From contig NC_091987.1 in assembly GCF_044704955.1 (NCBI RefSeq), positions 188,790,001 through 188,854,000 on the forward strand: a DNA stretch of 64,000 bases. Direction: 5' to 3'. The translations under genes and the position numbers were made by a program. This stretch comes from Pristiophorus japonicus. Lineage: Eukaryota. Under the pieces are notes generated by a model. That model was not told where the DNA came from, searched no databases, and saw only the letters and a list, made by a program, of their open reading frames with translations. This document shows, one piece after another, positions 1 through 64,000 of the stretch. Numbering within the stretch: the first letter of the stretch is position 1; every line of letters starts with the position of its first letter.

Positions 1-76
1 GTACTCCTGTAACATAGAAGGCAAATTGGTAGCAAACTACAAGAATTATCTGGCGACAGTTCTTCCTCAAACTCTT

Positions 77-430
77 GGGGACCGAAAATGCCCTGTTCTG
101 CACCTCCCATTAGTGCCTCCGGGGGTGCTAATGGGGCACAAAGCTATTTTTGCCCGGCAAGGGTGGGGGGCTACCAGCTCCTGTGAAATTGTATGGGAAT
201 GAGTGGAGGCACGAACATGGTAGCGCCGCGCACCGCTAATAGTGCGCTGGGCCACCTCGCCTCCAGCGATGTCATCATTGCTGTACACAGTGGAAATTGC
301 CTAGTGCCCGTAAGCTGCCGTGAGAGGTGTCAGCGCCAGCCTTGAGGGTCGCGAACCGGGCCAACTACCGCTCCCGGAGTGGAAGTTAAAGGGGAGGTGT
401 GCTGCGCGCCGGCAATTTTTGGGCTCGAAA
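77..430. mobile_element. Degenerate non-autonomous DNA transposon (MITE), PIF/Harbinger-like GGGG(C/A)CGAAA(T/A)TGCCCC terminus
   Basis: Starts GGGGACCGAAAATGCCCC; the body aligns by eye with 1540-1850 (shared GTCATC..GGAAATTG..GGGTCGCGAACC..TAAAGGGGAGGTG). Confidence 0.55.
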
Positions 431-1074
431 TTGGGTGTGAATCAAATTCTAGGCCCTTTTTTTAAGGAAGGTCCAAGCCATTCTGTTTGAGCATTGGCCC
501 ACAACTATCGAGAGCTCATTACTCTGCCGGGTACTTGGCCTCGAGCCCACTGCTGTGTGCAATATCCCCGCCAGAAAACATTAAGAATTGCGTCAATGAC
601 AGCTGCTGCTGCAGATGGCCAGTAAATTTCATTGTTAATAATTAATGATTCACAACCTCTAAACCACAGTATATTTTATTTAACTTTTACATATGTTCTT
701 CTTTATGTTCCCACCAATTAAGGGGACATATAGATGGTTGATTCCTTGAGATTCACTTCAAAGATTACTGAGAGCCTCCAGATTGTATTAAACCCTCAAA
801 ATGTTAAAAGTATCAAGCTGATAACATTAATTGAGTCAAATGGAGTTGCATGTCTCTTGCGCGGCCTATCTATGCGGCAACTTCTTAATTGGTTCCAATT
901 TACCATTAAAACTCTGCAGAAATTATGATATTATGAGCTGTCTTTCCCCAGTTTTATCATTGCCTTTTGGTTGTATTTAAGCATGAAGTATTCATGTTGC
1001 GGTTTTCCATATTATGCCATTTGCTCATGAGCACTGAGCCTATCTCTTTTTATATGGTATGCATTTGAGATTAT

Positions 1075-1911
1075 GGGGCCAAAATTGCCCCTCTGAGAAA
1101 GCCTGTTAGCACCTCCGGGAGGCGCTAAAGGGATTTTGCATGGGCGCGGTGGCCAGAGCGCCCCCCCCCACCCCCACCCCCCCTCCCCGAATTGCCCCCG
1201 GTGCTCGGTGCGCGAAAGGGATTTTGCACCACATCCTGCGATTAGTGGCTCAGGGGAACAAAGACTGTTTGACTGGCTGGGGCAGTTGGAGGTAGGAAAT
1301 CATGTGATGAAACCTCCAGGTTTATGTTCAATTAGAGTTGGCAACTCTCCATAATACTGATGTACTGTGTCATCTCCTCCCCCACAGGGTCAGCCAGCAA
1401 GTCTTTGGAGCTGTGCTAGCTGCCAACCTGAAAATCTACTGAAGAGTCAGCAAGCACAAAGTCAGCACCTTTGGTGAAATGTACTTTCCTTCGATGCGGG
1501 GCTGCCAGAATCCTCGACTCCCCACTGTGGGTGCTAAGAGAGCATGAGAAACTGCTTTTGCCCGGGGGTGGGGGGAGGGGCGCTACTGGCTCCTGCGAAA
1601 TTGCGCAGGAGTTAGCGGAGGCACTGACACGGTGGTGCCGCGGGCCGCCGCAGAACCAGCGATGATGTCATCGCCGTGTGCGGCAACCCTTTAGCGGCCC
1701 AAGGCAATTCCTTTCCGCCCCGCGGCGGAAATTGGCCAGCACCCGTGAGGCTGCCGCGAGCATTGCCGGTGGCAACCTCGGGGGTCGCGAACCGAGCTGA
1801 CCTCTGCTCCTGGGGCGGAACTAAAGGGGAGGTGCGCTGTGCAGGAAGTCCTGTCCTGGCTCGATTACCACCCCCTCCCCCCCCACTCGGGGTGCTGGGG
1901 AATTTCGCCCC
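1075..1911. mobile_element. MITE (PIF/Harbinger-like) with an internal unrelated repeat fragment
   Basis: Termini GGGGCCAAAATTGCCCC and GGGGAATTTCGCCCC are inverted. The interval 1265-1350 resembles 1985-2066 (ending GAGTTGGCAAC). Confidence 0.55.
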
Positions 1912-3008
1912 CTGCGTCTGGTCTTCATTTTCTTTGATAGCTTTTGTTTATAAGTTAGAAAAATATCGGAGATGGGATTAAAGGCTGTTTGACTGGGTGG
2001 AGTGATTGGAGGCAGGAGGCCGTGTAATGAAACCTCCAGGAATACATCTAACCAGAGTTGGCAACTATCGCCCACACACCTTTTTTAAAGTCATTAACCG
2101 GAATGGCAAGGGGATTTAAAATATAGCACAGGGAACGGCTCAGGCTATGGCCCCACCACATGACAATTATCGCGCATCCTATTGGATATCTATTTGGTGG
2201 AGAGAATACGTGAAGCATTTTGTTTTTACTGAAAACATCGCAGGACAGCTGTACAGCTGTATAATGCAGCTGACAGTTAAAGTACATTGTGAAATGTAAG
2301 GCAGTTATTGAATGCTGCTCTTAAACAAATGTCAGAAGGGGCATTGACTGTTTGTACCGTACCAGGCTGCAGATACATATAATTACTGGTATAAAAAACA
2401 GCCAAGAGACACGTTAAATGCCACGTTAACAACTTCACTAAAGCCTGCCCAAGCTGAGCTGTGTTTGCTGCCGGTGCTGCCACCTCCTGCACAAGCGAAG
2501 TCCGAGCTGCTAATCTCACTGCTCAAGGTGAGGCTTCCTCTCATTGTAAAACACACATCTTCTTGATCGGAACGGCATCATTTGAAAAACCTCTTCTGCA
2601 TCTCCCTGCAATGTGACCGTGGCATTTTCACGCACACTAAAACTCAGCTGAAAATTAAATATAGTCAGGTGGTTCCTGGAAGTTATTGCACAAAGGCTGC
2701 TTGTTAGAACAGGTTAGAGATGACTGGCTTCAAAAATCTGGGGTCATTTATCATTTTAAATATTATTTTTGTTACTTGAATCATCCTGATGTTCTGATAA
2801 AATGTTGGATGAGGAAATATGCTCCTGGCCAGTGTGCAGGAAACAGATGGGCGAGGAAATTGGGTCCTTGTGTTCTTACCACACATATATCTATTAGTAC
2901 ATTGCCAAGTTAATCAGTATGGACTCAGCTTGCTATATTTCAGTTGTGGTAGTGGATGCAGTAATGTGAATTATTCTGTCCAAGCAGTTATCAGCTTGCT
3001 TAGATTTA

Positions 3009-3412
3009 GGGGGCGAAATTGCCCTGCACCCCGATTGGGGGCGGTAAATTTCAGGGGCCGTGACATTTAGCGCCTGGTGCAGAAGTCCCGCCGCCAACGC
3101 TGAATTGGACTTACCGCCCCTCAAAGGACGTGGAGCGCTATCTTCAGTGCTCCACTTCCTTTGGGGGTGGGTTGTGGGGCACTACTGTGGTGAAATATTC
3201 AATGTTACATGGGTAGTCCGCGTAGAGCTGACGCGCTGTCATCACCGGTAGCGCGGCAGATAACTGTAGGGGCACGGCGCTGCTGTGGCAGAACCTCCAT
3301 AATTTCCCGGGAGGTGGTAGCGCCCCTCTCCTCCGGGCAAAAACTGCTTTGCGCCCTGTTAGCGCGTCCCCCAGAGGCGCTAACGGGGCTATAAAAAGGG
3401 GCAATTTCGTCC
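3009..3412. mobile_element. ~400-bp MITE
   Basis: TIRs GGGGCGAAATTGCCC / GGGGCAATTTCGTCC. It interrupts a sequence that is continuous in its inverted partner at 7835-8049. Confidence 0.7.
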
Positions 3413-3932
3413 TCAGAGAGTTATATAACAGCGCCATCTGGTGCACAGCTTGAGCAATTACCTGTGTTTTTACATTATTACGCATCAGGCTGGGGTTAAA
3501 CCAATTGCTGATCATGTTATATGGATGATTCCATTTCCAATCTATGGTCTAGAAGAAGAGACAGCTTAAATGATCTGCTCGCATCGCCAAACTGAGATCA
3601 AATAACAAAACAGACCTAACAGAAAGCCTTTTGTATGCAATCAGGCTTGCCATTTTAATTATTTCATTAGTTGCGCCTCGTAAAAACATGCACATTTATT
3701 TATTTGTGAATGACACTGGGGCAATGCTGTCATCTTTATGGATCAATTAAAAAGCTGAAACTGAAGCTCCTACCGTCTGCAAAATCCACGTGTAAACAAC
3801 AAGGTGAATGGCATCACCAGACAAGGTAAACCTGGAAAGGATGATGATGAGATGATAATGATGCATCCAGTTCCCAGCAAGTTGCGACTAAATCCAGATG
3901 GACTACTGTGGGGCCAAATGACCCGAGAGATT

Positions 3933-6900
3933 TTTTTGCTTATTTTCTTTTTATTCGTCCCGGATTGTGGGTGTCGCTGGCAAGGCCAGCATTTATCGCC
4001 TGTCCCTAATTGCCCTTGAGAAGGTGGTAGTGAGTTGCCTTCTTGAACCACTGCAGTCCTTGTGGTGAAGGTATTCCCATAGTGCTTTTATGGAGGGAGT
4101 TCCAGGATTTTGATCCAGCGACAGTGAATGTACTGGTTTCTATGAGAGGGCAGCTTGAGGCAAGAACAAATTCTGCCAGCTAGTGTCAACCGCAACACAA
4201 AGAAATATGGCTTCCATTTCTAAATCCTTTATTTATGCGGTGAATTGTAAGAATACAAAACAAGAAAAACAATACTAGATTTCTTGCAATACATCATCAG
4301 AAGCTATAATACTTGAGAACAGGTCGAATAATCTAAGAACAATCCAAGGAAGAGGCAATAAAAGAGGAAAATATTCATTTAACTGTGGTTCGGGAGAGGG
4401 TCACATTAACAGGGAGATCTGGTCACTAAATTAACAGGGAGCAAAATGTCTACCCTGTCCATGCACCTTAAAATATCTCCTGGAGCCTGAACGGCGCCCC
4501 CCTGTGGCAGAAAATAGCATACTAAATGACATTGTCTCAGGGAGACCATCACATTGAAGGAACGGCAATATATTTCCAAGTCAGGATGATGTATAACTTG
4601 AAGGGAACTTCCAGGTGATGGTGTGCCCATGTGCCTGCTGCTCTTGTCCTTCTAAGTAGAGGTCGTGGGTTTGGGAGGTGCTGCGGAAGAAGCCTTGGCG
4701 AGTTGCTGCAGTGCATCTTATAGATGGTACACACTGTAGCCACGGTGCGCTGGTGGTGGAGGGAGTGAATGTTAAAGGTGGTGGATGGGGTGCTAATCAA
4801 GCGGGCTGCTTTGTCCTGGATGGTGTTGAACTTCTTGAGGGTTGTTGGAGCTGCACTCATCCAGCCAAGTGGAGAGTATTCCATCACACTCCTGACTTGT
4901 GCCTTGTAGATGGTGGAAAGACTTTGGGGAGTCAGGAGGTGAGACACTTGCCGCTGAATACTCAGCCTTTGATCCGCTCTTCTTGTCACAGTGTTACTGT
5001 GGCTGGTCCAATTAAGTTTCTGGTTAATGCCCCCAGGATGTTAATGGTGTGGGATTCAGCGATGGTAATGCCGTTGAATATCAAGGGGAGTTGGTTAGAC
5101 TCTCACTTGTTCGAGATAGTCATTGCCTGGCACTTGTGTGGTGCGAATGTTACTTGCTACTTCTCAGCCCAAGCCTGAATGTTGTCCAGGTCTTGCTGCA
5201 TGCGGGCATGGATTGCTTCATTTTCTGAGGAATTGTAAATGGGACTGAACACCGATAAATCAACAGCGAACATCCCGACCTTTTACTGGAGGGAAGGTCA
5301 TTGATGTAGCAGCTGAAGATGGTTTGGCCTAGGACACTGCACTGAGGAACTCCTGCAGCGATGTCCTGGGCTGTGATGATTGACCTCCAACAACCACAAC
5401 CATCTTACTTTGTGCTAGGTATGACTCCAGCCAGTGGAAAGTTTCCCCCCTGATTCCCATTGACTTCAATTTTACTGGGGCACCTGAATGCCACACTTGA
5501 TCAAATGCTGCTTTGATGCCAAGGACCGTCACTCTCATCTCATCTCTGGAATTCAGCTCTTTTGCCCATGTTTGGACCAAGGCTGTAATGAGGTCTTGAG
5601 CCGAGTGATCCTGACGGAACCCAAACTGAGCATCGGTGAGCAGGTTATTGGTGAATATGTGCCACTTGATAGCACTGTCGACGACACCGTCCATCACTTT
5701 GCTGATAATTGAGTAAACTGATGGGGCAGTAATTGGCTGGATTGGATTTGTCCTGCTTTTTGTGGACAGGATATAGCTGGGAGTTTTCCACATTGTCGGG
5801 TAGATGCCAGTGTTGTAGCTGTACTGAAACAGTTTGGCTAGAGGCATGGCTAGTTCTGGAGCACACGTCTTTAGCACAACAGCCGGGATGTTGTCGGGGC
5901 CCATAGCTTTTGCTGTACCCAGTGCGCTCAGCCGTTTCTTGTGCTTTGATCTGATCCATTGATTATGGGATCGTTTAGCTCTGTTTATAGCATGCTACTT
6001 CCGCTGTTTAACATGTATGTAGTCCTGTGTTGCAGCATCCTCCGGTTGGTACCACATTTTTTTATATGCCTGGTGCCACTTCTGGCTTGCTCTTCTGCAC
6101 TCCTCATTGAACCAGGGTTGGTCCCCTGGCTTAATGGTAATGGTAGAATGAGAAATATGCCGGGCCATGAGGTTATGATGGAATACAAATCTGCTGCTGC
6201 TGATGGCCCATGGAGACTCATGGATGCCCAGTTTTTAGCTGCTAGATCTGTTCTGAATCTATCCCATTTAGCACAGTGGTAGAGCCTTGCAACATGATGC
6301 AGGGTGACTTCAGTGTGAAGACAGGACTTTGTCTACACAATGTGAGGTGTCACTGCTACCAATGCTGTCATGGACAGAGACATCTGTGATAGTCAGCAGG
6401 AGGTTTCCTTGCCCTTGCTTGACCTGAAGCCATGAGACTTCATGGGGTCCAGAGTCAATGTTAAGGACTCCCAGGGCCACTCCCTCCCGACTGTATACTA
6501 CTGTGCTGCCACCTTGGGTGGGTCTGTCCTTCCTGCCGGTGGGACAGAACAGGATGGTGATGGAGGAGTCTGGGACATTGGCTGAAAGGTATGTTTGTGT
6601 GAGTATGGCTATTTCAGGCTGCTGCTTGACTAGTCTGTGGGACAGCTCTCCCAATTTTGGCACAAGTCCCCAGCTGTTCATGAGGAGAACTTTGCAGGGT
6701 CGACTGGATTAGGTGTGCCATTGTTGTATCCAAAGCCGGTGTCGCAGTCGATGCCAGGTGGTCAGTCTGGATTTATTTTTAATATTGTTTCTTGTAGTGA
6801 TTTGTTATAACTGAGTGGCTTGCTAGGCCATTTCAGAGGGCAGTTAAGAGTCAACCACATTGCTGTGGGTCTGGAGTCACATATCGGCTCGACCAGGTAA

Positions 6901-7097
6901 GGACGGCAGATTTCCTTCTCTAAAGGACATTCGTGAACCAATGGGTTTTTATGACAATCCAGTAGTTTCATGGTCACCATTAGTGATACTAGCTTTTTAT
7001 TTCAGATTTATTTAATTAACTGAATTTAAATGGTGGGATTTGAATTCATTTCTCTGGATTATTAGTCCGTTTCTCTGGATTACTAGTCCCGTAACTT
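3933..7097 (-). mobile_element. Degenerate non-LTR retrotransposon (CR1/L2-group, EN-RT) with a tRNA-like 5' head
   Basis: Minus-strand fragments: EN (WGLVPKLGEL..IAILTQTYL), RT (GPDNIPAVVLK, KSNPANYCPISLL, QFGFR, KAAFDQVWH) and C-terminus (IYKAQVRSVMEYS). There is a 3' A-rich tail near 3933-3955 and a tRNA-like head near 7030-7097. Confidence 0.85.
4129..4553 (-). mobile_element. Solo LTR inserted in the LINE
   Basis: Begins TG and ends CA, flanked by GTGAA/TTGAA (5-bp TSD, 1 mismatch). The LINE sequence resumes seamlessly after it, and there is a minus-strand AATAAA. Confidence 0.65.
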
Positions 7098-7519
7098 AAT
7101 CACCATGCTACCGTTCCCAACATGTTTTTTTGTTCATTTCATTTTGAGCTAAAAGTATATAAGATATTTCAGAAGAGAATAATAATTCATGCTCGGGAAA
7201 GGGATTTGACACAGACATGTTGACCTTTTGAAGGACAATTGTCAGTTTGAAAAAAGGGTAAAGGATATAACAAAGCAGCACCCAGCATATAGATTTCTAG
7301 TGTAGAGGTATATAGTGAAACAGCTTTTAACGAGTGAAATGTCCCCGAGTGATCCAGAGACCAAACAGGAATTGGAGGAATGAGGTTCGGGAGGCAAAGA
7401 AAGGCATGGTTGAATAGTTGGCTTTTAAGGACCTTTTTGAAGATGGGAAGAGGTGTAAATTCCAGTGTGTCTAGCCATGATACCGCAAGGCTCTGCGATC
7501 AACGGAAGAGTAAAGGAAA

Positions 7520-7830
7520 AGGAGGATGCACAAAATTCAGTAGATGGAGTGTATATGGATTCTCAAAAATATTCGGTAAGGTGTCTCACACGAGGGATGT
7601 GAGAAAAATTCAGGAGTATGGTACAAGAAAAAAGATAGAAAGTTGGCTGATAGATTGGAAACAAAGTTAGGTTAAATAGGTGTGAAATCTCCTTTTGTTC
7701 TCAGTATAGATGATTTGGATATTAGGACATAGAATCATAGAATATCGAAAACAGTTTTGAAATTTACTGATGACAAAAAACTAGGAGGTTTTCAAAAAAG
7801 GGAAGAGGACTATAACGACTTCAGGAAGAT
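7520..7830 (+). mobile_element. Old, highly degraded CR1 RT fragment
   Basis: Remnants of D.VYMDF.K.F.KV.H and KFTDD.KLGG motifs. Confidence 0.55.
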
Positions 7831-8212
7831 GTACATTGGAAATGGAATCATCCGTATAACATGATAAGCAATTGGTTTAACCCCAGCCTGACATGTAATT
7901 GTTCAAGCTGTGCACCCGTCGGTGCTGTTACAGGAATCTAAATCTGAGTAAGTTGTTAACTGCTTGGATAGAGCAATTCACGTTGTTGCAGCCACTGCCA
8001 CAAATGATGTACAGCAAGCTGAGTCGAGACGGATTAACTTGGCAATGTAACAGCGGTTAGTAGGAAATTCTATTCATCAGAAAAAGGCAGCTCCAAAGCG
8101 ACTGGGTAGTTCCTGACACTGTTCTCCAGGACTATTGGCCTCTCCTCAATCAGCTGCTTGAGGGACCATGCGCTCAGTGTCCCAGAGTGTTCACTGTGGT
8201 TTTTATCAACAG

Positions 8213-11200
8213 TGTTATGTTCAGAATAAATCCACAGGACTATATTGCAAGCTCAAACTGTTGTGACCTTGGTCTCTTTATTCAGATTCCAGAGTGGGGA
8301 AGCAGCATGGTGAATCACCTTTTATACCTGTTTGCCCCAGGGTGCACAGGTGACCCTTAGGTCTCCCACAAGTGTGCCCTCCAGTGGCAAGTCTTTTGGT
8401 AAGGTTTACGTACATACATAATATCACTTTCCCCCCTCCCCCCCCCCCCCACCCCCCAAAAGTCTTATTGTGCAAGATATTTACAAGTTGAGGCAATCTG
8501 GCACCCCACTTCCCCGGGTCGATCATCTGGGTTGAAGTCCTGACATGGTGGGTTCATCCTTGTGGTTGACGGCGAAGTTGATCGTGGTAGTGGGTCGCTG
8601 GGGGCCAGGTCCTTTCATAGTGGTTCCTGGTTATCTGTCGTTCGCAGTTTGGTCTTGTCCAACTGCTTGACTCGTTAGCCCGGTACATGGTTTCACAATC
8701 AAATGCTCCGTTTTCATCACATACACTCCATTCCCTCCTTGGCTAATGCGGTGCTAGCGGCCCAACTGAGGCCCTGAACATGGTCTACATCACTTATTTT
8801 TATGTCGCGTGGAGGGGTCGTGCAATTATGGTGCATTCTCTGCTGATGGCATACGGAAGGCTCGGTTCTGAGTGATTCTGTCTGGTGACTGCATAGCCAG
8901 GATAGCCGGGTCTGTAGGGAGTCTACCGTGACACACGTGGTGCTTGGTTTAGTGATTTGGGCTGCCTGCTCCGGGCTATTGTCGATGACCCTGAGGTCTA
9001 GCAAGCCCAGGATGGCCGCCATGGCCTTGAGACATTCGGTAGTGCAGGAAGCCTAGTGGTCCCCGTGGACCTTAGTATGGGGGCCCCAGACCACCGACTG
9101 TGTGTAGCCGCCCTGCCTTACTTTGCAACGTTGGGATGGGTTTTTCATCTCTGCGACGGATAAGTTGCCACATCCCATCTAGCAGTTCACCTTTGGCAGG
9201 CGGTAACGTGGGATCCTGGCTGGTCCAGGTCCTAAGCTGGGGGGGCCGTTACGGTTGACCCCTCGTTTTCTAGCACTTCCACGACCGCGAGTGGGTCTGC
9301 AGGCTGCGCCATTTCCACACCGGTGGTGGGCAACGGTAGCCAACTGAGGGCATTAGTGCCACTCTCAGTGCCTGGCCTGTGGCGGATCATGTTACAGCGC
9401 ACATACAGTATTAGACATTCTCGAAACAATGCATCGATAATGGTGCCTCTGCTCTCCCAAGCTCATTAGATGAGCAGCTTGTCTGACTCGAGCACATATT
9501 GGGACATTCTTTGGTACGTCTCTTTAGTCCCGTGAACTTCGGCTGCTGCTTAGTTTAACTTATTGGATACATGTTCAATAGTTTGGGGCTTGCCCGCTAC
9601 TTTTGCTTGCTGCACAACACTCTCAACTCCGTGTGGTACCATCTCACTTGCTACGAATACTTTGTCAGATACATATATGACCGGTTGGTGTTCGCTCGCT
9701 ACTTTGGCTCGTCGTAAGGTACCCCCAACCCCATATAATGGTACTTCAGTGGCCACGAAAGACCACTCACAAGAGTTACATAGTGCACACAATTTATTGG
9801 AGCGTAGTGGGTTCCTGGTCTTCACGGCAGCTGCCCCTTTACCTTTGCCCCAAGCCCAGTCGTCTTCCTTGCTGGGCGACACATTTCTCTGTTCCATTGC
9901 GGCGACCTCTCGTGGTCTGGACGCTCTCTCGCCCCGTGGTCTGGACGCACCTTCGTCCCGTGGTCTGGATGCCTTCTCGTCCCATGGTCTGGATGCCTTC
10001 TCGTCCGTGTCCGTGATGCCGACTGCCGTGATCTTCCTCCCCAAATATTTTGCCTCTGGCATCGGGAAGACGCATTGGGATCATTTCGGCCAGAATCCCA
10101 CTCCGCATGGTCGACCTGGAGCCTCTTCCATTGTCGCGAAGAAGTCGTCGGCTTCGGGTGGTGGGTACCGCGCCTGTCCTGCTGCTCGGTTGAACTTTAC
10201 CTCCTCGTGGTTGTGATGAGCGGCTTGTGCCTCAGGGATCTGCAAATGGATCTGCACTTCGATGCCTGGTTCAGCTGAAGGTGGGGGTTTGCTCAGCCTA
10301 TGAGAAGGGGAGACCTCGTTCGCCAGAGGAGGTACGCAGAAGTCTTCCCAGTTCCATCGAATCTTCCCCATCCACCTCCTGCCAAGCGGCCCATCACCTG
10401 AAGCAATCCACAGGGGTAAATCGTGCACTGCTCCCTCATGGAATACTCTTATCCGCACTACCAGTAGCTGGTATCAATTCCTTGGTGTAGGTGCGCAGCT
10501 TTGCCTGAATCAGGATCAGCTTGAGTCGCTGTGCTTCGTCGCTCCACAGCCTCTTGAATGCCTTCTGGCTCATAACTGATTGACACGCCTCCGTGTCTAG
10601 TTCCATGGAGACTGGAGTGCCGTTAAGTTCAACTGTTAACATTATCGGAGGGTTTTTGGTGGTGAAGGTGTGTATCAATGTGGTGAGTCAGAGATTGTTT
10701 GCACATTCGCTGGAGGTGCCCCATTGTTCCACAGCCCTTGCACACACACGTCTTGAATCGACATTGATGAGCTCTATGGCTGCCCCCGCAGCGCCAAAAT
10801 GTTGCTAATGGATACGCATTCATGCCCCACGGCGGGCTCAGTCACTCTAGGCCTAGGTCTGGCCTCTGCAATCACGTGGGCCCTGCCCTGTGCTGTTCTA
10901 CCTGCTGAAAACATTATTTTGTGCACGGTGCTTGCCGGTGAGCTTCGATTCTGTGAAGATATCTGTTTCGTGTTATTGCTCGTGGATATGAAGGCTTGGG
11001 CTATCGTGATGGCCTTGCTCAGATCTAGGGATTCGGCAGACAGCAGTTTGCGAAGAATGACCTCGTGGCCAATTCCAAGCACAAAAAAGTCCCGTAACAT
11101 TTCCCCCAAGGATCCTGCAAATTCGCACTGTCCCACAAGGCGTCTTAGGTTGGCGACAAAACTCGCCACGTTCTGGCCCTCGGAGCGATGGTGCGTGTAA

Positions 11201-11737
11201 AAATGGTACCTGGCCATCAGGATGCTCTCCTTTGACTTGAGGTGTTCCCTAGCCAGTGTACATAGCTCTGTGTAAGATTTGTCCATTAGTTTGACTGGTG
11301 CCAGCAAATTGTTAAGGAGGCCATATATCGATGACCCACATACGGTGAGGAAAATCGCCCTGCACTTGATCACTGTTTCAGCCGTGTCTAATTCATTGGC
11401 TGAGTAATGGTCAAGGCACTCAATGAAGGCTTCCCAATCATTACCCTCAACAAATCTCTCAAGAATACCAACGGCAGCCATTACCGCGTGACAGTTCATG
11501 ATCCGTTACTCGTCGCCAATTTGTTATGTTCAGAATAAATCCACCCGACTATATCGTAAGCTCAAACTGTTGTGACCTTGGTCTCTCTATTCAGACTCCA
11601 GAGTGAGGAAGCAGCATGGTGAATCACCTTTTATACCTGCTTGCCCCAGGATGCGCAGGTGACCCTTAGGTCTCCCACAGGTGTGCCCCCTAGTGGCAAG
11701 TCTTACATTTTGGTAAGGTTTACATACATACATAACA
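8213..11737 (-). mobile_element. Gypsy (Mag-like) LTR retrotransposon, non-autonomous with remodelled pol
   Basis: LTRs at 8213-8423 and 11522-11737 (TGTT..AACA), TSD AACAG/ATCAG, PBS TGGCGACGAG and PPT at 8428-8457. Gag is at 10774-11499, followed by a zinc knuckle and protease (MELDT). RT core motifs are absent. Confidence 0.9.
9906..10005. repeat. 24-bp tandem repeat, ~4 copies, inside the LTR element
   Basis: Units of GTCCCGTGGTCTGGATGCCTTCTC; translates as (EKASRPxD)n on the minus strand. Confidence 0.85.
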
Positions 11738-12059
11738 ATCAGGACAAAGGATACCAGTGAGCCCAAAATTACCGAGGAATCTTGCTGCTATCAGTGGCTT
11801 TTGAGATGGTTCTTTGGGATGTCATGGCATACACGTGGCATGATACGGAAGCCTGCAGAGCAGTCAAAAGGAACAGGTTTCACTTTGTGGAACAGGTTAA
11901 AGTTTTATAAAGATTGGACAGTGTTGAAGGACTCAGGAAATCCACTTACATTGTTTTCATTGATTTACCACTACCTCCTGCAGAAGTTGAACGCCATGGC
12001 AGCGGTTGGCCAAATCTTGGATTTTAGCAAGGATGTGTACTCATAAGAGTATTGTCACA

Positions 12060-12192
12060 TAACAAATAGGAGCAAGCGTAGGCCATTCGGCCCCTTGAGT
12101 CTGTTCTGCCATTCAATAAGATCATGACAGATCTTCAACCTCAACTCCACTTTCCTGCACTATCCCCATATCCCTTTATTCCCTTAATATCC
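12060..12192 (-). mobile_element. CR1 3' end fragment
   Basis: ATAGGAGC..AGGCCATTCGGCCCCTTGAG..CCATTCAATAAGATCATG matches the other CR1 3' ends in the window. Confidence 0.75.
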
Positions 12193-12239
12193 AGCTCCAA
12201 GATTTGACAAAGTTCGAGAGCAGACTCTCTAGACCTGCA

Positions 12240-13300
12240 GTCCCAATTTTAAGCTAAGATGCCCCGCGAGAATGACGCAGTTTCAGGTCAGACGGCCGAG
12301 TTACACCCGGCTTGATTTCATGCTCCATTGAAACTCTTTTGAGTTTACCTGAAAAAAAACATAAACATTAAACCGTGCCACCCGCCTGGGTGACACAGCA
12401 GACATTTTCAAGGCCCCTTTTTTTCCTTTTTTTGTGGTTTTTTTTCTCTTTTTTTTTTTGGTTTTTTTTTGGGGCGCTAAAATCACATTTTTCCAAGTGC
12501 CCCCTATAAAAGGGGAGGGGGACACTAAAAGCACCGGCAATTAAAACAAATTAAACTTTAAAACGTAAAATCAAATTAAAATTTGGTTGCCGGGCGTGAT
12601 GATGCACTCCAGTCCCTCCGGTGCCCACCTCTCGCGGAAGGCCGCGAGCGTACCGGTGGACACCGCGTGCTCCATCTCCAAGGACACCCTGGACCGGATG
12701 TAAGAGCGGAAGAGAGGCAGGCAGTCAGATTGAACGACCCCCTCGACCGCCCGCTGCCTGGACCGGCTGATGGCACCCTTGGCCGTGCCCAGGAGCAGTC
12801 CTACGAGGAGGCCTTCGGACCTACCCGCTCATGCTCCATTGAAACTCTTTTTGGAGTTTATCTGCAAAACAAAAAACATTAAACCGTGCCACCCTACCTG
12901 GGTGACACACCAGACATTTACAAGGCCCTTTTTTTCCTCTTTTTTTTTTGTGTTTTTCTTTTTTTTTTGTTTTTTTTTGGGCACTAAAATCACAATTTTT
13001 CCCCAGTGCCCCCTATAAAAGGGAAGGGGGACACTAAAAGCACCGGCAATTAAAACAAATTAAACTTTAAAACGTAAAATCAAATTAAAATTTGGTTGCC
13101 GGGCGTGATGATGCACTCCAGTTCCTCCGGTGCCCACCTCTCACGGAAGGCCGCGAGCGTACCGGTGGAGGAGGCCTTCGGACCTACCCGCTCATGCTCC
13201 ATTGAAGCTCGTAAAGCGTGAAATCAGGTGGGGTGCAAATTGGTCATCTGATCTCAAATCGCCTCGTTCCCGCCAGGTGGATTAGATTAAAATCTGGCCT
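12240..13300. mobile_element. Palindromic MITE split at its centre by Tx1-like insertions
   Basis: Outer ends CCCAATTTTAA / TTAAAATCTGGCC and inner arms CTTGATTTCATGC / GCGTGAAATCAGG are inverted. Confidence 0.55.
12333..13191 (-). mobile_element. Two tandem 5'-truncated L1/Tx1-clade LINE 3' ends (12333-12828 and 12844-13191)
   Basis: Minus strand encodes ..RVSLEMEHAVSTGTLAAFRERWAPEGLECIITPGNQILI*, which resembles an L1/Tx1 ORF2 C-terminus, followed by the 3' UTR. The 15-mer TCATGCTCCATTGAA bounds both units. Confidence 0.75.
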
Positions 13301-13790
13301 ATATCTCTTGAAAGAGTCAGATAAGGTTGTCCACTGTCACCCATCCTATTCAATGACTTCATCAATGATGTGTTCAGACAACATTATAAGGGAGTGTTCC
13401 TGAGTGGGTATTTCTGCAATGGTGCCTCTTGCACAGATGACACAGTGATGTTGCTAGACTCCCCTGTGAATCTAGTCTGCTCTAATCACCAAATTTTGGT
13501 TTCAATTTCACAAAAGGATAATCACAATTCAAGAATGCAATCCTCAAAACATTGGTAACAGTTCTGAAATATCATCTTATTAAAAATATGTACTTATTTA
13601 GTCACCTCAAAGCAATGGCCTTAGTTCTGGGCCTACATGCAGGGCTGGCTTTGAGTTGTTGGCCATTTTCGAAGTTGTCAGCTTCTTTGAAGTTATTAAT
13701 CAGCGATTGTGAGTTTGCTAGGTTGGCATAATATGGATAAGAAAACCAACAACTGTTGCTGTTTCAAAAAACAATGCAAGCAGAGAATAT

Positions 13791-14201
13791 GGGGCCGAAA
13801 TTGCCCCTTTCCTTGAGGCCTGTTACCACCGCAAATCAGCGGCCATGCTGCGGAGTGGAGTGGCCGCTAACTTTTCGTGGAATGGCCGCTGATAGCCCAA
13901 TTGCCTGCCCGAGTTTTCCCAGCTGATCCCCACCCCCGGCTCCGCTGCTGCCGATCCGTCGTAAGCGTGTCATCACCGTGCGCACTGCCGATCTAACTCC
14001 CGACGCCAACATTCCATTCTGAAATTCTTCGGCCCGCCCAGCGGTGCCTAAACAAGCCTTTTCCCAGTGGTCCAGTGAGGCTGTGACCTTCTGCAATGGC
14101 AATGCGGCTTCCCTTATGATCGAGTTCCGGAACGGAGAGAAAAAAAACAAAGAGTGGAATTTTGCGTGCGCCCCGTTTCAGGTGGGAGGCAATTGTGGCC
14201 C
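13791..14201. mobile_element. ~410-bp MITE (PIF/Harbinger-like TIRs)
   Basis: TIRs GGGGCCGAAATTGCCCC / GGAGGCAATTGTGGCCCC. Confidence 0.7.
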
Positions 14202-14831
14202 CTAACAGTCTTTTGCAACCAGAGGTCCTGGACGACACTGTATATGACCAGCAGATGGTGCAATAACCATACTCGGATAGAGTAAATGAATCGAAACACT
14301 GTTAACTTCAAAAACCATAACAGCAGTATCCAGAGTGGATTATCAGAAACTAAAAGCATAGAAAGAAATACCGATTTCCCGATTGCGCCAGACCTGCACT
14401 TGAAGATCAGTGGCCACCATTTTAGATTGGACAACGGTTAGTTCAGAATGCACACTTGAAACGAGTGTTAGGTCCTATGAATTTGCTATTTCAGGACCCC
14501 GATGCTAACTTGGGCAAAAACTGGGCGGACCATGTGCTGAGCATGCTCCCCTCAGTCTACAGCGGCTGAACCCGCGGTGCAGTAAGAACCCGAGGTTTCC
14601 CAGCTTCCACTTACCTTAGCGTGCACTGAGGTGGGGCAGGGGTGCTCCTCCTGGCTTTACAGCAATACTACAGGCTGCTGGCTGCCTGTGCTTGTCCCCT
14701 TGCCGCCACCTCCCCACCGCCGCTCCGGGAGTTGCCTGGGTGACCAGGCCGACTGCTTTCTGGATGGCGCGCTGCATCGGGATGGCCAATAGGTATCCAA
14801 AGCTCGCCAGTATTATGGAAATGGACTCAAA

Positions 14832-15269
14832 GAAAGACTTGAACTTATATGGCGCCTTTCATGACCACCGGACATCTCAAAAGCTTTATCGCCAATAAGT
14901 AATTTTGGAGTGTAGTCACTGTTGTAATGTAGGAAACATGGCAGCCAACTTTAGGACAGCAAGCTCCTACAAACAGCAATGTGATAATGATCAGATAATC
15001 TGTTTTTTGTTATATTGATTGGTCAGGACACCAGTGATAACTCCCCTGCTCTTCCTCGAAATAGTGACATGGATCTTTTACGTCGACCTGAGGGAGCAGA
15101 CGGGGCCTCGGTTTAACGTTTCATCCAAAAGTTGGCACCTCCAACAGTGCAGCACTCCCTCAGCACTGCACTGGAGTGTCAGCCTAGATTTTATGCACTA
15201 AGTCCCTAGAGTGGGACTTGAACCCACAACCTTCTGATTCAGAGGCAAGTGTGCTACCCACTGAGCCAC
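14832..15269 (-). mobile_element. tRNA-derived DeuSINE-type SINE (SacSINE1-like)
   Basis: On the minus strand: tRNA head with A box (GTGGCTCAGTGG) and B box (GGTTCAAGTCC), a Deu-like body (GTGCTGCACTGTTGGAGGTGCC..ACGTTAAACCGAGGCCCCGTCTGC) and an L2-like tail. Confidence 0.8.
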
Positions 15270-15444
15270 ATTCAAGGTCCAATGTGGGCTGAGCATCCGG
15301 CCTCCGTCTTCAGGTGTATATTTGTAACACATCGCTGTTTTCATGCTCAAATACCTACTTTCTCCCCCTATGTCAGTAAAAAATGGCAATAATTATTATA
15401 ATTTAAAGGGGGGAAAGCTGGGTGATGTGGAGTTCAGATTCACA

Positions 15445-16305
15445 AAGCAATATTTTAGGAAGGACGCGATTGCACTGGAGAGGGTGCAGAGGAGATTTAC
15501 GAGGATGCTGCCTGGATTGGAGAATCTTAGTTATGAGGACAGATTGGATAGGCTAGGTTTGTTCTCCTTGGAACAGAGAAGGCTGAGAGGAGACCTCATT
15601 GAGGTGTATAAAATTCTGAGGGGCCTGGATATAGTGGATAGCAAGGGCCTATTTCCCTTGATGGAGGGGTCAATTACGAGGGGGCATAGTTTTGAAGTGG
15701 TTGGTGGAAGGTTTAGAGGTGATTTGAAGGGAGGCTTCTTCATGCAGAGTGTTGAGGGGGTCTGGAACTTGCTGCCTGGTAGGATAGTGGAGGCAGAAAC
15801 CCTCACCACATTTAAAATGTTTGGATGGGCACTTGAAGTGCTGTAACCTGCAGGGTTACGGACCTAGAGCTGGTAAGTGGGATTAGACGGGATAACCTCT
15901 TGTTGGCTGGTGCAGATACGATGGTAAGTACTGCAGTGAATCGAATACGGCCAGAGTGATCTCCTGGACTAGTTTCGATTTCCTGGATGGGTTGGAGAGG
16001 AATTTTCCCAGATTTTTTCCCCAATTAATCTCGGTTTTTATCTGTTTTTTTGGCCTCTCCCAGGAGATCGTATGGCTCTGGTTGGGGTGGAGTGTAAAAT
16101 GTTGCGATGCAAAGGTATCGCAGTTGTGTGGGGCGGACTGGTTGGGCTGGGTGCTCTTTACCTTTCCGCCATTGTTCATTGTTCATAGGTTTAAATGTAA
16201 CCTGCAGGGATGCTGAACGAGAGCTGTGCAGCTCTTTGTCGGCCGGCGCTGACACGATGGGCTAAAATGGCTTCCTTCTGAGCTGTAAATTTCTATATTT
16301 CTATT
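15445..16305 (+). mobile_element. 5'-truncated CR1 LINE (RT C-terminus plus 3' UTR)
   Basis: LERVQRRFTRM..LGLFSLEQRRLRGDLIEVYKI..TRGH; ends in a TTTCTA-type tail. Confidence 0.9.
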
Positions 16306-16494
16306 TCAAGTGGAAATACCATAAAAAAACTAATAGAATATAAAAGTTGAGGTGTAATGGTGAATCTAAACAAGACCACAGGTGAAGTACCGCGTGCAGT
16401 TTTGGGCTTCACGTTATAGAAAGGTTGAGGCAACAGAGCAGTCCAGCACAGATTCAATCGGCAGGTGCCTGGTATATGGGAATACAAATACAAC

Positions 16495-17050
16495 AATAAC
16501 AACAACTTTTATTTATATAGCGCCTTTAACATAGCAAAACATCCCAAGGCACTTCACAGCAGTGATATAAGACAAAACAGATACATTTGACGTTGAGCCA
16601 TAGAAGAAGAAATGACCGCAGATGACCAAAAGCTTGGTTAAAGAGGTAGAAATAATACAAAGAAAGACTTGGAAAATTGGGCCTTTTTTCATTCAATTTG
16701 AACAGATTATGGATGATTTGATAGAGCTGTTTAACATTATGAAGCATTTGGACAGAGTAGATAGAACTCGATTGTTTGCGATGGTTGAGTGGTCTGGAAC
16801 AAGGGGACATAGAGAAGAGATCTAGGACAGACAGCAGGACAGATTTTTTTACACAGAGCATTGTGAGGTTGTGGAATGCGCTACCAGAGTTACTGATTGA
16901 AGCAGAGGCCATGTTGACATTAAAGAAGAATATTGGTTGAAGGAATTTAGTGAGCACATGGGATTAGGACGACTGCTTGTGCGGAGGATAAACCCCAACT
17001 TGGATTGGTTGGGCCGGACGGCCTGTTTTCGTGTTATAATTGCTGTGGTA
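16495..17050. mobile_element. L2/SINE tail fragment followed by an old CR1 3' fragment
   Basis: TTTATATAGCGCCTTTAAC tail motif on the minus strand, then DLIELFNIMK.LDRVD..TRGH on the plus strand. Confidence 0.6.
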
Positions 17051-17556
17051 ATTCGATGCAAAGTGTACCATTCTCCTGCAATCACATCCCTGACCTTAAT
17101 GAGCACAACATTCACATAAAAGCACAATGAAATTGATGGAGAGCTGACCTTCCGATCAGCATGCGAACTGGCAATTCTCCTTTGTTGCATTCTTAGGATG
17201 GGAGATTCTCTAAATCACCAGCTAGAAATTCAGTGGAAGAGCCATGGAAAAAGCTGGGAAAGATGCGTGAAAGGCATTTAGACCGTTTTTCCAGATTGCG
17301 GGGGGATCCTGAGCCGAGGTTATGATGGATGAATGAGAGAAACTCGTGGCAATCCACCCCCTTTAGTCTCTAGGTGACTATTCTTCTGGTAAATAGACTA
17401 ACTAGCAACAGAAATATCAAATGTTGCAGTTAAAGTGCAGCTAAGACCCTGCTTACACTGCTCTCTGCTCCATAAAGAGAGATCCCTGTGTACACGTATA
17501 AACTGCAGGTAGATGGAGTTAAGCTACAGATCAGTCGTGGCCTCATTGAATAGCGG

Positions 17557-17849
17557 AACAGGCTTGTGTGGCTGAATGGTCTCCTCCTGCTCCTATGGTA
17601 ACAGACTCGAGGGGCTGAATGGCCTACTCCTGTTCCTATGGTAACAGGCTCGAGGGGCTGAACGGCCTACTCCTGCTCCTATGGTAACAGGCTTGAGGGG
17701 CTGAATGGCCTACTCCTGCTCCTTTGGCTCGAGGGGATGAATGGCCTACTCCTGTTCCTATGGTAACAGATTCGAGGGGCTGAATGGCCTACTCCTGTTC
17801 CTAGGGTAACAGGCTTGATGGGCTGAATGGCTTACTCCTATTCCTATGC
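17557..17849 (+). repeat. 43-bp minisatellite derived from a CR1 3' end, 7 units
   Basis: Unit TAACAGGCTCGAGGGGCTGAATGGCCTACTCCTGTTCCTATGG. Confidence 0.9.
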
Positions 17850-18399
17850 TCACTGATGTGCCAAAACCAGAGGAAGTCTTACGCCTTAGAGATGAGCCGA
17901 TGGCAACCAAAGTGAGACTGAAGCAGTTTGAGAATATTTACTGAAAGTGTTCTCATACCATCCTGGACAGTGACTGGAACATGTTGCTTAGGGACTCCAG
18001 GGTAACATAACCACTGAGTGAATGACAGGCTGCAAAATGCACACCAACAGTCCAAAAAAAGCAGTTGTTGAGGACAAGCTTCCTGCCCGCAGTAGACATG
18101 TTATAATAAGGTCAACTTAAACATGCAGCAGAACAGCTCACAGGAAGCTCCCTGGGTTAATACAACTCGCAAATGCATAAACTAAGTATAGCTAACTACT
18201 TATTTTCCAATTGCCCACTGAACTTGAGCAAAAACTCCAGAAATTGTGTCTAAAATTGTTCATGTTTCATTTACAGAGTCTAATCATGACTGTTTATCAA
18301 GGCTGGCATCGAAAGACCCAGTGGAACTAATTTGGTTCTCAGTCAAATCCATTATATTGGACTGGTGTAACAATGTAAACGTGCCCTCTCTATTGGATT

Positions 18400-18995
18400 G
18401 ATATAATCGCTAAAAACAGTCAAGCTGTTAAAAAAACATACGAATCCTTGACTTTATAAAGGGAAGTGTGTAGTACAAAATGAACAAAGTTATGGTGAAC
18501 CTTTATAAATCACTGGTTCGGCCTCAGCTGGAGTATTGTGTCCAATTCTGGGCAACACATTTTAGGAAGGATATCAAGGCCTTTTCAAGGTTATATCAAG
18601 ATTTAATAGAATGGTACCAGGGATGAGGGATTTCACTTATGAGGACAGACTGGAGAAGCGGGGATTATTCTCCTTAAAGCAGAGAAGGTTAAGGTGAGAT
18701 TTAATAGAGGTGTTCAAATTTATATGAGGTTTTGACAGAATAGATTGGGAGAAACCTTTACCTTTGGCAGGAGGATTGGTAACCAGAGGGCACAGATTTA
18801 AGGTTATAGGTAAAAGAACCAGGGGGGAAATTAGAGAATTATTTTTAAACAGCAAATTGTTATGATCTGGAACGCACTGCCTGAAAGACTGGTGGAAGCA
18901 GATTCAATAGTAACTTGGAAATATACTTGAAAAGGAAATATTTTCAGAACTTTGGGGAAAGAGCCGGGGAGTGGCACTAAATGGAGAGCTCTTTC
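18400..18995 (+). mobile_element. CR1 3' fragment fused to Gypsy integrase sequence
   Basis: Contains LYKSLVRPQLEYCVQFW and RRLR*DLIEVFK; switches to integrase (NGQVERAVQ) at TTTCAAACGGCC. Confidence 0.85.
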
Positions 18996-19816
18996 AAACG
19001 GCCAGGTGGAGAGAGCAGTGCAAATCATTAAACAAGGCATGCTTAAAATCCAAGGTACCACGCTGCAGGGTCGCCTGTCGCGACTGCTGCTGGCATAAAG
19101 ATCTCGTCCGCACTCATTGACTGGGATCCCCCCCGTGCAATTGTTGATGAAAAGGACTTTAAAAACAAGGCTCTCATTAATCCTCCCAGACATGCACAAA
19201 ATCGTTGAGGCAAAGCGCTGTAAGCTGACTGAATATTATGACAGAAATTCGAGGGGGAGATGGAATGAGATAGGGGACAAAGTGTTTGTACTAAACTATG
19301 GCAGAGGTCCCAAATGGCTTGCAGGGACAGTAACGGGCAAGTAAGGAAACAGGCTACTGGTAGTACAAATGGACAATGGCAAAACCTGCCAGAGGCATGT
19401 AGACCAAGTCAAAAGCAGATTTGCCAACAACACTGCGGAACCAGAGGCAGACTACAATGTGGAACTCGCACCACACCTGGTGGACAGACAGAGGGAACAA
19501 CCTGAGGAAAGGGCAATCCCAACAGACAGCTCAGGCGAGTCAACAACAATCACACCAATCGAAACAGACAGCCCTGGTGAGATACCAGCAACCACACCCA
19601 AAGAAAAACAGACACCAAGGCAAACAACTGAACCACAACTCAGACGCTCCACGCGAGAGTGTAGACCACCTGAGAGACTGAACCTATAACGACAATAAGA
19701 CAGGTCTCAGGCAAGTGGAGCATTCCAGAGCTGTGAATTAAGGGTGCAGGTCCAGAGTGACCTTGACTTCACTACATGTCTCGTGTGAATCTGTACTGAG
19801 GGGACAGGACTTTACA
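18995..19816 (+). mobile_element. 3' portion of a Gypsy element (integrase end plus deleted 3' LTR)
   Basis: ERAVQIIKQG..LRRSTRECRPPERLNL*, then LTR sequence ending TTTACA. Same family as 35109-46236. Confidence 0.9.
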
Positions 19817-21816
19817 GAGCTGGCGATGGAAGAGATGGTTGAGGAGCAGGAGGAGAACACTCCTCAAAACTTTGTCATGGTGGTGGTGGTGGAGGAGGAG
19901 GGAGGGGTGATGGGACTTCAAGGGTCCTTTTTCCCTGGGGCTACCGTTTCCTCGTCGGAATCCAACTTTCTTGGATTCCGATCTGAGGAAGCGGGACCAA
20001 GTGGCATGCAGCAGCCCCCACCGACCACCATGCTGAATCCGCGGTGGCTGATCCGCCAAAGTGGGAATGCTGCAAGACAGGCAGATGTGAGCCTGGACAT
20101 GGTGGCACTGTCCAGGATGAGCATTGACTTGAGTCGAGAGCTCCTCCAGGCCATTGCTGGGTTGTCCGCAAACTTCACAGCTTTAGCTGCCCGTCAATCG
20201 TAGGATATGGCGGTGCTGATTGCTGCGGTGAGGGAGAATACCTGGACTGCTAATGCCAATGCTATGCGACAATCGATGGTCATGGGATATGGCACTGCAC
20301 CCCAAGGTGCCATACCAACAATGGTGACAGCACCTGATTGTTTGGAGGAACTAGTTTCTTCCTACTTTGAAGATGGGTCCTCAGTACTCCCTGCTTCTCC
20401 AGACCCCCCACACATAGCGCTGCCATTATCACCCCCCCCCCCCCCCTCCCCCGGCAGAAGTCACGCTCGAGGTGCTCTGCTGCACAATGTACTGTTCCCG
20501 ACGTGGGCAGCACCAGCCGTATTGATAGCGGGAGGAGGAAGAGGGGGGGGGTGGTCAGGGCCAAGGGTCGGGGGGGATTGGGGAGGAAAGGCGTTGGGAA
20601 AGGTGGCCGCAGGTAGAATCGTGGAAAGGTGCAGGGGTGTTTTCAATGCTGTTTATACTGTAGTTGTTGTTGATAATGTTATGTTTTGTAAAATTTTCAT
20701 TCAGAACAATTATTTTATTTTATGACATTGTTAAAGTTTAATTCAAATTACAACTTTTATTCAAAAAAACTTATTTAACTAAACCTTTCTTCTACTGTAG
20801 TTCACTCACTTCTGGAAAATTAGGAGTCACAGTCATTGTTAGGGTCAGCAATATTAGCAGTGAAACTACAGGCCCCATTTCTTTTAAACACACAAGTTTG
20901 TTCGGATGTCCACACAGTTATCCACAATATAGTCTAAATCCCTTAATAACTACTCCAGAAGTCACTCAAAATCAATGAAAATCACAGAAAAATACATTCC
21001 AGTTTGCTGGCAACTTTACACAGCCTTTCCACCGTTCACTGGGTTGATTCCGGGGATGAGGGGGTTGACTTAGAATTCAGAAGAATGAGAGGTGATCTTA
21101 TCGAAATGTATAAGATTATGAGAGGGCTTAACAAGGTGGATGCAGAGAGGATGTTTCCACTGATGGGGGAGACTAGAACTAGAGGGCATGATCTTAGAAT
21201 AAGGAGTCGCCCATTTAAAGCTGAGATGAGGGGTAATTTCTTTGCTCAGAGCGTTGTGAATCTGTGGAATTCGCTGCCTCAGAGAGCTGTGGAAGCTGAG
21301 ACATTGAATAAATTTAAGACAGAAATAGACAGTTTCTTAAACGATAAGGGGTTATGGGGAGCGGGCAGAGAAGTGGACCTGAGTCCATGATCAGATCAGC
21401 CATGATCTTACTAAATGGCAGAGCAGGCTCGAGGGACCGTATGGCCTACTCCTGCTCTGATTTCATATGTTCATTTGTTTTCCCCCCACAGAAAAAGAAA
21501 ATACCAAAATGGAGGAATAACACTGGGACAAAGCAAGGTAATTACCTAAAAAATTGGCGGTACCGATCCTCAGCGATAGCGGGCGGTAAAAACTGCATAA
21601 TTAGGGAAATTAGTGCTGCAGGGGAATTTTCTTCATTTTTTGGGTGGGAAACGTGGGCGGGCGGTGTGCAGTAACGCCGGCGGTAAGCATTGTCCGAAAT
21701 TACTGCCGGTGATAATCGGGACTAAAATGGGCGGTACAGTGTGGTAATTTGCCTTTGTGGCAAAAACGGGTGGCAACTGGGCAGTAATCCGGCGATCTCA
21801 ATGGAAATTCTAGCCC
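19817..21816 (+). mobile_element. 3' remnant of a Harbinger-like DNA transposon
   Basis: ORF 19757-20203 (..ESNFLGF..MVALSRMSIDL..) resembles exon 3 of the Myb gene at 47588-48390. Terminus GAAATTCTAGCCC at 21804-21816 resembles the TIR at 49317. Confidence 0.55.
21033..21480 (+). mobile_element. CR1 3' fragment
   Basis: LEFRRMRGDLIE..TRGH..VVNLWNSLP followed by the CR1 3' UTR. Confidence 0.9.
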
Positions 21817-22988
21817 TATTGATTCTATAAAAAGTATGTTTAAATCAATGCGACTGCAACATTTCTAAACGTTACTGTCGTTCATTAATAATGGTTCCAG
21901 TCGGTGTTATCTCTGTAAAAGTCTTGCTCATTCAAGTCAAAGCTTGTCATACACTTTACGTTTGTGCTCACCGTGACCCTTCCCTCTTTCCATTCAGTGA
22001 CAACTTGTATTTAGATACCGTCTTTAACATAGTGAAACATCCCAAGGCGCTTCACAGGAGCATTATCAAACAAAATGCAACATAATGATCCTGCCCTCTG
22101 GAACTTTCTACTCATTTGTCTCCACATTGCCACTCCATGGTTTGAAAAACCTTTTCAAAACCCTCCTGGTCAATCATGTCTTCAATTTCCTATCATATGT
22201 TTTCCATTTTTATCCGCCCTTCCCACTCACTATCCATCACATCCTTTCCCCTCTTATTATAAAGCACATTGATATTTCCCTCAGTGCTTCACGAGTACTG
22301 CATACATGCAAGTTCGGGTTGCTTTATCTGACATCAGCATTTCTCGTTCCAGCAGCTACTCCATATTGTCATCAAATGTTGAATTCTATAAACTATCAGC
22401 ACACTAAGAACACACGTTTCCTGCCTCCCTCCACCAAAGGAGAAGTTAGGTTTATAATTGTTAGTTAGAGTTTCACTTATAGTCTCCTTGTTACACATTG
22501 TCCCTCTCTTTACATTGAAATAATACACACTAACAATTCAACCCTCTCATTATCGCCTTTTACACAAAATAAATGTCAAACAGATTAATGCATAAAAACA
22601 TGAAATAAATATACACAAATAAATATCCATTCTATGGAAACATTACTTGTATTATTGGTGAACATAAAATATACAAAAACAGCTCATTGTTTCTCTATTT
22701 ATTGATGTATTTGTTTTACCAAAAATCAGTGGTTTCTGTGGGAAGCATGTTTTAAATATTTCCATTGTGTCATTGGTCTATTTACCAACCGTTAACACGT
22801 TAAAAAAATAAAACGTGTTTCCATTCTCGTCTCATCAAATCTGGTTTATGAAAGGAATCGGGTCAGTTTTTATATTACAGCTCGTCCCGTAGACTGGAAT
22901 AAACACGAATAATAGAGAAGGCACCCTTGTGCATGAAACTAGTATGAAAACTGGATTATCATTCAATAAAATATAATATCTGAAGGGA

Positions 22989-23058
22989 ATGAACAGTAAA
23001 ATGGGATGCATGTTGGTGCAACTGATTGTGCTCCTACTTCCAGCGATGGGTATAGTAG
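22989..23058 (+). CDS. Ig-superfamily receptor exon 1: signal peptide MNSKMGCMLVQLIVLLLPAMGIV(G)
   Basis: ATG, hydrophobic core and a perfect donor AG|GTAAGT. It is 70 nt (phase 1) and in frame with the next exon. Confidence 0.85.
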
Positions 23059-23762
23059 GTAAGTGATCTGATTAAAGTCCTTTAACATTCAATCCTTGAA
23101 TTGAATTCATTGGCTTCGGACTGAGAGTTATTACAAGTAGAAGTTACCCGGTGTGGAATATTCTAAAGTATAGTTGAAGAATTGACCAATAATAGTGTTC
23201 AGAACAACAGTATCAAAATAAAGTTTGTGCAGTTAAAATAATTTGAATAATTGTTCAAAGGCCCACATCATGTTGGTTGGGTTATGTCTCTATATTAGTG
23301 ATATTTAGATGGAGATACTGTTTTGTGTATTATTGATTGTGAATCTTCAAACTGCTATAAGGCTCGGATTGTTTAAAGTTGTGCAGATCTTGGGTAAAAG
23401 TAGATCATTCACGGAACAGTGTTCAAAGTGATGGCAGCTACTTCACAGAACTAGAAACAAAGATCTCCCATAGATTATTATGGTGACATCCTGATCAGTC
23501 TGTGACAGTTTGTGTGGAATAAAACAAGTTCAAAACAGTAAAAAAAATTACTGCAGTATATCAGGTCTCAAATCATCTCATAGTTTAGAATGAAGTCTGA
23601 AACAGACAAATATATTTTTTTAATTCTTTACATTAGATCCAATAGGAAGGATATCTCAAATTCAGCACTGTTTAAATTGAGTTTTTGATATTCCCCATTT
23701 ATGTTGAAAGAATGACTAAATGGCCCCAAACTGAAAATGACAAACTTATTTTATTCCATCAG

Positions 23763-24110
23763 GTATCCCGCTGATTGAGGAGGTGACCCAGCCGCGTCTG
23801 GTCAGTGTCCGGAGAGGAGAGTCAGTCACAATAAACTGTACATTTATTCAAAATGGAAGCGATGGTGACTGGGTCTGGGCATACTGGTACAGGAGTTCTC
23901 CAGGGGCGTCTGATATTGTTTTTCAAGACACTTTCCCGACCTGCATTCCTGACGTTACTCGGGGTGTTTTCAGGCGCTGTATTTCATCACTGAAGATTGA
24001 AAATGTTTCTTTTCATCACTCTGACAATAATTATACATGCGTGGTGAAGGCACTATCAAGCTACCCACCAGTGGAGAGAAAGGGACAAGGATCACAGATA
24101 CAGATTTATG
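23763..24110 (+). CDS. Ig receptor exon 2: V-set domain with germline J-like G strand
   Basis: Acceptor TTATTCCATCAG|, then VTQP..GESVTINC..WYR..SLKIENV..YTC..KGQGSQIQIY, donor G|GTAAAG. 348 nt, phase 1-1. Confidence 0.92.
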
Positions 24111-24239
24111 GTAAAGTACTGCATATATTATTGCAGTTGGAGAACAATGGCATTTATTTTTTATACACATACATGCATACAACTACAGACCAGTCTCAGG
24201 CTTAGTGCATTTTGTAGGACAGGCTGTGCTTATTCGGCT

Positions 24240-25420
24240 AGGTGACCATGGCCACATGTTTCCCTATCTCGACGGGTCCGTGGCGGGTGACATCGGTGGT
24301 GGGTCCCAACCCAGCTGCTGTCTCCATCCTGGCCTCTGAAATGAATTTCCCCTGTCTGGGCTTGTTAAGCCCGCCCAGCGCGTTTCCCAGCCAATTACAG
24401 GAAGCGGGTCTGGTGACATCATTTGACGATGCGTCGTCAGCCAGTTTCCTTCAAGGGACCATGGCCAACTTTATTTTGAAATTCGGGCTGTCAGAGTTCT
24501 ACAGCATTGAGGTGCTGCAAACACTGACAAATGCTGCACAGAGGTGCAGGGCTGCTTATGCTTCAGGAGAGAGTCACAACATGCAGAGAGGTCCTCTTCT
24601 CTTCCCATGGGCAGAAGAGACCTCCCCAGGAGAGCAACACAGCCTGGTTGCAGGTTGCAGAGGAGGGCACAAGCAGGAATGTTGTCAGGGGAACCTGGGT
24701 GCAATGGCGCAAACATTTCAATGATCTCAGTAAATCACAAAACTTTAGTAAAAAGCCACACTCAACCTCATCTTGCTGTGCCTCTCATCACATCCCCATC
24801 ATTCTGCCTTCTCTACCCTACTCCTGCACATCCTTACTCACACCAACTTACTTGCACCTCCACTAATCCCTCTCTATCTATCTATTATCACATCCCCATC
24901 TCACTAGCTACGTCTCACACTTGTGCAGTCATACCAACTAACAACAAACAATGGTAGGCATTAGGGTCTTTTAAGCAATGTTAATATAAAGTTTCTGTTA
25001 ACGTAGTATCAAACATTGAAACCTTTATTTTCAACACTGTGCTCTTCGACAGATGTGTGTACACCTTTAGAGGTGACTTAGTGAGTTGCAGTGAATGGTG
25101 AGACATAACAGTACCCCCCACAATTGTGATGAGTGTGAAAGGAATGGCTTGGGCACAATAGGGATGCTTTATGGTGTTGGTGTGGGGTGGTGCCAACCTG
25201 GTGCATCATGTGGCAGCCAGGGTGTACAGTGTCAAGTGAAGTAAATCTGGCCCTGGTGAGGCCAACCCTGGCCTCCCGGGCAGCAATGTGGTCAAGTGTC
25301 AATGCCCGCTGTCCTGTGCAGCATCAGGTGATTGCGGAGAAGATTGGTGGAGCAGTTGTTGGTGCTGCTGGTGTTGGCGATGATGATGGTGGGATTCTGA
25401 GGATCAAGGTGAGAGAGCAC
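24240..25420 (+). mobile_element. Harbinger-like remnant with a frameshifted Myb/SANT-like ORF
   Basis: REVLF..KRPP..AWLQVAEE.TSRNVV..TWVQWRKHFNDL, similar to the domain at 46654-46878. Confidence 0.6.
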
Positions 25421-26003
25421 AGGGTAAAAATGATCAGAGGGTAAATAAAATTGAGAGTTAAACAAGTGGCTCAAAGACAGGTGTGGGAGAAATAGGTTTT
25501 GGTTCATGGGACACTGGCACCAGTACTGAGGTAAGAGGGAGCTGTTCTGATGGGACGGGCTTCACTTGAACCATGTTGGGACTAGTGTCCTGGCAAATCA
25601 CATAACTAGGGCTGTAGAGAGGGCTTTAACCTAATTAGTAGGGGCGAGGGTTCAGATGAGTGGAAATTTAAAAAGTCAAAGAGCAAGGAGAAGGCAATAG
25701 AGCAGAGTAACACTGGGGGAATTGATAACTAGAGCGTAACAGGAAGCGACAGAATGTATAAACATAAGAGTGTATCAGAAAGTGGGGTCAAAGCAGTGAA
25801 AAATGGTAAAAAAACAAAATTAACAGCTCTTTATCTGAATGCACGCAGCATTTGTAACAAAATAGATGAGTTGATGGCACAAATAGATATAAATGGGTAT
25901 GATATGATAGCCATTACAGAGACATGGTTGCAAGGTGACCAAGGCTGGGGACTGAATATTCAGGGGTATTTGACAATGCGGAAGGATAGACAGAAAGGAA
26001 AAG

Positions 26004-29000
26004 TGTTACACTCATAATAAACGGTCAAACTGAGTACTGTGTGTGATGAGCAACTGTGACCTTAGCTCCTTTATTAAGGTTCCAGAGTGCAGGTACCTAG
26101 TGGGTGGCCTGCTTATATACTGTACTCCCAAGGGATGCTGGGATCCCTTGGGACTCCAACAGGTAGGCCCTCTGGTGTCATGTGTGATGCAGGTTACAAG
26201 GGGTTAAATATATAACATCACTCCCCCATAAAGTCAACAGTACATTTATTTACAAGGTGAGGCGATCTGGGGCTTTGCGCTCCCTTGTCGATCGTCTCGG
26301 TACAAATGCTGGTGTGGGTGGGTTGGTCAGTTCTTCACTGGGCTGTTGGGCAGCCGGCCTTGCTGGGCTGCTGGGGATGATGAGTTCAGTTTCGTGGTCA
26401 ACTGTGATGTTGGAAGGTCAAAGTTGGTGGTGTCCTCTTCAGGTTGTTCGTAGCTGTTGGTGAACGGCAATTTGATTTGGTCCAAGTGTTTTCTGTGTGT
26501 TTGTCCATTGGTCAGTTTGACCTGAAACACCCTACTTCCCTCTTTGGTTGTGACCGTGCCAGCGAGCCATTTGGGATCATGTCCATAATTGAGCACAAAC
26601 ACATTGATCTCAAGATCGCGTGACAAATTTGCGCGGTCATGGTATACACTTTGTTGATGCCGCTTGTCCTCCATGTGATCATTAGATCAGGGTGGACAAG
26701 AGAGAGCATTGTTTTAAGCACCCTTTTCATGAGTAGCTCAGCTGGGGGAATCCCAGTGAGTGAGTGGGGTTTGGTGCAGTAGCTGAGCAGTACTCGGGAC
26801 AACTGGGTCTGCGGGGAGCCTTCTGACACGCGTTTCAAGCTTTGCTTGATGGTCTGAACTGCCCGTTCTGCCTGGCCGTTGGATGCGGGCTTGAACGGGG
26901 CAGATGTGACATGTTTTATCCTGTTGTGGGTCATGAATTCCTTGAATTCAGCACTGGTGAAGCACGGCCCATTGTCGCTGACTGGAACATCAGGCAGGCC
27001 ATGCGTTGCAAACATGGCTCGTAAGCTTTCAATGGTGGCCGTGGATGTGCTTACAGACATTATCGCACATTGAATCCATCTTAAGTAAGCATCCGGGACA
27101 ACCAAAAACATTTTGCCTCGGAATGAGCCCGCATAGTCTACATGGATTCTTGACCACGGTTTGGATGGCCATGACCACAAACTTAGCGGTGCCTCTCTGG
27201 GTGCATTGCTCAACTGAGAGCAAGTGTTGCACTGGCGCACACATGACTCTAAACCTGAGTCGATGCCAGGCCACCATACGTGGGATCTGGCTATGGCTTT
27301 CATCATTACGATGCCTGGGTGGGTGTTGTGCAATTCACAAATAAATGTGTCTCTGCCTTTCTTGGGCAAGACTACGCAATTGCCCCACAAAGGACAGTCC
27401 GCCTGCAGGGACAGCTCATCTTTGCGCCTATGGAACGGCTTAATCGCTTCCTACATCTCCACTGGGACACTGAACCAGCTCCCATGGAGGACACAGTTTT
27501 TTTTACCAAGAACAGTAAAGGATGCTGGCTGGTCCAGATACTGATCTGGCGGGCGGTAATGGATTTCTCATTCTCAAATGCCTCCATGACCATGAGCAAG
27601 TCCGCTGGCTGTGCCATTTCCACCCCGGTGGTGGGCAATGGTAGCTGACTGAGAGCATCTGCGCAGTTCTCTGTGCCCGGTATGTGGCGGATTACATAGT
27701 TGTATGCCGACAACGTGAGCCCCCATCTTTGGATGCGGGCAGAGGCATTGGTATTAAACCCTTTGCTCTCCGAGAATAGCGATACGACCGGCTTGTGATC
27801 AGTTTCAAGCTTGAACTTGAGGCCAAATAAGTACTGATGCATTTTTTTTATCCAGTAAACGCGTGCCAGAGCCTCTTTTTCAACCATGCCTTAGGCCCTT
27901 TCGGCCTTGGACAAACTCCTGGATGCATACGCAACTGGTTGCAAAATTCCCGAGTCATTAGCCTGTTGTAACACACACCCAACCCCGTTTGATGATGCAT
28001 TGCAAGCTAACACCAATCATTTACATGGGTTATACAGGACATGCAGTTTGTTAGAACACAATAAGTTTCTGGCTTTCTTAAAGGCAGCCTCTTGTGAATT
28101 CCCCCATACCCAGTTATCTCCCTTGCGCAGTAGCGCATGTGGGGTTCTAGCAGGGTGCTTAACCCAGGTAGGAAATTACCGAAATAGTTAAGGAGCCCCA
28201 GGAATGACCACAGCTCCGTCACGTTCTATGGTCGCGGCGCGTTCTTGATGGCCTTCGTCTTGGTGTCTGTGGGTCTGATACCGTCTGCTGCGATTCTCCT
28301 TCCGAAGAATTTGACGTCTTGTGCCAGGAAAACACATTTCGTGTTTCAACCTGAGCCCCACAAAATCCAACCGACTAAGAACCTCCTCCAGATTCTTCAA
28401 GTGCTCCATGGTGTCCCGACCTGTAACCAATACATCGTCCTGAAAGACCACTGTGCAAGGAACCGACTTTAGAAGGCTCTCCATGTTCCGCTGGAAGATC
28501 GCTGCGGCCGACCGAATCCCGAATGGGCACCGGTTGTAGATAAACAGACCTTTGTGCGTGTTGATGCAGGTGAGGCCTTTCAAAGATTCCTCTAGCTCCT
28601 GCGTCATGTAGGCCGAGGTCAGGTCCAGCTTAGTGAACGTCTTCCCTCCAGCCAGGGTCGCGAATAGGTCGTCTGCCTTGGGTAGTGGGTACTGGTCCTG
28701 CAGCGAAAAACTGTTACTTTATCGTCCCCACAAATTCTAACCGTACCATCCTGCTTGAGTAATGTAACAATCGGACTGGCCCAGTTGTTGAATTCCACCG
28801 GCGCGATGATGCCTTCACGTCCAGCTTGATTTCCACTTTTTCACGCATCATGTACGGTATAGTGGATGGGTCGCGTACCGGGAACCAAATGGATCTGCAC
28901 TTTCGCCACCGAAAAGTTTCCAATGCTGGCTCGAATAACAAAGGGAACTTGCTTAGAACCCAGGTACATGCGGTGTCGTCGACGGACGAAAGTGCTCAGA

Positions 29001-30417
29001 TGTCGTCTCAGTTCCAGCAGATTTTCCCCAGCCAGCTTCTGCCAAACAACATGGGGCCATCCCCTGGCACAATCTATAGCAGGGGTTCGTGTACTGCTCC
29101 ATCATAGGAGACTTTAATTTCAGCACTGCCAATTACAGGGATTAGTTCCTTGGTCTAAGTCCTTAGTTTGCTGTGAATGGGGCTGAGCTTGGGCCTGTGT
29201 GCCTTCTTTCCCCACAGCCTGTCGAAGACCATTTTATTCATTATGGACTGACTTGCCCCCATGTCCAGCTCCATAGACACTGGAATACCGTTAAGTTCAA
29301 CTTTCAACCTAATTGGTGGGCATTTCGTCGTGAACGTGTGTACCCCGTACACCTCTGCCTCCTCAGTACAAGTTTCCAATTCCGTCTGATCCACTGTGGA
29401 TCGATCTTCCTCTGCAACGTGGTGGTTTGCAGGGTTTGCAGCTCGCCTGCACATTTGTTGAGGTGTCCCATTGTTCTGCAGCCATTACATACGTAATGCT
29501 TAAAGCAGCATTGAGGAGGCCGATGATCACCCCCGCAGCGCCAACAGGGTGTTAACTGCCTCGCATTAACAGATGATGGCGAACTCTGGGTCAATTGAGG
29601 CCGGGCCACAGCAGCCAGCGTGTATATTCTGCCCTGTACATTTCTGCTCAAAACTGACGTCACTTTATGCACAGTATGCCTGGGCTATCGTTATGGCTTA
29701 ACTCAGATTCGGAGGTTCTACAGTCAACAGTTTGCGAAGGATTGTCTCATGTCCGATGCCCAGTACAAAAAAGTCTCTGAATTTGTTCTAGGAATCCCTC
29801 AAACTCACAATATCCTGCAAGGTGCCTTATTTTGGCGACGTAGCTCGCTACTTCCTGGCCCTCTGATCGTTGACATGTGTAGAACCGATATCTCGCCATC
29901 AAAACACTTTCCTTAGGATTTAGGTGCTCCCAGACCAGCGTACACAATTCTTCGTATGATTTCTCTGTTGGTTTTGTCGGGGTCAGGAGGTTCTTCATGA
30001 GGCTATAGATTGTTGCCTCACAGACAGTAAGGAGGATCGCCCTTCGTTTGGTAGCGTTCTCGTCCCTTTCCAGCTTGTTGGCCATGAAGTATTGGTCGGA
30101 TTCTCTCCACGAAGGCCTCCCACTCGTCCCTTCTGAGAACTTCTCCAGGATGTCGACTGTTCTTTGTATTTTCGCGTGGTTGTTTGTTACCTTGTCGCCA
30201 ATTGTTACACTCATAATAAATAGTCAGACTGAGTACTGTGTGTGATGAGTAGGTGTGACCTTAGCTCCTTTATTAAGATTCCAGAGTGCAGGTACCTAGT
30301 GGGTGGCCTACTTATATACTGTACTCCCAAGGGATGCTGGGATCCCTTGGGACTCCAACAGGTAGGCCCTCTGGTGGTCAGGTGTGATGCAGGTTACAAG
30401 GGGTTAAAAACATAACA
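26004..30417 (-). mobile_element. Full-length degenerate Gypsy (Mag-like) LTR retrotransposon
   Basis: LTRs at 26004-26217 and 30203-30417, perfect TSD AAAAG, PBS TGGCGACAAG. Gag, protease, RT (VVFQDD), RNase H and integrase (HVDYAG, SDNG, SNGQAER) are present, with frameshifts. Confidence 0.95.
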
Positions 30418-31099
30418 AAAAGGAAGTGGGGTAGCTCTATTAATAAAGGATGTGATCAGTGCACTGGTGAGAAATTATATTGGCTCAGAAGATCAAGATG
30501 TAGAATCAGTTTGGGTGGAGATAAGGAATATTAAAGGGAAGAAGTCACCAGTGGGCATAGTCTATAGGCCCCCTAACAGTAGCTACATTGTTGGACGGAG
30601 TATAAATCAAGAAATAATCGAGGCTTGTAAAAAAGGAACGCAATAATCATGACCGATTTTTCGTATTGATTGGTGAAATCAAATTGGCCAAGGTAGCCTT
30701 GAGGGAGAATTCATAGAGTTTATTCAGGATAGTTTCCTTGAACAATACATTGAGGAACCAACCAGGGAGCAAGTTATCTTAGATTTTGTACTGTGTAATG
30801 AGACAGGATTAATAAATGATCTAGTAAAGGATCCTCTTGGAAAGAGTGATTATAGCATGGTTGAATTTCAAATTCAGTTGGAGGGTGAGAAAGTTGGATC
30901 TCAAACTTTAGCTTCAGCTTAAATAAAGGAGGCAGAGTTGGCTAAAGTGAACTGGGAAAACAGATTAAAGTGTGAGACAGTTGATGAGCTGTGGCGGATA
31001 TTTAAGGAGATATTTCATAACTCTCAACAAAAATATATTCCAATGAGAAGGAAAGATTATAAGAGAAGGGATAACCATCCATGGCTAACTAAACAAATT

Positions 31100-31255
31100 A
31101 AGAACATAAGAACATAAGAAATAGGAACAGGAGTCGGCCATATGGCCCCTGGAGCCTGCTCCGCCATTTAGTATGATCATGGCTGATCCGATCATGGACT
31201 CAGGTCCACTTCCCTGCCCGCTCTCCATAACCCCTTATTCCCTTATCGGTTAAGA
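31100..31255 (-). mobile_element. Short CR1 3' end inserted antisense into the larger CR1
   Basis: (AAGAACAT)n tail and CR1 3' UTR; TTAAGAA on both sides is a likely TSD. Confidence 0.8.
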
Positions 31256-33884
31256 ATGGTATCAAATTGAAAACAATGGCATATAAAGTGGCCAAGATTA
31301 GTGGGAGTCCAGAGGATTGGGAAACTTTTAAAAACCAGCAAAGAACGACTACAAAAATAATGAGAGGGAAGATAGATTATGAAACTAAACTCGCAAGAAA
31401 TATAAAAACAGACAGTAAGAGTTTCTACAGATATATAAAAAGGAAGAGAGTGGCTAAAGTAAATGTTGGTCCTTTGGAGGATGAGACTGGGGAATTAATA
31501 ATGGGGAACAGGGAAATGGCAGAGACTTTGAACAAATATTTTGTATTGGTCTTCACGGTAAAAGACACTAAAACATGACAATAATGGATAACCAAGGGAG
31601 GAACTTAAAATAATCACCGTCACTAAAGAAGAAGTACTCAGTTAAATAATGGGACTAAAGGTGGACAAGTCCCCTGGACCTGATGGCCTGCATCCTAGGG
31701 TCTTAAAAGAAGTGGCTGCAGAGATAATGGATGCATTGGTTGTAATCTACCAAAATTCCCTGGATTCTGGGGAGGTCCCAGCAGATTGGAAAACTGCAAA
31801 TGTAACGCCCCCTATTTAAAAAAGGAGGCAGACAGAAATCAGGAAACTATAGACCAGTTAGTCTAACAGCTGTCATTGGGGAAAATGCTGGAATCCATTA
31901 TTAAGGAAGCAGTAGCAGGACATTTGGAAAAGCTTATTTCAGTCAAGCAGAGTCAGCATGGTTTTATGAAAGGAGAAATTACATTTGGCAAATTTGCTGG
32001 AGTTCTTTGAGGATGTAATAAGCAGGGTGGATAAGGGGGTACCAGTGGATGTGGTGTATTTGGATATCCATTTTATAAGGTGCCACATAAAATGTTAATG
32101 CACGAGATAAAAGTTCATGGGGTTGGTGGTAATATATTAATTAGCATGTATGGAGGATTGGCTAACTAACAAAAAACAGAGAGTTGGGATAAATGGCTCA
32201 TTTTCCAGTTTGCAAACAATAACTAGTGGGGTGCCACAGGGATCAGTGCTGGGACTTCAACTATTTACAATCTAAATTAATGATTTAAATGAAGAGGCAG
32301 AGTGTAATGTAGCCAAGTTTGCTGATGATACAACGATGGGTAGGAAAGCAAGTTGTGAGGAGGACACAAAAAATCTGCAAAGGGATATAGATAGGCTAAG
32401 TGAGTGGGCAAAAAATTGGCAGATGGAGGATAATGTGGGAAAGTGTGAGGTTATCCAGTTTGGCAGAAAAAAACCCCAAATTATTATTTACAAATTAACA
32501 AAATGCTGCAGTACAGAGGGGCCTGGGGATTCTTGTGCATGAAACACAAAAGTTAGTATGCAGGTACAGCAAGTAATCAGGAAGGCAAATAGAATGTTGG
32601 CCTTTATTGCAAAGGGGATGGAGTATAAAATACGAGATGTCCTGCCACAAGGGTATTGATGAGGCCACAGCTATAGTACTGTGTACAGTTTAGTCTCCTT
32701 ATTTAAGGAGGGATATACTTGCATTGGAGGCAGTTCAGAGAAGGTTCATTTGGTTGATTCCTGAGATGAAGGGGTTAACTTATGGAGAAAGGTTGAGCAA
32801 TTTGGACCTGTACTCATTGAGTTCAGAAGAATGAGAGGTGATCTTATTGAGACATATAAGGTAATGAGGAGGTTTGACAAGCTAGGTAAAAAGAGGATGT
32901 TTCCACTCGTGTGGGAATCTACAACTAGGGGGCATAGTTTTTGAATAAGGGGTCTCTGATTTGATGAGGAGGAATTTCTTCTCTCAGAGGGTTGTAAATC
33001 TGTGGAATTCTCTGCCCCAGAGAGCTGTGGAGGCTGAGTCATTGAATATATTTAAAGCAGAGATAGACAGATTTTTGAGTGATAAGGGAGTAAAGGGTTA
33101 TGGGGAGCAGGAAGGGAAGTGGAGTTGGGCCCATGATCAGATCAATCATGATCCTATTGAATGGCGGAGCAGGCTCAAGGGGCCAAATGACCTATTCCTG
33201 CTTCTATTTCTTACGTTATGTTCTTATGAGTATAAAGGGCACCTATGCTGTGAAATAGATGGTAGTTGAACTTTAGATGACAGAAGCGATCTGTCAATGG
33301 TGAGAAAGGTAATGAGGGGGTCACTGGATGGAGACTTGTGTTAAGATTTGCAACAAGGTGAATCTGTTGTGGAAATGCAGTGAGGAAGAGCTTGTGGCTG
33401 AGGGAAGATATCTCTGTAAGGTGGGAGCTTTTACTTGACATTTGTAGCTGTCAACACATCAGCTGATTCAACGGCCACTGACCTTACGCCTTTGATACCT
33501 TTCCAATCTTCTCCAGACTTACATCATAGCCTATGTCCTTTGATCCACCAATCATGACCTCTTGTTCATGCCCCCCCCCCCGCCCCCCCCATTTATATTC
33601 TTATATTCCATTGTTGCAAAGCCTTCATCCACTCTCTGTACTCTATTGATAAATCTCTCCACCCTACTACATCCTAACTTTTTTTTATTACTGCTTGGTG
33701 TACATGCTGTGAAATTCCTTAGGAGTTTTTATTACATTAAAGGCAAATTGTTGTTGGCAGTGATGTCATCATTTTTGCTGTAATGCATTAGGGAGTCAGA
33801 TCGCTAGCGTGTCTCCTGAGTTATATTGGTATTTTGGCATTAAGGCGCACAAAATAAATCTGCTGCCTACTGACTGTTGCCCAT

Positions 33885-34078
33885 CCTCCGGAAGTTTCTA
33901 CCGTGGATGGTGCTTTGGTTACTGGACATCAGTCCACCTGCTCTGCTAAAGGTTTCTACTCTGAGAATATCTCTTTTAAATGGCCAGATCATGGAACAAG
34001 CCTTTCTAACATCACTACACTGACTACAAAAAATGCTGGTGGTGGTACATCTATTGTCACCTAAAGTGGGAGACCACA
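33885..34078 (+). pseudogene. Degenerate duplicate (pseudo-exon) of the C1-like exon
   Basis: PPEVSTVDGALVTGHQS-TCSAKGFYSENISFKWPDHGTSLSNITTLTTKNAGGGTSIVT* aligns with exon 3. It has deletions, a stop and no upstream AG acceptor. Confidence 0.88.
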
Positions 34079-34430
34079 AACAGTCCATAGGGGATCTAGA
34101 GTGACATTAGTGTAATTATCCAACAGATATTTTGTTTCATCTATCTTTTGATCAAGAGGAAAGGGTGATTTAGCTACCGATGTGACTCTATTTTATCAAA
34201 ATAACAGGTGGTGCATGAAAGTAAGGCAAAGTGTATTTTCATTTGGAATTAATGATACATTCAGCAAAAAATTATTTTACATTATAATACACAATACATG
34301 TTCAGAATAGTGGCACTAAGAATCCCTGATAATGTTGCCAATCATATCGATGCACAAGATGTTAATAAATGTTCACAGAGCAGGATAAGGCTTTATGGGT
34401 TCATACATTATGTTTTCTGCTCTGTCTCAG

Positions 34431-34733
34431 GACCTCCTGAAGTTTCTACTGTGGATGGTGCTTTGGTTGCTGGACGTCGTTCCAACCTGACCTGCTCTGC
34501 CAAGGGATGGTACTCTGAGGGTATCTCCTTTACCTGGGCATGCCATGGAACAAACATCTGCACAAACGTCATCACACTGACCTCGAAAAGAACTGGTCAT
34601 GGTACATCTGTTGCCACCAGCCAGCTTGAGATCGTCCCTAAAGTGAGTGACCATGGATCTGTCTGTAGCTGTCAGATCAACCATGTGACTTTCAGACAGC
34701 CAGTAATAAATGAGATCAAATTGCATGTTATGT
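34431..34733 (+). CDS. Ig receptor exon 3: C1-like constant domain
   Basis: Acceptor TCTGTCTCAG|, then LTCSAKGWYSEGISFTW..SQLEI..CQINHVTF, donor T|GTGAGT. 303 nt, phase 1-1. Confidence 0.9.
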
Positions 34734-35392
34734 GTGAGTATTATCCGCAATATTATTGTCATTTTCAGAAATGTTTTAGAGCATAAGGTATAAGAAAAAT
34801 GCTCACTGGCCAATTAGCAATTCCTTTTTCGTCTGTGGTTTTCAACTGTCAGCTTGGTTCTGCTCGAAGCGCTTTCACCTCTTTATGAGAAGTTTGAGGT
34901 TTTGAACTGCACGCCATAATCTAGACCGACCCTCGCATGCAATACTAAGAATGTACCACATTGCTGGTGGTGGTGTTCTTCGGGTATGTTAAACCAAGTT
35001 CCTGGCTATTGGTTCAGGTGGATCTTGAAGACCCCTTGGGCTAGAACCTGCACTTTTGTGGTTATCGTTTCTGGCGTAGGCATTAAAAAAGGGTTTTCAG
35101 ATCGTCGGTGTAAAGTCCTGTCCCCTCAGTACAGAATCACACGAGGCATGTAGTGAAGTCAAGGTCACTCTGGACCTGCACCTTTTATTTCACAGCTCTG
35201 GAATGCTACACTTGCCTGAGACCTGTCCTTATATACCTGTCTCTTGCAAGTGCACCCCCGGTGGTAAGGTATGCTGGTGGTTACAGGTCATATCTTATTA
35301 CAGTCATGTATAGCATGTTGGGATACAGTTATATATAATAATGTAAGATACATGACATCACCCTCCCCCAAGGTCTTATTGTCGTTATAGGT

Positions 35393-38300
35393 TCAGTCTC
35401 TCAGGTGGTCTACACTCTCGCGTGGAGCGTCTGAGTTGTGGTTCAGTTGTTTGCCTTGGTGTCTGTTTTTCTTTGGGTGTGGTTGCTGGTATCTCGCCTG
35501 GGCTGTCTGTTTCGATTGGTGTGATTGTTGTGATTGTTGTGACTCGCCTGGGCTGTCTGTTGGGATTGCCCTTTCCTCAGGTTGTTCCCTCTGTCTGTCC
35601 ACCAGGTATGGTGCGAGTTCCACATTGTAGTCTGCCTCTGGTTCCGCAGTGCTGTTGGTAAATCTGCTTTTGACTTGGTCTACATGCCTCCGGCAGGTTT
35701 TGCCATTGTCCATTTGTACTACCAGTAGCCTGTTTCCTTCCTTGCCCGTTACTGTCCCTGCAAGCCATTTGGGACACCTGCCATAGTGTAATACAAACAC
35801 TTTGTCCCCTATCTCATTCAATCTCCCCCTTGAATTTCTGTCATGGTACTCAGTCAGCTTACGGCGCTTTGCCTCAACGATTTCGTGCATGTCTGGGAGG
35901 ATTAATGAGAGCCTTGTTTTTTAAAATCCTTTTCATCAACAGTTGCGCGGGGGCGATCCCAGTCAGTGAGTGTGGATGAGATCTGTATGCCAACAGCAGT
36001 CGCGACAGGCGACTCTGCAGCGTGGGACCTTGGATTTTAAGCATGCCTTGTTTAATGATTTGCACTGCTCTCTCCGCCTGGCCATTGGAGGCCGGCTTGA
36101 ACGGTGCCGTCTTGACGTGATTTATGCCGTGGTCAATTATAAAGTCTTGGAATTCTGCGCTGGTGAAGCACGGACCATTGTCACTGACCAATATGTCAGG
36201 GATTCCATGCATTGCAAACATGGTTGCGAGGCTCTCCACAGTGGTGGAGGTTGTGCTCGAGTTTAAAATGGTGCATTCGATCCACTTTGAAAATGCATCT
36301 ACAACTACGAGGAACATTTTGCCTATGAATGGGCCTGCATAGTCTACGTGCACCTGCGACCACGGTTTGGTAGGCCATGGCCAGGGGCTCAGTGGAGCCT
36401 CCCTGAGGGCATTGCTGAGTTGGGCACAAATGGTGCATCTTCGGACGCAGAGCTCCAAGTCCGCATCAATACCAGGCCACCAGACGTGGGATCTGGCTAT
36501 GGCCTTCATGAGAACGATCCCCGGGTGCTCGCGGTGGAGCTTCTGGACAAATGCCTCTCTGCCTCACAGAGGCATGACTACTCGGCTGCCCCATATCAGG
36601 CAGTCTGCTTGTAGTGATAGCTCATGCATGCGCCTGTGAAAGGGTTTTAATTCCTCTGGACAGGCATCGCGAGCCTCTGCCCAGTCACCTGTTAGGACAC
36701 ATCTTTTTACTAAGGATAACGTGGGGTCGCTGGCCGTCCAGGCTCTGATTTGGCGAGCCGTCATGGGCGAACCTGTGGACTCAAAAGCATTGATTGCCAT
36801 GACTATCTCACAGTCCTGGTCGTCAGACCCTTCCGTGGTCGCCAGGGGTAGCCTGCTGAGCGCGTCGGCACAGTTGTCTGTGCCTGGTCTGTGCCTTATG
36901 GTATAGTCGTAGGACGCCAGCATGAGTGCCCACCGTTGAATTCGCGCCGAGGCGTTGCCGTTTATTGCCTTGCTCTCGGATAGGAGGGAGGTGAGGGGCT
37001 TGTTGTCGATTTCTAACGTGAACTTGGCCCCGAAAAGGTATTGGTGCATCTTTTTGACACCGTACACGCACGCGAGCACCTCCTTCTCTACCATTCCGTA
37101 CCCGCGCTCCGCCCTTGAAAGTGACCTGGAGGCATAAGCTATGGGTTGTAATTTTCCCGCACTATTGACATGTTGCAAAACGCACCCGACCCCATACGCT
37201 GATGCATCGCATGTGAGAACTAGCTTTTTACCTGGGTCAAAGAAAGTCAAAACACTGTTGGAACACAGAAGGTTGCGTGCCTTATTGAAGGCGCGTTCCT
37301 GGGTGTCCCCCCAAAACCAATCGCATCCCTTCCTGAGTAGCATGTGGAGAGGCTCCAGCAGCGTGCTTAAGTTCTGCATAAAGTTCCCAATGTAATTGAA
37401 TAGCCCGAGAAAGGCGCGCAGTTCTGAGAAATTCCGGGGCCTGGGTGCCAGGCGAATTGCTTCTGTTTTGGACTCTGTTGGGCGGATTCCATCAGCGGCA
37501 ATCCTTCTGCCCAAAAATTCAACCTCGGGTGCAAGAAACAGGCACTTGAATTTCTTGACTCGTAGGCCTACCCGATCCAACCGCTCTAGTACTTCCTCCA
37601 AATTACGGAGATGGGAGTCGGTGTCCCTGCCCGTGATAAGTATGTCGTCTTGAAATACAACTGTCCCCGGATGGACTTGAGCAGACTCTCCATGTTGCGC
37701 TGGAATATGGCAGCTGCCGACCTGATGCAGAATGGGCATCGATTGTACATGAAAAGGCCTCGATGTGTGTTGATGGTGGTGAGTAGCTTGGATTCCTCGG
37801 TCAATTCTTGCATCATATACGCAGATGTGAGGTCTAATTTTGAGAAAAGTTTACCTCCAGCCAATGTGGCAAATAAGTCCTCCGCTCTGGGCAGCGGGTA
37901 CCAGTCGTGTAGGGAGACTCTGTTTATGGTAGATTTGTAGTACACACAGATTCGTACGGATCCATCAGGCTTCATGACTGGGACGATGGGACTTGCCCAG
38001 TCGCTAAACTCCACAGGTGATATAATGCCTTCCCGCAGAAGCCTGTCTAGTTCATGTTCAATCTTTTCCCTCATCACAGAGGGTACAGCTCTGGCCTTGT
38101 GATGGACCCGTCTAGCATCCTGTGTGATGTAGATTTTGACTTTGGCCCCTTTGAAAGTGCCCACACCTGGCTGAAAGAGATGTTCAAATCGCTTTATAAC
38201 TGTTGAGCAGGAGGTCCGTTCCTCTAATGACATGGCATGGACATCATCCCATTTCCAGTTTAGTTTTGCCAGCCAGCTTCTCCCCAGCAGTGCTGGGGGG

Positions 38301-39494
38301 TCTCCGGGAACAATCCACAAGGGAAGTCGGTTCACTGTCCCTTTGTGTGTGACAGAGAGCATGGCGCTGCCGAGGACTGGTACGATTTCTTTGGTATAGG
38401 TCCTTAGTTTGGTGTCGACCCTTGTGAGTTTTGGTCTGTCTCTTTTATGTGGCCACAGTTGTTCAAATTGTTGAGCACCCATGAGAGATTGACGCGCTCC
38501 TGTATCCAGCTCCATGTTGACAGATATCCCATTGAGTACGACCGTCATCATTATCGGAGGCATCCTGTTGTAGGAGCAGCGGCCATTGATCGTGTTGACC
38601 CACTGTACATCGGTGTCCCGGGTTCTGTCCCCACCATCTTCTGGTCCGCTTTCCGACCCATCCGATTCGTATACCAGCTGAGCTGCCGTTTTTTTGCTCA
38701 TGCGGGCCAAATGCCCTGTATATTCACAATTTCTGCAAACAGCCTGCTGAAATCGACATCCCCTTGATGAGTGCCCACCCCCACACCTCCAGCACAGACC
38801 TGTTCCATTGTTCAAAGTGTTCCCAAAGAATGAGCTGCGTCTGGCTGATCTCTCTTGAGCTTGTAGTTGATTGCTCGCATTGTGGGTTGATGAGTTGTGA
38901 ACGGCCATTCCTGTGGCCCTTGATGGGTTCTGCCTGCTGTCGAGAGCCTGTTCTCCCGGTTTTGTCTGTGTTTGGGGGTAGCAGCTTGTTTAGTGCTGTG
39001 AACTCCTTGTTCCGATATTTCGTTAGTTGTCATACCTGCATTGTAAATCAACCTCGTTTCTTCTTCCCCTACCAAGAATGTCTGTGCAACCAGTGCTGCT
39101 GCCTCTAAGGTCAGGTTCTTGGTCTCTCTGAGCTTTCGGAATATGCCTGCGTGGCCTATTCCTTCAATGAAAAAGTTTCTCAGCATTTCTCTCCTCAGTT
39201 CATCGGAGAACTCACATAAACTAGCCAACCTCCGAAGTTCCGCCACAAAGTCGGGTATGCTCTGGCCCACACAATGTCTGTAGTTGTAGAACCTGTGTCT
39301 GGCCATATGTAGGCTGCTCGCTGGCTTCAGGTGGTCTCTTACCAGTGTGCTCAATTCTTACCAGTGGGCTCTTCTCTTGTCTGCCTTATCGTCGCCTAAC
39401 CAGTCTTTGGTTACAAAGCTTTGCTGGAGCCTTTTTATAAAGTCCTCCCAATTGTCTCCCGCATTGTACTTTTCATCTGATCCGTTGTTCGCCA
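35393..39494 (-). pseudogene. Frameshifted gag-pol of the complete Gypsy unit
   Basis: Gag with CCHC knuckles, protease LDTG, RT VVFQDD, RNase H CDASAYGVG and integrase HVDYAGP/SDNG/SNGQAER, spread over several frames. Confidence 0.92.
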
Positions 39495-39530
39495 TTCTGT
39501 GGATTCTGTAATCCCATAACTCGTCGCCAC

Positions 39531-42093
39531 TGTAAAGTCCTGTCCCCTCAGTACAGATTCACACGAGGCATGTAGTGAAGTCAAGGTCATTCTGGACCTG
39601 CACCTTTATTTCACAGCTCTGGAATGCTCCACTTGCCTGAGACCTGTCCTTATATACCTGTCTCTTGCAAGTGCACCCCTGGTGATAAGGTATGCTGGTG
39701 GTTACAGGTCATATCTTATTACAGTCATGTATAGCATGTTAGGATACAGTTATATATAATAATGTAAGATACATGACATCACCCTCCCCCAAGGTCTTAT
39801 TGTCGTTATAGGTTCAGTCTCTCAGGTGGTCTACACTCTCGCGTGGAGCGTCTGAGTTGTGGTTCAGTTGTTTGCCTTGGTGTCTGTTTTTCTTTGGGTG
39901 TGGTTGCTGGTATCTCGCCAGGGCTGTCTGTTTCGATTGGTGTGATTGTTGTTGACTTGCCTGGGCTGTCTGTTGGGATTGCCCTTTCCTCAGGTTGTTC
40001 CCTCTGTCTGTCCACCAGGTGTGGTACAAGTTCCACATTGTAGTCTGCCTCTGGTTCCGCAGTGTTGTTGGTAAATCTGCTTTTGACTTGGTCTACATGC
40101 CTCCGGCAGGTTTTGCCATTGTCCATTTGTACTACCAGTAGCCTGTTTCCTTCCTTGCCCGTTACTGTCCCTGCAAGCCATTTGGGAGAACTGCCATAGT
40201 TTAGTACAATCACTTTGTCCCCTATCTCATTCCATCTCCCCCTCGAATTTCTGTCATGGTACTCAGTCAGCTTACGGCGCTTTGCCTCAATGATTTTGTG
40301 CATGTCTGGGAGGATTAATGAGAGCCTTGTTTTTAAAGTCCTTTTCATCAACAATTGCATGGGGGGGATCCCAGTCAATGAGTGCGGACGAGATCTTTAT
40401 GCCAGCAGCAGTCGCGACAGGCGACCCTGCAGCATGGGACCTTGGATTTTAAGCATGCCTTGTTTAATGATTTGCACTGCTCTCTCTGCCTGGCCGTTTG
40501 AAAGAGCTCTCCATTTAGTGCCACTCCCCGGCTCTTTCCCCAAAGTTCTGAAAATATTTCCTTTTCAAGTATATTTCCAAGGTACTATTGAATCTGCTTC
40601 CACCAGTCTTTCAGGCAGTGCGTTCCAGATCATAACAATTTGTTGTTTAAAAAGAATTCTCTAATTTCCCCCCTGGTTCTTTTACCTATAACCTTAAATC
40701 TGTGCCCTCTGGTTACCAATCCTCCTGCCAAAGGTAAAGGTTCCTCCCAATCTATTCTGTCAAAACCTCATATAAATTTGAACACCTCTATTAAATCTCA
40801 CCTTAACCTTCTCTGCTTTAAGGAGAATAATCCCCGCTTCTCTAGTCTGTCCTCATAAGTGAAATCCCTCATCCCTAGTACCATTCTATTAAATCTTGAT
40901 ATAACCTTGAAAAGGCCTTGATATCCTTCCTGAAATGTGTTGAACAGAATTGGACACAATACTCCAGCTGAGGCCGAACCAGTGATTTATAAAGGTTCAC
41001 CATAACTTTATTCATTTTGTACTACACACTTCCCTTTATAAAGTCAAGGATTCGTATGTTTTTTTAACAGCTTGACTGTTTTTAGTGATTATATCAATCC
41101 AATAGAGAGGGCACGTTTACATTGTTACACCAGTCCAATATAATGGATTTGACTGAGAACCAAATTAGTTCCACTGGGTCTTTCAATGCCAGCCTTGATA
41201 AACAGTCATGATTAGACTCTGTAAATGAAACATGAACAATTTTAGACACAATTTCTGGAGTTTTTGCTCAAGTTCAGTGAGCAATTGGAAAATAAGTAGT
41301 TAGCTGTACTTAGTTTATGCATTTGCGAGTTGTATTAACCCAGGGAGCTTCCTGTGAGCTGTTCTGCTGCGTGTTTAAGTTGACCATATTATAACATGTC
41401 TACTGCGGGCTGGAAGCTTGTCCTCAACAACTGCTTTTTTTGGACTGTTGGTGTGCATTTTGCAGCCTGTCATTCACTCAGTGGTTATGTTACCCTGGAG
41501 TCCCTAAGCAACATGTTCCAGTCACTGTTCAGGATGGTATGAGAACACTTTCAGTAAATATTCTCAAACTGCTTCAGTCTCACTTTGGTTGCCATCGGCT
41601 CATCTCTAAGGCGTAAGACTTCCTCTGGTTCTGGCACATCAGTGAGCATAGGAATAGGAGTAAGCCATTCAGCCCATCAAGCCGGTTACCCTAGGAGCAG
41701 GTGTAGGCCATTCAGCTCCTCAAGCTTGTTACCATAGGAGCAGGAGTAGGCCATTCAGCCCCTCGAGTTTGTTACCATAGGAACAGGAGTAGGCCATTCT
41801 TCCCCTCGAGCCATAGGAGCAGGAATAGGCCATTCAGCCCCTCAAGCCTGTTCCGCCATTCAATGAGGCCACAACTGATCTGTAGCTTAACTCCATCTAC
41901 CTGCAGTTTATACGTGTACACAGGGATCTCTCTTTATGGAGCAGAGAGCAGTGAAAGCAGGATTTTAGCTGCACTTTTACTGCAACATTTGATATTTCTG
42001 TTGCTAGTTAGTCTATTTACCAGAAGAATAGTCACCTAGAGACTAAAGGGGGTGGATTGCCACGAGTTTCTCTCGTTCATCCATCATAACCTC
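39531..42093 (-). repeat. Inverted copy of 17316-19816 (VNTR has 5 units here, at 41646-41852)
   Basis: Reverse-complement match including the same CR1/integrase junction. The 86-bp length difference in the non-LTR part equals two 43-bp units. Confidence 0.95.
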
Positions 42094-42353
42094 ATAAAAA
42101 CATAAGAACATAAGAACATAAGAACATAAGAATTAGGAACAGGAGACGGCCATCTAGCCCCTCGAGCCTGCTCCGCCATTCAATAAGATCATGGCTGATC
42201 TGGCCGTGGACTCAGCTCCACTTACCCGCCCGCTCCCCGTAACCGTCAATTCCCTTATTGGTTAAAAATCTATCTATCTGTGACTTGAATACCTCAATGA
42301 GCTAGCCTCAACTGCTTCCTTGGGCAGAGAATTCCACAGATTCACAACCCTCT
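42094..42353 (-). mobile_element. Short CR1 3' end, antisense arm of the head-to-head pair
   Basis: (CATAAGAA)n tail and ~230 bp that are the reverse complement of 44333-44571. Confidence 0.9.
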
Positions 42354-44571
42354 TAAACAAAGGGGACTACAGTGGGATGAGGGCAGAGTTGGCTAAAGTA
42401 GACTGGAAATACAGACTAAACGGTCGCACAATTGAGGAACAGTGGAGGACTTTTAAGGAGCTCTTTCATAGTGCTCAACAAAAATATATTCCAGTGAAAA
42501 AGAAGGACGGTAAGAGAAGGGATAACCAGCCGTGGATAACCAAGGAAATAAAGGAGAGTATTAAATTAAAAACCAATGCGTATAAGGTGGCCAAGGTTAG
42601 TGGGAAAAAAGAAGATTGAGAAAATTTTAAACGACAGCAAAGAATGACTAAGAAAGCAATAAAGAAAGGAAAGACAGATTACGAAGGTAAACTTGCGCAA
42701 AACATAAAAACAGATAGTAAAAGCTTTTACAGATATATAAAACGGAAAAGAGTGACTAAAGTAAATGTTGGTCCCTTAGAAGATGAGAAGGGGGATTTAA
42801 TAATGGGAAATGTGGAAATGGCTGAGACCTTAAACAATTATTTTGCTTCAGTCTTCACAGTGGAAGGCACAGAAACCATGCCAGAAATTGCTGGTCACAG
42901 GAATGTGGGAAGGGAGGACCTTGGGACAATCACTATCACTAGGGGGGTAGTGCTGGACAGGCTAATAGGACTCAAGGTAGACAAGTCCCCTGGTCCTGAT
43001 GAAATGCATCCCAGGGTATTAAAAGAGATGGCGGAAGTTATAGCAGATGCATTCGTTATAATCTACCAAAATTCGCTGGACTCTGGGGAGGTACCAGCAG
43101 ATTGAAAAGCAGCTAATGTAACAACTCTGTTTAAAAAAGGGGGCAGACAAAAAGCAGGTAACTATAGCCCGGTTAGTTTACCATCTGTAGTGGGGAAAAT
43201 GCTTGAAACTATCATTAAGGAAGAAATAGCGGGACATCTAGATAGGAATAGTGCAATCAAACAGATGCAGCATGGATTCATGAAGGGGAAATCATGTTTG
43301 ACTAATTTACTGGAATTCTTTGAGGATATAACCAGCATGGTGGATAGAGGTGTACCGATGGATGTGGTGTATTTAGATTTTCAAAAGACATTCGATAAGG
43401 TGCCACACAAAAGGTTACTGCAGAAGATAGAGGTACGCGGAGTCAGTGGAAATGTATTAGCATGGATAGAGAATTGGCTGGCTAACAGAAAGCAGAGAGT
43501 CGGGATAAATGGGTCCTTTTCGGGTTGGAAATCGGTGGTTAGTGGTGTGCCACAGGGATCGGTGCTGGGACCACAACTGTTTACAATATACATAGATGAC
43601 CTGGAAGAAGGGACAGAGTGTAGTGTAACAAAATTTGCAGATGACACAAAGATTAGTGGGAAAGCGGGTTGTGTGGAGGACTCAGAGAGGCTGCAAAGAG
43701 ATTTGGATAGGTTAAGCGAATGGGCTAAGGTTTGGCAGATGGAATACAATGTCGGAAAGTGTGAGGTCATCCACCTTGGGGAAAAAAAACAGTAAAAGGG
43801 AATATTATTTGAATGGGGAGAAATTACAACATGCTGCGGTAAAGAGGGACCTGGGGGTCCTTGTGCATGAATCCCAAAAAGTTAGTTTGCAGGTGCAGCA
43901 GGTAATCAGGAAGGCGAATGGAATGTTGACCTTCATTGCGAGAGGGATGGAGTACAAAAGCAGGGAGGTCCTTCTGCAAATATATAGGGCATTGGTGAGG
44001 CCGCACCTGAAGTACTGCGTGCAGTTTTGGTCACCTTACTTAAGGAAGGATATACTAGCTTTGGAGGGGGTACAGAGATGATTCACTGGGCTGATTCCGG
44101 AGATGAGGGGGTTACCTTATGATGATAGATTGAGTAGACTGGATCTTTACTCATTGGAGTTCAGAAGGATGAGGGGTAATCTTATAGAAACATTTAAAAT
44201 AATGAAAGGGATAGACAAGATCGAGGCAGAGAGGTTGTTTCCACTGGTCGGGGAGCCTAGAACTAGGGGGCACAGCCTCAAAATACGGGGGAGCCAATTT
44301 AAAACCGAGTTGAGAAGGAATTTCTTCTCCCAGAGGGTTGTGAATCTGTGGAATTCTCTGATCAAGGAAGCAGTTGAGGCTAGCTCATTGAATGTATTCA
44401 AGTCACAGATAGATAGATTTTTAACCAATAGGGAATTAAGGGTTATGGGGAGCGGGCGGGTAAGTAGAGCTGAGTCCACGGCCAGATCAGCCATGATCTT
44501 ATTGAATGGTGGAGCAGGCTCGAGGGGCCAGATGGCCTACTCCTGTTCCTAATTCTTATGTTCTTATGTTC
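42352..44571 (+). mobile_element. 5'-truncated, relatively young CR1 LINE (RT domain to tail)
   Basis: KSPGPDEMHPRVLKE, QHGF, GVPQGSVLGP, KFADD and RRMRGNLIE, with a TTCTTATG tail and a few stops. Confidence 0.95.
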
Positions 44572-45953
44572 TTTATAACTGTTGAGCAGGAGGTCCGTTC
44601 CTCTAATGACATGGCATGGACATCGTCCCATTTCCAGTTTAGTTTTGCCAGCCAGCTTCTCCCCAGCAATGCTGGAGGATCTCCGGGGACAATCCACAGG
44701 GGAAGTCAGTTCATTGTCCATTTGTGTGTGACAGAGAGCATGGCACTGCCGAGGACTGGTACAATTTCTTTGGTATAGGTCCTTAGTTTGGTGTCGACCC
44801 TTGTGAGTTTTGGTCTGTCTCTTTCAAGCGGCCACAGTTGTTCAAATTGTTGAGCGCCCATGAGAGATTGACTCGCTCCTGTATCCAGCTCCATGATGAC
44901 AGATATCCCGTTGAGTAGGACCCTCATCATTATTGGAGGCGTCCTGTCATAGGAGCAGCGGCCATTGATAGTGTTGACCCGCTGTACATCGGTGTCCCGG
45001 GTACTGTCCCCACCGTCTTCTGGCCCGCTTTCCGACCCATCCGATTCGTATACCAGCCGAGCTGCCGTTTTTTTGCACATGCGGGCCATATGCCCTGTAT
45101 ATTCACAGTTCCTGCAAACAGCCTGCTGAAATCGACATTCCCTTGATGAGTGCCCACCCTCACACCTCGAGCATAGACTGCTTGCAAAGAATGAGCTGCG
45201 CCTGGCTGACCTCTCTTGAGCTTCTCTCAGTTTGTAGTTGATTGCTCGCATTGTGGGTTGATGAGGTGTGAATGGCCGTTCCTGTGGCCCTTGATGGCTT
45301 CTGTTGCCACTGCTTGCTGTCAAAAGCCTGTTCTGCCGGTTTTGTCCGTGTGTGGGGATAGCAGCTTTTCTAATGCTGTGAACTCCTTGTTCCATTATTT
45401 CATTAGTTGTCGTACCTGCATTGTAAATCAACCTCGTTTCTTCTTCCCCTACCAAGAATGTCTGTGCAACCAGTGCTGTTGCCTCTAAGGTCAGATTCTT
45501 GGTCTCTATGAGCTTTCGGAATATGCCTGTGTGGCCTATTCCTTCAATGAAAAAGTCTCTCAGCATTTCTCTCCTCAGTTCATCGGAGAACTCACATAAA
45601 CTAGCCAACCTCCGAAGTTCCGCCACGAAGTCGGGTATGCTCTGGCCCACACAACGTCTGTAGTTGTAGAACCTGTGTCTGGCCATTTGTCGGCTGCTCG
45701 CTGGCTTCAGGTGGTCTCTTACCAGTGTGCTCAATTCTTCAAATGACTTGCTTGCTGGTTTCTCGGGTGCCAACAGATCCTTCATTACAGTGTATGTTTT
45801 CGAGCCACAGCTGGTCAAGAGATGGGCTCTTCTCTTGTCTGCCATATCATCGCCTAACCAGTCTTTGGATACAAAGCTCTGGTGGAGCCTTTCTATAAAG
45901 TCCTCTCAATTGTCTCCCGCATTGTACTTTTCATTTGATCCGTTATTCGCCAT
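44572..45953 (-). pseudogene. Second gag-protease copy, truncated at the CR1 junction
   Basis: ORF 44706-45845 encodes gag, knuckles and LDTGAS; paralogous to 38193-39494. Confidence 0.9.
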
Positions 45954-46581
45954 TCTGTGGATTCTGTAATCCCGTAACCCGTCGCCACTGTAAAGTCCTG
46001 CCCCCTCAGTACAGATTCACACGAGGCATGTAGTGAAGTCAAGGTCACTCTGGACCTGCACCTTTTATTTCTCAGCTCTGGAATGCTGCACTTGCCTGAG
46101 ACCTGCCCTTATATACCTGTCTCTTGCAAGTGCACCCCGGTGGAAAGGTATGCTGATGGTTACAGGTCATATCTTATTACAGTCATGTATAGCATGTTGG
46201 GATACAGTTATATATAATAATGTAAGATACATGACAGTCGGCTTCTCGCCCATTCTTAAAGCACCTAGTTTCCACTTTTGAAAATGGGCGTTACCGCGAG
46301 CGATATAAAATGGGCGGTAGCGTGACATTTTTTTGCCCTTCTGCCATAAAGTGTGGCCATTCTTAGCAATGACATGGCAATGCTCGAGGTCAAGGGTCAT
46401 ATTGACATGCGCAGAAGAGGAGACAGAGAGAGAGGGAGCTCAGAGGGACTCAAGGCGTAGTGTGGCTACTTTGGGAGGAAAGGAGATAGACTTTAGAACT
46501 TCACAGCAATTAGGCAAACAAAAATTAGCTGTTACCAGCCAGATATTTGCCCGAATTTGGCCTATAATAGATAGAGAGGAA

Positions 46582-48390
46582 TTGGCATCACAGCACACTG
46601 TGGAGACTGATGCTGAAGAGAGCAGTGAGGTGGGAGAGGAGCACATTGGAGGGCGCAAAAGAGCCAGGAGGTTCTCGGATGAGGCAAATGCCTCCCTCCT
46701 GCAGGAGCTCGAGTTACGCTGGGGCGATTTGACACAGGGAGGGCATGGGACGCCCACCCCAAAGGCAAACCAGAAGATATGGACCGAGATAGCAGAGGTG
46801 GTCTCGTCGGCGACCAACGAGGTGTGTGAGGGCAACCAACGCCGCAAACGATGGAACGACCTTGTAGGATCCGCAAGAGTAAGTATTACATTTATTTACA
46901 TTACTTATGTATTTATATAATTTGATTTGTAACAGTCATGAGTGAGTATCATCAGATGTGAGGTCTTTCACTTTTACCGGGAATGGTTTACTCAAAGCCT
47001 GCAGTCACGGTGCACGTCTTTAGGTAAAGAATTATAATTATCATAACTGACAGATGTAATCATGATTATTATGTGTTGTATCAGTGTCCATGACAGTAGC
47101 TAGCAATGATATCACGCAATGATCTCATTCCATGTCGTCCTGTCCCCTTTTACAGAAGAAACTATCGACAATAAGGTCCGTGCAGAGGCGAATGGGTGGG
47201 GGGCCACCAGTCCCCAGCGACATCACTGACATGGAGGAGCGTGTGCTCACACTCGTAGTGAAGCAGCCACGGACGCATCTGCAGACCCTGAAGTGATATC
47301 ACGTGAGTAAAGCTTACACCATTGCGTGACGTAAAGTTAATACATGCTACACCGACTCCTATCCGAACAATCATATATGATAGATGATTTTTAAAATTGG
47401 CTATGAATACTGATGACCTAATGAAAATCATTGGAATGCAAATGTGTTGATGGTCATGAAATGTGATGTCTGTGATGATTTTGATAGTGGTGTTGCTTTT
47501 GTCGTGCATATGCTGTGTGTAGCACTGGAATCACCTTGTCACCCTAGCACCCCCTTCTCCTCTAATAACCTCATTTATGTTTTGCAGCTCAGCCAGCAGC
47601 GCGGCCCCAGGCAAGACCACAGAGGCCAGAAGGTGGGGATGTGGGATAGAAATCGGTGGACGATCCCACTACATCTGGTGCAGAGGAGGTTCGATTCTCA
47701 CCTGTCAATCCGCTGGGTCTGTTCTCCACGGATGAGAGCGCGGACTTCGAGGGACCTGCATTGCCATGCTCCAGAAGCTATTCCACCCCAAGGCCATCTA
47801 GTGGTCCTCCTGTCATGGCCGCCTCCACTCTGGAGGTATCGAGCCCAAGCACCTCGCCACAGGGTATCCCATTTATCCCCAGGATGGCGCCGACCCCGCA
47901 GAGGTCCTGTGGACGCGGCAGGTCTGTTCCACGAGTGCCACATGACAGCGGAGAGATGGTACAGTTGTCCAGGTGGACTGTAGACATTGGTAACCAGCTC
48001 ATTGAAGTATTGGGGGGGCATATCCCGACAGCTGGCCACCATCTCTGGCACCATGACCGAGTACATTCCGCGGATGGCGGAGTCCCTGGATAGCCAGGAA
48101 CACTGCTGGCACAGGCCTCCCAGTGGTCCCCGAGAGCAGCACTCCACCCCTAGGTTCCGCACCACCACTGCAAATGACAGATGAGACCAAGGACCAATAT
48201 CCTGCTACTGCACCAGAGAATGTTGCCCCCTCAGCACCCCCTGCTCCCGTACCTGTCCAATGACCGCATCTGCCTTCATCCCCCCCAATGAGGCACCGCC
48301 TGAGGAGCTCCTCGGCCAGGCACCGTGGAGCGAGGAGGGGAAGGGGTAGAGGTGGGGAGAAAAAGGGATGGGGGGGAAGGAAAGTGAGGT
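46582..48390 (+). pseudogene. Degenerate intron-containing Myb/SANT-like gene of the Harbinger element
   Basis: Exon 1 RKRARRFSD..W.EIAE.V..Q.RKRWNDL with donor at 46879. Exon 2 (47156-47302) KKL..RRMGGGPP..EERVL. Exon 3 starts at 47588. Frameshifts are present. Confidence 0.75.
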
Positions 48391-49875
48391 GCATGTCCGC
48401 AGGTGATGGTTGTGTTATATCTCCATCTGGGTGTATGCAATTTGTTGCAATGTATGGGGACTGGGGACCACGCTCCTACTTTGCCTTTGTATTCTGCTAC
48501 TGGACATGTTAAATATGACATTTATGTCAATGGTTGAAAAAGTGGGGTGTGGGCGGGGTTTGGGTGTTATTGCCTGTGATGCTTATGATTCCAGACCAAT
48601 ATTGGTATAAATTTTTGTTATTGAGCATAACCTTGTTACGCATTGTCTCAGATAGCTGTACCGTTACACTTTGGTGATTCCTTAACATGAAATGGTTAAA
48701 TACAACTTAACATCAATCAACATAAACTTTAACTGGCACCAAGGTGATGGGCACCATTGATGTATGAGCTGCACACACACAGCAATGTGTTAGCGTTGTC
48801 ACTCACATCAACGCTCTTTCAGGTAAATCATTCAGATATCAGCTCCTTACTCTTACGAGTGGGATTTTAAAAATGCCAAATATATTGCTGCCGTTCGTTC
48901 AAAATAGTTCCACTTTTTGTGGGTAGTTTATTGAGCGAGCGATATTGTGGGCGATATGTGTGTGAGGTGGTGAAATTGACGCTGGCCGATCTGCTGGGCG
49001 TTAGTTTCGGTAAATATGCTCTTCATGACAAAAAAAAATATTGAATCTCAGCGTTAAATCAGTACGGAAAGTAACGCTGGCCGATATTATGGACATTAAT
49101 TTCGCCCATTCTGATGATTCCGCCCCAAAAAAGTGAGCGGGCGATAATATTTTTTCCCGGCGTTCAGCACATACGGAAGGTAACGTTCGGCGATAAGTTT
49201 CCTAAAAAATGGGCATCAGTTTGCATTTTGTGCCTAAATGGGCGATATCTGTGAGTTTACATCATTTCAACGGTAAACTGGGCGTTGAGCATGCAAAAAA
49301 AGTGCAGGTTCTAGCCCCGTGGCTCTATTTGAGGAAAAACAGGGAGTTACCCAGTGTGCTGATCAATATTCCCCCTAGCAGCCCATACCATCAGTAAAAT
49401 CATTAACTACTTGCTCACCTCATGCCTGGTTTGGAACACCTCTGCCGCTTTCAACCATTTACTCTAAAAACATCACTCATTTTGTGATGTGCTTTGGAAA
49501 CATCCTGTTATTTAAATGCAAGTGTGATCATAATATTATTTACTAACTTAGCTCTCTATTTTACCAATGCTACTATGGACTGAACTCTTCCCCCTTGTTA
49601 CTTCTAAGCTGAAAATATGACATTCTGCAAACACTTCCTTTTACCCATACCTTCTGTGTTGAAATCAAACCCCATTGCATTGTCCCTTACTCGAACTCTG
49701 TCTCAGCCAAGACCTCCAAATTGTACAACATCTCAGATTTCTTTTCCTCTCACAATCTTCAGGCATTTAAAATCAAAGCTGGGCCTCAGTTGACCTGACT
49801 TAACCTCATCTACACTTTTCAACCTTGCTCATGTTCTACACTTGGGGCCTTGATCCTTCAACCATCAATCATCCC

Positions 49876-51655
49876 AGAAGGGGAAGGGGGGTGGAGGGGA
49901 AGGGAAAGTGGGGGGAGGAGAAGGGGGGAAAGGAGAAGGGGAAGGGGGGAGAAGAGAAGGGGAAGGAGAGGGGGGAGGGAAAGGAGAAGGGGGGGAAAGG
50001 AGAAGTGGGGGGGAAAGGAGAATGGGGTGGGGAAGGAAAAGGGGGAGGGAGGCTGAACGGGCCGGGACCAGCCGGGCCCAGGACTTCGGGCAGGGCCCAT
50101 CCCCAGCACCAGATTTACAGGTAGGTGGCGTTGGGTCGGGTCGGGTCCTGGGTCCGGGGTCGGGAGCGCGGGTCGGGTCGGGGGGAGCGCGGATCGGGGT
50201 CGGGGGGGGCGGAGGGAGGTTGGGTTGGGGTCCAGTCCGGGGGGGGGGGGTGCGGTCGGGAGCACGGGTCGGGTCAGGGTGGGGGGGGGAAGAGGGAGGT
50301 CGGATTGGTTTGGGTAGGGAGGGAGCGCGGGTCGGGTCGGGTCGGGGGGGGCGGGGGGGCAGAGGGAGGTCGGGTTGGGTCAGGTCAGTTCGTGTCGGGG
50401 GCGGGGGGAGGGAGGTCATGTTGGGTCGGGTCCGGTCCGGGTGGCGGGGGGGGGTCTGGAGCGCGGGTCGGGTCGGTGGGGTGGTGGGAGGGAGGTCGGT
50501 TCGGGTCGGTTGGGGGGGGAGGAGGGAGGGAGAGGGAGGTCAGGTCGGGTCGGGGGGTGGAGTGCGGGTCGGGTCCAGTCCGGGGGGTCGGATCCGGTCC
50601 GGTCCTGGGGTGGGGGGGGGCAGGGGTCGGGTCGGGGCCGGGTCCGGTCCGGGGGTGGGGGGGGGGCGGGGGAAGTGGGAGTCGAGTCGGGTCGGGAGGA
50701 AGCAGGAGCTGGGTGTGGGAGGAGCCTTATGCACGCAGCCCCAGTGAGGCCATTCGGCCAGGGCTAGGGGCTGTGTGCTTCGGGCCCCTCCCACACAGTT
50801 TTGGGCGCCTGGAGCTACTGCACATGCGCGCTCACTGTAACGCGCATGTGCAGAGGTCCCGGCACTGTTTTCAGCGCAGGGACCTGGCTCCACCCCCCCA
50901 CAGCTCGTGCTGCACCGAGCCCGACTCCAGAGGACCAGCAGGGAGCCAGAGAATCTGTAAGTTTTTTTTAGGCGCACTTTGTGGCACGAAAAACGGGCGT
51001 CCAGGTCGGGGCTGCGCCGTTCTAGGCGTGGCCCGAAACTTGGGCCCATTGACACTGACAGACAGAGAGAGAGACACTGACACTGACAGACAGACAGAGA
51101 GAGAGACACACACACTGGGAGGGAGCGGGGCGCCCATCCCAGCACGCTGTTGGAGGTTTCCCGGTGCTGCAGTCAGTGAGTAGAAAATGTTTTATTTATT
51201 GATTTTGAAATTTTTTTAATTAATTTTTTTTGATTGATTTATTGGTTGATTTATTGATGTATTTATCATTTATTATTGATGATGGCTCTTTATTTGTAAA
51301 ACTGAAGTGCTGAATGTTTGTAAACTTCCCTTTAAATCCCCCCCCCCCCCATTCCCTCCACCTGATTTGTAACCTACGCCTGATTTTCTAAGTGTAGGCA
51401 AGGTTTTTCTGAGCGTACAAAAACCTACACTTACTAAGTTAGTTTGGAATAAGTTTTCACTGCCTAAACTTTAAAAACAGGTGTAAGTGGCCGGACACAA
51501 CCCCTTTTGAAAAAAAAAATTGTTCCAAAGTGAAACTGTTCTATCTGACTAGAACTGGAGCAAACTAAATGCCGAGAATTGCAATTTATAAGATACTCCA
51601 TTCTAAACCAGTTGCTCCAAAAAAACAGGAGCAACTCAGGCTGAAACTTGGCCCC
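49876..51655. mobile_element. Rearranged copy of the G-rich MITE family seen at 58103-59993
   Basis: 49876-51047 matches the right part in + orientation, and 51051-51655 matches the left part in - orientation. Confidence 0.85.
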
Positions 51656-51659
51656 ATTA

Positions 51660-52450
51660 AGTAGCAAGTAACAGTCGCGCCACACAAGTGCCAGGCAATG
51701 CCCATCTTCAACAAGCGAGAGTCTATCCACCTCCCCTTGATATTCAATGGCATTACTATCGCCGAATCCCCCACCATCAACATCCTGGGGGTGACCATTG
51801 ACCAGAAATTTAACTGGACCAGCCACACAAATACTGTGGCAACAAGAGCAGGCCAGAGGCTGGGTGTTCGGCAGCAAGTGTTTCATCTCCTGAGTCCCCA
51901 AAGCCTTTCCATCATCTACAAGGCACAAGTCAGGAGTGTGATGGAATACTCTCCACTTACCTGGATGAGTGCAGGTCCAACATCATTTAAGAAGCTTAAC
52001 ACTAGGACAAAGCTGCCCACTTGATTGGCACCCCATCCACCACCTTAAACATTCACTCCCTCCACCACTGGCATACCGTGGCTGCAGTGTGTAACATCTA
52101 CAAGATGCACTGTAGCAACTCGCCAAGGCTTCTTCGGCAGCAAGACCCAAACCCACAACCTCTACCACCTAGAAGGACAAGGGCAGCAAGCGCATCGGAG
52201 CACCATCACCTGCAAGTTCCTCTCTAAGTTATACACCAAGCAAACTTGGAAATATATCGCCGTTCCTTCATCGTCGCTGGGTCAAAATCCTGGAACACCT
52301 TCCCTAACAGCACTGTGGGGGTATTTTCCCCACAAGGACTGCAGCGGTTCAAGAAAGCGGCTCACCACCACCTTCTCAAGGGCAATTAGGGATAGGCAAT
52401 AAATGTTGGCCTTGTTAGTGATGCCCTAATCCCAGAATGAATAAAAAATA
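51660..52450 (+). mobile_element. 3' fragment of the same LINE family as 3933-7097
   Basis: ESPTINILGVTID..IYKAQVRSVMEYS; 3' end TTCTCAAGGGCAATTAGGGAT..GAATAAAAAA. Confidence 0.9.
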
Positions 52451-52600
52451 CTTCCTAATATAAAACAAAAGGTTAAATATTATATATATTTATACTTAAT
52501 TTACAGTTATCATATTCCAGCAAATATAGGTAAATTCCAGTAAATTCTAATTTTTTTCTCTGTAAATACCATGATGCAAAATCTTTTATTCCACTGTTAG

Positions 52601-52921
52601 ATGGGCCACAAGATCCCACAATAATGTACAGGTTGAACAAGAATGGCAGTTATCATCCTGGGACGAGTAGCCCCATCACCGTCCCTACTGACTCATTCCT
52701 GGAACTGAGTTGCTCCGTGGACAGTAACCCAGCCTCCTCTGTGATCTGGGTAAAGGATGGGGAGAACCACACTGAGATGTTCCAACTCGCAGCTGGATTA
52801 AATAGTTCAAAACTGAAGATAAGTCATTTCCAGCCTGAAGTTAGAGGAGTCTACTGGTGTTTGGCAAACAACAGCTATGGCCGGGGAAACGCAAGTGTTT
52901 GGATAAAAGCTGTACAGGAAG
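52601..52921 (+). CDS. Ig receptor exon 4: C2/I-type Ig domain
   Basis: Acceptor CCACTGTTAG|, then YGP..LELSCSVDSNPASSVIWVKD..LKI..GVYWCLANNSYG, donor G|GTAAAT. 321 nt, phase 1-1. Confidence 0.92.
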
Positions 52922-53303
52922 GTAAATAGAAATTAAAAGAGTAATGATGAACTTGATGCATAAATTATTAAGGTGACGTTCTGTGACATGGATACAAAAA
53001 GCTCCGTCTCCAGTAATTGAATTTGCAAAACAATGAATGATTTATAGGTGTGATTGATGTGCGACATATTCTGCATCAGATGGAATATATTTCTATTTTA
53101 TATCTTGTTCATATATAATCATAGCACAGATATTGTGCTGTGAGTTTATAATAGAGTTCTATCAGTTGCTTTGAAGGAATATATTTTGTCTTTGCTTGAA
53201 TACGAATACACAATATGGTTTGGAGAACTGTTGGATTATGAGAATATCTGACAGATTAAGAAGAGGTGACTTGCCTCTATTTACGAGAAGAATGGAGATC
53301 ATT

Positions 53304-53886
53304 GACCCAGATTTTGCTGGAGCAGGGAATCTTGCAGCGCGCCCTGTTAGCTGGACTTGTGCACGTTTAGGTTTGAACATTTTTGTCCAACAAAGTTGCG
53401 GGAAGTACGAGCTGATAACAGTGCAGTGAGAGCAACAGGCAATCTGGGACCTTGGTGAACAATGGGACAAAGAGGGTATGTCTTTAACTAATGAGAATAA
53501 ACTATTTAAAATTTTACATTTTAAAAATATCCAACAACAATTCACTACCTGAAGGAATGAGTCGCCACACTTTTAATTGTTCACTTACTGGGCAAGAGAA
53601 ATTGTTTAGCAGTCATTAACAATTATCACCTCATTAAAAGGGCGTTTGATGTTAATTACTAGACTTAACTTGCTGTGGCCAGTTTACTGAGCAATTAATG
53701 TGCAAATGCAACAACGTCATGAAAATGCCATTTGTTGAAGCTATTAATGTGCAAATGGACCACTTACTTGAGCTGATTCTCAATTCATGGGACATCACTT
53801 CCTCGCCTTAAGTTGCTGGCCAATTTGCACATTAATAATGAAGTGCGTCATTCACACGCTTTTATTTTTTCAGCAAATTTTGGGCC
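53304..53886. mobile_element. Old MITE
   Basis: Imperfect TIRs GACCCAGATTTTGCTG / CAGCAAATTTTGGGCC. Confidence 0.5.
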
Positions 53887-54145
53887 AACATCTGTGATTG
53901 TTACATTTGCCAAACCAAAATTCCAAAAGGCCTTGGGGAGGTGGGGGGGGGGGATTTAAACCAAGATGGGTGGGAGAGGGTCCAGTAAGAGATTGAAATG
54001 ATGTGTTTTTGTCCATCAGTTTGAACATTTTTCATGTGGCATATGTTGAAGTACATGGAATCTTTAGGCTCGGTATTGTGTTTTAAACAATCCAAACGTT
54101 CTTCATTTAAAAATGCCACACTGATCTTTAACAAATATCTTCTAG

Positions 54146-54234
54146 ATGCCACTGGAATTTGGTCTTTTATTATCAGATCCATTGCTGTTGCTGCATACAT
54201 TTTGATTCTAATCACACTGAACTGCCTGGTTTAA
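54146..54234 (+). CDS. Ig receptor exon 5: transmembrane segment with Arg, DATGIWSFIIRSIAVAAYILILITLNCLV*
   Basis: Acceptor TATCTTCTAG| is phase 1 and in frame with exon 4. There is a ~24-aa hydrophobic run and TAA at 54232-54234. Confidence 0.8.
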
Positions 54235-54629
54235 TTGCTGAATAAAGGTGTAAAGCTGAAGTCTCCAAGAAGCATTAAGGTATTGATGTTTTCCTTTCAA
54301 TCAGTAATGATAAAATAATGCAGCTTTCACACTTAATGTCATCATTGTGGTCTCTTAGAAATAAGTCCTTCTAAATTAATTGCTCTATAGGGGATCAGTT
54401 GTTGCTCATTTTAAAATAACTTTCTGTCAAATTGCTTTATTGAAGACATTTGAGTGTATTTATGTACATGTGTGGATTTTTAAAAGATTATTTAGTTGAT
54501 AACAAGGTCAAGTTCGAAGAGGTAGAATTGCTCAGGGGAAAGGTGGCCATTTTGTTCCTCTCTGTTGGTTTGTGAAACTGCCTCAGAATAAAAATGGAAC
54601 AAGGAAGAAAACGTATACCATAGGCATAT

Positions 54630-54975
54630 AAAAAAATAAGAATATAAGAATTAGGAGCAGGAGTAGGCCATACAGCTCCTCAAGCTTGCTCCGCCATTCA
54701 ATAAGATCATGGCTTATCTTCAATCTCAACTCAACTTTCCTGCCTGATCTCCATATCCCTTGATTCCCCTCGAGTCCAAAAAATCTATCGCTCTCAGTCG
54801 ATGATTCAGCATCCACAGCACTTTGAGGTAGAGAATTCCAAAGATTCACAACCCTCTGAGTGAAGAAATTCCTCCTCATCTCAGTCTTAAATAGCCGACC
54901 CTTTATCCTGAGGCTGTGCCCCTTAGTTCTAACCTCTCAGTGTCTATTCTGTCAATCCCCCTCAGAATCTTTGTT
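54630..54975 (-). mobile_element. CR1 3' fragment
   Basis: MRRNFFTQRVVNLWNSLP followed by the 3' UTR and tail. Confidence 0.88.
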
Positions 54976-55904
54976 TCAAGACAATATTGTGCCCAAATCT
55001 AATACTAAATGAGGTGCAAATTCATCAATCATATCAGGAAAATGTGGGCGCAGGTCCACTCAAAAGATAGTAAAATGACATATCATTTTTATTATCAGAG
55101 AATGAGAGAAACTTGAGTCTGAAAATCTCAGCTGAATGACAGGTGCTAAAGTTCAAAAAATGATCAACAACATCTTTCACGTCCCTTTGAACATCCCTTG
55201 CAGTCTTTAAATACTTAATTAAGAATGCTTTGGCACAAAAAAATAGTACAAGAAATCTCATGTTGTTTATAGATCACCCATGCTTTGACCAGCCATTGAT
55301 CCTGTTCCAAATTGTGGGGATGGGGTAATTTTTATTCATTGGGCTGGTGGTCTGCACCTATAGAGATGCAACAGAAGCATCTATCCTGATGAAGTGGCAC
55401 CTCATTGCTCCAAATGGGACTCCTCGGAGAAAGGTCAAACAAAAAATTGATGCAATATTTTTCGGCTTGCCCTTTAGGGAGCAGTGGGACAAGGGATCAA
55501 TCAACTGTACTTTCAGCTTTCTTGGGGCCTTTTGTAAGGATCTCTGTAGGACCTAAACCTACTCTCTAGCACATGTGGATCCCACTGGGCTTATCAGATG
55601 GTGAGCTGGGCAGAATTGCTGAGGTAGCCTGGGAACTCCCCCTGACACGCTCTCAAAGCAGTAACACGGGACGGACCGAAGAGGCATCTGCTCAATTTGT
55701 GGCACTTCAACTTTGGAGAGGAAACTGTGGATTCAGATTCTGCCCAAATTGCAGCCTAACAGCTAGGATCAGAGCACAAGTCCAGCCTCACTGGACCTGA
55801 GAATTTTCAACCTATTGTATTTCTTTTCTGTTCTGGTTTTCTGTTATTAAAATCATTTTTACTTAATTTCTCCAAACTAAACAGTCTTCCATTTTATATT
55901 TCAG

Positions 55905-55943
55905 GAGCTAACTACTTTCACGGTGACAAGAGAGCTTACATGA
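55905..55943 (+). other. Candidate terminal exon of the Ig receptor (phase 0: ELTTFTVTRELT*)
   Basis: Strong acceptor CCATTTTATATTTCAG| compatible with donor AAG|GTATTG at 54279/54280. AATAAA at 56231. It lies downstream of the TAA, so it is non-coding in this allele. Confidence 0.35.
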
Positions 55944-57099
55944 ACAGCTACATTATCCTATCTTACAGAGTGTCGTCATCAAACATTTGAAACTTAGTCT
56001 GCATTGTCCAAAAGAACTGTGCTGGGGGAAAAAGTATGAACAAAAATACTTGAAAATGTTATTTTATTTTTACTTTCGTACTTTCACACCCTGCTGCGGA
56101 AGATATCATTGAACGCTCTTGAGAGTCACCAGGCTCCAATTTTACTGAGTGATCTTTGATCAGTACAATGCGACTGACAACATGGTAAATTCCTCTGCCC
56201 TTCCATCTTGCGCAACCTATTAGCTGTGCCAATAAAATCTAAAGCTTTCATATAAAATACATCATATCATTAAAAGTACTTTTGCTTTTGTTATTTTAAA
56301 GATAATTCAAATGTTTTACTTTGTGACCAGAACGAACAATTTGATTCTGTTCGCTCTCCACAAGCATTTGAGCTTTGTAATAGAAGTTGAAATATAATAA
56401 AATGTTCAATGCCTGCACATAAGGGAAAAACATTTTTTAATCAATGTCGACTTGCCAAACAGAAAAATAAAATCTTCACACATCTGTATGATTACCATTT
56501 TCTCCTGCTGGTGAATGCTTCAGCTCCTGCTGAGATACAATTCCATGGGTGCTAGCAACCCTTCAGTATCACAACCACTTGGTCATTTTTCATGTGAGAA
56601 GGTCAAGAGGTTATTCAATGATAGAGATCGTCATAAATTAGTCTGATTATCAGGAAAAGGAACCCTGACTGATCTTTTCTCTCCCTAGGACAGGGATAAT
56701 GCTGGTAACATTTACTCTTTAAGACAATGGGGGAGTTTATATATTGTGCTGCACAATGCTGATTAGATTAGGATTAGCGTTAGGTTGTATTTTATGTGCT
56801 TACATTTATTTTCTTCAAAACAAGTGAAGGAAAGTTCGGTATAGTTACAGCTTAAATTTAAAAACCTGTGTACTGACTTGTTTTCACATGTTACAGACCT
56901 ATAATTAGGGCTGTACTTGAGCTGTCAGCTTTTTGGGAGCTGTGTCAGCTTTTATGAAGATAAATATAATAAATTCAGAAATCCCAATAGCAGAATTGGA
57001 ACTAAAAAGCACTACTTCATTAAGACAATGGGAGTTTATACATTGTGTAGCACAACCCTGATAGAAACTGGAGATGAACTGCTAATAAAACTAGACTGG

Positions 57100-57406
57100 G
57101 CAGTGGTCATCCCACATGCGATATGTGTGCGCACTAGGTCCATGCAGCAGAGCAGGTCTCCAGTCGTCTTGGGTAATCCTTGCCACTGGACCAAGACCTA
57201 GCTCTGTCAAGCCCATGTAGTGGCTGGTGTGCAACGGCCACCACACGTTAAAAAAAAATCCATGCACAGGCATCTTCCACCCTTAAGGATGTAGTTCAGG
57301 ACCTGGAATATTAGATCCTTCATTGAAACACCTGTGAACTCATCCCTTTTTTGGCGTGGAAGCAAGTCATCCTCGTTCGAGGGACTGCCTATGATGATGA
57401 TGATGT
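57100..57406 (+). mobile_element. 3' end of a non-LTR retroelement with a (GAT)n tail
   Basis: Ends GAGGGACTGCCTATGATGATGATGATG; clade not determined. Confidence 0.55.
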
Positions 57407-58102
57407 TGTACTGACGTATAATAGCAAAAGTGAGAGAAGAGTTGTGGTAAAGCTCATAGATCAACTGAATTAATGTACCTCAGGAAGTATGCAGGGTAAA
57501 TAGCCAAATTCCATTTTAGTTATATAGTGTGTAATCTGATTCTGGGTAAACCATACATGCTGACCATCTATTATGAGAATCCAGTCAAGAATCAGCATGG
57601 ACTGGACCTATCTCCCCTCAGTGCCTGTTGCTAATTGAAGTGCTTCTGTCTTCTGCATGCTGTGGAACGAAATTCTCATGAAAACAGGGATTTGTGTTGA
57701 CAGTATACAGTGGCTGGCATCACTTCAAGTAGCAGGACTGAGGTAGATATGGCCTTGAAGGGAAAGGGAAGGGGGAACATGGAGAGGACAGGCAAAGAGA
57801 GGAAGGGAAGAAAGGTGAAAGATAAGATGCCAGCAGTGCTGCATGGAGGGAAGGGAGAAAAAGCTAAAAGCTGTCGGGGAGGATGCAGTTTGAGCTACCG
57901 ATGTAATGCAACTACTGATGTATTAACAATAAAAGATCATGTGGCAAAGTTACATGATAGTTTCTGTTAAGGAGCCATCTTGTAAAGTGTACTTGTGTTA
58001 GTGATGTAAAGATATCACAGATGGTGATGAGGATAGGATATTTGGATTCCCTAGCTGAAATTTTTGTTGGTGGATATACCTGCCAATTGACGGAGAGACT
58101 TT

Positions 58103-59993
58103 GGGGCCAAGTTTCGGCCTGAGTTGCTCCTGTTTTTTTGGAGCAACTGGTTTAGAATGGAGTATCTTAGAAATTTGAATTCTCGGCATTTAGTTTGCTC
58201 CAGTTCTGGTCAGTTAAAACAGACTTTGGAACAGAATTTTTTTTTCAAAAGGGGGCGTGTCCAGCCACTTATGTCTGTTTTCAAAGTTTAGGCAGTGAAA
58301 ACTTACTCCAAGCTAACTTAGAATGGAGTAAGTGAAGATTTTTGTACGTTCGAAAAAACCTTGTCTACACTTTAGAAAATCAGGCGTAGGTTACAAATTA
58401 GGTGTAGGGAAAGGTGGGGGGGGGGTGGGGGGGCAGGGTTTAAAGGGAAGTTTACAAACATTAAACACTTCAGTTTTACAAATAAAGAGCCATCATCAAT
58501 AATAAATGATAAATACATCAATAAATCAACCAATAAATCAATCAAAAAAAATTAATAAAAAAAAAAAATCAATAAATAAAACATTTTCTACTTACCGACT
58601 GTAGCACCGGGAGCCTCCAACAGCGTGCTGGGATGACCCCCCCAGTGTGTCTCTGTCAGTGTCTCTATCTCTCTGTCTGTCTGTGTGTGTGTCTCTCACT
58701 CTCTGTCTGTCAGTGTCTGTGTTTCTGACAGCAAGGGGAGGGGAAGAAGTGGGGGTGGGGGTGGGAGGGGAGGGGGAGAAGCGGGGTGGGGGGGAGAGGG
58801 GGTGGGGTGGGCGGTGGGGGTAGAGGGGGGTGGAGTGGGGTGGGGGGAGGAGGAGGAGGGGGGAGAAGAGGGGAGAGGGGGAGAAGGGAGGGAGGATGGA
58901 GGGGGAGAAGGGAGAGAGGATGGAGGGAGGGAAGGAGAGGATGGAGGGAGGGAAGGAGAGAGGATGGAGGGAGGGAGGGAGAGAGGAGGGAGGGAAGGAG
59001 AGAGGAGGGAGGGAGAGAGGAGGGAGGGAGGGAAGGGGAGGGAGGGAAGGAGAGAGGGGGGAAGGGAGAGAAGGAGGCTGAACGGCCAGGCCCAAGACTT
59101 CGGGCTGGATTTACAGATAGGTGGCATCGGGTCTCGGGGGGGGGGGGTCGCGGAGGTCCATGGGGGGGGGGGGAGGTGGGGGAGAGTCGCGGAGGTCCGG
59201 GGGGGGGGGAGAGTCGTGGGGGGGAGTCGCAGAGGTCCGGGGGGGAAGGGGGGGAGAGAGAGTCGCAGAGGTCGGGGGGGGGGGAGGGGGCGGAGAGAGA
59301 GTCGCCCAGGTCGGGGGGGGGGAAGAGTTGCGGAGGTCGGGGGGGGGGAGAGAGAGAGTCGCGGAGGTCGGGGGGGGGAGAGAGAGAGTCGCGGAGGTTG
59401 GGGGGGGCGAGGGGAGAGAGAGTCGCGGAGATCGGGGGGGAGAGAGAGTCGCGGAGATCGGGGGGGGAGAGAGAGTCGCGGAGGTCGGGGGGGGGAGAGA
59501 GAGTCACGGAGGTCCGGGGGGGGAAGAGTCGCGGAGATCGGGTGGATGGGGAGAGAGAGTCGCGGAGGTCCCGGGTGGGGGGAGGGGAAGCGGAGATCTG
59601 GGGGGTAGGGGGAGTGGAGGTCGGGTCGCTGGGGGGGTCGGGGGTTGGGTCGGGTCCGGTTGGGTGGGAGGAGCCTTATCCACGCAGTCCCAGTGAGGCC
59701 ATTCGGCCAGGCCTAGGGGCTGCGTGCTTCGGACCCCTCCCACAGTTTTCGGCGCTTGGAGCTACTGCACATGCGCGCCCACTGTAGCGCGCATGTGCAG
59801 AGGTCCCGGCACTGTTTTCAGCGCAGGGACCTGGTTCCGCCCCCTACAGCTCGTGCTGCGCCATGCCCAGCTGCAGAGGACCTGCAGGGAGCCGGAGAAT
59901 AGGTAAGTTTTTTTTAGGCACACTTTCTGCCGCGAAAAATGGGCGTCCAGGTCTGGGCTGCGCCATTTTAGGCGCGGCCCGAAACTTGAGCCC
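58103..59993 (+). mobile_element. 1.9-kb non-autonomous PIF/Harbinger-like element with a G-rich core
   Basis: TIRs GGGGCCAAGTTTCGG / CCGAAACTTGAGCCC, 3-bp TSD TTT, an internal purine tract and GAGAGTCGCGGAGGTCGGGG repeats. Confidence 0.88.
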
Positions 59994-61054
59994 TTTGAGA
60001 GATTCTTCATTTTTTAGAATAGCTGAAAATCCAAGGTAAATTTCAAGCACACTTGGCTGAACTGTCGACGTTGCCAGAGTCCAGATGGCCACGACTATAG
60101 GAATAATAATGCATTTGGGTGAGTGCCATCATGCCCGAGGGACTTTCGGAGCGTATGTGAGTGGCTAGAAATGTTTTTCACCGTGAAAAGTATCGTCGAA
60201 GTCCCTGATAATGAAAATCAGAAGTGGGTGATTATAAAGTAACTGTAAACCAAGTTCGAGAGGGTAATCTACCCAATACATTGCCAAATGTAGAAGATTT
60301 GTTCACAACACTGACAGGTGTCCAGATCTTCTGAAAGTTAGATCTTACAAATGCCTACTTACAACTTGTGCTCGATGAGGAGTCCAAGTCCTGCTTGACT
60401 ATAAATACTCATCTCGGCCAAAATCAGTTTAATAGGCTATCATTTGGAGTGTCTTCTGACCTCGCCATAAACCAGTTTCTGCAAGACATTAATTTTTGGG
60501 GTCAAGAAGTTCCGCAAATTCTTGTTTGATCATACATTTACCATCGTTGCAGACCATAAGCCCCTGATCACAATCCTCCATCCAGAATCCCCAGTTCCAA
60601 CCTTAGCTGCAACCCAAATGCAGAGATGGGCTTTGATTTTGTCAGCATATACGTATGACATTGAGTACAAATGAGCAGCTGATCAGAGTATTGCTGATGC
60701 TATGTCCAGGTTGCCATCCCCATCACAAGTTACACTGAATAGGGAAGAAGTGTTCTATTTTTCAAACATTGTTGAGCTGCCAGTTGGTAGAGCAACGAAA
60801 CATGACCCAGTTATGTCAAAGGTGTATGATTACACAGCAAATGGCTGGCCAAACCAGGTATCAGAGGAAGGTATTCATCCATACTTTGTTCTCAGTGGAT
60901 AAAGATTGTATCATGTGGGGTGCAAGATTGATTATCCTAAATAAATTCAGGTACAAATTGTTAGGAGATCTTCATGACCAGCACCTGGGAATGTGATTGA
61001 CCGAAGAGCTTAGCACGCAGTTACGTATGGTGGCCAGGTTTAGATAAAGATAAA

Positions 61055-61801
61055 GGGGAGGAAATTGGTCGTTCACCCATTTCTCGGCGGTATGCCAATG
61101 GTATGTCGTTTCATACCATCGGGTATCACTGGGCCGGAGTGTGCGCGATTTTCATCAGTTTTCTCTCAGCTGTATGTTGAGTGGAGTGCTGCGAGCGAAG
61201 CGGAGTGCAGCCAGCGGTATGTGGGCGGTGAGTCCTTTTAACTCGGGAATCTTCGGGTCCTGAGTTCTGTGCACACGCATGCCGCTGCCAAGCTCCACCC
61301 CACCAAGAGACACAGACCAGAATCGATAGAGACTGCCGGCCTGAGAGCGCTGTGCAGGTATGTGGGGGCAGGGTGGGGGGGAAGGTTGCTTTTTGGGGGG
61401 AGCTTGCTTCTTGGCGGGGAGATCGCTATTTTGGGGGGGGGGGGGGAAGATCACTGTTGGGGGAGGGTGGAAGAGACTTGAGGGGTGGGAGAGACTGGTG
61501 GGGTGTGACAGATAAAAATAATTTCACAGGTAAAGATGCATACTGCCGACTTAAAATCACCTTTTCCAGGGCAGTCTGCAGGGTCGGCGGTATATTGGTG
61601 GTAAGTCATCAATGTGGCAATTTTGGGCGTTAGGTCGGCGATGTGCAGGGGTGGATGGTATGCATACCGCCTGACAGTATGTCGATGATGAATTTTCTGC
61701 CTGGCGGTATGTTGGTATTTTTCAAACAATTTCGCGATTTTGGGCGGTATGTCGGCGGTCCATGGGCAGTATGCGGCGGTATGTCCACCAATTTCGGACC
61801 C
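61055..61801. mobile_element. ~750-bp MITE inserted in the Gypsy integrase
   Basis: TIRs GGGGAGGAAATTGGT / ACCAATTTCGGACCC and flanks AAA/ATA. The integrase motif WWPGLDKD|IEH resumes across it. Confidence 0.8.
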
Positions 61802-62884
61802 ATAGAACACATCAATAGTCAGTGTAAAACATGTCAATTGGTGAGCAAGAAACCATCATCAGTACCATTACAGCCATGGAAATGGCTTCCCAGAGTGGGG
61901 CAAAGGTTACATGTAGATTTTGCTGAGCAAGAAGTACAGCAATTGTTCATTGTGATTAATAATCATTCAAAGTGGGTAGAGGTGTTTCCGATGCATAAAA
62001 TAATAACAAGTAAAACACTAGGCAATTTGCGAAGATTGTTTTCTTCATATGGCCTTCCAGAAGAAATTGTGTCTGATAATGAGTTGCAATTTAGTTCAGA
62101 AGAAGTTTGCATAGCTCATGAGCAGAAATGGTGTGAAACATACCAAAGTTCCACCATACCACCCTGCTTCAAATGGTGCAGCAGAGCGCAACAGTTGCAT
62201 GTCCTCATCAAGCAACTGTTGGAAACAAATACAAGGAAACGGCAGTTGTCATTGGACCACAAACTAGAAAATATTCTAATTCCTTTTCGTAGTACTCATA
62301 CAACTAGTGGTAGAACACCAGCAGAATTGTTTCTCAAACGACAGCCACAAACCAGGTTCTCAATGTTAAAGCCAAACTTGGCACAGTCAGTAGAAGAGAA
62401 ACAATCAAGACAGAAAGAGAATCATGACAGAGTAAGGGAGAGAAGTGTGAAATTGAATCAGAAGATTAGAGTGAAGAACCATCACCATAAATGGTTAAAG
62501 TGGTTACCAGGAAGAATAGTGAAGATATGTGGCCCTCGCACATATTTGATCAAGATCGTGAAAAGGTTAGGTTTGTTCACATTGATCATATTTTGCCTAC
62601 AGATGTGGAAGTTGAAAGTTGTGATGATTCGATTATTTCTGATAAGTCAGATAGTCTTGTTACAAGTAGTGCACCAGTAGAAAATCCTACATCAGGTGTA
62701 CTAGAAACAAGTCCACAAGAAAGTCAGAATTTAAGTCTGAGTCTGAGTTAGGCAGACAAATAGTCTGAAATTGTAGAGACTCCAAATGTAGATCAAGGTA
62801 AGCCCTTGGAGAAAAACTCTCCTCAGGCTCAGCCTAAAATGAGTCTAAGTCTCAAAACAAGATTGGTAAGTTCTGTTCAAGAAC

Positions 62885-64000
62885 TTCAAGACTACAAAAG
62901 AAGCACCAACCAGCGTCAAGAGCGGGAGAATTCGGGACTACAAAAGGAGCTAGCTGTGAGCAGCACAAACGGACCCATAAGGGGAGAGAAAAATAAAGAG
63001 TGACAAGAGTGACTTCACCAGAAACCAGGTCGGTGATTGGTGAGTATTTTTCTCTCTTTTTTTTTCTACACTTGGACAGTGGTTTAACTTAAGAGCGGGG
63101 TTTACAGATTAAAACTATACACAGATAATTCAAAATCCAAAACTTCAAAATGTAAAACTTGAAAAATGAATTAATTAAATAAATACATTAGAGATGGCAG
63201 GGGAGGCGATGTGTTACTGCTGCAGCATGTGGGAGCTGATGGACACCAGTTTGATCCACGGCCACCACATCTGCAGTAAATGTTGTCTGCTCGAGGAATT
63301 TTGGCTCCGTGTTGATGAGCTGGAGACCAAGCTTCCAACACTGCGACACATCAGGGATGGGGAGCGTTACCTGGATGGTGTGTTCCAGCAGTCAGTCACA
63401 CCCCTTAGGTTAAATAATTCAAATTAATCTGTGCTCAGGAACAGGAGGGTGTGACTGCGAGTGAGGCAGGTATGGGGACCCAGAAGGTAGCATTGGCGGA
63501 GCCTCAGCCCTTGCTCTTGTCCAACAGGTACGAGATTCTTGCTCCCTGTGGTGGACGAAAGCATGGGTTATGGACATCACCTCTGGGCTGATGGGGAACT
63601 TGGAGTGGGAGGAGAAGTATCCAGTTGTCGTGGTCCATATAGGTACCAATAACAAAGAAAGAAGTTCTGCTGAGTGAGTATGATTAGCTAGGGGCTAAAT
63701 TAAAAAGCAGAACCACAAATGTATGTGATGCAAACTGTCTTTGCAGCTTATTGTATTGGTGCCCATCATGCTCAGTATGCCACAGTAAGGTGTTCTTTTC
63801 CATATTGATGGTGTGGAGGGCGAGGGGAAGATGCCCACTCGAGGGGTATTTCTCTGACGGGGTACTGCAAACAATGTGAAGCCACACATGAGTTAATTAA
63901 TTCAAATTTGTTCCATGGTCAGGGACAGGAGGGTGTGACTATGAGTGAGGCAGTTATGGGGACCTAGGATGTCGTGATGGAGGAGCCTCAAGCCTTGCTC
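62885..64000 (+). mobile_element. CR1 5' region / ORF1 fragments (two partial copies)
   Basis: CxxCxMWE..CSKC..LRVDELE zinc-finger/coiled-coil and esterase-like PVVVVHIGTN. The stretch 63435-63520 recurs at 63915-64000. Confidence 0.75.

What the first reader, a model, noticed from the sequence alone, without database searches (positions are those of the whole stretch)
22989..54234. Non-rearranging V(J)-C1-C2 receptor with a transmembrane arginine: candidate undescribed activating immune receptor
Seen: five in-frame phase-1 exons giving ~376 aa. The V exon begins VTQP and ends KGQGSQIQI (a J-like GxG(T/S) motif within one exon, no RSS). Domain 2 has C1-type CxAxG(W/F)Y..I..W and CxIxH, domain 3 has CxxDSNP, and the TM has Arg near its outer end (FIIRSI). 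Established: germline VJ domains occur in NKp30, SIRP and CD8; C1 domains are largely confined to adaptive-immunity-related proteins; TM Arg in NKp30, NKp46 and LILRA pairs with FcR-gamma/CD3-zeta. Inference: this combination matches none of NKp30 (V), SIRP (V-C1-C1), Siglecs (V-C2n) or nectins (no TM Arg, longer tail). It may be a distinct family relevant to antigen-receptor origins.
Basis: partly seen in the sequence, partly recalled or inferred. Interest (0 to 1): 0.85.

Follow-up and report, generated by a model that had tools for sequence, protein, structure and literature searches.

The report
Shark activating-type VJ-C1-Ig paired receptor
This is a real, spliced sawshark gene for a tail-less cell-surface receptor with an arginine in its membrane anchor. 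It looks like the activating partner of an old, unstudied family of inhibitory immune receptors that public databases label "Siglec" by automatic naming.

Summary
Five GT-AG, phase-1 exons (22989-54234, +) encode leader, V(J), C1-set and I-set domains and a hydrophobic C-terminus with Arg and no tail (376 aa). Contigs of a second study splice exon 4 to exon 5 and on to an unnoticed 3'UTR exon.

Exons 2-5 are identical to a public Pristiophorus japonicus model auto-named "Siglec 13", which has a different, signal-less N-terminus.

The gene belongs to a family found in sharks, rays, chimaera, coelacanth, paddlefish and arowana:
- Long forms have an uncharged TM and a conserved tail with ITSM/ITIM motifs (TIYAVV, VSYADIVI, SEYSVVR).
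- Short forms in three shark orders share the segment F(I/V)(I/V)R(S/F)I(A/S)VAA. A coelacanth short form and a distant sawshark paralogue also carry Arg at the outer end of the TM.

Arg occurs in all five short forms and in none of the ITIM-tailed long forms aligned.

The V domain resembles Ig-lambda and TCR V, with the canonical Cys-Trp-Cys and a GxG bulge. Domain 2 is C1-set by Pfam and predicted fold. The Siglec label is not supported.

Best reading (0.6): an activating partner that signals through an acidic-TM adaptor. Rivals are a GPI anchor or a silent decoy. I found no paper on the family. Any link to antigen-receptor origins was not tested.

The parts
21492..21537 (+). Upstream internal exon used by the public gene model P0171 in place of the leader exon. 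It gives a signal-less N-terminus, and the model's first 30 residues lie outside the window.
   Evidence: tblastn of P0171 residues 31-53 hits 21471-21539. The exon is bounded by CAG|...|GTAATT in phase 1, and no 8-mer of P0171 residues 1-31 occurs in the window.
22989..23058 (+). Exon 1: ATG and hydrophobic leader (MNSKMGCMLVQLIVLLLPAMGIV), GTAAGT donor, phase 1.
   Evidence: It is homologous to the leader of the Heptranchias short form P0170 (MLAQLIALLLPGTSIV). It was not covered by the one read-laying run.
23763..24110 (+). Exon 2: end of the leader plus a VJ-type V-set domain. It has four family-invariant Cys, Trp, YxC and a KGQGSQIQIY G-strand with a GxG bulge. There is no RSS.
   Evidence: Pfam V-set 30.7 bits. 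Best PDB sequence hits are Ig lambda V. The AF2 model has pLDDT 91.4, and its best structural matches are antibody VL, TCR V-alpha and VpreBJ. No heptamer nearby. Identical to P0171 residues 53-169.
33885..34061 (+). Decayed duplicate of the C1 exon (pseudo-exon) inside intron 2.
   Evidence: phmmer 70 bits to the exon-3 peptide. blastn gives 75% identity over 187 nt with a 6-nt deletion. The frame has a stop, and there is no AG acceptor before the homologous start.
34431..34733 (+). Exon 3: C1-set domain (LTCSAKGWYSEGISFTW ... VCSCQINH).
   Evidence: Pfam C1-set 32.0 bits against C2-set_2 26.3. Top PDB sequence hits are UrIg2, Ig, SIRP-gamma, IgNAR and MHC II C1 domains, with no Siglec among the best 60. 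The AF2 model has seven strands. Its top 50 Foldseek hits are nearly all MHC II, beta-2-microglobulin and IgNAR C1 domains.
52601..52921 (+). Exon 4: I-set/C2-type domain (CSVDSNPASSVIW ... GVYWCLANNSYG).
   Evidence: Pfam Ig_3 43.8 and I-set 41.4 bits. PDB matches are generic I-sets and MAG Ig3. An X5 contig begins exactly at 52601, and another leaves the exon at the donor.
54146..54279 (+). Exon 5: DATGIWSFIIRSIAVAAYILILITLNCLV, stop at 54232-54234, then 45 nt of 3'UTR up to a GT donor. AATAAA at 54241-54246 is read through in the observed contig.
   Evidence: Kyte-Doolittle 19-residue means are 2.0-2.3 over IWSF...NCLV.
55905..56250 (+). Exon 6: 3'UTR only. It is observed to 56131, AATAAA lies at 56231-56236, and the end is approximate.
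   Evidence: X5 contig record 10 continues from 54277 to 55903-56131, and X5 depth is present in bins 55865-56232. The acceptor is ttcag|GAGC.

Best explanation
The window holds one host gene of the Japanese sawshark. It encodes a type I membrane glycoprotein with an N-terminal antigen-receptor-like V(J) domain, a C1-set domain, an I-set domain and a single membrane segment. That segment carries Arg about 6-7 residues in from the outside, and there is no cytoplasmic tail. The gene is the short, charged-TM member of a paired family whose long members have an uncharged TM and a conserved ITSM/ITIM tail. Shown here: the exons, part of the splicing, the domain types, the family, and the strict link between Arg and the absence of an ITIM tail. 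Inferred: the V domain binds the ligand, because it is the fastest-evolving part. The long forms would recruit SH2 phosphatases and inhibit. The short form would assemble through its TM Arg with an Asp-bearing ITAM or YxxM adaptor dimer (of the CD3-zeta, FcR-gamma or DAP12 kind) and activate, as SIRP-beta, Siglec-14/16, LILRA and NKp46 do. The ligand and the adaptor are unknown.
For: Spliced contigs come from a run in a different study from the DNA runs. The family alignment shows that the 11 ITIM-tailed long forms in A1 (13 counting A3) have an uncharged TM and tails with D(T/I)IYA.V, EEVSYADIVI and (T/S)EYS.VR. The short forms of Pristiophorus, Heptranchias and Scyliorhinus share IW.F(I/V)(I/V)R(S/F)I(A/S)VAA(Y/F)I.IL.TL. 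The Latimeria short form (ISFAVRAVLVV followed by a basic tail) and paralogue P0096 (FLLRSVSV followed by a 43-aa tail) also carry Arg at the outer end of the TM. That makes five of five short forms against none of the long ones. The short forms also share their own leader, distinct from the MQLLLKLL leader of the long forms. Identity between the Pristiophorus and Heptranchias short forms is 54% in V, 79% in C1, 76% in D3 and 68% in the TM segment. The TM segments of short and long forms are only about 20% identical. No ITIM-tail exon lies in the window.
Against: There are no basic residues after the hydrophobic segment in the three shark short forms (they end NCLV, SCLVNC and SYLLTAE). Small residues (D-A-T-G) lie just before the segment, which is also the layout of a GPI-attachment signal. 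No adaptor was identified, and a 2014 survey found no FcR-gamma chain in shark data (PMC4016189). The RNA evidence consists of assembled contigs from one run of unrecorded library type. Two other runs of the same study show nothing on the exons. The leader exon and the e1-e2, e2-e3 and e3-e4 joints were not observed directly, and the public model uses a different 5' end. The ectodomain tree does not group the short forms (Heptranchias short pairs with Heptranchias long at 88/66). A single origin of the short forms therefore rests on the leader and TM exons alone.
Confidence: 0.6

Rival explanations
1. The hydrophobic C-terminus is a GPI-attachment signal. The mature protein would be a lipid-anchored V-C1-I molecule that signals through raft partners or acts as a decoy or adhesion molecule. 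The Arg would be removed along with the signal.
For: The protein ends 4-6 residues after the hydrophobic run, with no basic stop-transfer residues, in all three shark short forms. Small residues (DATG, DSTL, EGDT) precede the run, and about 17 uninterrupted hydrophobic residues follow the Arg-Ser.
Against: The Arg-bearing segment is as conserved as the ectodomain across three shark orders. The same outer-TM Arg occurs in a coelacanth short form and in a sawshark paralogue, both of which have basic cytoplasmic tails and so must be transmembrane. The would-be spacer, IWSFIIRS, is itself hydrophobic, which makes a 25-residue span.
Confidence: 0.15
2. It is a transmembrane but non-signalling partner, comparable to SIRP-gamma or a decoy for the inhibitory paralogue's ligand. 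The Arg would serve retention, assembly or dimerisation rather than coupling to an ITAM adaptor.
For: No adaptor is known for it, and FcR-gamma was not found in sharks in 2014. Secreted or truncated isoforms exist in the family (Mustelus P0172 and Rhinoraja P0010), so ligand-sink functions are plausible.
Against: The strict association of a TM Arg with loss of the ITIM tail, kept from sharks to coelacanth, is the classic signature of adaptor-coupled receptors. That signature is established knowledge for SIRP-beta, KIR-S, LILRA and Siglec-14.
Confidence: 0.15
3. It is what the databases call it: a CD33-related Siglec that binds sialic acid.
For: Automatic names for the family are Siglec 5, 6, 8, 12, 13 and 14, MAG-like and sialoadhesin-like. 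The family profile matches MAG Ig2-Ig3 (40 bits) and Siglec-8 D2-D3 as colinear two-domain stretches. The nearest ESM Atlas clusters carry Siglec names. The tail motifs resemble Siglec ITIM and ITIM-like motifs (from memory).
Against: The V domain keeps the canonical B-F Cys pair and Trp, which are invariant, and there is no invariant Arg anywhere in the V domain. Its sequence and fold neighbours are Ig lambda and TCR V, not Siglecs. Domain 2 is C1-set, and no Siglec is among its best 60 PDB hits. Domain 3 scores about the same against neurofascin, Robo and titin as against MAG. The literature states that fish lack CD33-related Siglecs (PMC7226832).
Confidence: 0.06
4. It is a non-functional or mis-spliced gene copy decaying after duplication.
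For: A decayed C1 pseudo-exon lies in intron 2. The public model lacks a signal peptide. One Cys (NIC in domain 2) is unique to this species and leaves an odd Cys count.
Against: All five coding exons are open with intact GT-AG sites. Every family-invariant residue is kept. Spliced contigs exist. Orthologues with the same leader and TM exon are intact in two other shark orders.
Confidence: 0.04

Closest known systems
SIRP family (SIRP-alpha, -beta, -gamma)
   Same: A non-rearranging VJ-type V domain is followed by a C1-set domain. The family pairs inhibitory members (several Tyr motifs of the xxYADL and SEYxSV kind, from memory) with short-tailed members carrying a basic TM residue. The family profile aligns colinearly with SIRP-alpha D1-D2 (57.6 bits). 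SIRP-gamma D3 is the best single-domain PDB match of the C1 exon (21.6 bits). Coelacanth, turtle and frog SIRP-like proteins are among the C1 hits.
   Different: The third domain is I-set rather than C1-set. The TM charge is an Arg near the outer end, not a mid-membrane Lys. The V domain has an extra invariant Cys pair. Orthology and synteny were not tested. Identity in C1 is only about 28%.
Activating/inhibitory CD33-related Siglec pairs (Siglec-5/14, Siglec-11/16) and MAG
   Same: The logic is the same: a paired receptor with ITIM plus ITIM-like tails on one side and a basic TM residue with a short tail on the other. The ectodomains are kept alike between partners (Heptranchias short and long forms are 85% identical in C1). 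The D2-D3 region aligns with MAG and Siglec-8, and the D2/D3 junction V.YGP resembles theirs.
   Different: The V domain has the canonical disulfide, a J-like G strand and no conserved Arg for sialic acid. Domain 2 is C1-set rather than C2-set.
Nectin / PVR (CD155) family
   Same: The layout is the same: V, then a C1-like domain (Pfam C2-set_2 also passes on domain 2, at 26.3 bits), then a C2/I domain, in a single-pass membrane protein.
   Different: No nectin or PVR chain appeared among the best 60 PDB matches of any exon or of the family profile. Nectins have long tails with afadin or PDZ motifs and no TM charge (from memory).
UrIg / UrIg2 (non-rearranging shark VJ-C1 genes; PMC12227049)
   Same: Both are germline-joined VJ exons with a split leader, followed by C1-set domains, in elasmobranchs. 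UrIg2 is the top-ranked PDB chain for the C1 exon.
   Different: That rank is the sum of three weak domain matches (17.6, 10.1 and 13.4 bits). UrIg genes have only C1 domains (3 to 11), no I-set domain and no ITIM/Arg pairing. The V domains are not specifically alike.
LILRA, KIR-S, NKp46, Fc-alpha-RI, GPVI (adaptor-coupled Ig receptors)
   Same: The Arg lies in the outer third of the TM, followed by about 18 hydrophobic residues and a minimal tail. This is the mechanism I propose for the gene (from memory).
   Different: Those ectodomains are built only of C2-type domains, and there is no sequence relationship.

Membership tests
Elasmobranch/osteichthyan VJ-C1-I family (auto-named Siglec-12/13/14-like) | Colinear V, C1 and I-set domains with the family-invariant residues: four Cys in V, GxG, C..W..C.CQ..H in D2, the YGP junction, and C.VDSNP..W..YWC.ANN.YG in D3. 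| tested here: met
   Alignments A1 and A3 show all invariant columns present in the window protein. Identity to the other family members in A1 is 41-67%. The Heptranchias short form is 54%, 79% and 76% identical in V, C1 and D3.
Elasmobranch/osteichthyan VJ-C1-I family, short (activating-type) subtype | Own leader, Arg in the outer TM, and no ITIM tail. | tested here: met
Siglec | N-terminal V-set domain with the conserved sialic-acid-binding Arg. | tested here: not met
   No invariant Arg appears in the V domain of A3. The residue after the F-strand Cys is V, A, E, K, M, I or L across members. Where the Arg sits in Siglecs is from established knowledge.
Siglec | Non-canonical intra-sheet V disulfide with loss of the B-F pair. 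| tested here: not met
   The canonical Cys(B), Trp(C) and YxC(F) are invariant. Fold neighbours are VL and TCR V. Which Cys pair up was not measured, because no coordinates are returned.
Siglec | C2-set domains after the V domain. | tested here: inconclusive
   D2 is C1-set. D3 is I/C2 and similar to MAG Ig3.
SIRP | V - C1 - C1 ectodomain. | tested here: not met
   V and D2 fit, but D3 is I-set/Ig_3 with no C1-set hit.
SIRP | Orthology or synteny with the SIRP cluster, and CD47 binding. | not testable with these tools
C1-set domain (for domain 2) | Pfam PF07654 above its gathering score and better than the C2 models, with seven-strand A-B-C-D-E-F-G topology. | tested here: met
   The exon alone scores 32.0 bits (cut-off 21) against C2-set_2 at 26.3. 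In arowana and paddlefish members the scores are 62 and 68 against 47. The fold model and Foldseek hits agree. Caveats: C2-set_2 also passes; it scores higher in Narcine (28.4 vs 23.4) and in the coelacanth member (44 vs 33); and the chimaera member passes neither at 1e-3.
Rearranging antigen receptor V gene | RSS heptamer/nonamer at the 3' end of V, with a separate J. | tested here: not met
   The J-like strand is inside the V exon, a GT donor follows directly, and no heptamer lies within 23601-24400.
Nectin/PVR | Specific sequence similarity to nectin or PVR domains. | tested here: not met
   None appears among the best 60 PDB matches. This is only a ranking test.
GPI-anchored protein | Omega site, spacer and C-terminal hydrophobic tail, with release by PI-PLC. 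| tested here: inconclusive
   The layout is compatible, but no predictor was available. Conservation of the Arg in tailed relatives argues against it.

The most novel reading that the evidence does not exclude
The family would be an ancient gnathostome paired-receptor lineage. It would join an antigen-receptor-like VJ-C1 head (as in SIRP and IgL) to the membrane-proximal Ig domain and ITIM/ITIM-like tail typical of CD33-related Siglecs and MAG. On this reading it is a surviving relative of the stock from which Siglec-type and/or SIRP-type receptors arose. It would be kept in cartilaginous fish, coelacanth and basal ray-finned fish and lost or remodelled in tetrapods. Its TM-Arg members would also imply an Asp-bearing signalling adaptor in sharks that has yet to be found.
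Probability: 0.2. Interest if true: 0.75.

Novelty: new variant of a known kind. Interest (0 to 1): 0.55.

Why it matters
Paired activating and inhibitory Ig receptors are well known in mammals, birds and teleosts but barely charted in cartilaginous fish. This family has one conserved inhibitory gene in each elasmobranch species seen here, and an Arg-TM partner in at least three shark orders and in coelacanth. That would place the paired-receptor principle, and hence an acidic-TM adaptor, at or before the split between cartilaginous and bony fishes. An earlier survey found no FcR-gamma chain or LRC-type receptors in sharks (PMC4016189). The family also shows that the "Siglec" names now spreading through shark, coelacanth and fish annotations are misleading, because the V domain lacks the lectin hallmarks. 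It adds a third germline VJ-C1 gene type in sharks, beside UrIg and UrIg2. That could serve as an outgroup or comparison in work on antigen-receptor origins, although nothing here shows a special relationship.

Tried and rejected
- **Homologue search, C1 exon alone:** no candidates. This reflects the tool's length window and says nothing about relatives.
- **Synteny:** Linkage to MHC, LRC or SIRP regions is also untested. All that is known is that each pair lies on one contig of the same length.
- **Spliced protein:** I did not build or search the joined 376-aa sequence. Exons were searched one by one by reference. For whole-protein work I used the database proteins P0171 and P0170 as the tools returned them.
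- **Other Ig exons or an ITIM tail in the window:** none found, apart from the pseudo-exon.
- **Other host genes in the window:** I saw only ORFs that look transposon-derived by eye, and did not run them through any library.
- **Ectodomain tree:** relations between short and long forms are unresolved (open forks; Heptranchias short pairs with long at 88/66). It cannot date the duplication.
- **UrIg2 as a specific relative:** rejected, because the score is summed over three weak domain matches.
- **PRARP (Fu et al. 2019):** considered as a possible identity. The paper is not held. From memory, PRARPs have a single V domain, so they are not this family.
- **ESM Atlas:** only Siglec-named clusters, and I treat these as leads.
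- **Complex prediction:** not used, because no shark adaptor sequence was available by reference.

Full report
**Observation.** The exon model is:
- e1 22989-23058
- e2 23763-24110
- e3 34431-34733
- e4 52601-52921
- e5 from 54146, with TAA at 54232-54234

Each exon is bounded by AG and GT, every intron is phase 1, and the total is 1131 coding nucleotides, or 376 residues. No RSS-like heptamer lies within 23601-24400. The J-like strand (KGQGSQIQIY) is inside the V exon and is followed directly by a GT donor.

**Domain types.** Each exon was searched on its own by reference.
- Exon 2 is V-set (30.7 bits).
- Exon 3 is C1-set (32.0 bits, cut-off 21), ahead of CD80-like C2-set_2 (26.3).
- Exon 4 is Ig_3/I-set (43.8 and 41.4 bits).

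Against PDB sequences, the V exon matches Ig lambda V domains best. The C1 exon matches UrIg2, Ig, SIRP-gamma, IgNAR and MHC class II C1 domains, with no Siglec among the best 60. Exon 4 matches generic I-set domains and MAG Ig3.

AlphaFold models built on family alignments agree. The C1 exon folds with seven strands (pLDDT 81). Its top 50 Foldseek matches are almost all MHC II, beta-2-microglobulin and IgNAR C1 domains. The V exon (pLDDT 91) matches antibody VL, TCR V-alpha and VpreBJ.

One caveat applies to the C1 call. C2-set_2 also passes its threshold. It scores higher than C1-set in Narcine and in the coelacanth member, and the chimaera member passes neither. In arowana and paddlefish members C1-set wins clearly, at 62 and 68 bits against 47.

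**Transcript evidence.** Five runs of one organism hold the stretch. X1-X4 come from one DNA sample. X5 comes from a different study and holds 21% of the sampled words, roughly the exonic share of the stretch. When laid on 52001-57500, X5 gives a 524-nt contig that joins 52759-52919 to 54144-54277 to 55903-56131. The two-base offsets are AG repeats, so the joints are the predicted GT-AG sites. Two things follow:
- Exon 4 is spliced to exon 5 as predicted.
- Exon 5 is not the last exon. It runs 45 nt past the stop to a donor at 54279 and joins a 3'UTR exon at 55905, with AATAAA at 56231-56236.

A second X5 contig (494 nt) begins exactly at the exon-4 acceptor and carries 333 further letters. 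That number equals exon 3 plus 30, but the letters were not shown. Two sister runs (X6, X7) have no depth on the exons, so expression may be tissue-restricted. These are contigs of unrecorded library type, so they show presence and splicing, not level.

**Identity.** A HMMER scan of 1.84 billion representatives with the C1 exon found single-stretch hits of 52-79% identity at residues 131-234 of proteins 380-494 aa long. These are elasmobranch proteins with automatic names such as "sialic acid-binding Ig-like lectin 12/13", "myelin-associated glycoprotein-like" or "sialoadhesin-like".

One later hit, P0171 (405 aa, UniRef, Pristiophorus japonicus, "Siglec 13"), is identical to exons 2-5 from GIPLIEEVTQP to NCLV. 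The window is therefore Japanese sawshark, and the gene already has a public automatic model.

That model replaces the leader exon with an internal exon at 21492-21537 plus exons outside the window, and it has no signal peptide. I take it as the more likely coding start, but I could not observe it.

**The family.** Alignments A1 and A3 show a colinear family present in:
- sharks of several orders
- skates, rays and an electric ray
- the chimaera Callorhinchus
- coelacanth, paddlefish and arowana

Conserved features (invariant or nearly so in A1 and A3) are four Cys in V (the canonical B and F pair plus a second pair), the GxG bulge, C..W..C.CQ..H in domain 2, a YGP junction, and C.VDSNP..W…YWC.ANN.YG in domain 3.

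The long forms (about 480-520 aa) have an uncharged TM and a tail with three conserved tyrosine motifs. These are D(T/I)IYA.V (ITSM-like), EEVSYADIVI (ITIM) and (T/S)EYS.VR (ITIM), kept from rays to coelacanth.

**Short forms.** The window gene, Heptranchias P0170 and Scyliorhinus P0186 end a few residues after a shared hydrophobic segment:
- Pristiophorus: DATGIWSFIIRSIAVAAYILILITLNCLV
- Heptranchias: DSTLIWIFVIRFIAVAAFIFILTTLSCLVNC
- Scyliorhinus: GDTWLWIFIVRSISVAAFILILVTLSYLLTAE

A coelacanth short form (ISFAVRAVLVV…INKKPKAH…) and a distant sawshark paralogue (FLLRSVSV… with a 43-aa tail lacking ITIM) also have Arg at the outer end of the TM. Arg is present in all five short forms and in none of the 13 ITIM-tailed long forms aligned in A1 and A3.

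The short forms also share a leader distinct from the MQLLLKLL leader of the long forms. Heptranchias has both a long and a short gene on one 33.7-Mb contig, and Scyliorhinus has both on one 106.7-Mb contig. No ITIM-tail exon lies in this window.

**Evolutionary pattern.** Between the sawshark and sevengill short forms, V is 54% identical, C1 79%, D3 76% and the TM segment 68%. The TM segments of short and long forms are only about 20% identical. In the ectodomain tree the short forms do not group. Heptranchias short pairs weakly with Heptranchias long (88/66), and their C1 domains are 85% identical. This fits either exchange between partners or slow divergence, and I cannot separate the two without DNA from the other species.

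A DNA-run contig matches only 52593-52720, with 4-5 differences and higher depth. It hints at a near-identical paralogous D3 exon elsewhere in the sawshark genome.

**Mechanism.** The domain types, the family and the link between Arg and the missing ITIM tail are shown. The function is inferred. By analogy with SIRP-alpha/beta, Siglec-5/14, KIR and LILR (established knowledge), I propose three steps:
- The fast-evolving V domain binds a shared or related ligand.
- The long forms inhibit through SH2 phosphatases.
- The short form pairs through its Arg with an Asp-bearing adaptor dimer and activates.

The position of the Arg resembles receptors coupled to FcR-gamma or CD3-zeta (from memory): it sits in the outer third of the TM and is followed by about 18 hydrophobic residues. 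A 2014 survey, however, found no FcR-gamma chain in shark data (PMC4016189), so the partner is open.

The main rival is a GPI signal. The three shark short forms have no basic residues after the hydrophobic run, and small residues precede it. Against this, the segment is as conserved as the ectodomain. The same Arg also occurs in relatives that certainly have cytoplasmic tails.

**Comparison with known families.**
- *Siglec.* The label does not hold for the lectin part. The V domain keeps the canonical Cys-Trp-Cys, has no invariant Arg, and has VL/TCR-like neighbours. Domain 2 is C1-set. The label has a basis in domains 2-3 and the tail. The family profile aligns colinearly with MAG Ig2-Ig3 (40 bits) and Siglec-8 D2-D3. 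Domain 3 alone, though, scores the same against neurofascin, Robo or titin. The literature says fish lack CD33-related Siglecs (PMC7226832).
- *SIRP.* V and D2 fit, with a colinear match of 57.6 bits to SIRP-alpha D1-D2 and up to 64.7 bits to lambda light chains. D3 does not fit.
- *Nectin/PVR.* The layout is shared, but these proteins never appeared among the top matches.
- *UrIg2.* Its top rank for the C1 exon is a sum over three weak domains. UrIg genes have only C1 domains (PMC12227049).

I found no paper describing this family. The library is incomplete, so this is not proof.

**Verdict.** The gene is a real, probably activating-type member of a conserved VJ-C1-I paired-receptor family. 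The family is unstudied but already auto-annotated. Its relevance to antigen-receptor origins is untested. I rate it a new variant of a known kind, with interest 0.55.

**Limits.**
- The joined spliced protein was not built or searched.
- The leader exon and the first three joints rest on sequence logic, orthology and the public model, not on reads.

Noticed in passing
window 33885-34061 (+): A decayed tandem copy of the C1 exon lies about 370 bp upstream of exon 3. It is 75% identical at the DNA level, has a 6-nt deletion and an in-frame stop, and lacks an AG acceptor. It is evidence of exon duplication in this gene.
   Followed up: partly
window 21492-21537 (+): A short internal exon (CAG|...|GTAATT, phase 1) is used by public model P0171 in place of the leader exon. 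The model's first 30 residues are not encoded in the window. It could be an alternative 5' end, or a fusion with something upstream.
   Followed up: partly
window 52593-52720: DNA run X1 has a second contig (320 nt, depth 14.2 against 5.9) that matches only this part of exon 4. It differs at 52637 A>C, 52653 T>C, 52666 A>T and 52690 G>A. It is probably a near-identical paralogous exon elsewhere in the same genome, perhaps from the inhibitory partner.
   Followed up: no
window 49800-51200 and 58600-59800: Two G-rich, strongly GC-skewed low-complexity arrays translate to Gly/Arg/Glu-rich ORFs. Both end in the same peptide, ..EEPY.RSPSEAIRPGLGA.CFGPLP, so they are two copies of one repeat element.
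   Followed up: no
window 26300-28700, 35400-39400, 44700-45900 (- strand); 30400-33300, 42300-44550, 61634-62677 (+ strand): Long ORFs here look by eye like LTR-retrotransposon gag, protease, RT and integrase and LINE reverse transcriptase. They fill the introns and flanks. I saw no other host gene in the 64 kb. None of these ORFs was checked against a library.
   Followed up: no
protein P0185 (Hemiscyllium ocellatum, 610 aa): The epaulette-shark long form has a tandemly duplicated V domain (V-V-C1-I-TM-ITIM), so domain number varies within the family.
   Followed up: no
proteins P0172 (Mustelus, 359 aa), P0010 (Rhinoraja, 380 aa), P0002 (Heterodontus isoform X5, 418 aa): Family isoforms include a form without a TM (probably secreted), a form truncated after the TM, and a form that skips domain 3. 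Alternative splicing therefore appears to diversify the long genes.
   Followed up: no
window 34548-34556 (NIC in domain 2): This species has Cys where relatives have Ser or other residues (N-I-S becomes N-I-C). The mature protein therefore has an odd number of Cys. This could be a free thiol, an inter-chain bond or a neutral change.
   Followed up: no

What the first reader, a model, noticed from the sequence alone, without database searches (positions are those of the whole stretch)
35109..46236. Three-LTR retrotransposon composite carrying captured host DNA under one TSD
Seen, minus-strand order: LTR-gag-pro | CR1 pair | ~1.6 kb of non-Gypsy DNA | integrase end-PPT-LTR-PBS-gag-pol-PPT-LTR, with GTCGG on both outer sides. 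The outer LTRs share variants (CCTTTTATTT, TGTTGGGATAC) absent from the middle LTR. The middle LTR shares ATGCTCCACTT with the copy at 19702-19816. The two gag copies look more diverged than the duplicated block. Inference: a block from a second element was recombined into an existing insertion (one-LTR circle, unequal crossover or template switch). The cargo unit retains LTRs, PBS and PPT and could be mobilised in trans.
Basis: partly seen in the sequence, partly recalled or inferred. Interest (0 to 1): 0.7.

Follow-up and report, generated by a model that had tools for sequence, protein, structure and literature searches.

The report
LINE-bridged inverted duplication inside retrotransposon
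In this shark genome a Gypsy retrotransposon holds an upside-down second copy of DNA from about 20 kb away, joined to it through two head-to-head CR1 retroelement pieces, which likely marks an inherited rearrangement stitched by CR1 reverse transcription rather than a mobile element that captured host DNA.

Summary
The anatomy is real: three LTRs, one genuine target-site duplication (GTCGG; the host repeat is continuous across it in 11 of 11 other copies), two gags, a CR1 pair and 1.6 kb of non-Gypsy DNA. But the 'cargo' is not a travelling passenger. With the integrase end and LTR beside it, it is an inverted copy of window 17316-19816 and was found nowhere else in the genome. The outer parts belong to one Gypsy sublineage (alpha), the middle LTR, gag and copied integrase end to another (beta). 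The two CR1 pieces are joined at their truncated 5' ends, with a tail at each new junction, the form of the two-L1 bridges described at somatic inversions in human tumours (0 of 37 control CR1 5' ends look so). Best reading: a local DNA rearrangement with one CR1-made junction and one homologous return through Gypsy pol. Three-LTR tandems are ordinary here (6 others among 22 loci). No sign of mobilisation. Reads of one sample hold both copies' alleles but the new junctions were not seen spanned. Modest interest, mainly as a likely germline CR1 version of a two-LINE bridge.

The parts
35104..35108 (+). Left copy of the 5-bp target-site duplication GTCGG
   Evidence: single copy in 11 of 11 other copies of the host repeat
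35109..35357 (-). 3' LTR of the original (alpha) Gypsy insertion
35358..36088 (-). Integrase end and PPT, alpha at 35993 and 35652, with a short patch (35414-35384) of alleles shared with the two local beta copies
36089..38192 (-). RT-RNase H-integrase core, broken; holds the inferred beta-to-alpha crossover, which cannot be placed more finely
   Evidence: Pfam RVT_1, RT_RNaseH, rve in separate frames; one weak marker only
38193..39530 (-). PBS-gag-protease of sublineage beta, broken
   Evidence: 13 of 14 marker columns beta; beta clade 100/100
39531..39778 (-). Middle LTR, beta, preceded by PPT and followed by PBS; shares a rare allele with the LTR remnant at 19.7 kb
39779..40499 (-). Integrase end and PPT, beta; sister of 18996-19701
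   Evidence: tree 99/97; 5 shared private alleles
40500..42093 (-). Block H: inverted copy of non-coding DNA at 17316-18995 (unique DNA, a 43-bp tandem array, old CR1-like pieces)
   Evidence: no Rfam match, no ATG ORF over 58 aa wholly inside
42094..42353 (-). CR1 piece 2, 5'-truncated, (TTCTTATG)n tail abutting the first base of H
42352..44573 (+). CR1 piece 1, 5'-truncated, tail abutting Gypsy protease end (3 shared bases); joined to piece 2 at the 5' ends with 2 shared bases
   Evidence: Pfam RVT_1; junctions
44571..45988 (-). PBS-gag-protease of sublineage alpha, cut off at the protease/RT border
   Evidence: 14 of 14 marker columns alpha
45989..46236 (-). 5' LTR of the original (alpha) insertion
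46237..46241 (+). Right copy of the target-site duplication
17316..18995 (+). Donor copy of block H, running on from unique left flank with no CR1 tail
   Evidence: junction crossed by contigs in two runs
18996..19816 (+). Remnant of a beta Gypsy element (G1): integrase end, a deletion of PPT and the first half of the LTR at a 3-base microhomology, LTR second half ending exactly at the LTR's last base
35038..49317 (.). Older repeat with terminal inverted repeats and a Myb/SANT frame (likely PIF/Harbinger-type; label recalled) into which the Gypsy element inserted
22989..54231 (+). Host Ig-superfamily gene (leader about 22989-23058 read by eye, V 23763-24111, C 34431-34732, third Ig exon 52594-52920, last matched piece 54112-54231); the composite lies antisense in the intron after the C exon

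Best explanation
The composite is one alpha Gypsy insertion split at its protease/RT border by a block made of two head-to-head CR1 pieces, an inverted copy of DNA from 20 kb away and a beta LTR-gag, and it was likely formed at the DNA level when two CR1 reverse transcripts, primed at two sites, joined each other and homologous recombination in Gypsy pol closed the other side. Steps. (1) Shown: an alpha element (G2) sits in an older repeat with a true TSD; a beta remnant (G1) lies 15 kb away in the opposite orientation, joined to host block H. (2) Shown: one CR1 tail abuts G2's protease end, the other abuts the first base of the H copy, and the two pieces meet at their truncated 5' ends. Inferred: both were primed by target-primed reverse transcription at about the same time and their cDNAs were joined by microhomology, giving an inversion-type junction. 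(3) Shown: reading on from H the sequence is beta through integrase end, LTR, gag and protease, and alpha again by 35993. Inferred: the return to G2 was homologous, within pol, either in the same replicative repair or later between an inverted and a non-inverted chromosome; the product is the same. (4) Inferred, weakest: the beta LTR-gag came from G1 when it was still a beta/beta tandem, whose inner unit was later lost in the deletion at 19701 (about 0.5); a beta circle that had already recombined into G2 (about 0.3) or a further template switch are the alternatives. The block is a passive scar in an intron and has not spread.
For: Donor and copy: H plus integrase end occur at 17316-19701 and 39794-42093, inverted; no third place in genome searches. 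Direction: the copy begins at the base next to the CR1 tail, while the donor runs on into unique DNA with no tail and contigs of two runs cross that donor junction; G1's LTR ends exactly at its last base inside an older repeat. Two sublineages: 20 of 20 and 20 of 20 sampled copies split by a 9-bp and an 18-bp indel, gag_out and gag_mid fall on opposite sides. Bridge: tails at both outer junctions, 3 and 1 shared bases there, 2 at the 5'-5' join; 0 of 15 and 0 of 22 control CR1 5' ends are joined to an inverted tail-bearing piece; the two pieces differ by 4.6% and piece 2 has closer relatives elsewhere (1 private change in 229 bp), so two RNAs. Ages overlap: CR1 piece 1 has 6 private changes in 808 non-CpG sites (0.7%), the duplication 0.8% (H) and 1.1% (integrase end) per copy, G2's LTR pair 1.4% per copy. 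The same form, two 5'-truncated L1s in inverted orientation joined at their 5' ends with a tail each, is described at a somatic paracentric inversion (10.1101/2024.08.27.596794, passages) and two cDNA intermediates were shown to recombine in cells (PMC13526784, abstract and part of section 9). Local exchange: a 20-mer allele found 24 times against 5,042 for the common form is in all three local integrase ends. Tandem donors exist: 6 of 22 other internal-LTR loci are TSD-flanked three-LTR tandems, and in 6 of 6 loci with two typeable gags both are of one type.
Against: The reciprocal junction expected of an inversion (left flank at 17315 joined to G2's RT) is not in the window and was not seen in the reads. 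Only one junction of the pair is held, so the split target-site duplication cannot be checked. Age intervals are wide (LTR pair 0.6-2.9%) and do not prove synchrony. PMC13526784 found no induction with 0-6 bp of homology between cDNAs in its reporter, while this join has 2 shared bases. G1's own gag is gone, so its identity with the middle gag cannot be tested. pol has one weak marker, so the crossover is not mapped. At one of four LTR marker columns all three LTRs carry the state commoner in beta. The alpha and beta panels were picked as best hits of the two gags, and other gag types exist. No contig spanning the three new junctions was among those shown (tables cut).
Confidence: 0.55

Rival explanations
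1. Same DNA-level inverted duplication, but sequential: CR1 piece 1 was an ordinary earlier insertion in G2, and a later break inside it was joined to H by a single CR1 priming event or by break repair with template switching (one-sided invasion, MMBIR).
For: Same end product. Proximal repair-mediated duplications into interrupted elements are common in vertebrates (PMC2671141, abstract and Results part 1 of 3). One homologous junction at inverted repeats plus one non-homologous junction is the DUP-TRP/INV-DUP pattern (PMC11293582, abstract and Introduction). A short inverted CR1 piece nested in an older CR1 is seen at 31103-31257.
Against: No 5' remainder of piece 1 is found at the matching place of the second unit, which is uninterrupted there. 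Piece 1 is about as young as the duplication. In the 39 proximal cases inspected in PMC2671141 none had a retroposition tail, and proximal copies were at most 619 bp.
Confidence: 0.27
2. RNA-level capture: Gypsy reverse transcriptase switched templates among an alpha RNA, CR1 RNAs and a read-through RNA of H-integrase end-LTR, and the chimera integrated and remains mobilisable in trans.
For: The first unit has LTR, PBS, PPT and LTR around non-Gypsy DNA, like the chimeras in PMC5131818 (abstract and section 5). The whole is under one TSD.
Against: The LTRs bounding the cargo unit are of different sublineages (3.7% apart) and have no TSD of their own; one reverse transcription gives matching LTRs (established knowledge). 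Both new junctions carry CR1 tails and one CR1 is antisense to the Gypsy RNA. H is non-coding and the duplication looks no older than the TSD-bearing insertion. No further copy found.
Confidence: 0.06
3. Assembly artefact: two haplotypes, one inverted, were joined inside Gypsy pol, so H appears twice.
Against: Two alleles of the donor's left flank both run into H (X1 record 1 with 4 differences, X2 record 9 with none), so neither haplotype is broken at 17316. All 6 listed differences on copy B are copy A's letters and 12 of 12 comparable ones on copy A are copy B's. The H contig depth (21.5, 16.1, 7.15) is about 1.5-2 times that of neighbouring single-place contigs (9.9-11.5, 8.2-11.5, 4.2-5.7), though the tool warns that contig depth is no copy number. 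alpha and beta differ by 4-5%.
Confidence: 0.06
4. The composite is the original and the copy at 17316-19816 was derived from it by retrotransposition of the first unit, with later loss of its 5' part.
For: The 19816 end is an exact LTR end, as integrase would make; the left half of the repeat it sits in is missing from the window.
Against: The loss would have had to stop exactly at the tail-H junction; H would have no native site in the genome; none of the 6 LTR starts preceded by the matching 5-mer lies in that repeat or on this contig.
Confidence: 0.03

Closest known systems
Two-L1 bridges at somatic inversions and translocations (10.1101/2024.08.27.596794; PMC13526784; 10.1101/2024.12.14.628481)
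   Same: Two distinct 5'-truncated LINE pieces in inverted orientation, joined at their 5' ends, a tail at each outer junction, linking two distant breakpoints.
   Different: Here the LINE is CR1, the event is inherited and has aged about 1% per copy, the outcome is an inverted duplication with the donor site left whole, and no reciprocal junction is seen.
DUP-TRP/INV-DUP rearrangements (PMC11293582)
   Same: One homologous junction in inverted repeats, an inverted copied segment, one non-homologous junction.
   Different: Kilobase scale, repeats are 95%-alike retrotransposons, no triplication of unique DNA, the non-homologous junction is filled by LINE cDNA, and the repeated gag comes from another sublineage.
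Repair-mediated duplications of proximal DNA (PMC2671141)
   Same: Host DNA found at one other nearby place, inserted in an interrupted transposable element.
   Different: Longer (2.5 kb shared, 20 kb away, against at most 619 bp within 5 kb), with retroposition tails and a homologous Gypsy arm.
Tandem LTR retrotransposons under one TSD (PMC11899658)
   Same: Three LTRs, shared middle LTR between PPT and PBS, one outer TSD; 6 more in this family.
   Different: Those come from a single element; here the two units are of different sublineages and the first lacks RT, RNase H and most of integrase.
LTR-mediated retroposition (PMC5131818)
   Same: Non-element DNA replaces part of the internal region between LTRs.
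   Different: No mRNA hallmarks, bounding LTRs do not match, junctions carry CR1 tails, no further copies.

Membership tests
Ty3/Gypsy LTR retrotransposon | TG...CA LTRs, PBS, PPT, 4-6 bp TSD | tested here: met
Ty3/Gypsy LTR retrotransposon | Domain order protease-RT-RNase H-integrase | tested here: met
   Pfam hits in that order (protease below its curated cut-off)
Tandem LTR retrotransposon from one element | Three LTRs under one TSD | tested here: met
Tandem LTR retrotransposon from one element | Both units derive from the same element | tested here: not met
   alpha and beta gags; 6.2% apart
Two-LINE bridge (synchronous TPRT) | Two 5'-truncated pieces, inverted, joined at 5' ends, tail at each outer junction | tested here: met
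Two-LINE bridge (synchronous TPRT) | Outer junctions belong to two distant loci | tested here: met
   44571 and 17316
Two-LINE bridge (synchronous TPRT) | Two different source RNAs of the same age | tested here: inconclusive
   different closest relatives; ages overlap but intervals are wide
Two-LINE bridge (synchronous TPRT) | Reciprocal junction with split target-site duplication | tested here: inconclusive
   not in the window or the 200 kb of neighbours searched; it may have been lost by recombination
Two-LINE bridge (synchronous TPRT) | Endonuclease motif at both sites | not testable with these tools
   no CR1 cleavage motif for this family was available
LTR-mediated retroposition / mobile cargo element | Matching LTRs and own TSD around the cargo unit | tested here: not met
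LTR-mediated retroposition / mobile cargo element | Cargo derives from a transcript (exons joined, sense strand) | tested here: inconclusive
   no ORF or RNA family; no splicing difference between copies; no RNA data
LTR-mediated retroposition / mobile cargo element | Further dispersed copies | tested here: not met
   (one assembly; searches give lower bounds)
DUP-TRP/INV-DUP | Homologous junction in inverted repeats plus a non-homologous junction | tested here: met
   beta-to-alpha switch between 38569 and 35993; CR1 bridge
DUP-TRP/INV-DUP | Inverted triplicated segment inside a duplication | tested here: not met
   H is present twice, not three times; the DNA between is single

The most novel reading that the evidence does not exclude
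This is an inherited, germline example of two synchronous CR1 insertions recombining with each other to stitch an inversion-type junction, a mechanism so far described for somatic human L1; head-to-head, tails-outward CR1 pairs would then be fossil markers of LINE-made rearrangements in shark genomes.
Probability: 0.5. Interest if true: 0.55.

Novelty: new variant of a known kind. Interest (0 to 1): 0.37.

Why it matters
As a cargo-carrying mobile element it would have been a new gene-moving vehicle; that reading fails. What remains is a single, well-preserved rearrangement whose junction has the form of the two-LINE bridges recently found in cancer genomes, here with CR1 and in an inherited state, inside a small cluster of immune-type Ig genes. 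If such pairs recur genome-wide they give a simple sequence signature for LINE-driven inversions and duplications in a lineage where CR1 is abundant. My searches listed no CR1 or germline report of this form, but they were three narrow searches of a partial library. It is also a caution: non-element DNA between LTRs under one TSD need not be transduced DNA.

Tried and rejected
Gag duplicated from one element by a simple template switch: rejected, the gags are of two sublineages. The whole beta element 39 kb downstream (window-relative 84974-89717, own TSD) as donor of the middle gag: not closer than other beta copies in 400-bp windows, although it shares a few rare alleles with local pieces. 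G1's missing 5' end elsewhere: 6 LTR starts preceded by the matching 5-mer, none in the right repeat. A second pro-CR1 junction on another contig: chance match, no Gypsy DNA. Motif-based typing of tandem units proved unspecific for alpha and was redone by alignment; only one search is used for types. A genome-wide count of head-to-head CR1 pairs could not be run because the gap range was too wide; 37 sampled 5' ends were used instead. One sampled locus had a same-family inverted piece 600 bp away with unrelated DNA between, two ordinary insertions. Private-allele density along pol did not locate the crossover. No RNA holder was listed. Earlier findings of this scan: nothing returned. Rows dropped: 7 of 40 family copies lacked two LTRs at the right distance; 5 of 40 and 6 of 40 were left out of the pol and integrase-end alignments; outer junctions were printed for 12 of the 22 internal-LTR loci. 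Supplements were not read; the supplementary figure on single-bridge mechanisms in 10.1101/2024.08.27.596794 may bear on the mechanism.
Full report
Setting. The window is G000:C11:188790001-188854000 of a 5.9-Gb assembly. An Ig-superfamily gene runs on the plus strand; its V exon is 100% identical to a database protein that a source labels sialic acid-binding Ig-like lectin 13 of Pristiophorus japonicus, with relatives in other cartilaginous fishes. Exons map to 23763-24111, 34431-34732 and 52594-52920, with a close paralogue about 55 kb downstream and a distant one upstream. The composite lies antisense in the intron after the second Ig exon, inside an older repeat with terminal inverted repeats and a Myb/SANT frame.

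Observation. Self-comparison and the sequence confirm three LTRs (45989-46236, 39531-39778, 35109-35357), PBS after the first two, PPT before the last two, and GTCGG outside both ends. Pfam finds protease (below cut-off), RT, RNase H and integrase in the second unit, in separate frames, and a LINE-type RT in the long CR1 piece. In 11 of 11 other copies of the host repeat the left and right flanks are continuous with one 5-mer, so the outer ends come from one integration.

The cargo has a local donor. Block H (40500-42093), the integrase end and the second half of the middle LTR are all present, inverted, at 17316-19816. A search with 1.1 kb of H scored 40 of 12,239 candidates; only the two window copies cover its first 565 bases, the rest are 74-79% matches of an old CR1-like part. 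Searches across the donor's left end gave the same two places. The tool notes that such counts are lower bounds. The copies differ by 1.7% and 2.9% in the two parts of H and 3.1% in the integrase end, and the two integrase ends are sisters among 37 rows (99/97). The donor is the 17.3-kb copy: it runs on into unique DNA without a CR1 tail, the other copy starts at the base beside the tail, and the donor's LTR ends exactly at its last base in an older repeat whose left half, present in the 11 other copies viewed, is absent from the window. H has no Rfam match and no ATG frame over 58 aa wholly inside it.

Two sublineages. I took 20 of the 40 listed hits for each gag. They split without exception by a 9-bp and an 18-bp indel; the outer gag goes with alpha, the middle gag with beta (100/100; 14 of 14 and 13 of 14 marker columns). 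Both outer LTRs are alpha and the middle LTR beta at the two clearest of four marker columns; at one column all three carry the state commoner in beta. The copied integrase end is beta at 3 of 3 columns, the 3' integrase end alpha at 2 of 3. So an alpha element was split at the protease/RT border and the inserted block returns to alpha between 38569 and 35993; pol has one weak marker. The panels were chosen by likeness to the two gags, and other gag types exist.

Three LTRs are ordinary in this family. An LTR between PPT and PBS matches exactly 23 times in the genome, against about 5,000 copies carrying one common 20-mer. Of the 22 others, 6 have three LTRs or remnants under one TSD, and in 6 of 6 loci with two typeable gags both are of one type (one only partly typed). 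The alpha/beta mix here is the exception and needs recombination between elements. PMC11899658 (abstract and Discussion) describes such tandems in plants as coming from one insertion.

Local exchange. A 20-mer allele just before the PPT occurs 24 times against 5,042 for the common form, and 3 of the 24 are the three integrase ends of this window. The copied and the 3' integrase ends share 3 private alleles; none of 528 family pairs shares more than 2 there. This points to a short conversion patch in the alpha 3' end. A rare LTR allele (18 matches) is in the middle LTR and the donor's remnant, and elsewhere twice as a pair 4.4-4.7 kb apart, so it may have been in both LTRs of G1.

The CR1 pair is the junction. 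Piece 1 (42352-44573, plus) has its tail at the cut protease end with 3 shared bases; piece 2 (42094-42353, minus) has its tail at the first base of H with 1 shared base and a tail-like 8-mer next to it; they meet at their truncated 5' ends with 2 shared bases (run-on sequences). The CR1-CR1 junction occurs once in the genome. Among sampled young copies, 0 of 15 and 0 of 22 5' ends in view are joined to an inverted tail-bearing piece. The pieces differ by 11 of 241 bases and piece 2 has closer relatives elsewhere. Piece 1 has 0.7% private changes; the duplication dates to 0.8% (0.5-1.2) from H and 1.1% (0.6-1.8) from the integrase end, the alpha LTR pair to 1.4% (0.6-2.9) per copy. These fit the order insertion, then duplication with CR1, without proving it. 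Passages of 10.1101/2024.08.27.596794 (12 of 19 places) describe a tumour inversion with a bridge of two 5'-truncated L1s in inverted orientation joined at their 5' breakpoints, each with a tail. PMC13526784 (abstract, section 9 part 1) shows two cDNA intermediates recombining in cells, but not detectably with 0-6 bp of homology, which tells against or at least limits the comparison. 10.1101/2024.12.14.628481 (12 of 22 passages) reports inverted duplications beside L1 insertions.

Mechanism. Shown: anatomy, donor, direction, two sublineages, junction sequences. Inferred: two CR1 cDNAs primed at 44571 and 17316 joined each other; homologous recombination in pol between beta DNA linked to H and the alpha element closed the other side, in one replicative repair or later between inverted and non-inverted chromosomes. 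This is the logic of DUP-TRP/INV-DUP (PMC11293582, abstract and Introduction) and near the repair-mediated duplications of PMC2671141 (abstract, Results part 1 of 3), with LINE cDNA as the non-homologous joint. The source of the beta LTR-gag is open. A G1 tandem whose inner unit was later lost in the deletion at 19701 needs only known events and gives a long crossover target; a beta circle already in G2 would need a mixed tandem, of which none was seen among the 6 typed, and a crossover in the last 100 bp of the LTR. The nearby whole beta copy is not a closer match.

Reads. Four runs of one sample hold H; only Logan contigs are kept. Laid on the composite, all 6 listed differences in H are the donor's letters; laid on the donor, 12 of 12 comparable differences are the composite's letters. 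Two alleles of the donor's left flank both run into H. The H contig is about 1.5-2 times as deep as neighbouring single-place contigs, which the tool says is no copy number. Contigs spanning the three new junctions were not among the few shown. The sample may be the one assembled, so this is consistent with a real duplication but is not independent proof.

Mobility. The first unit keeps PBS and PPT, but its LTRs are of different sublineages and have no TSD of their own, and no further copy of H or of the junctions was found. The second unit has frame-breaking indels and stops. The chimeras of PMC5131818 (abstract, section 5) are mRNA pieces joined by microsimilarity, without LINE tails. Trans-mobilisation is untested and unsupported.

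Verdict. Observation confirmed; interpretation partly supported. A local LINE-bridged inverted duplication inside a Gypsy element: a new variant of a known kind, interest 0.37. Literature searches were made; searches listed no CR1 or germline case of a two-LINE bridge, which is weak evidence of absence. The labels CR1 and PIF/Harbinger are recalled from the tail, 3' end, inverted ends and Pfam hits, not from a repeat library.

Noticed in passing
window 22989-54231; G000:C11 window-relative 77815-95970 (L099-L101) and -48378 to -55907 (L112, L113): Small cluster of three Ig-superfamily genes (V, C, third Ig exon). The downstream paralogue is 89% identical in the V exon protein but 99% in the C exon, which may be conversion or selection on the V domain.
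   Followed up: partly
window 33885-34061: Degenerate partial copy of the C exon (75% DNA, 65% protein) 370 bp upstream of it.
   Followed up: no
window 21471-21539 and 22989-23058: The database model P0001 starts with repeat-derived pieces; a signal-peptide-like exon with a phase-1 donor at 22989-23058 looks like the real first coding exon.
   Followed up: no
L100 (window-relative 84974-89717): Whole beta Gypsy copy with its own TSD in the paralogue's intron; shares 2 rare alleles with the donor and copied integrase ends (3 of 528 family pairs do so) and a two-base change with the second unit's RNase H, unexplained.
   Followed up: partly
L136-L157: Most of the 22 internal-LTR loci are not clean tandems: several are circularly permuted or carry LTR pieces at their ends (autointegration-like), others have only a PPT or PBS overhang; most typed gags are beta.
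   Followed up: partly
window 44574-46236 against 35109-36088: The 5' part of the alpha element has about twice the private changes of its 3' part (28 of 1,526 against 8 of 896, one-sided p about 0.04).
   Followed up: no
window 17812-18515: Contigs of all three runs follow the composite's alleles at most sites of this stretch but the donor's alleles in 17316-17610, which may mean the second haplotype's donor copy is a mosaic.
   Followed up: no
window 34631-34991 (X1 record 8): A 589-bp contig leaves the assembly at 34991, 113 bp before the TSD; its other 228 bases were not shown. It may be the paralogue or another haplotype.
   Followed up: no
window 26001-30417: A second, different Gypsy element with 217-bp LTRs 94% alike, minus strand, in the intron after the V exon.
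   Followed up: no
window 30931-33228: An older CR1 with a short inverted CR1 3' piece (31103-31257) nested in it; looks like a head-to-head pair but the older copy continues on both sides.
   Followed up: partly
window 17557-17848 and 41647-41852: A 43-bp tandem array made from a CR1-like 3' end; unit number and order differ between the two copies of H.
   Followed up: no
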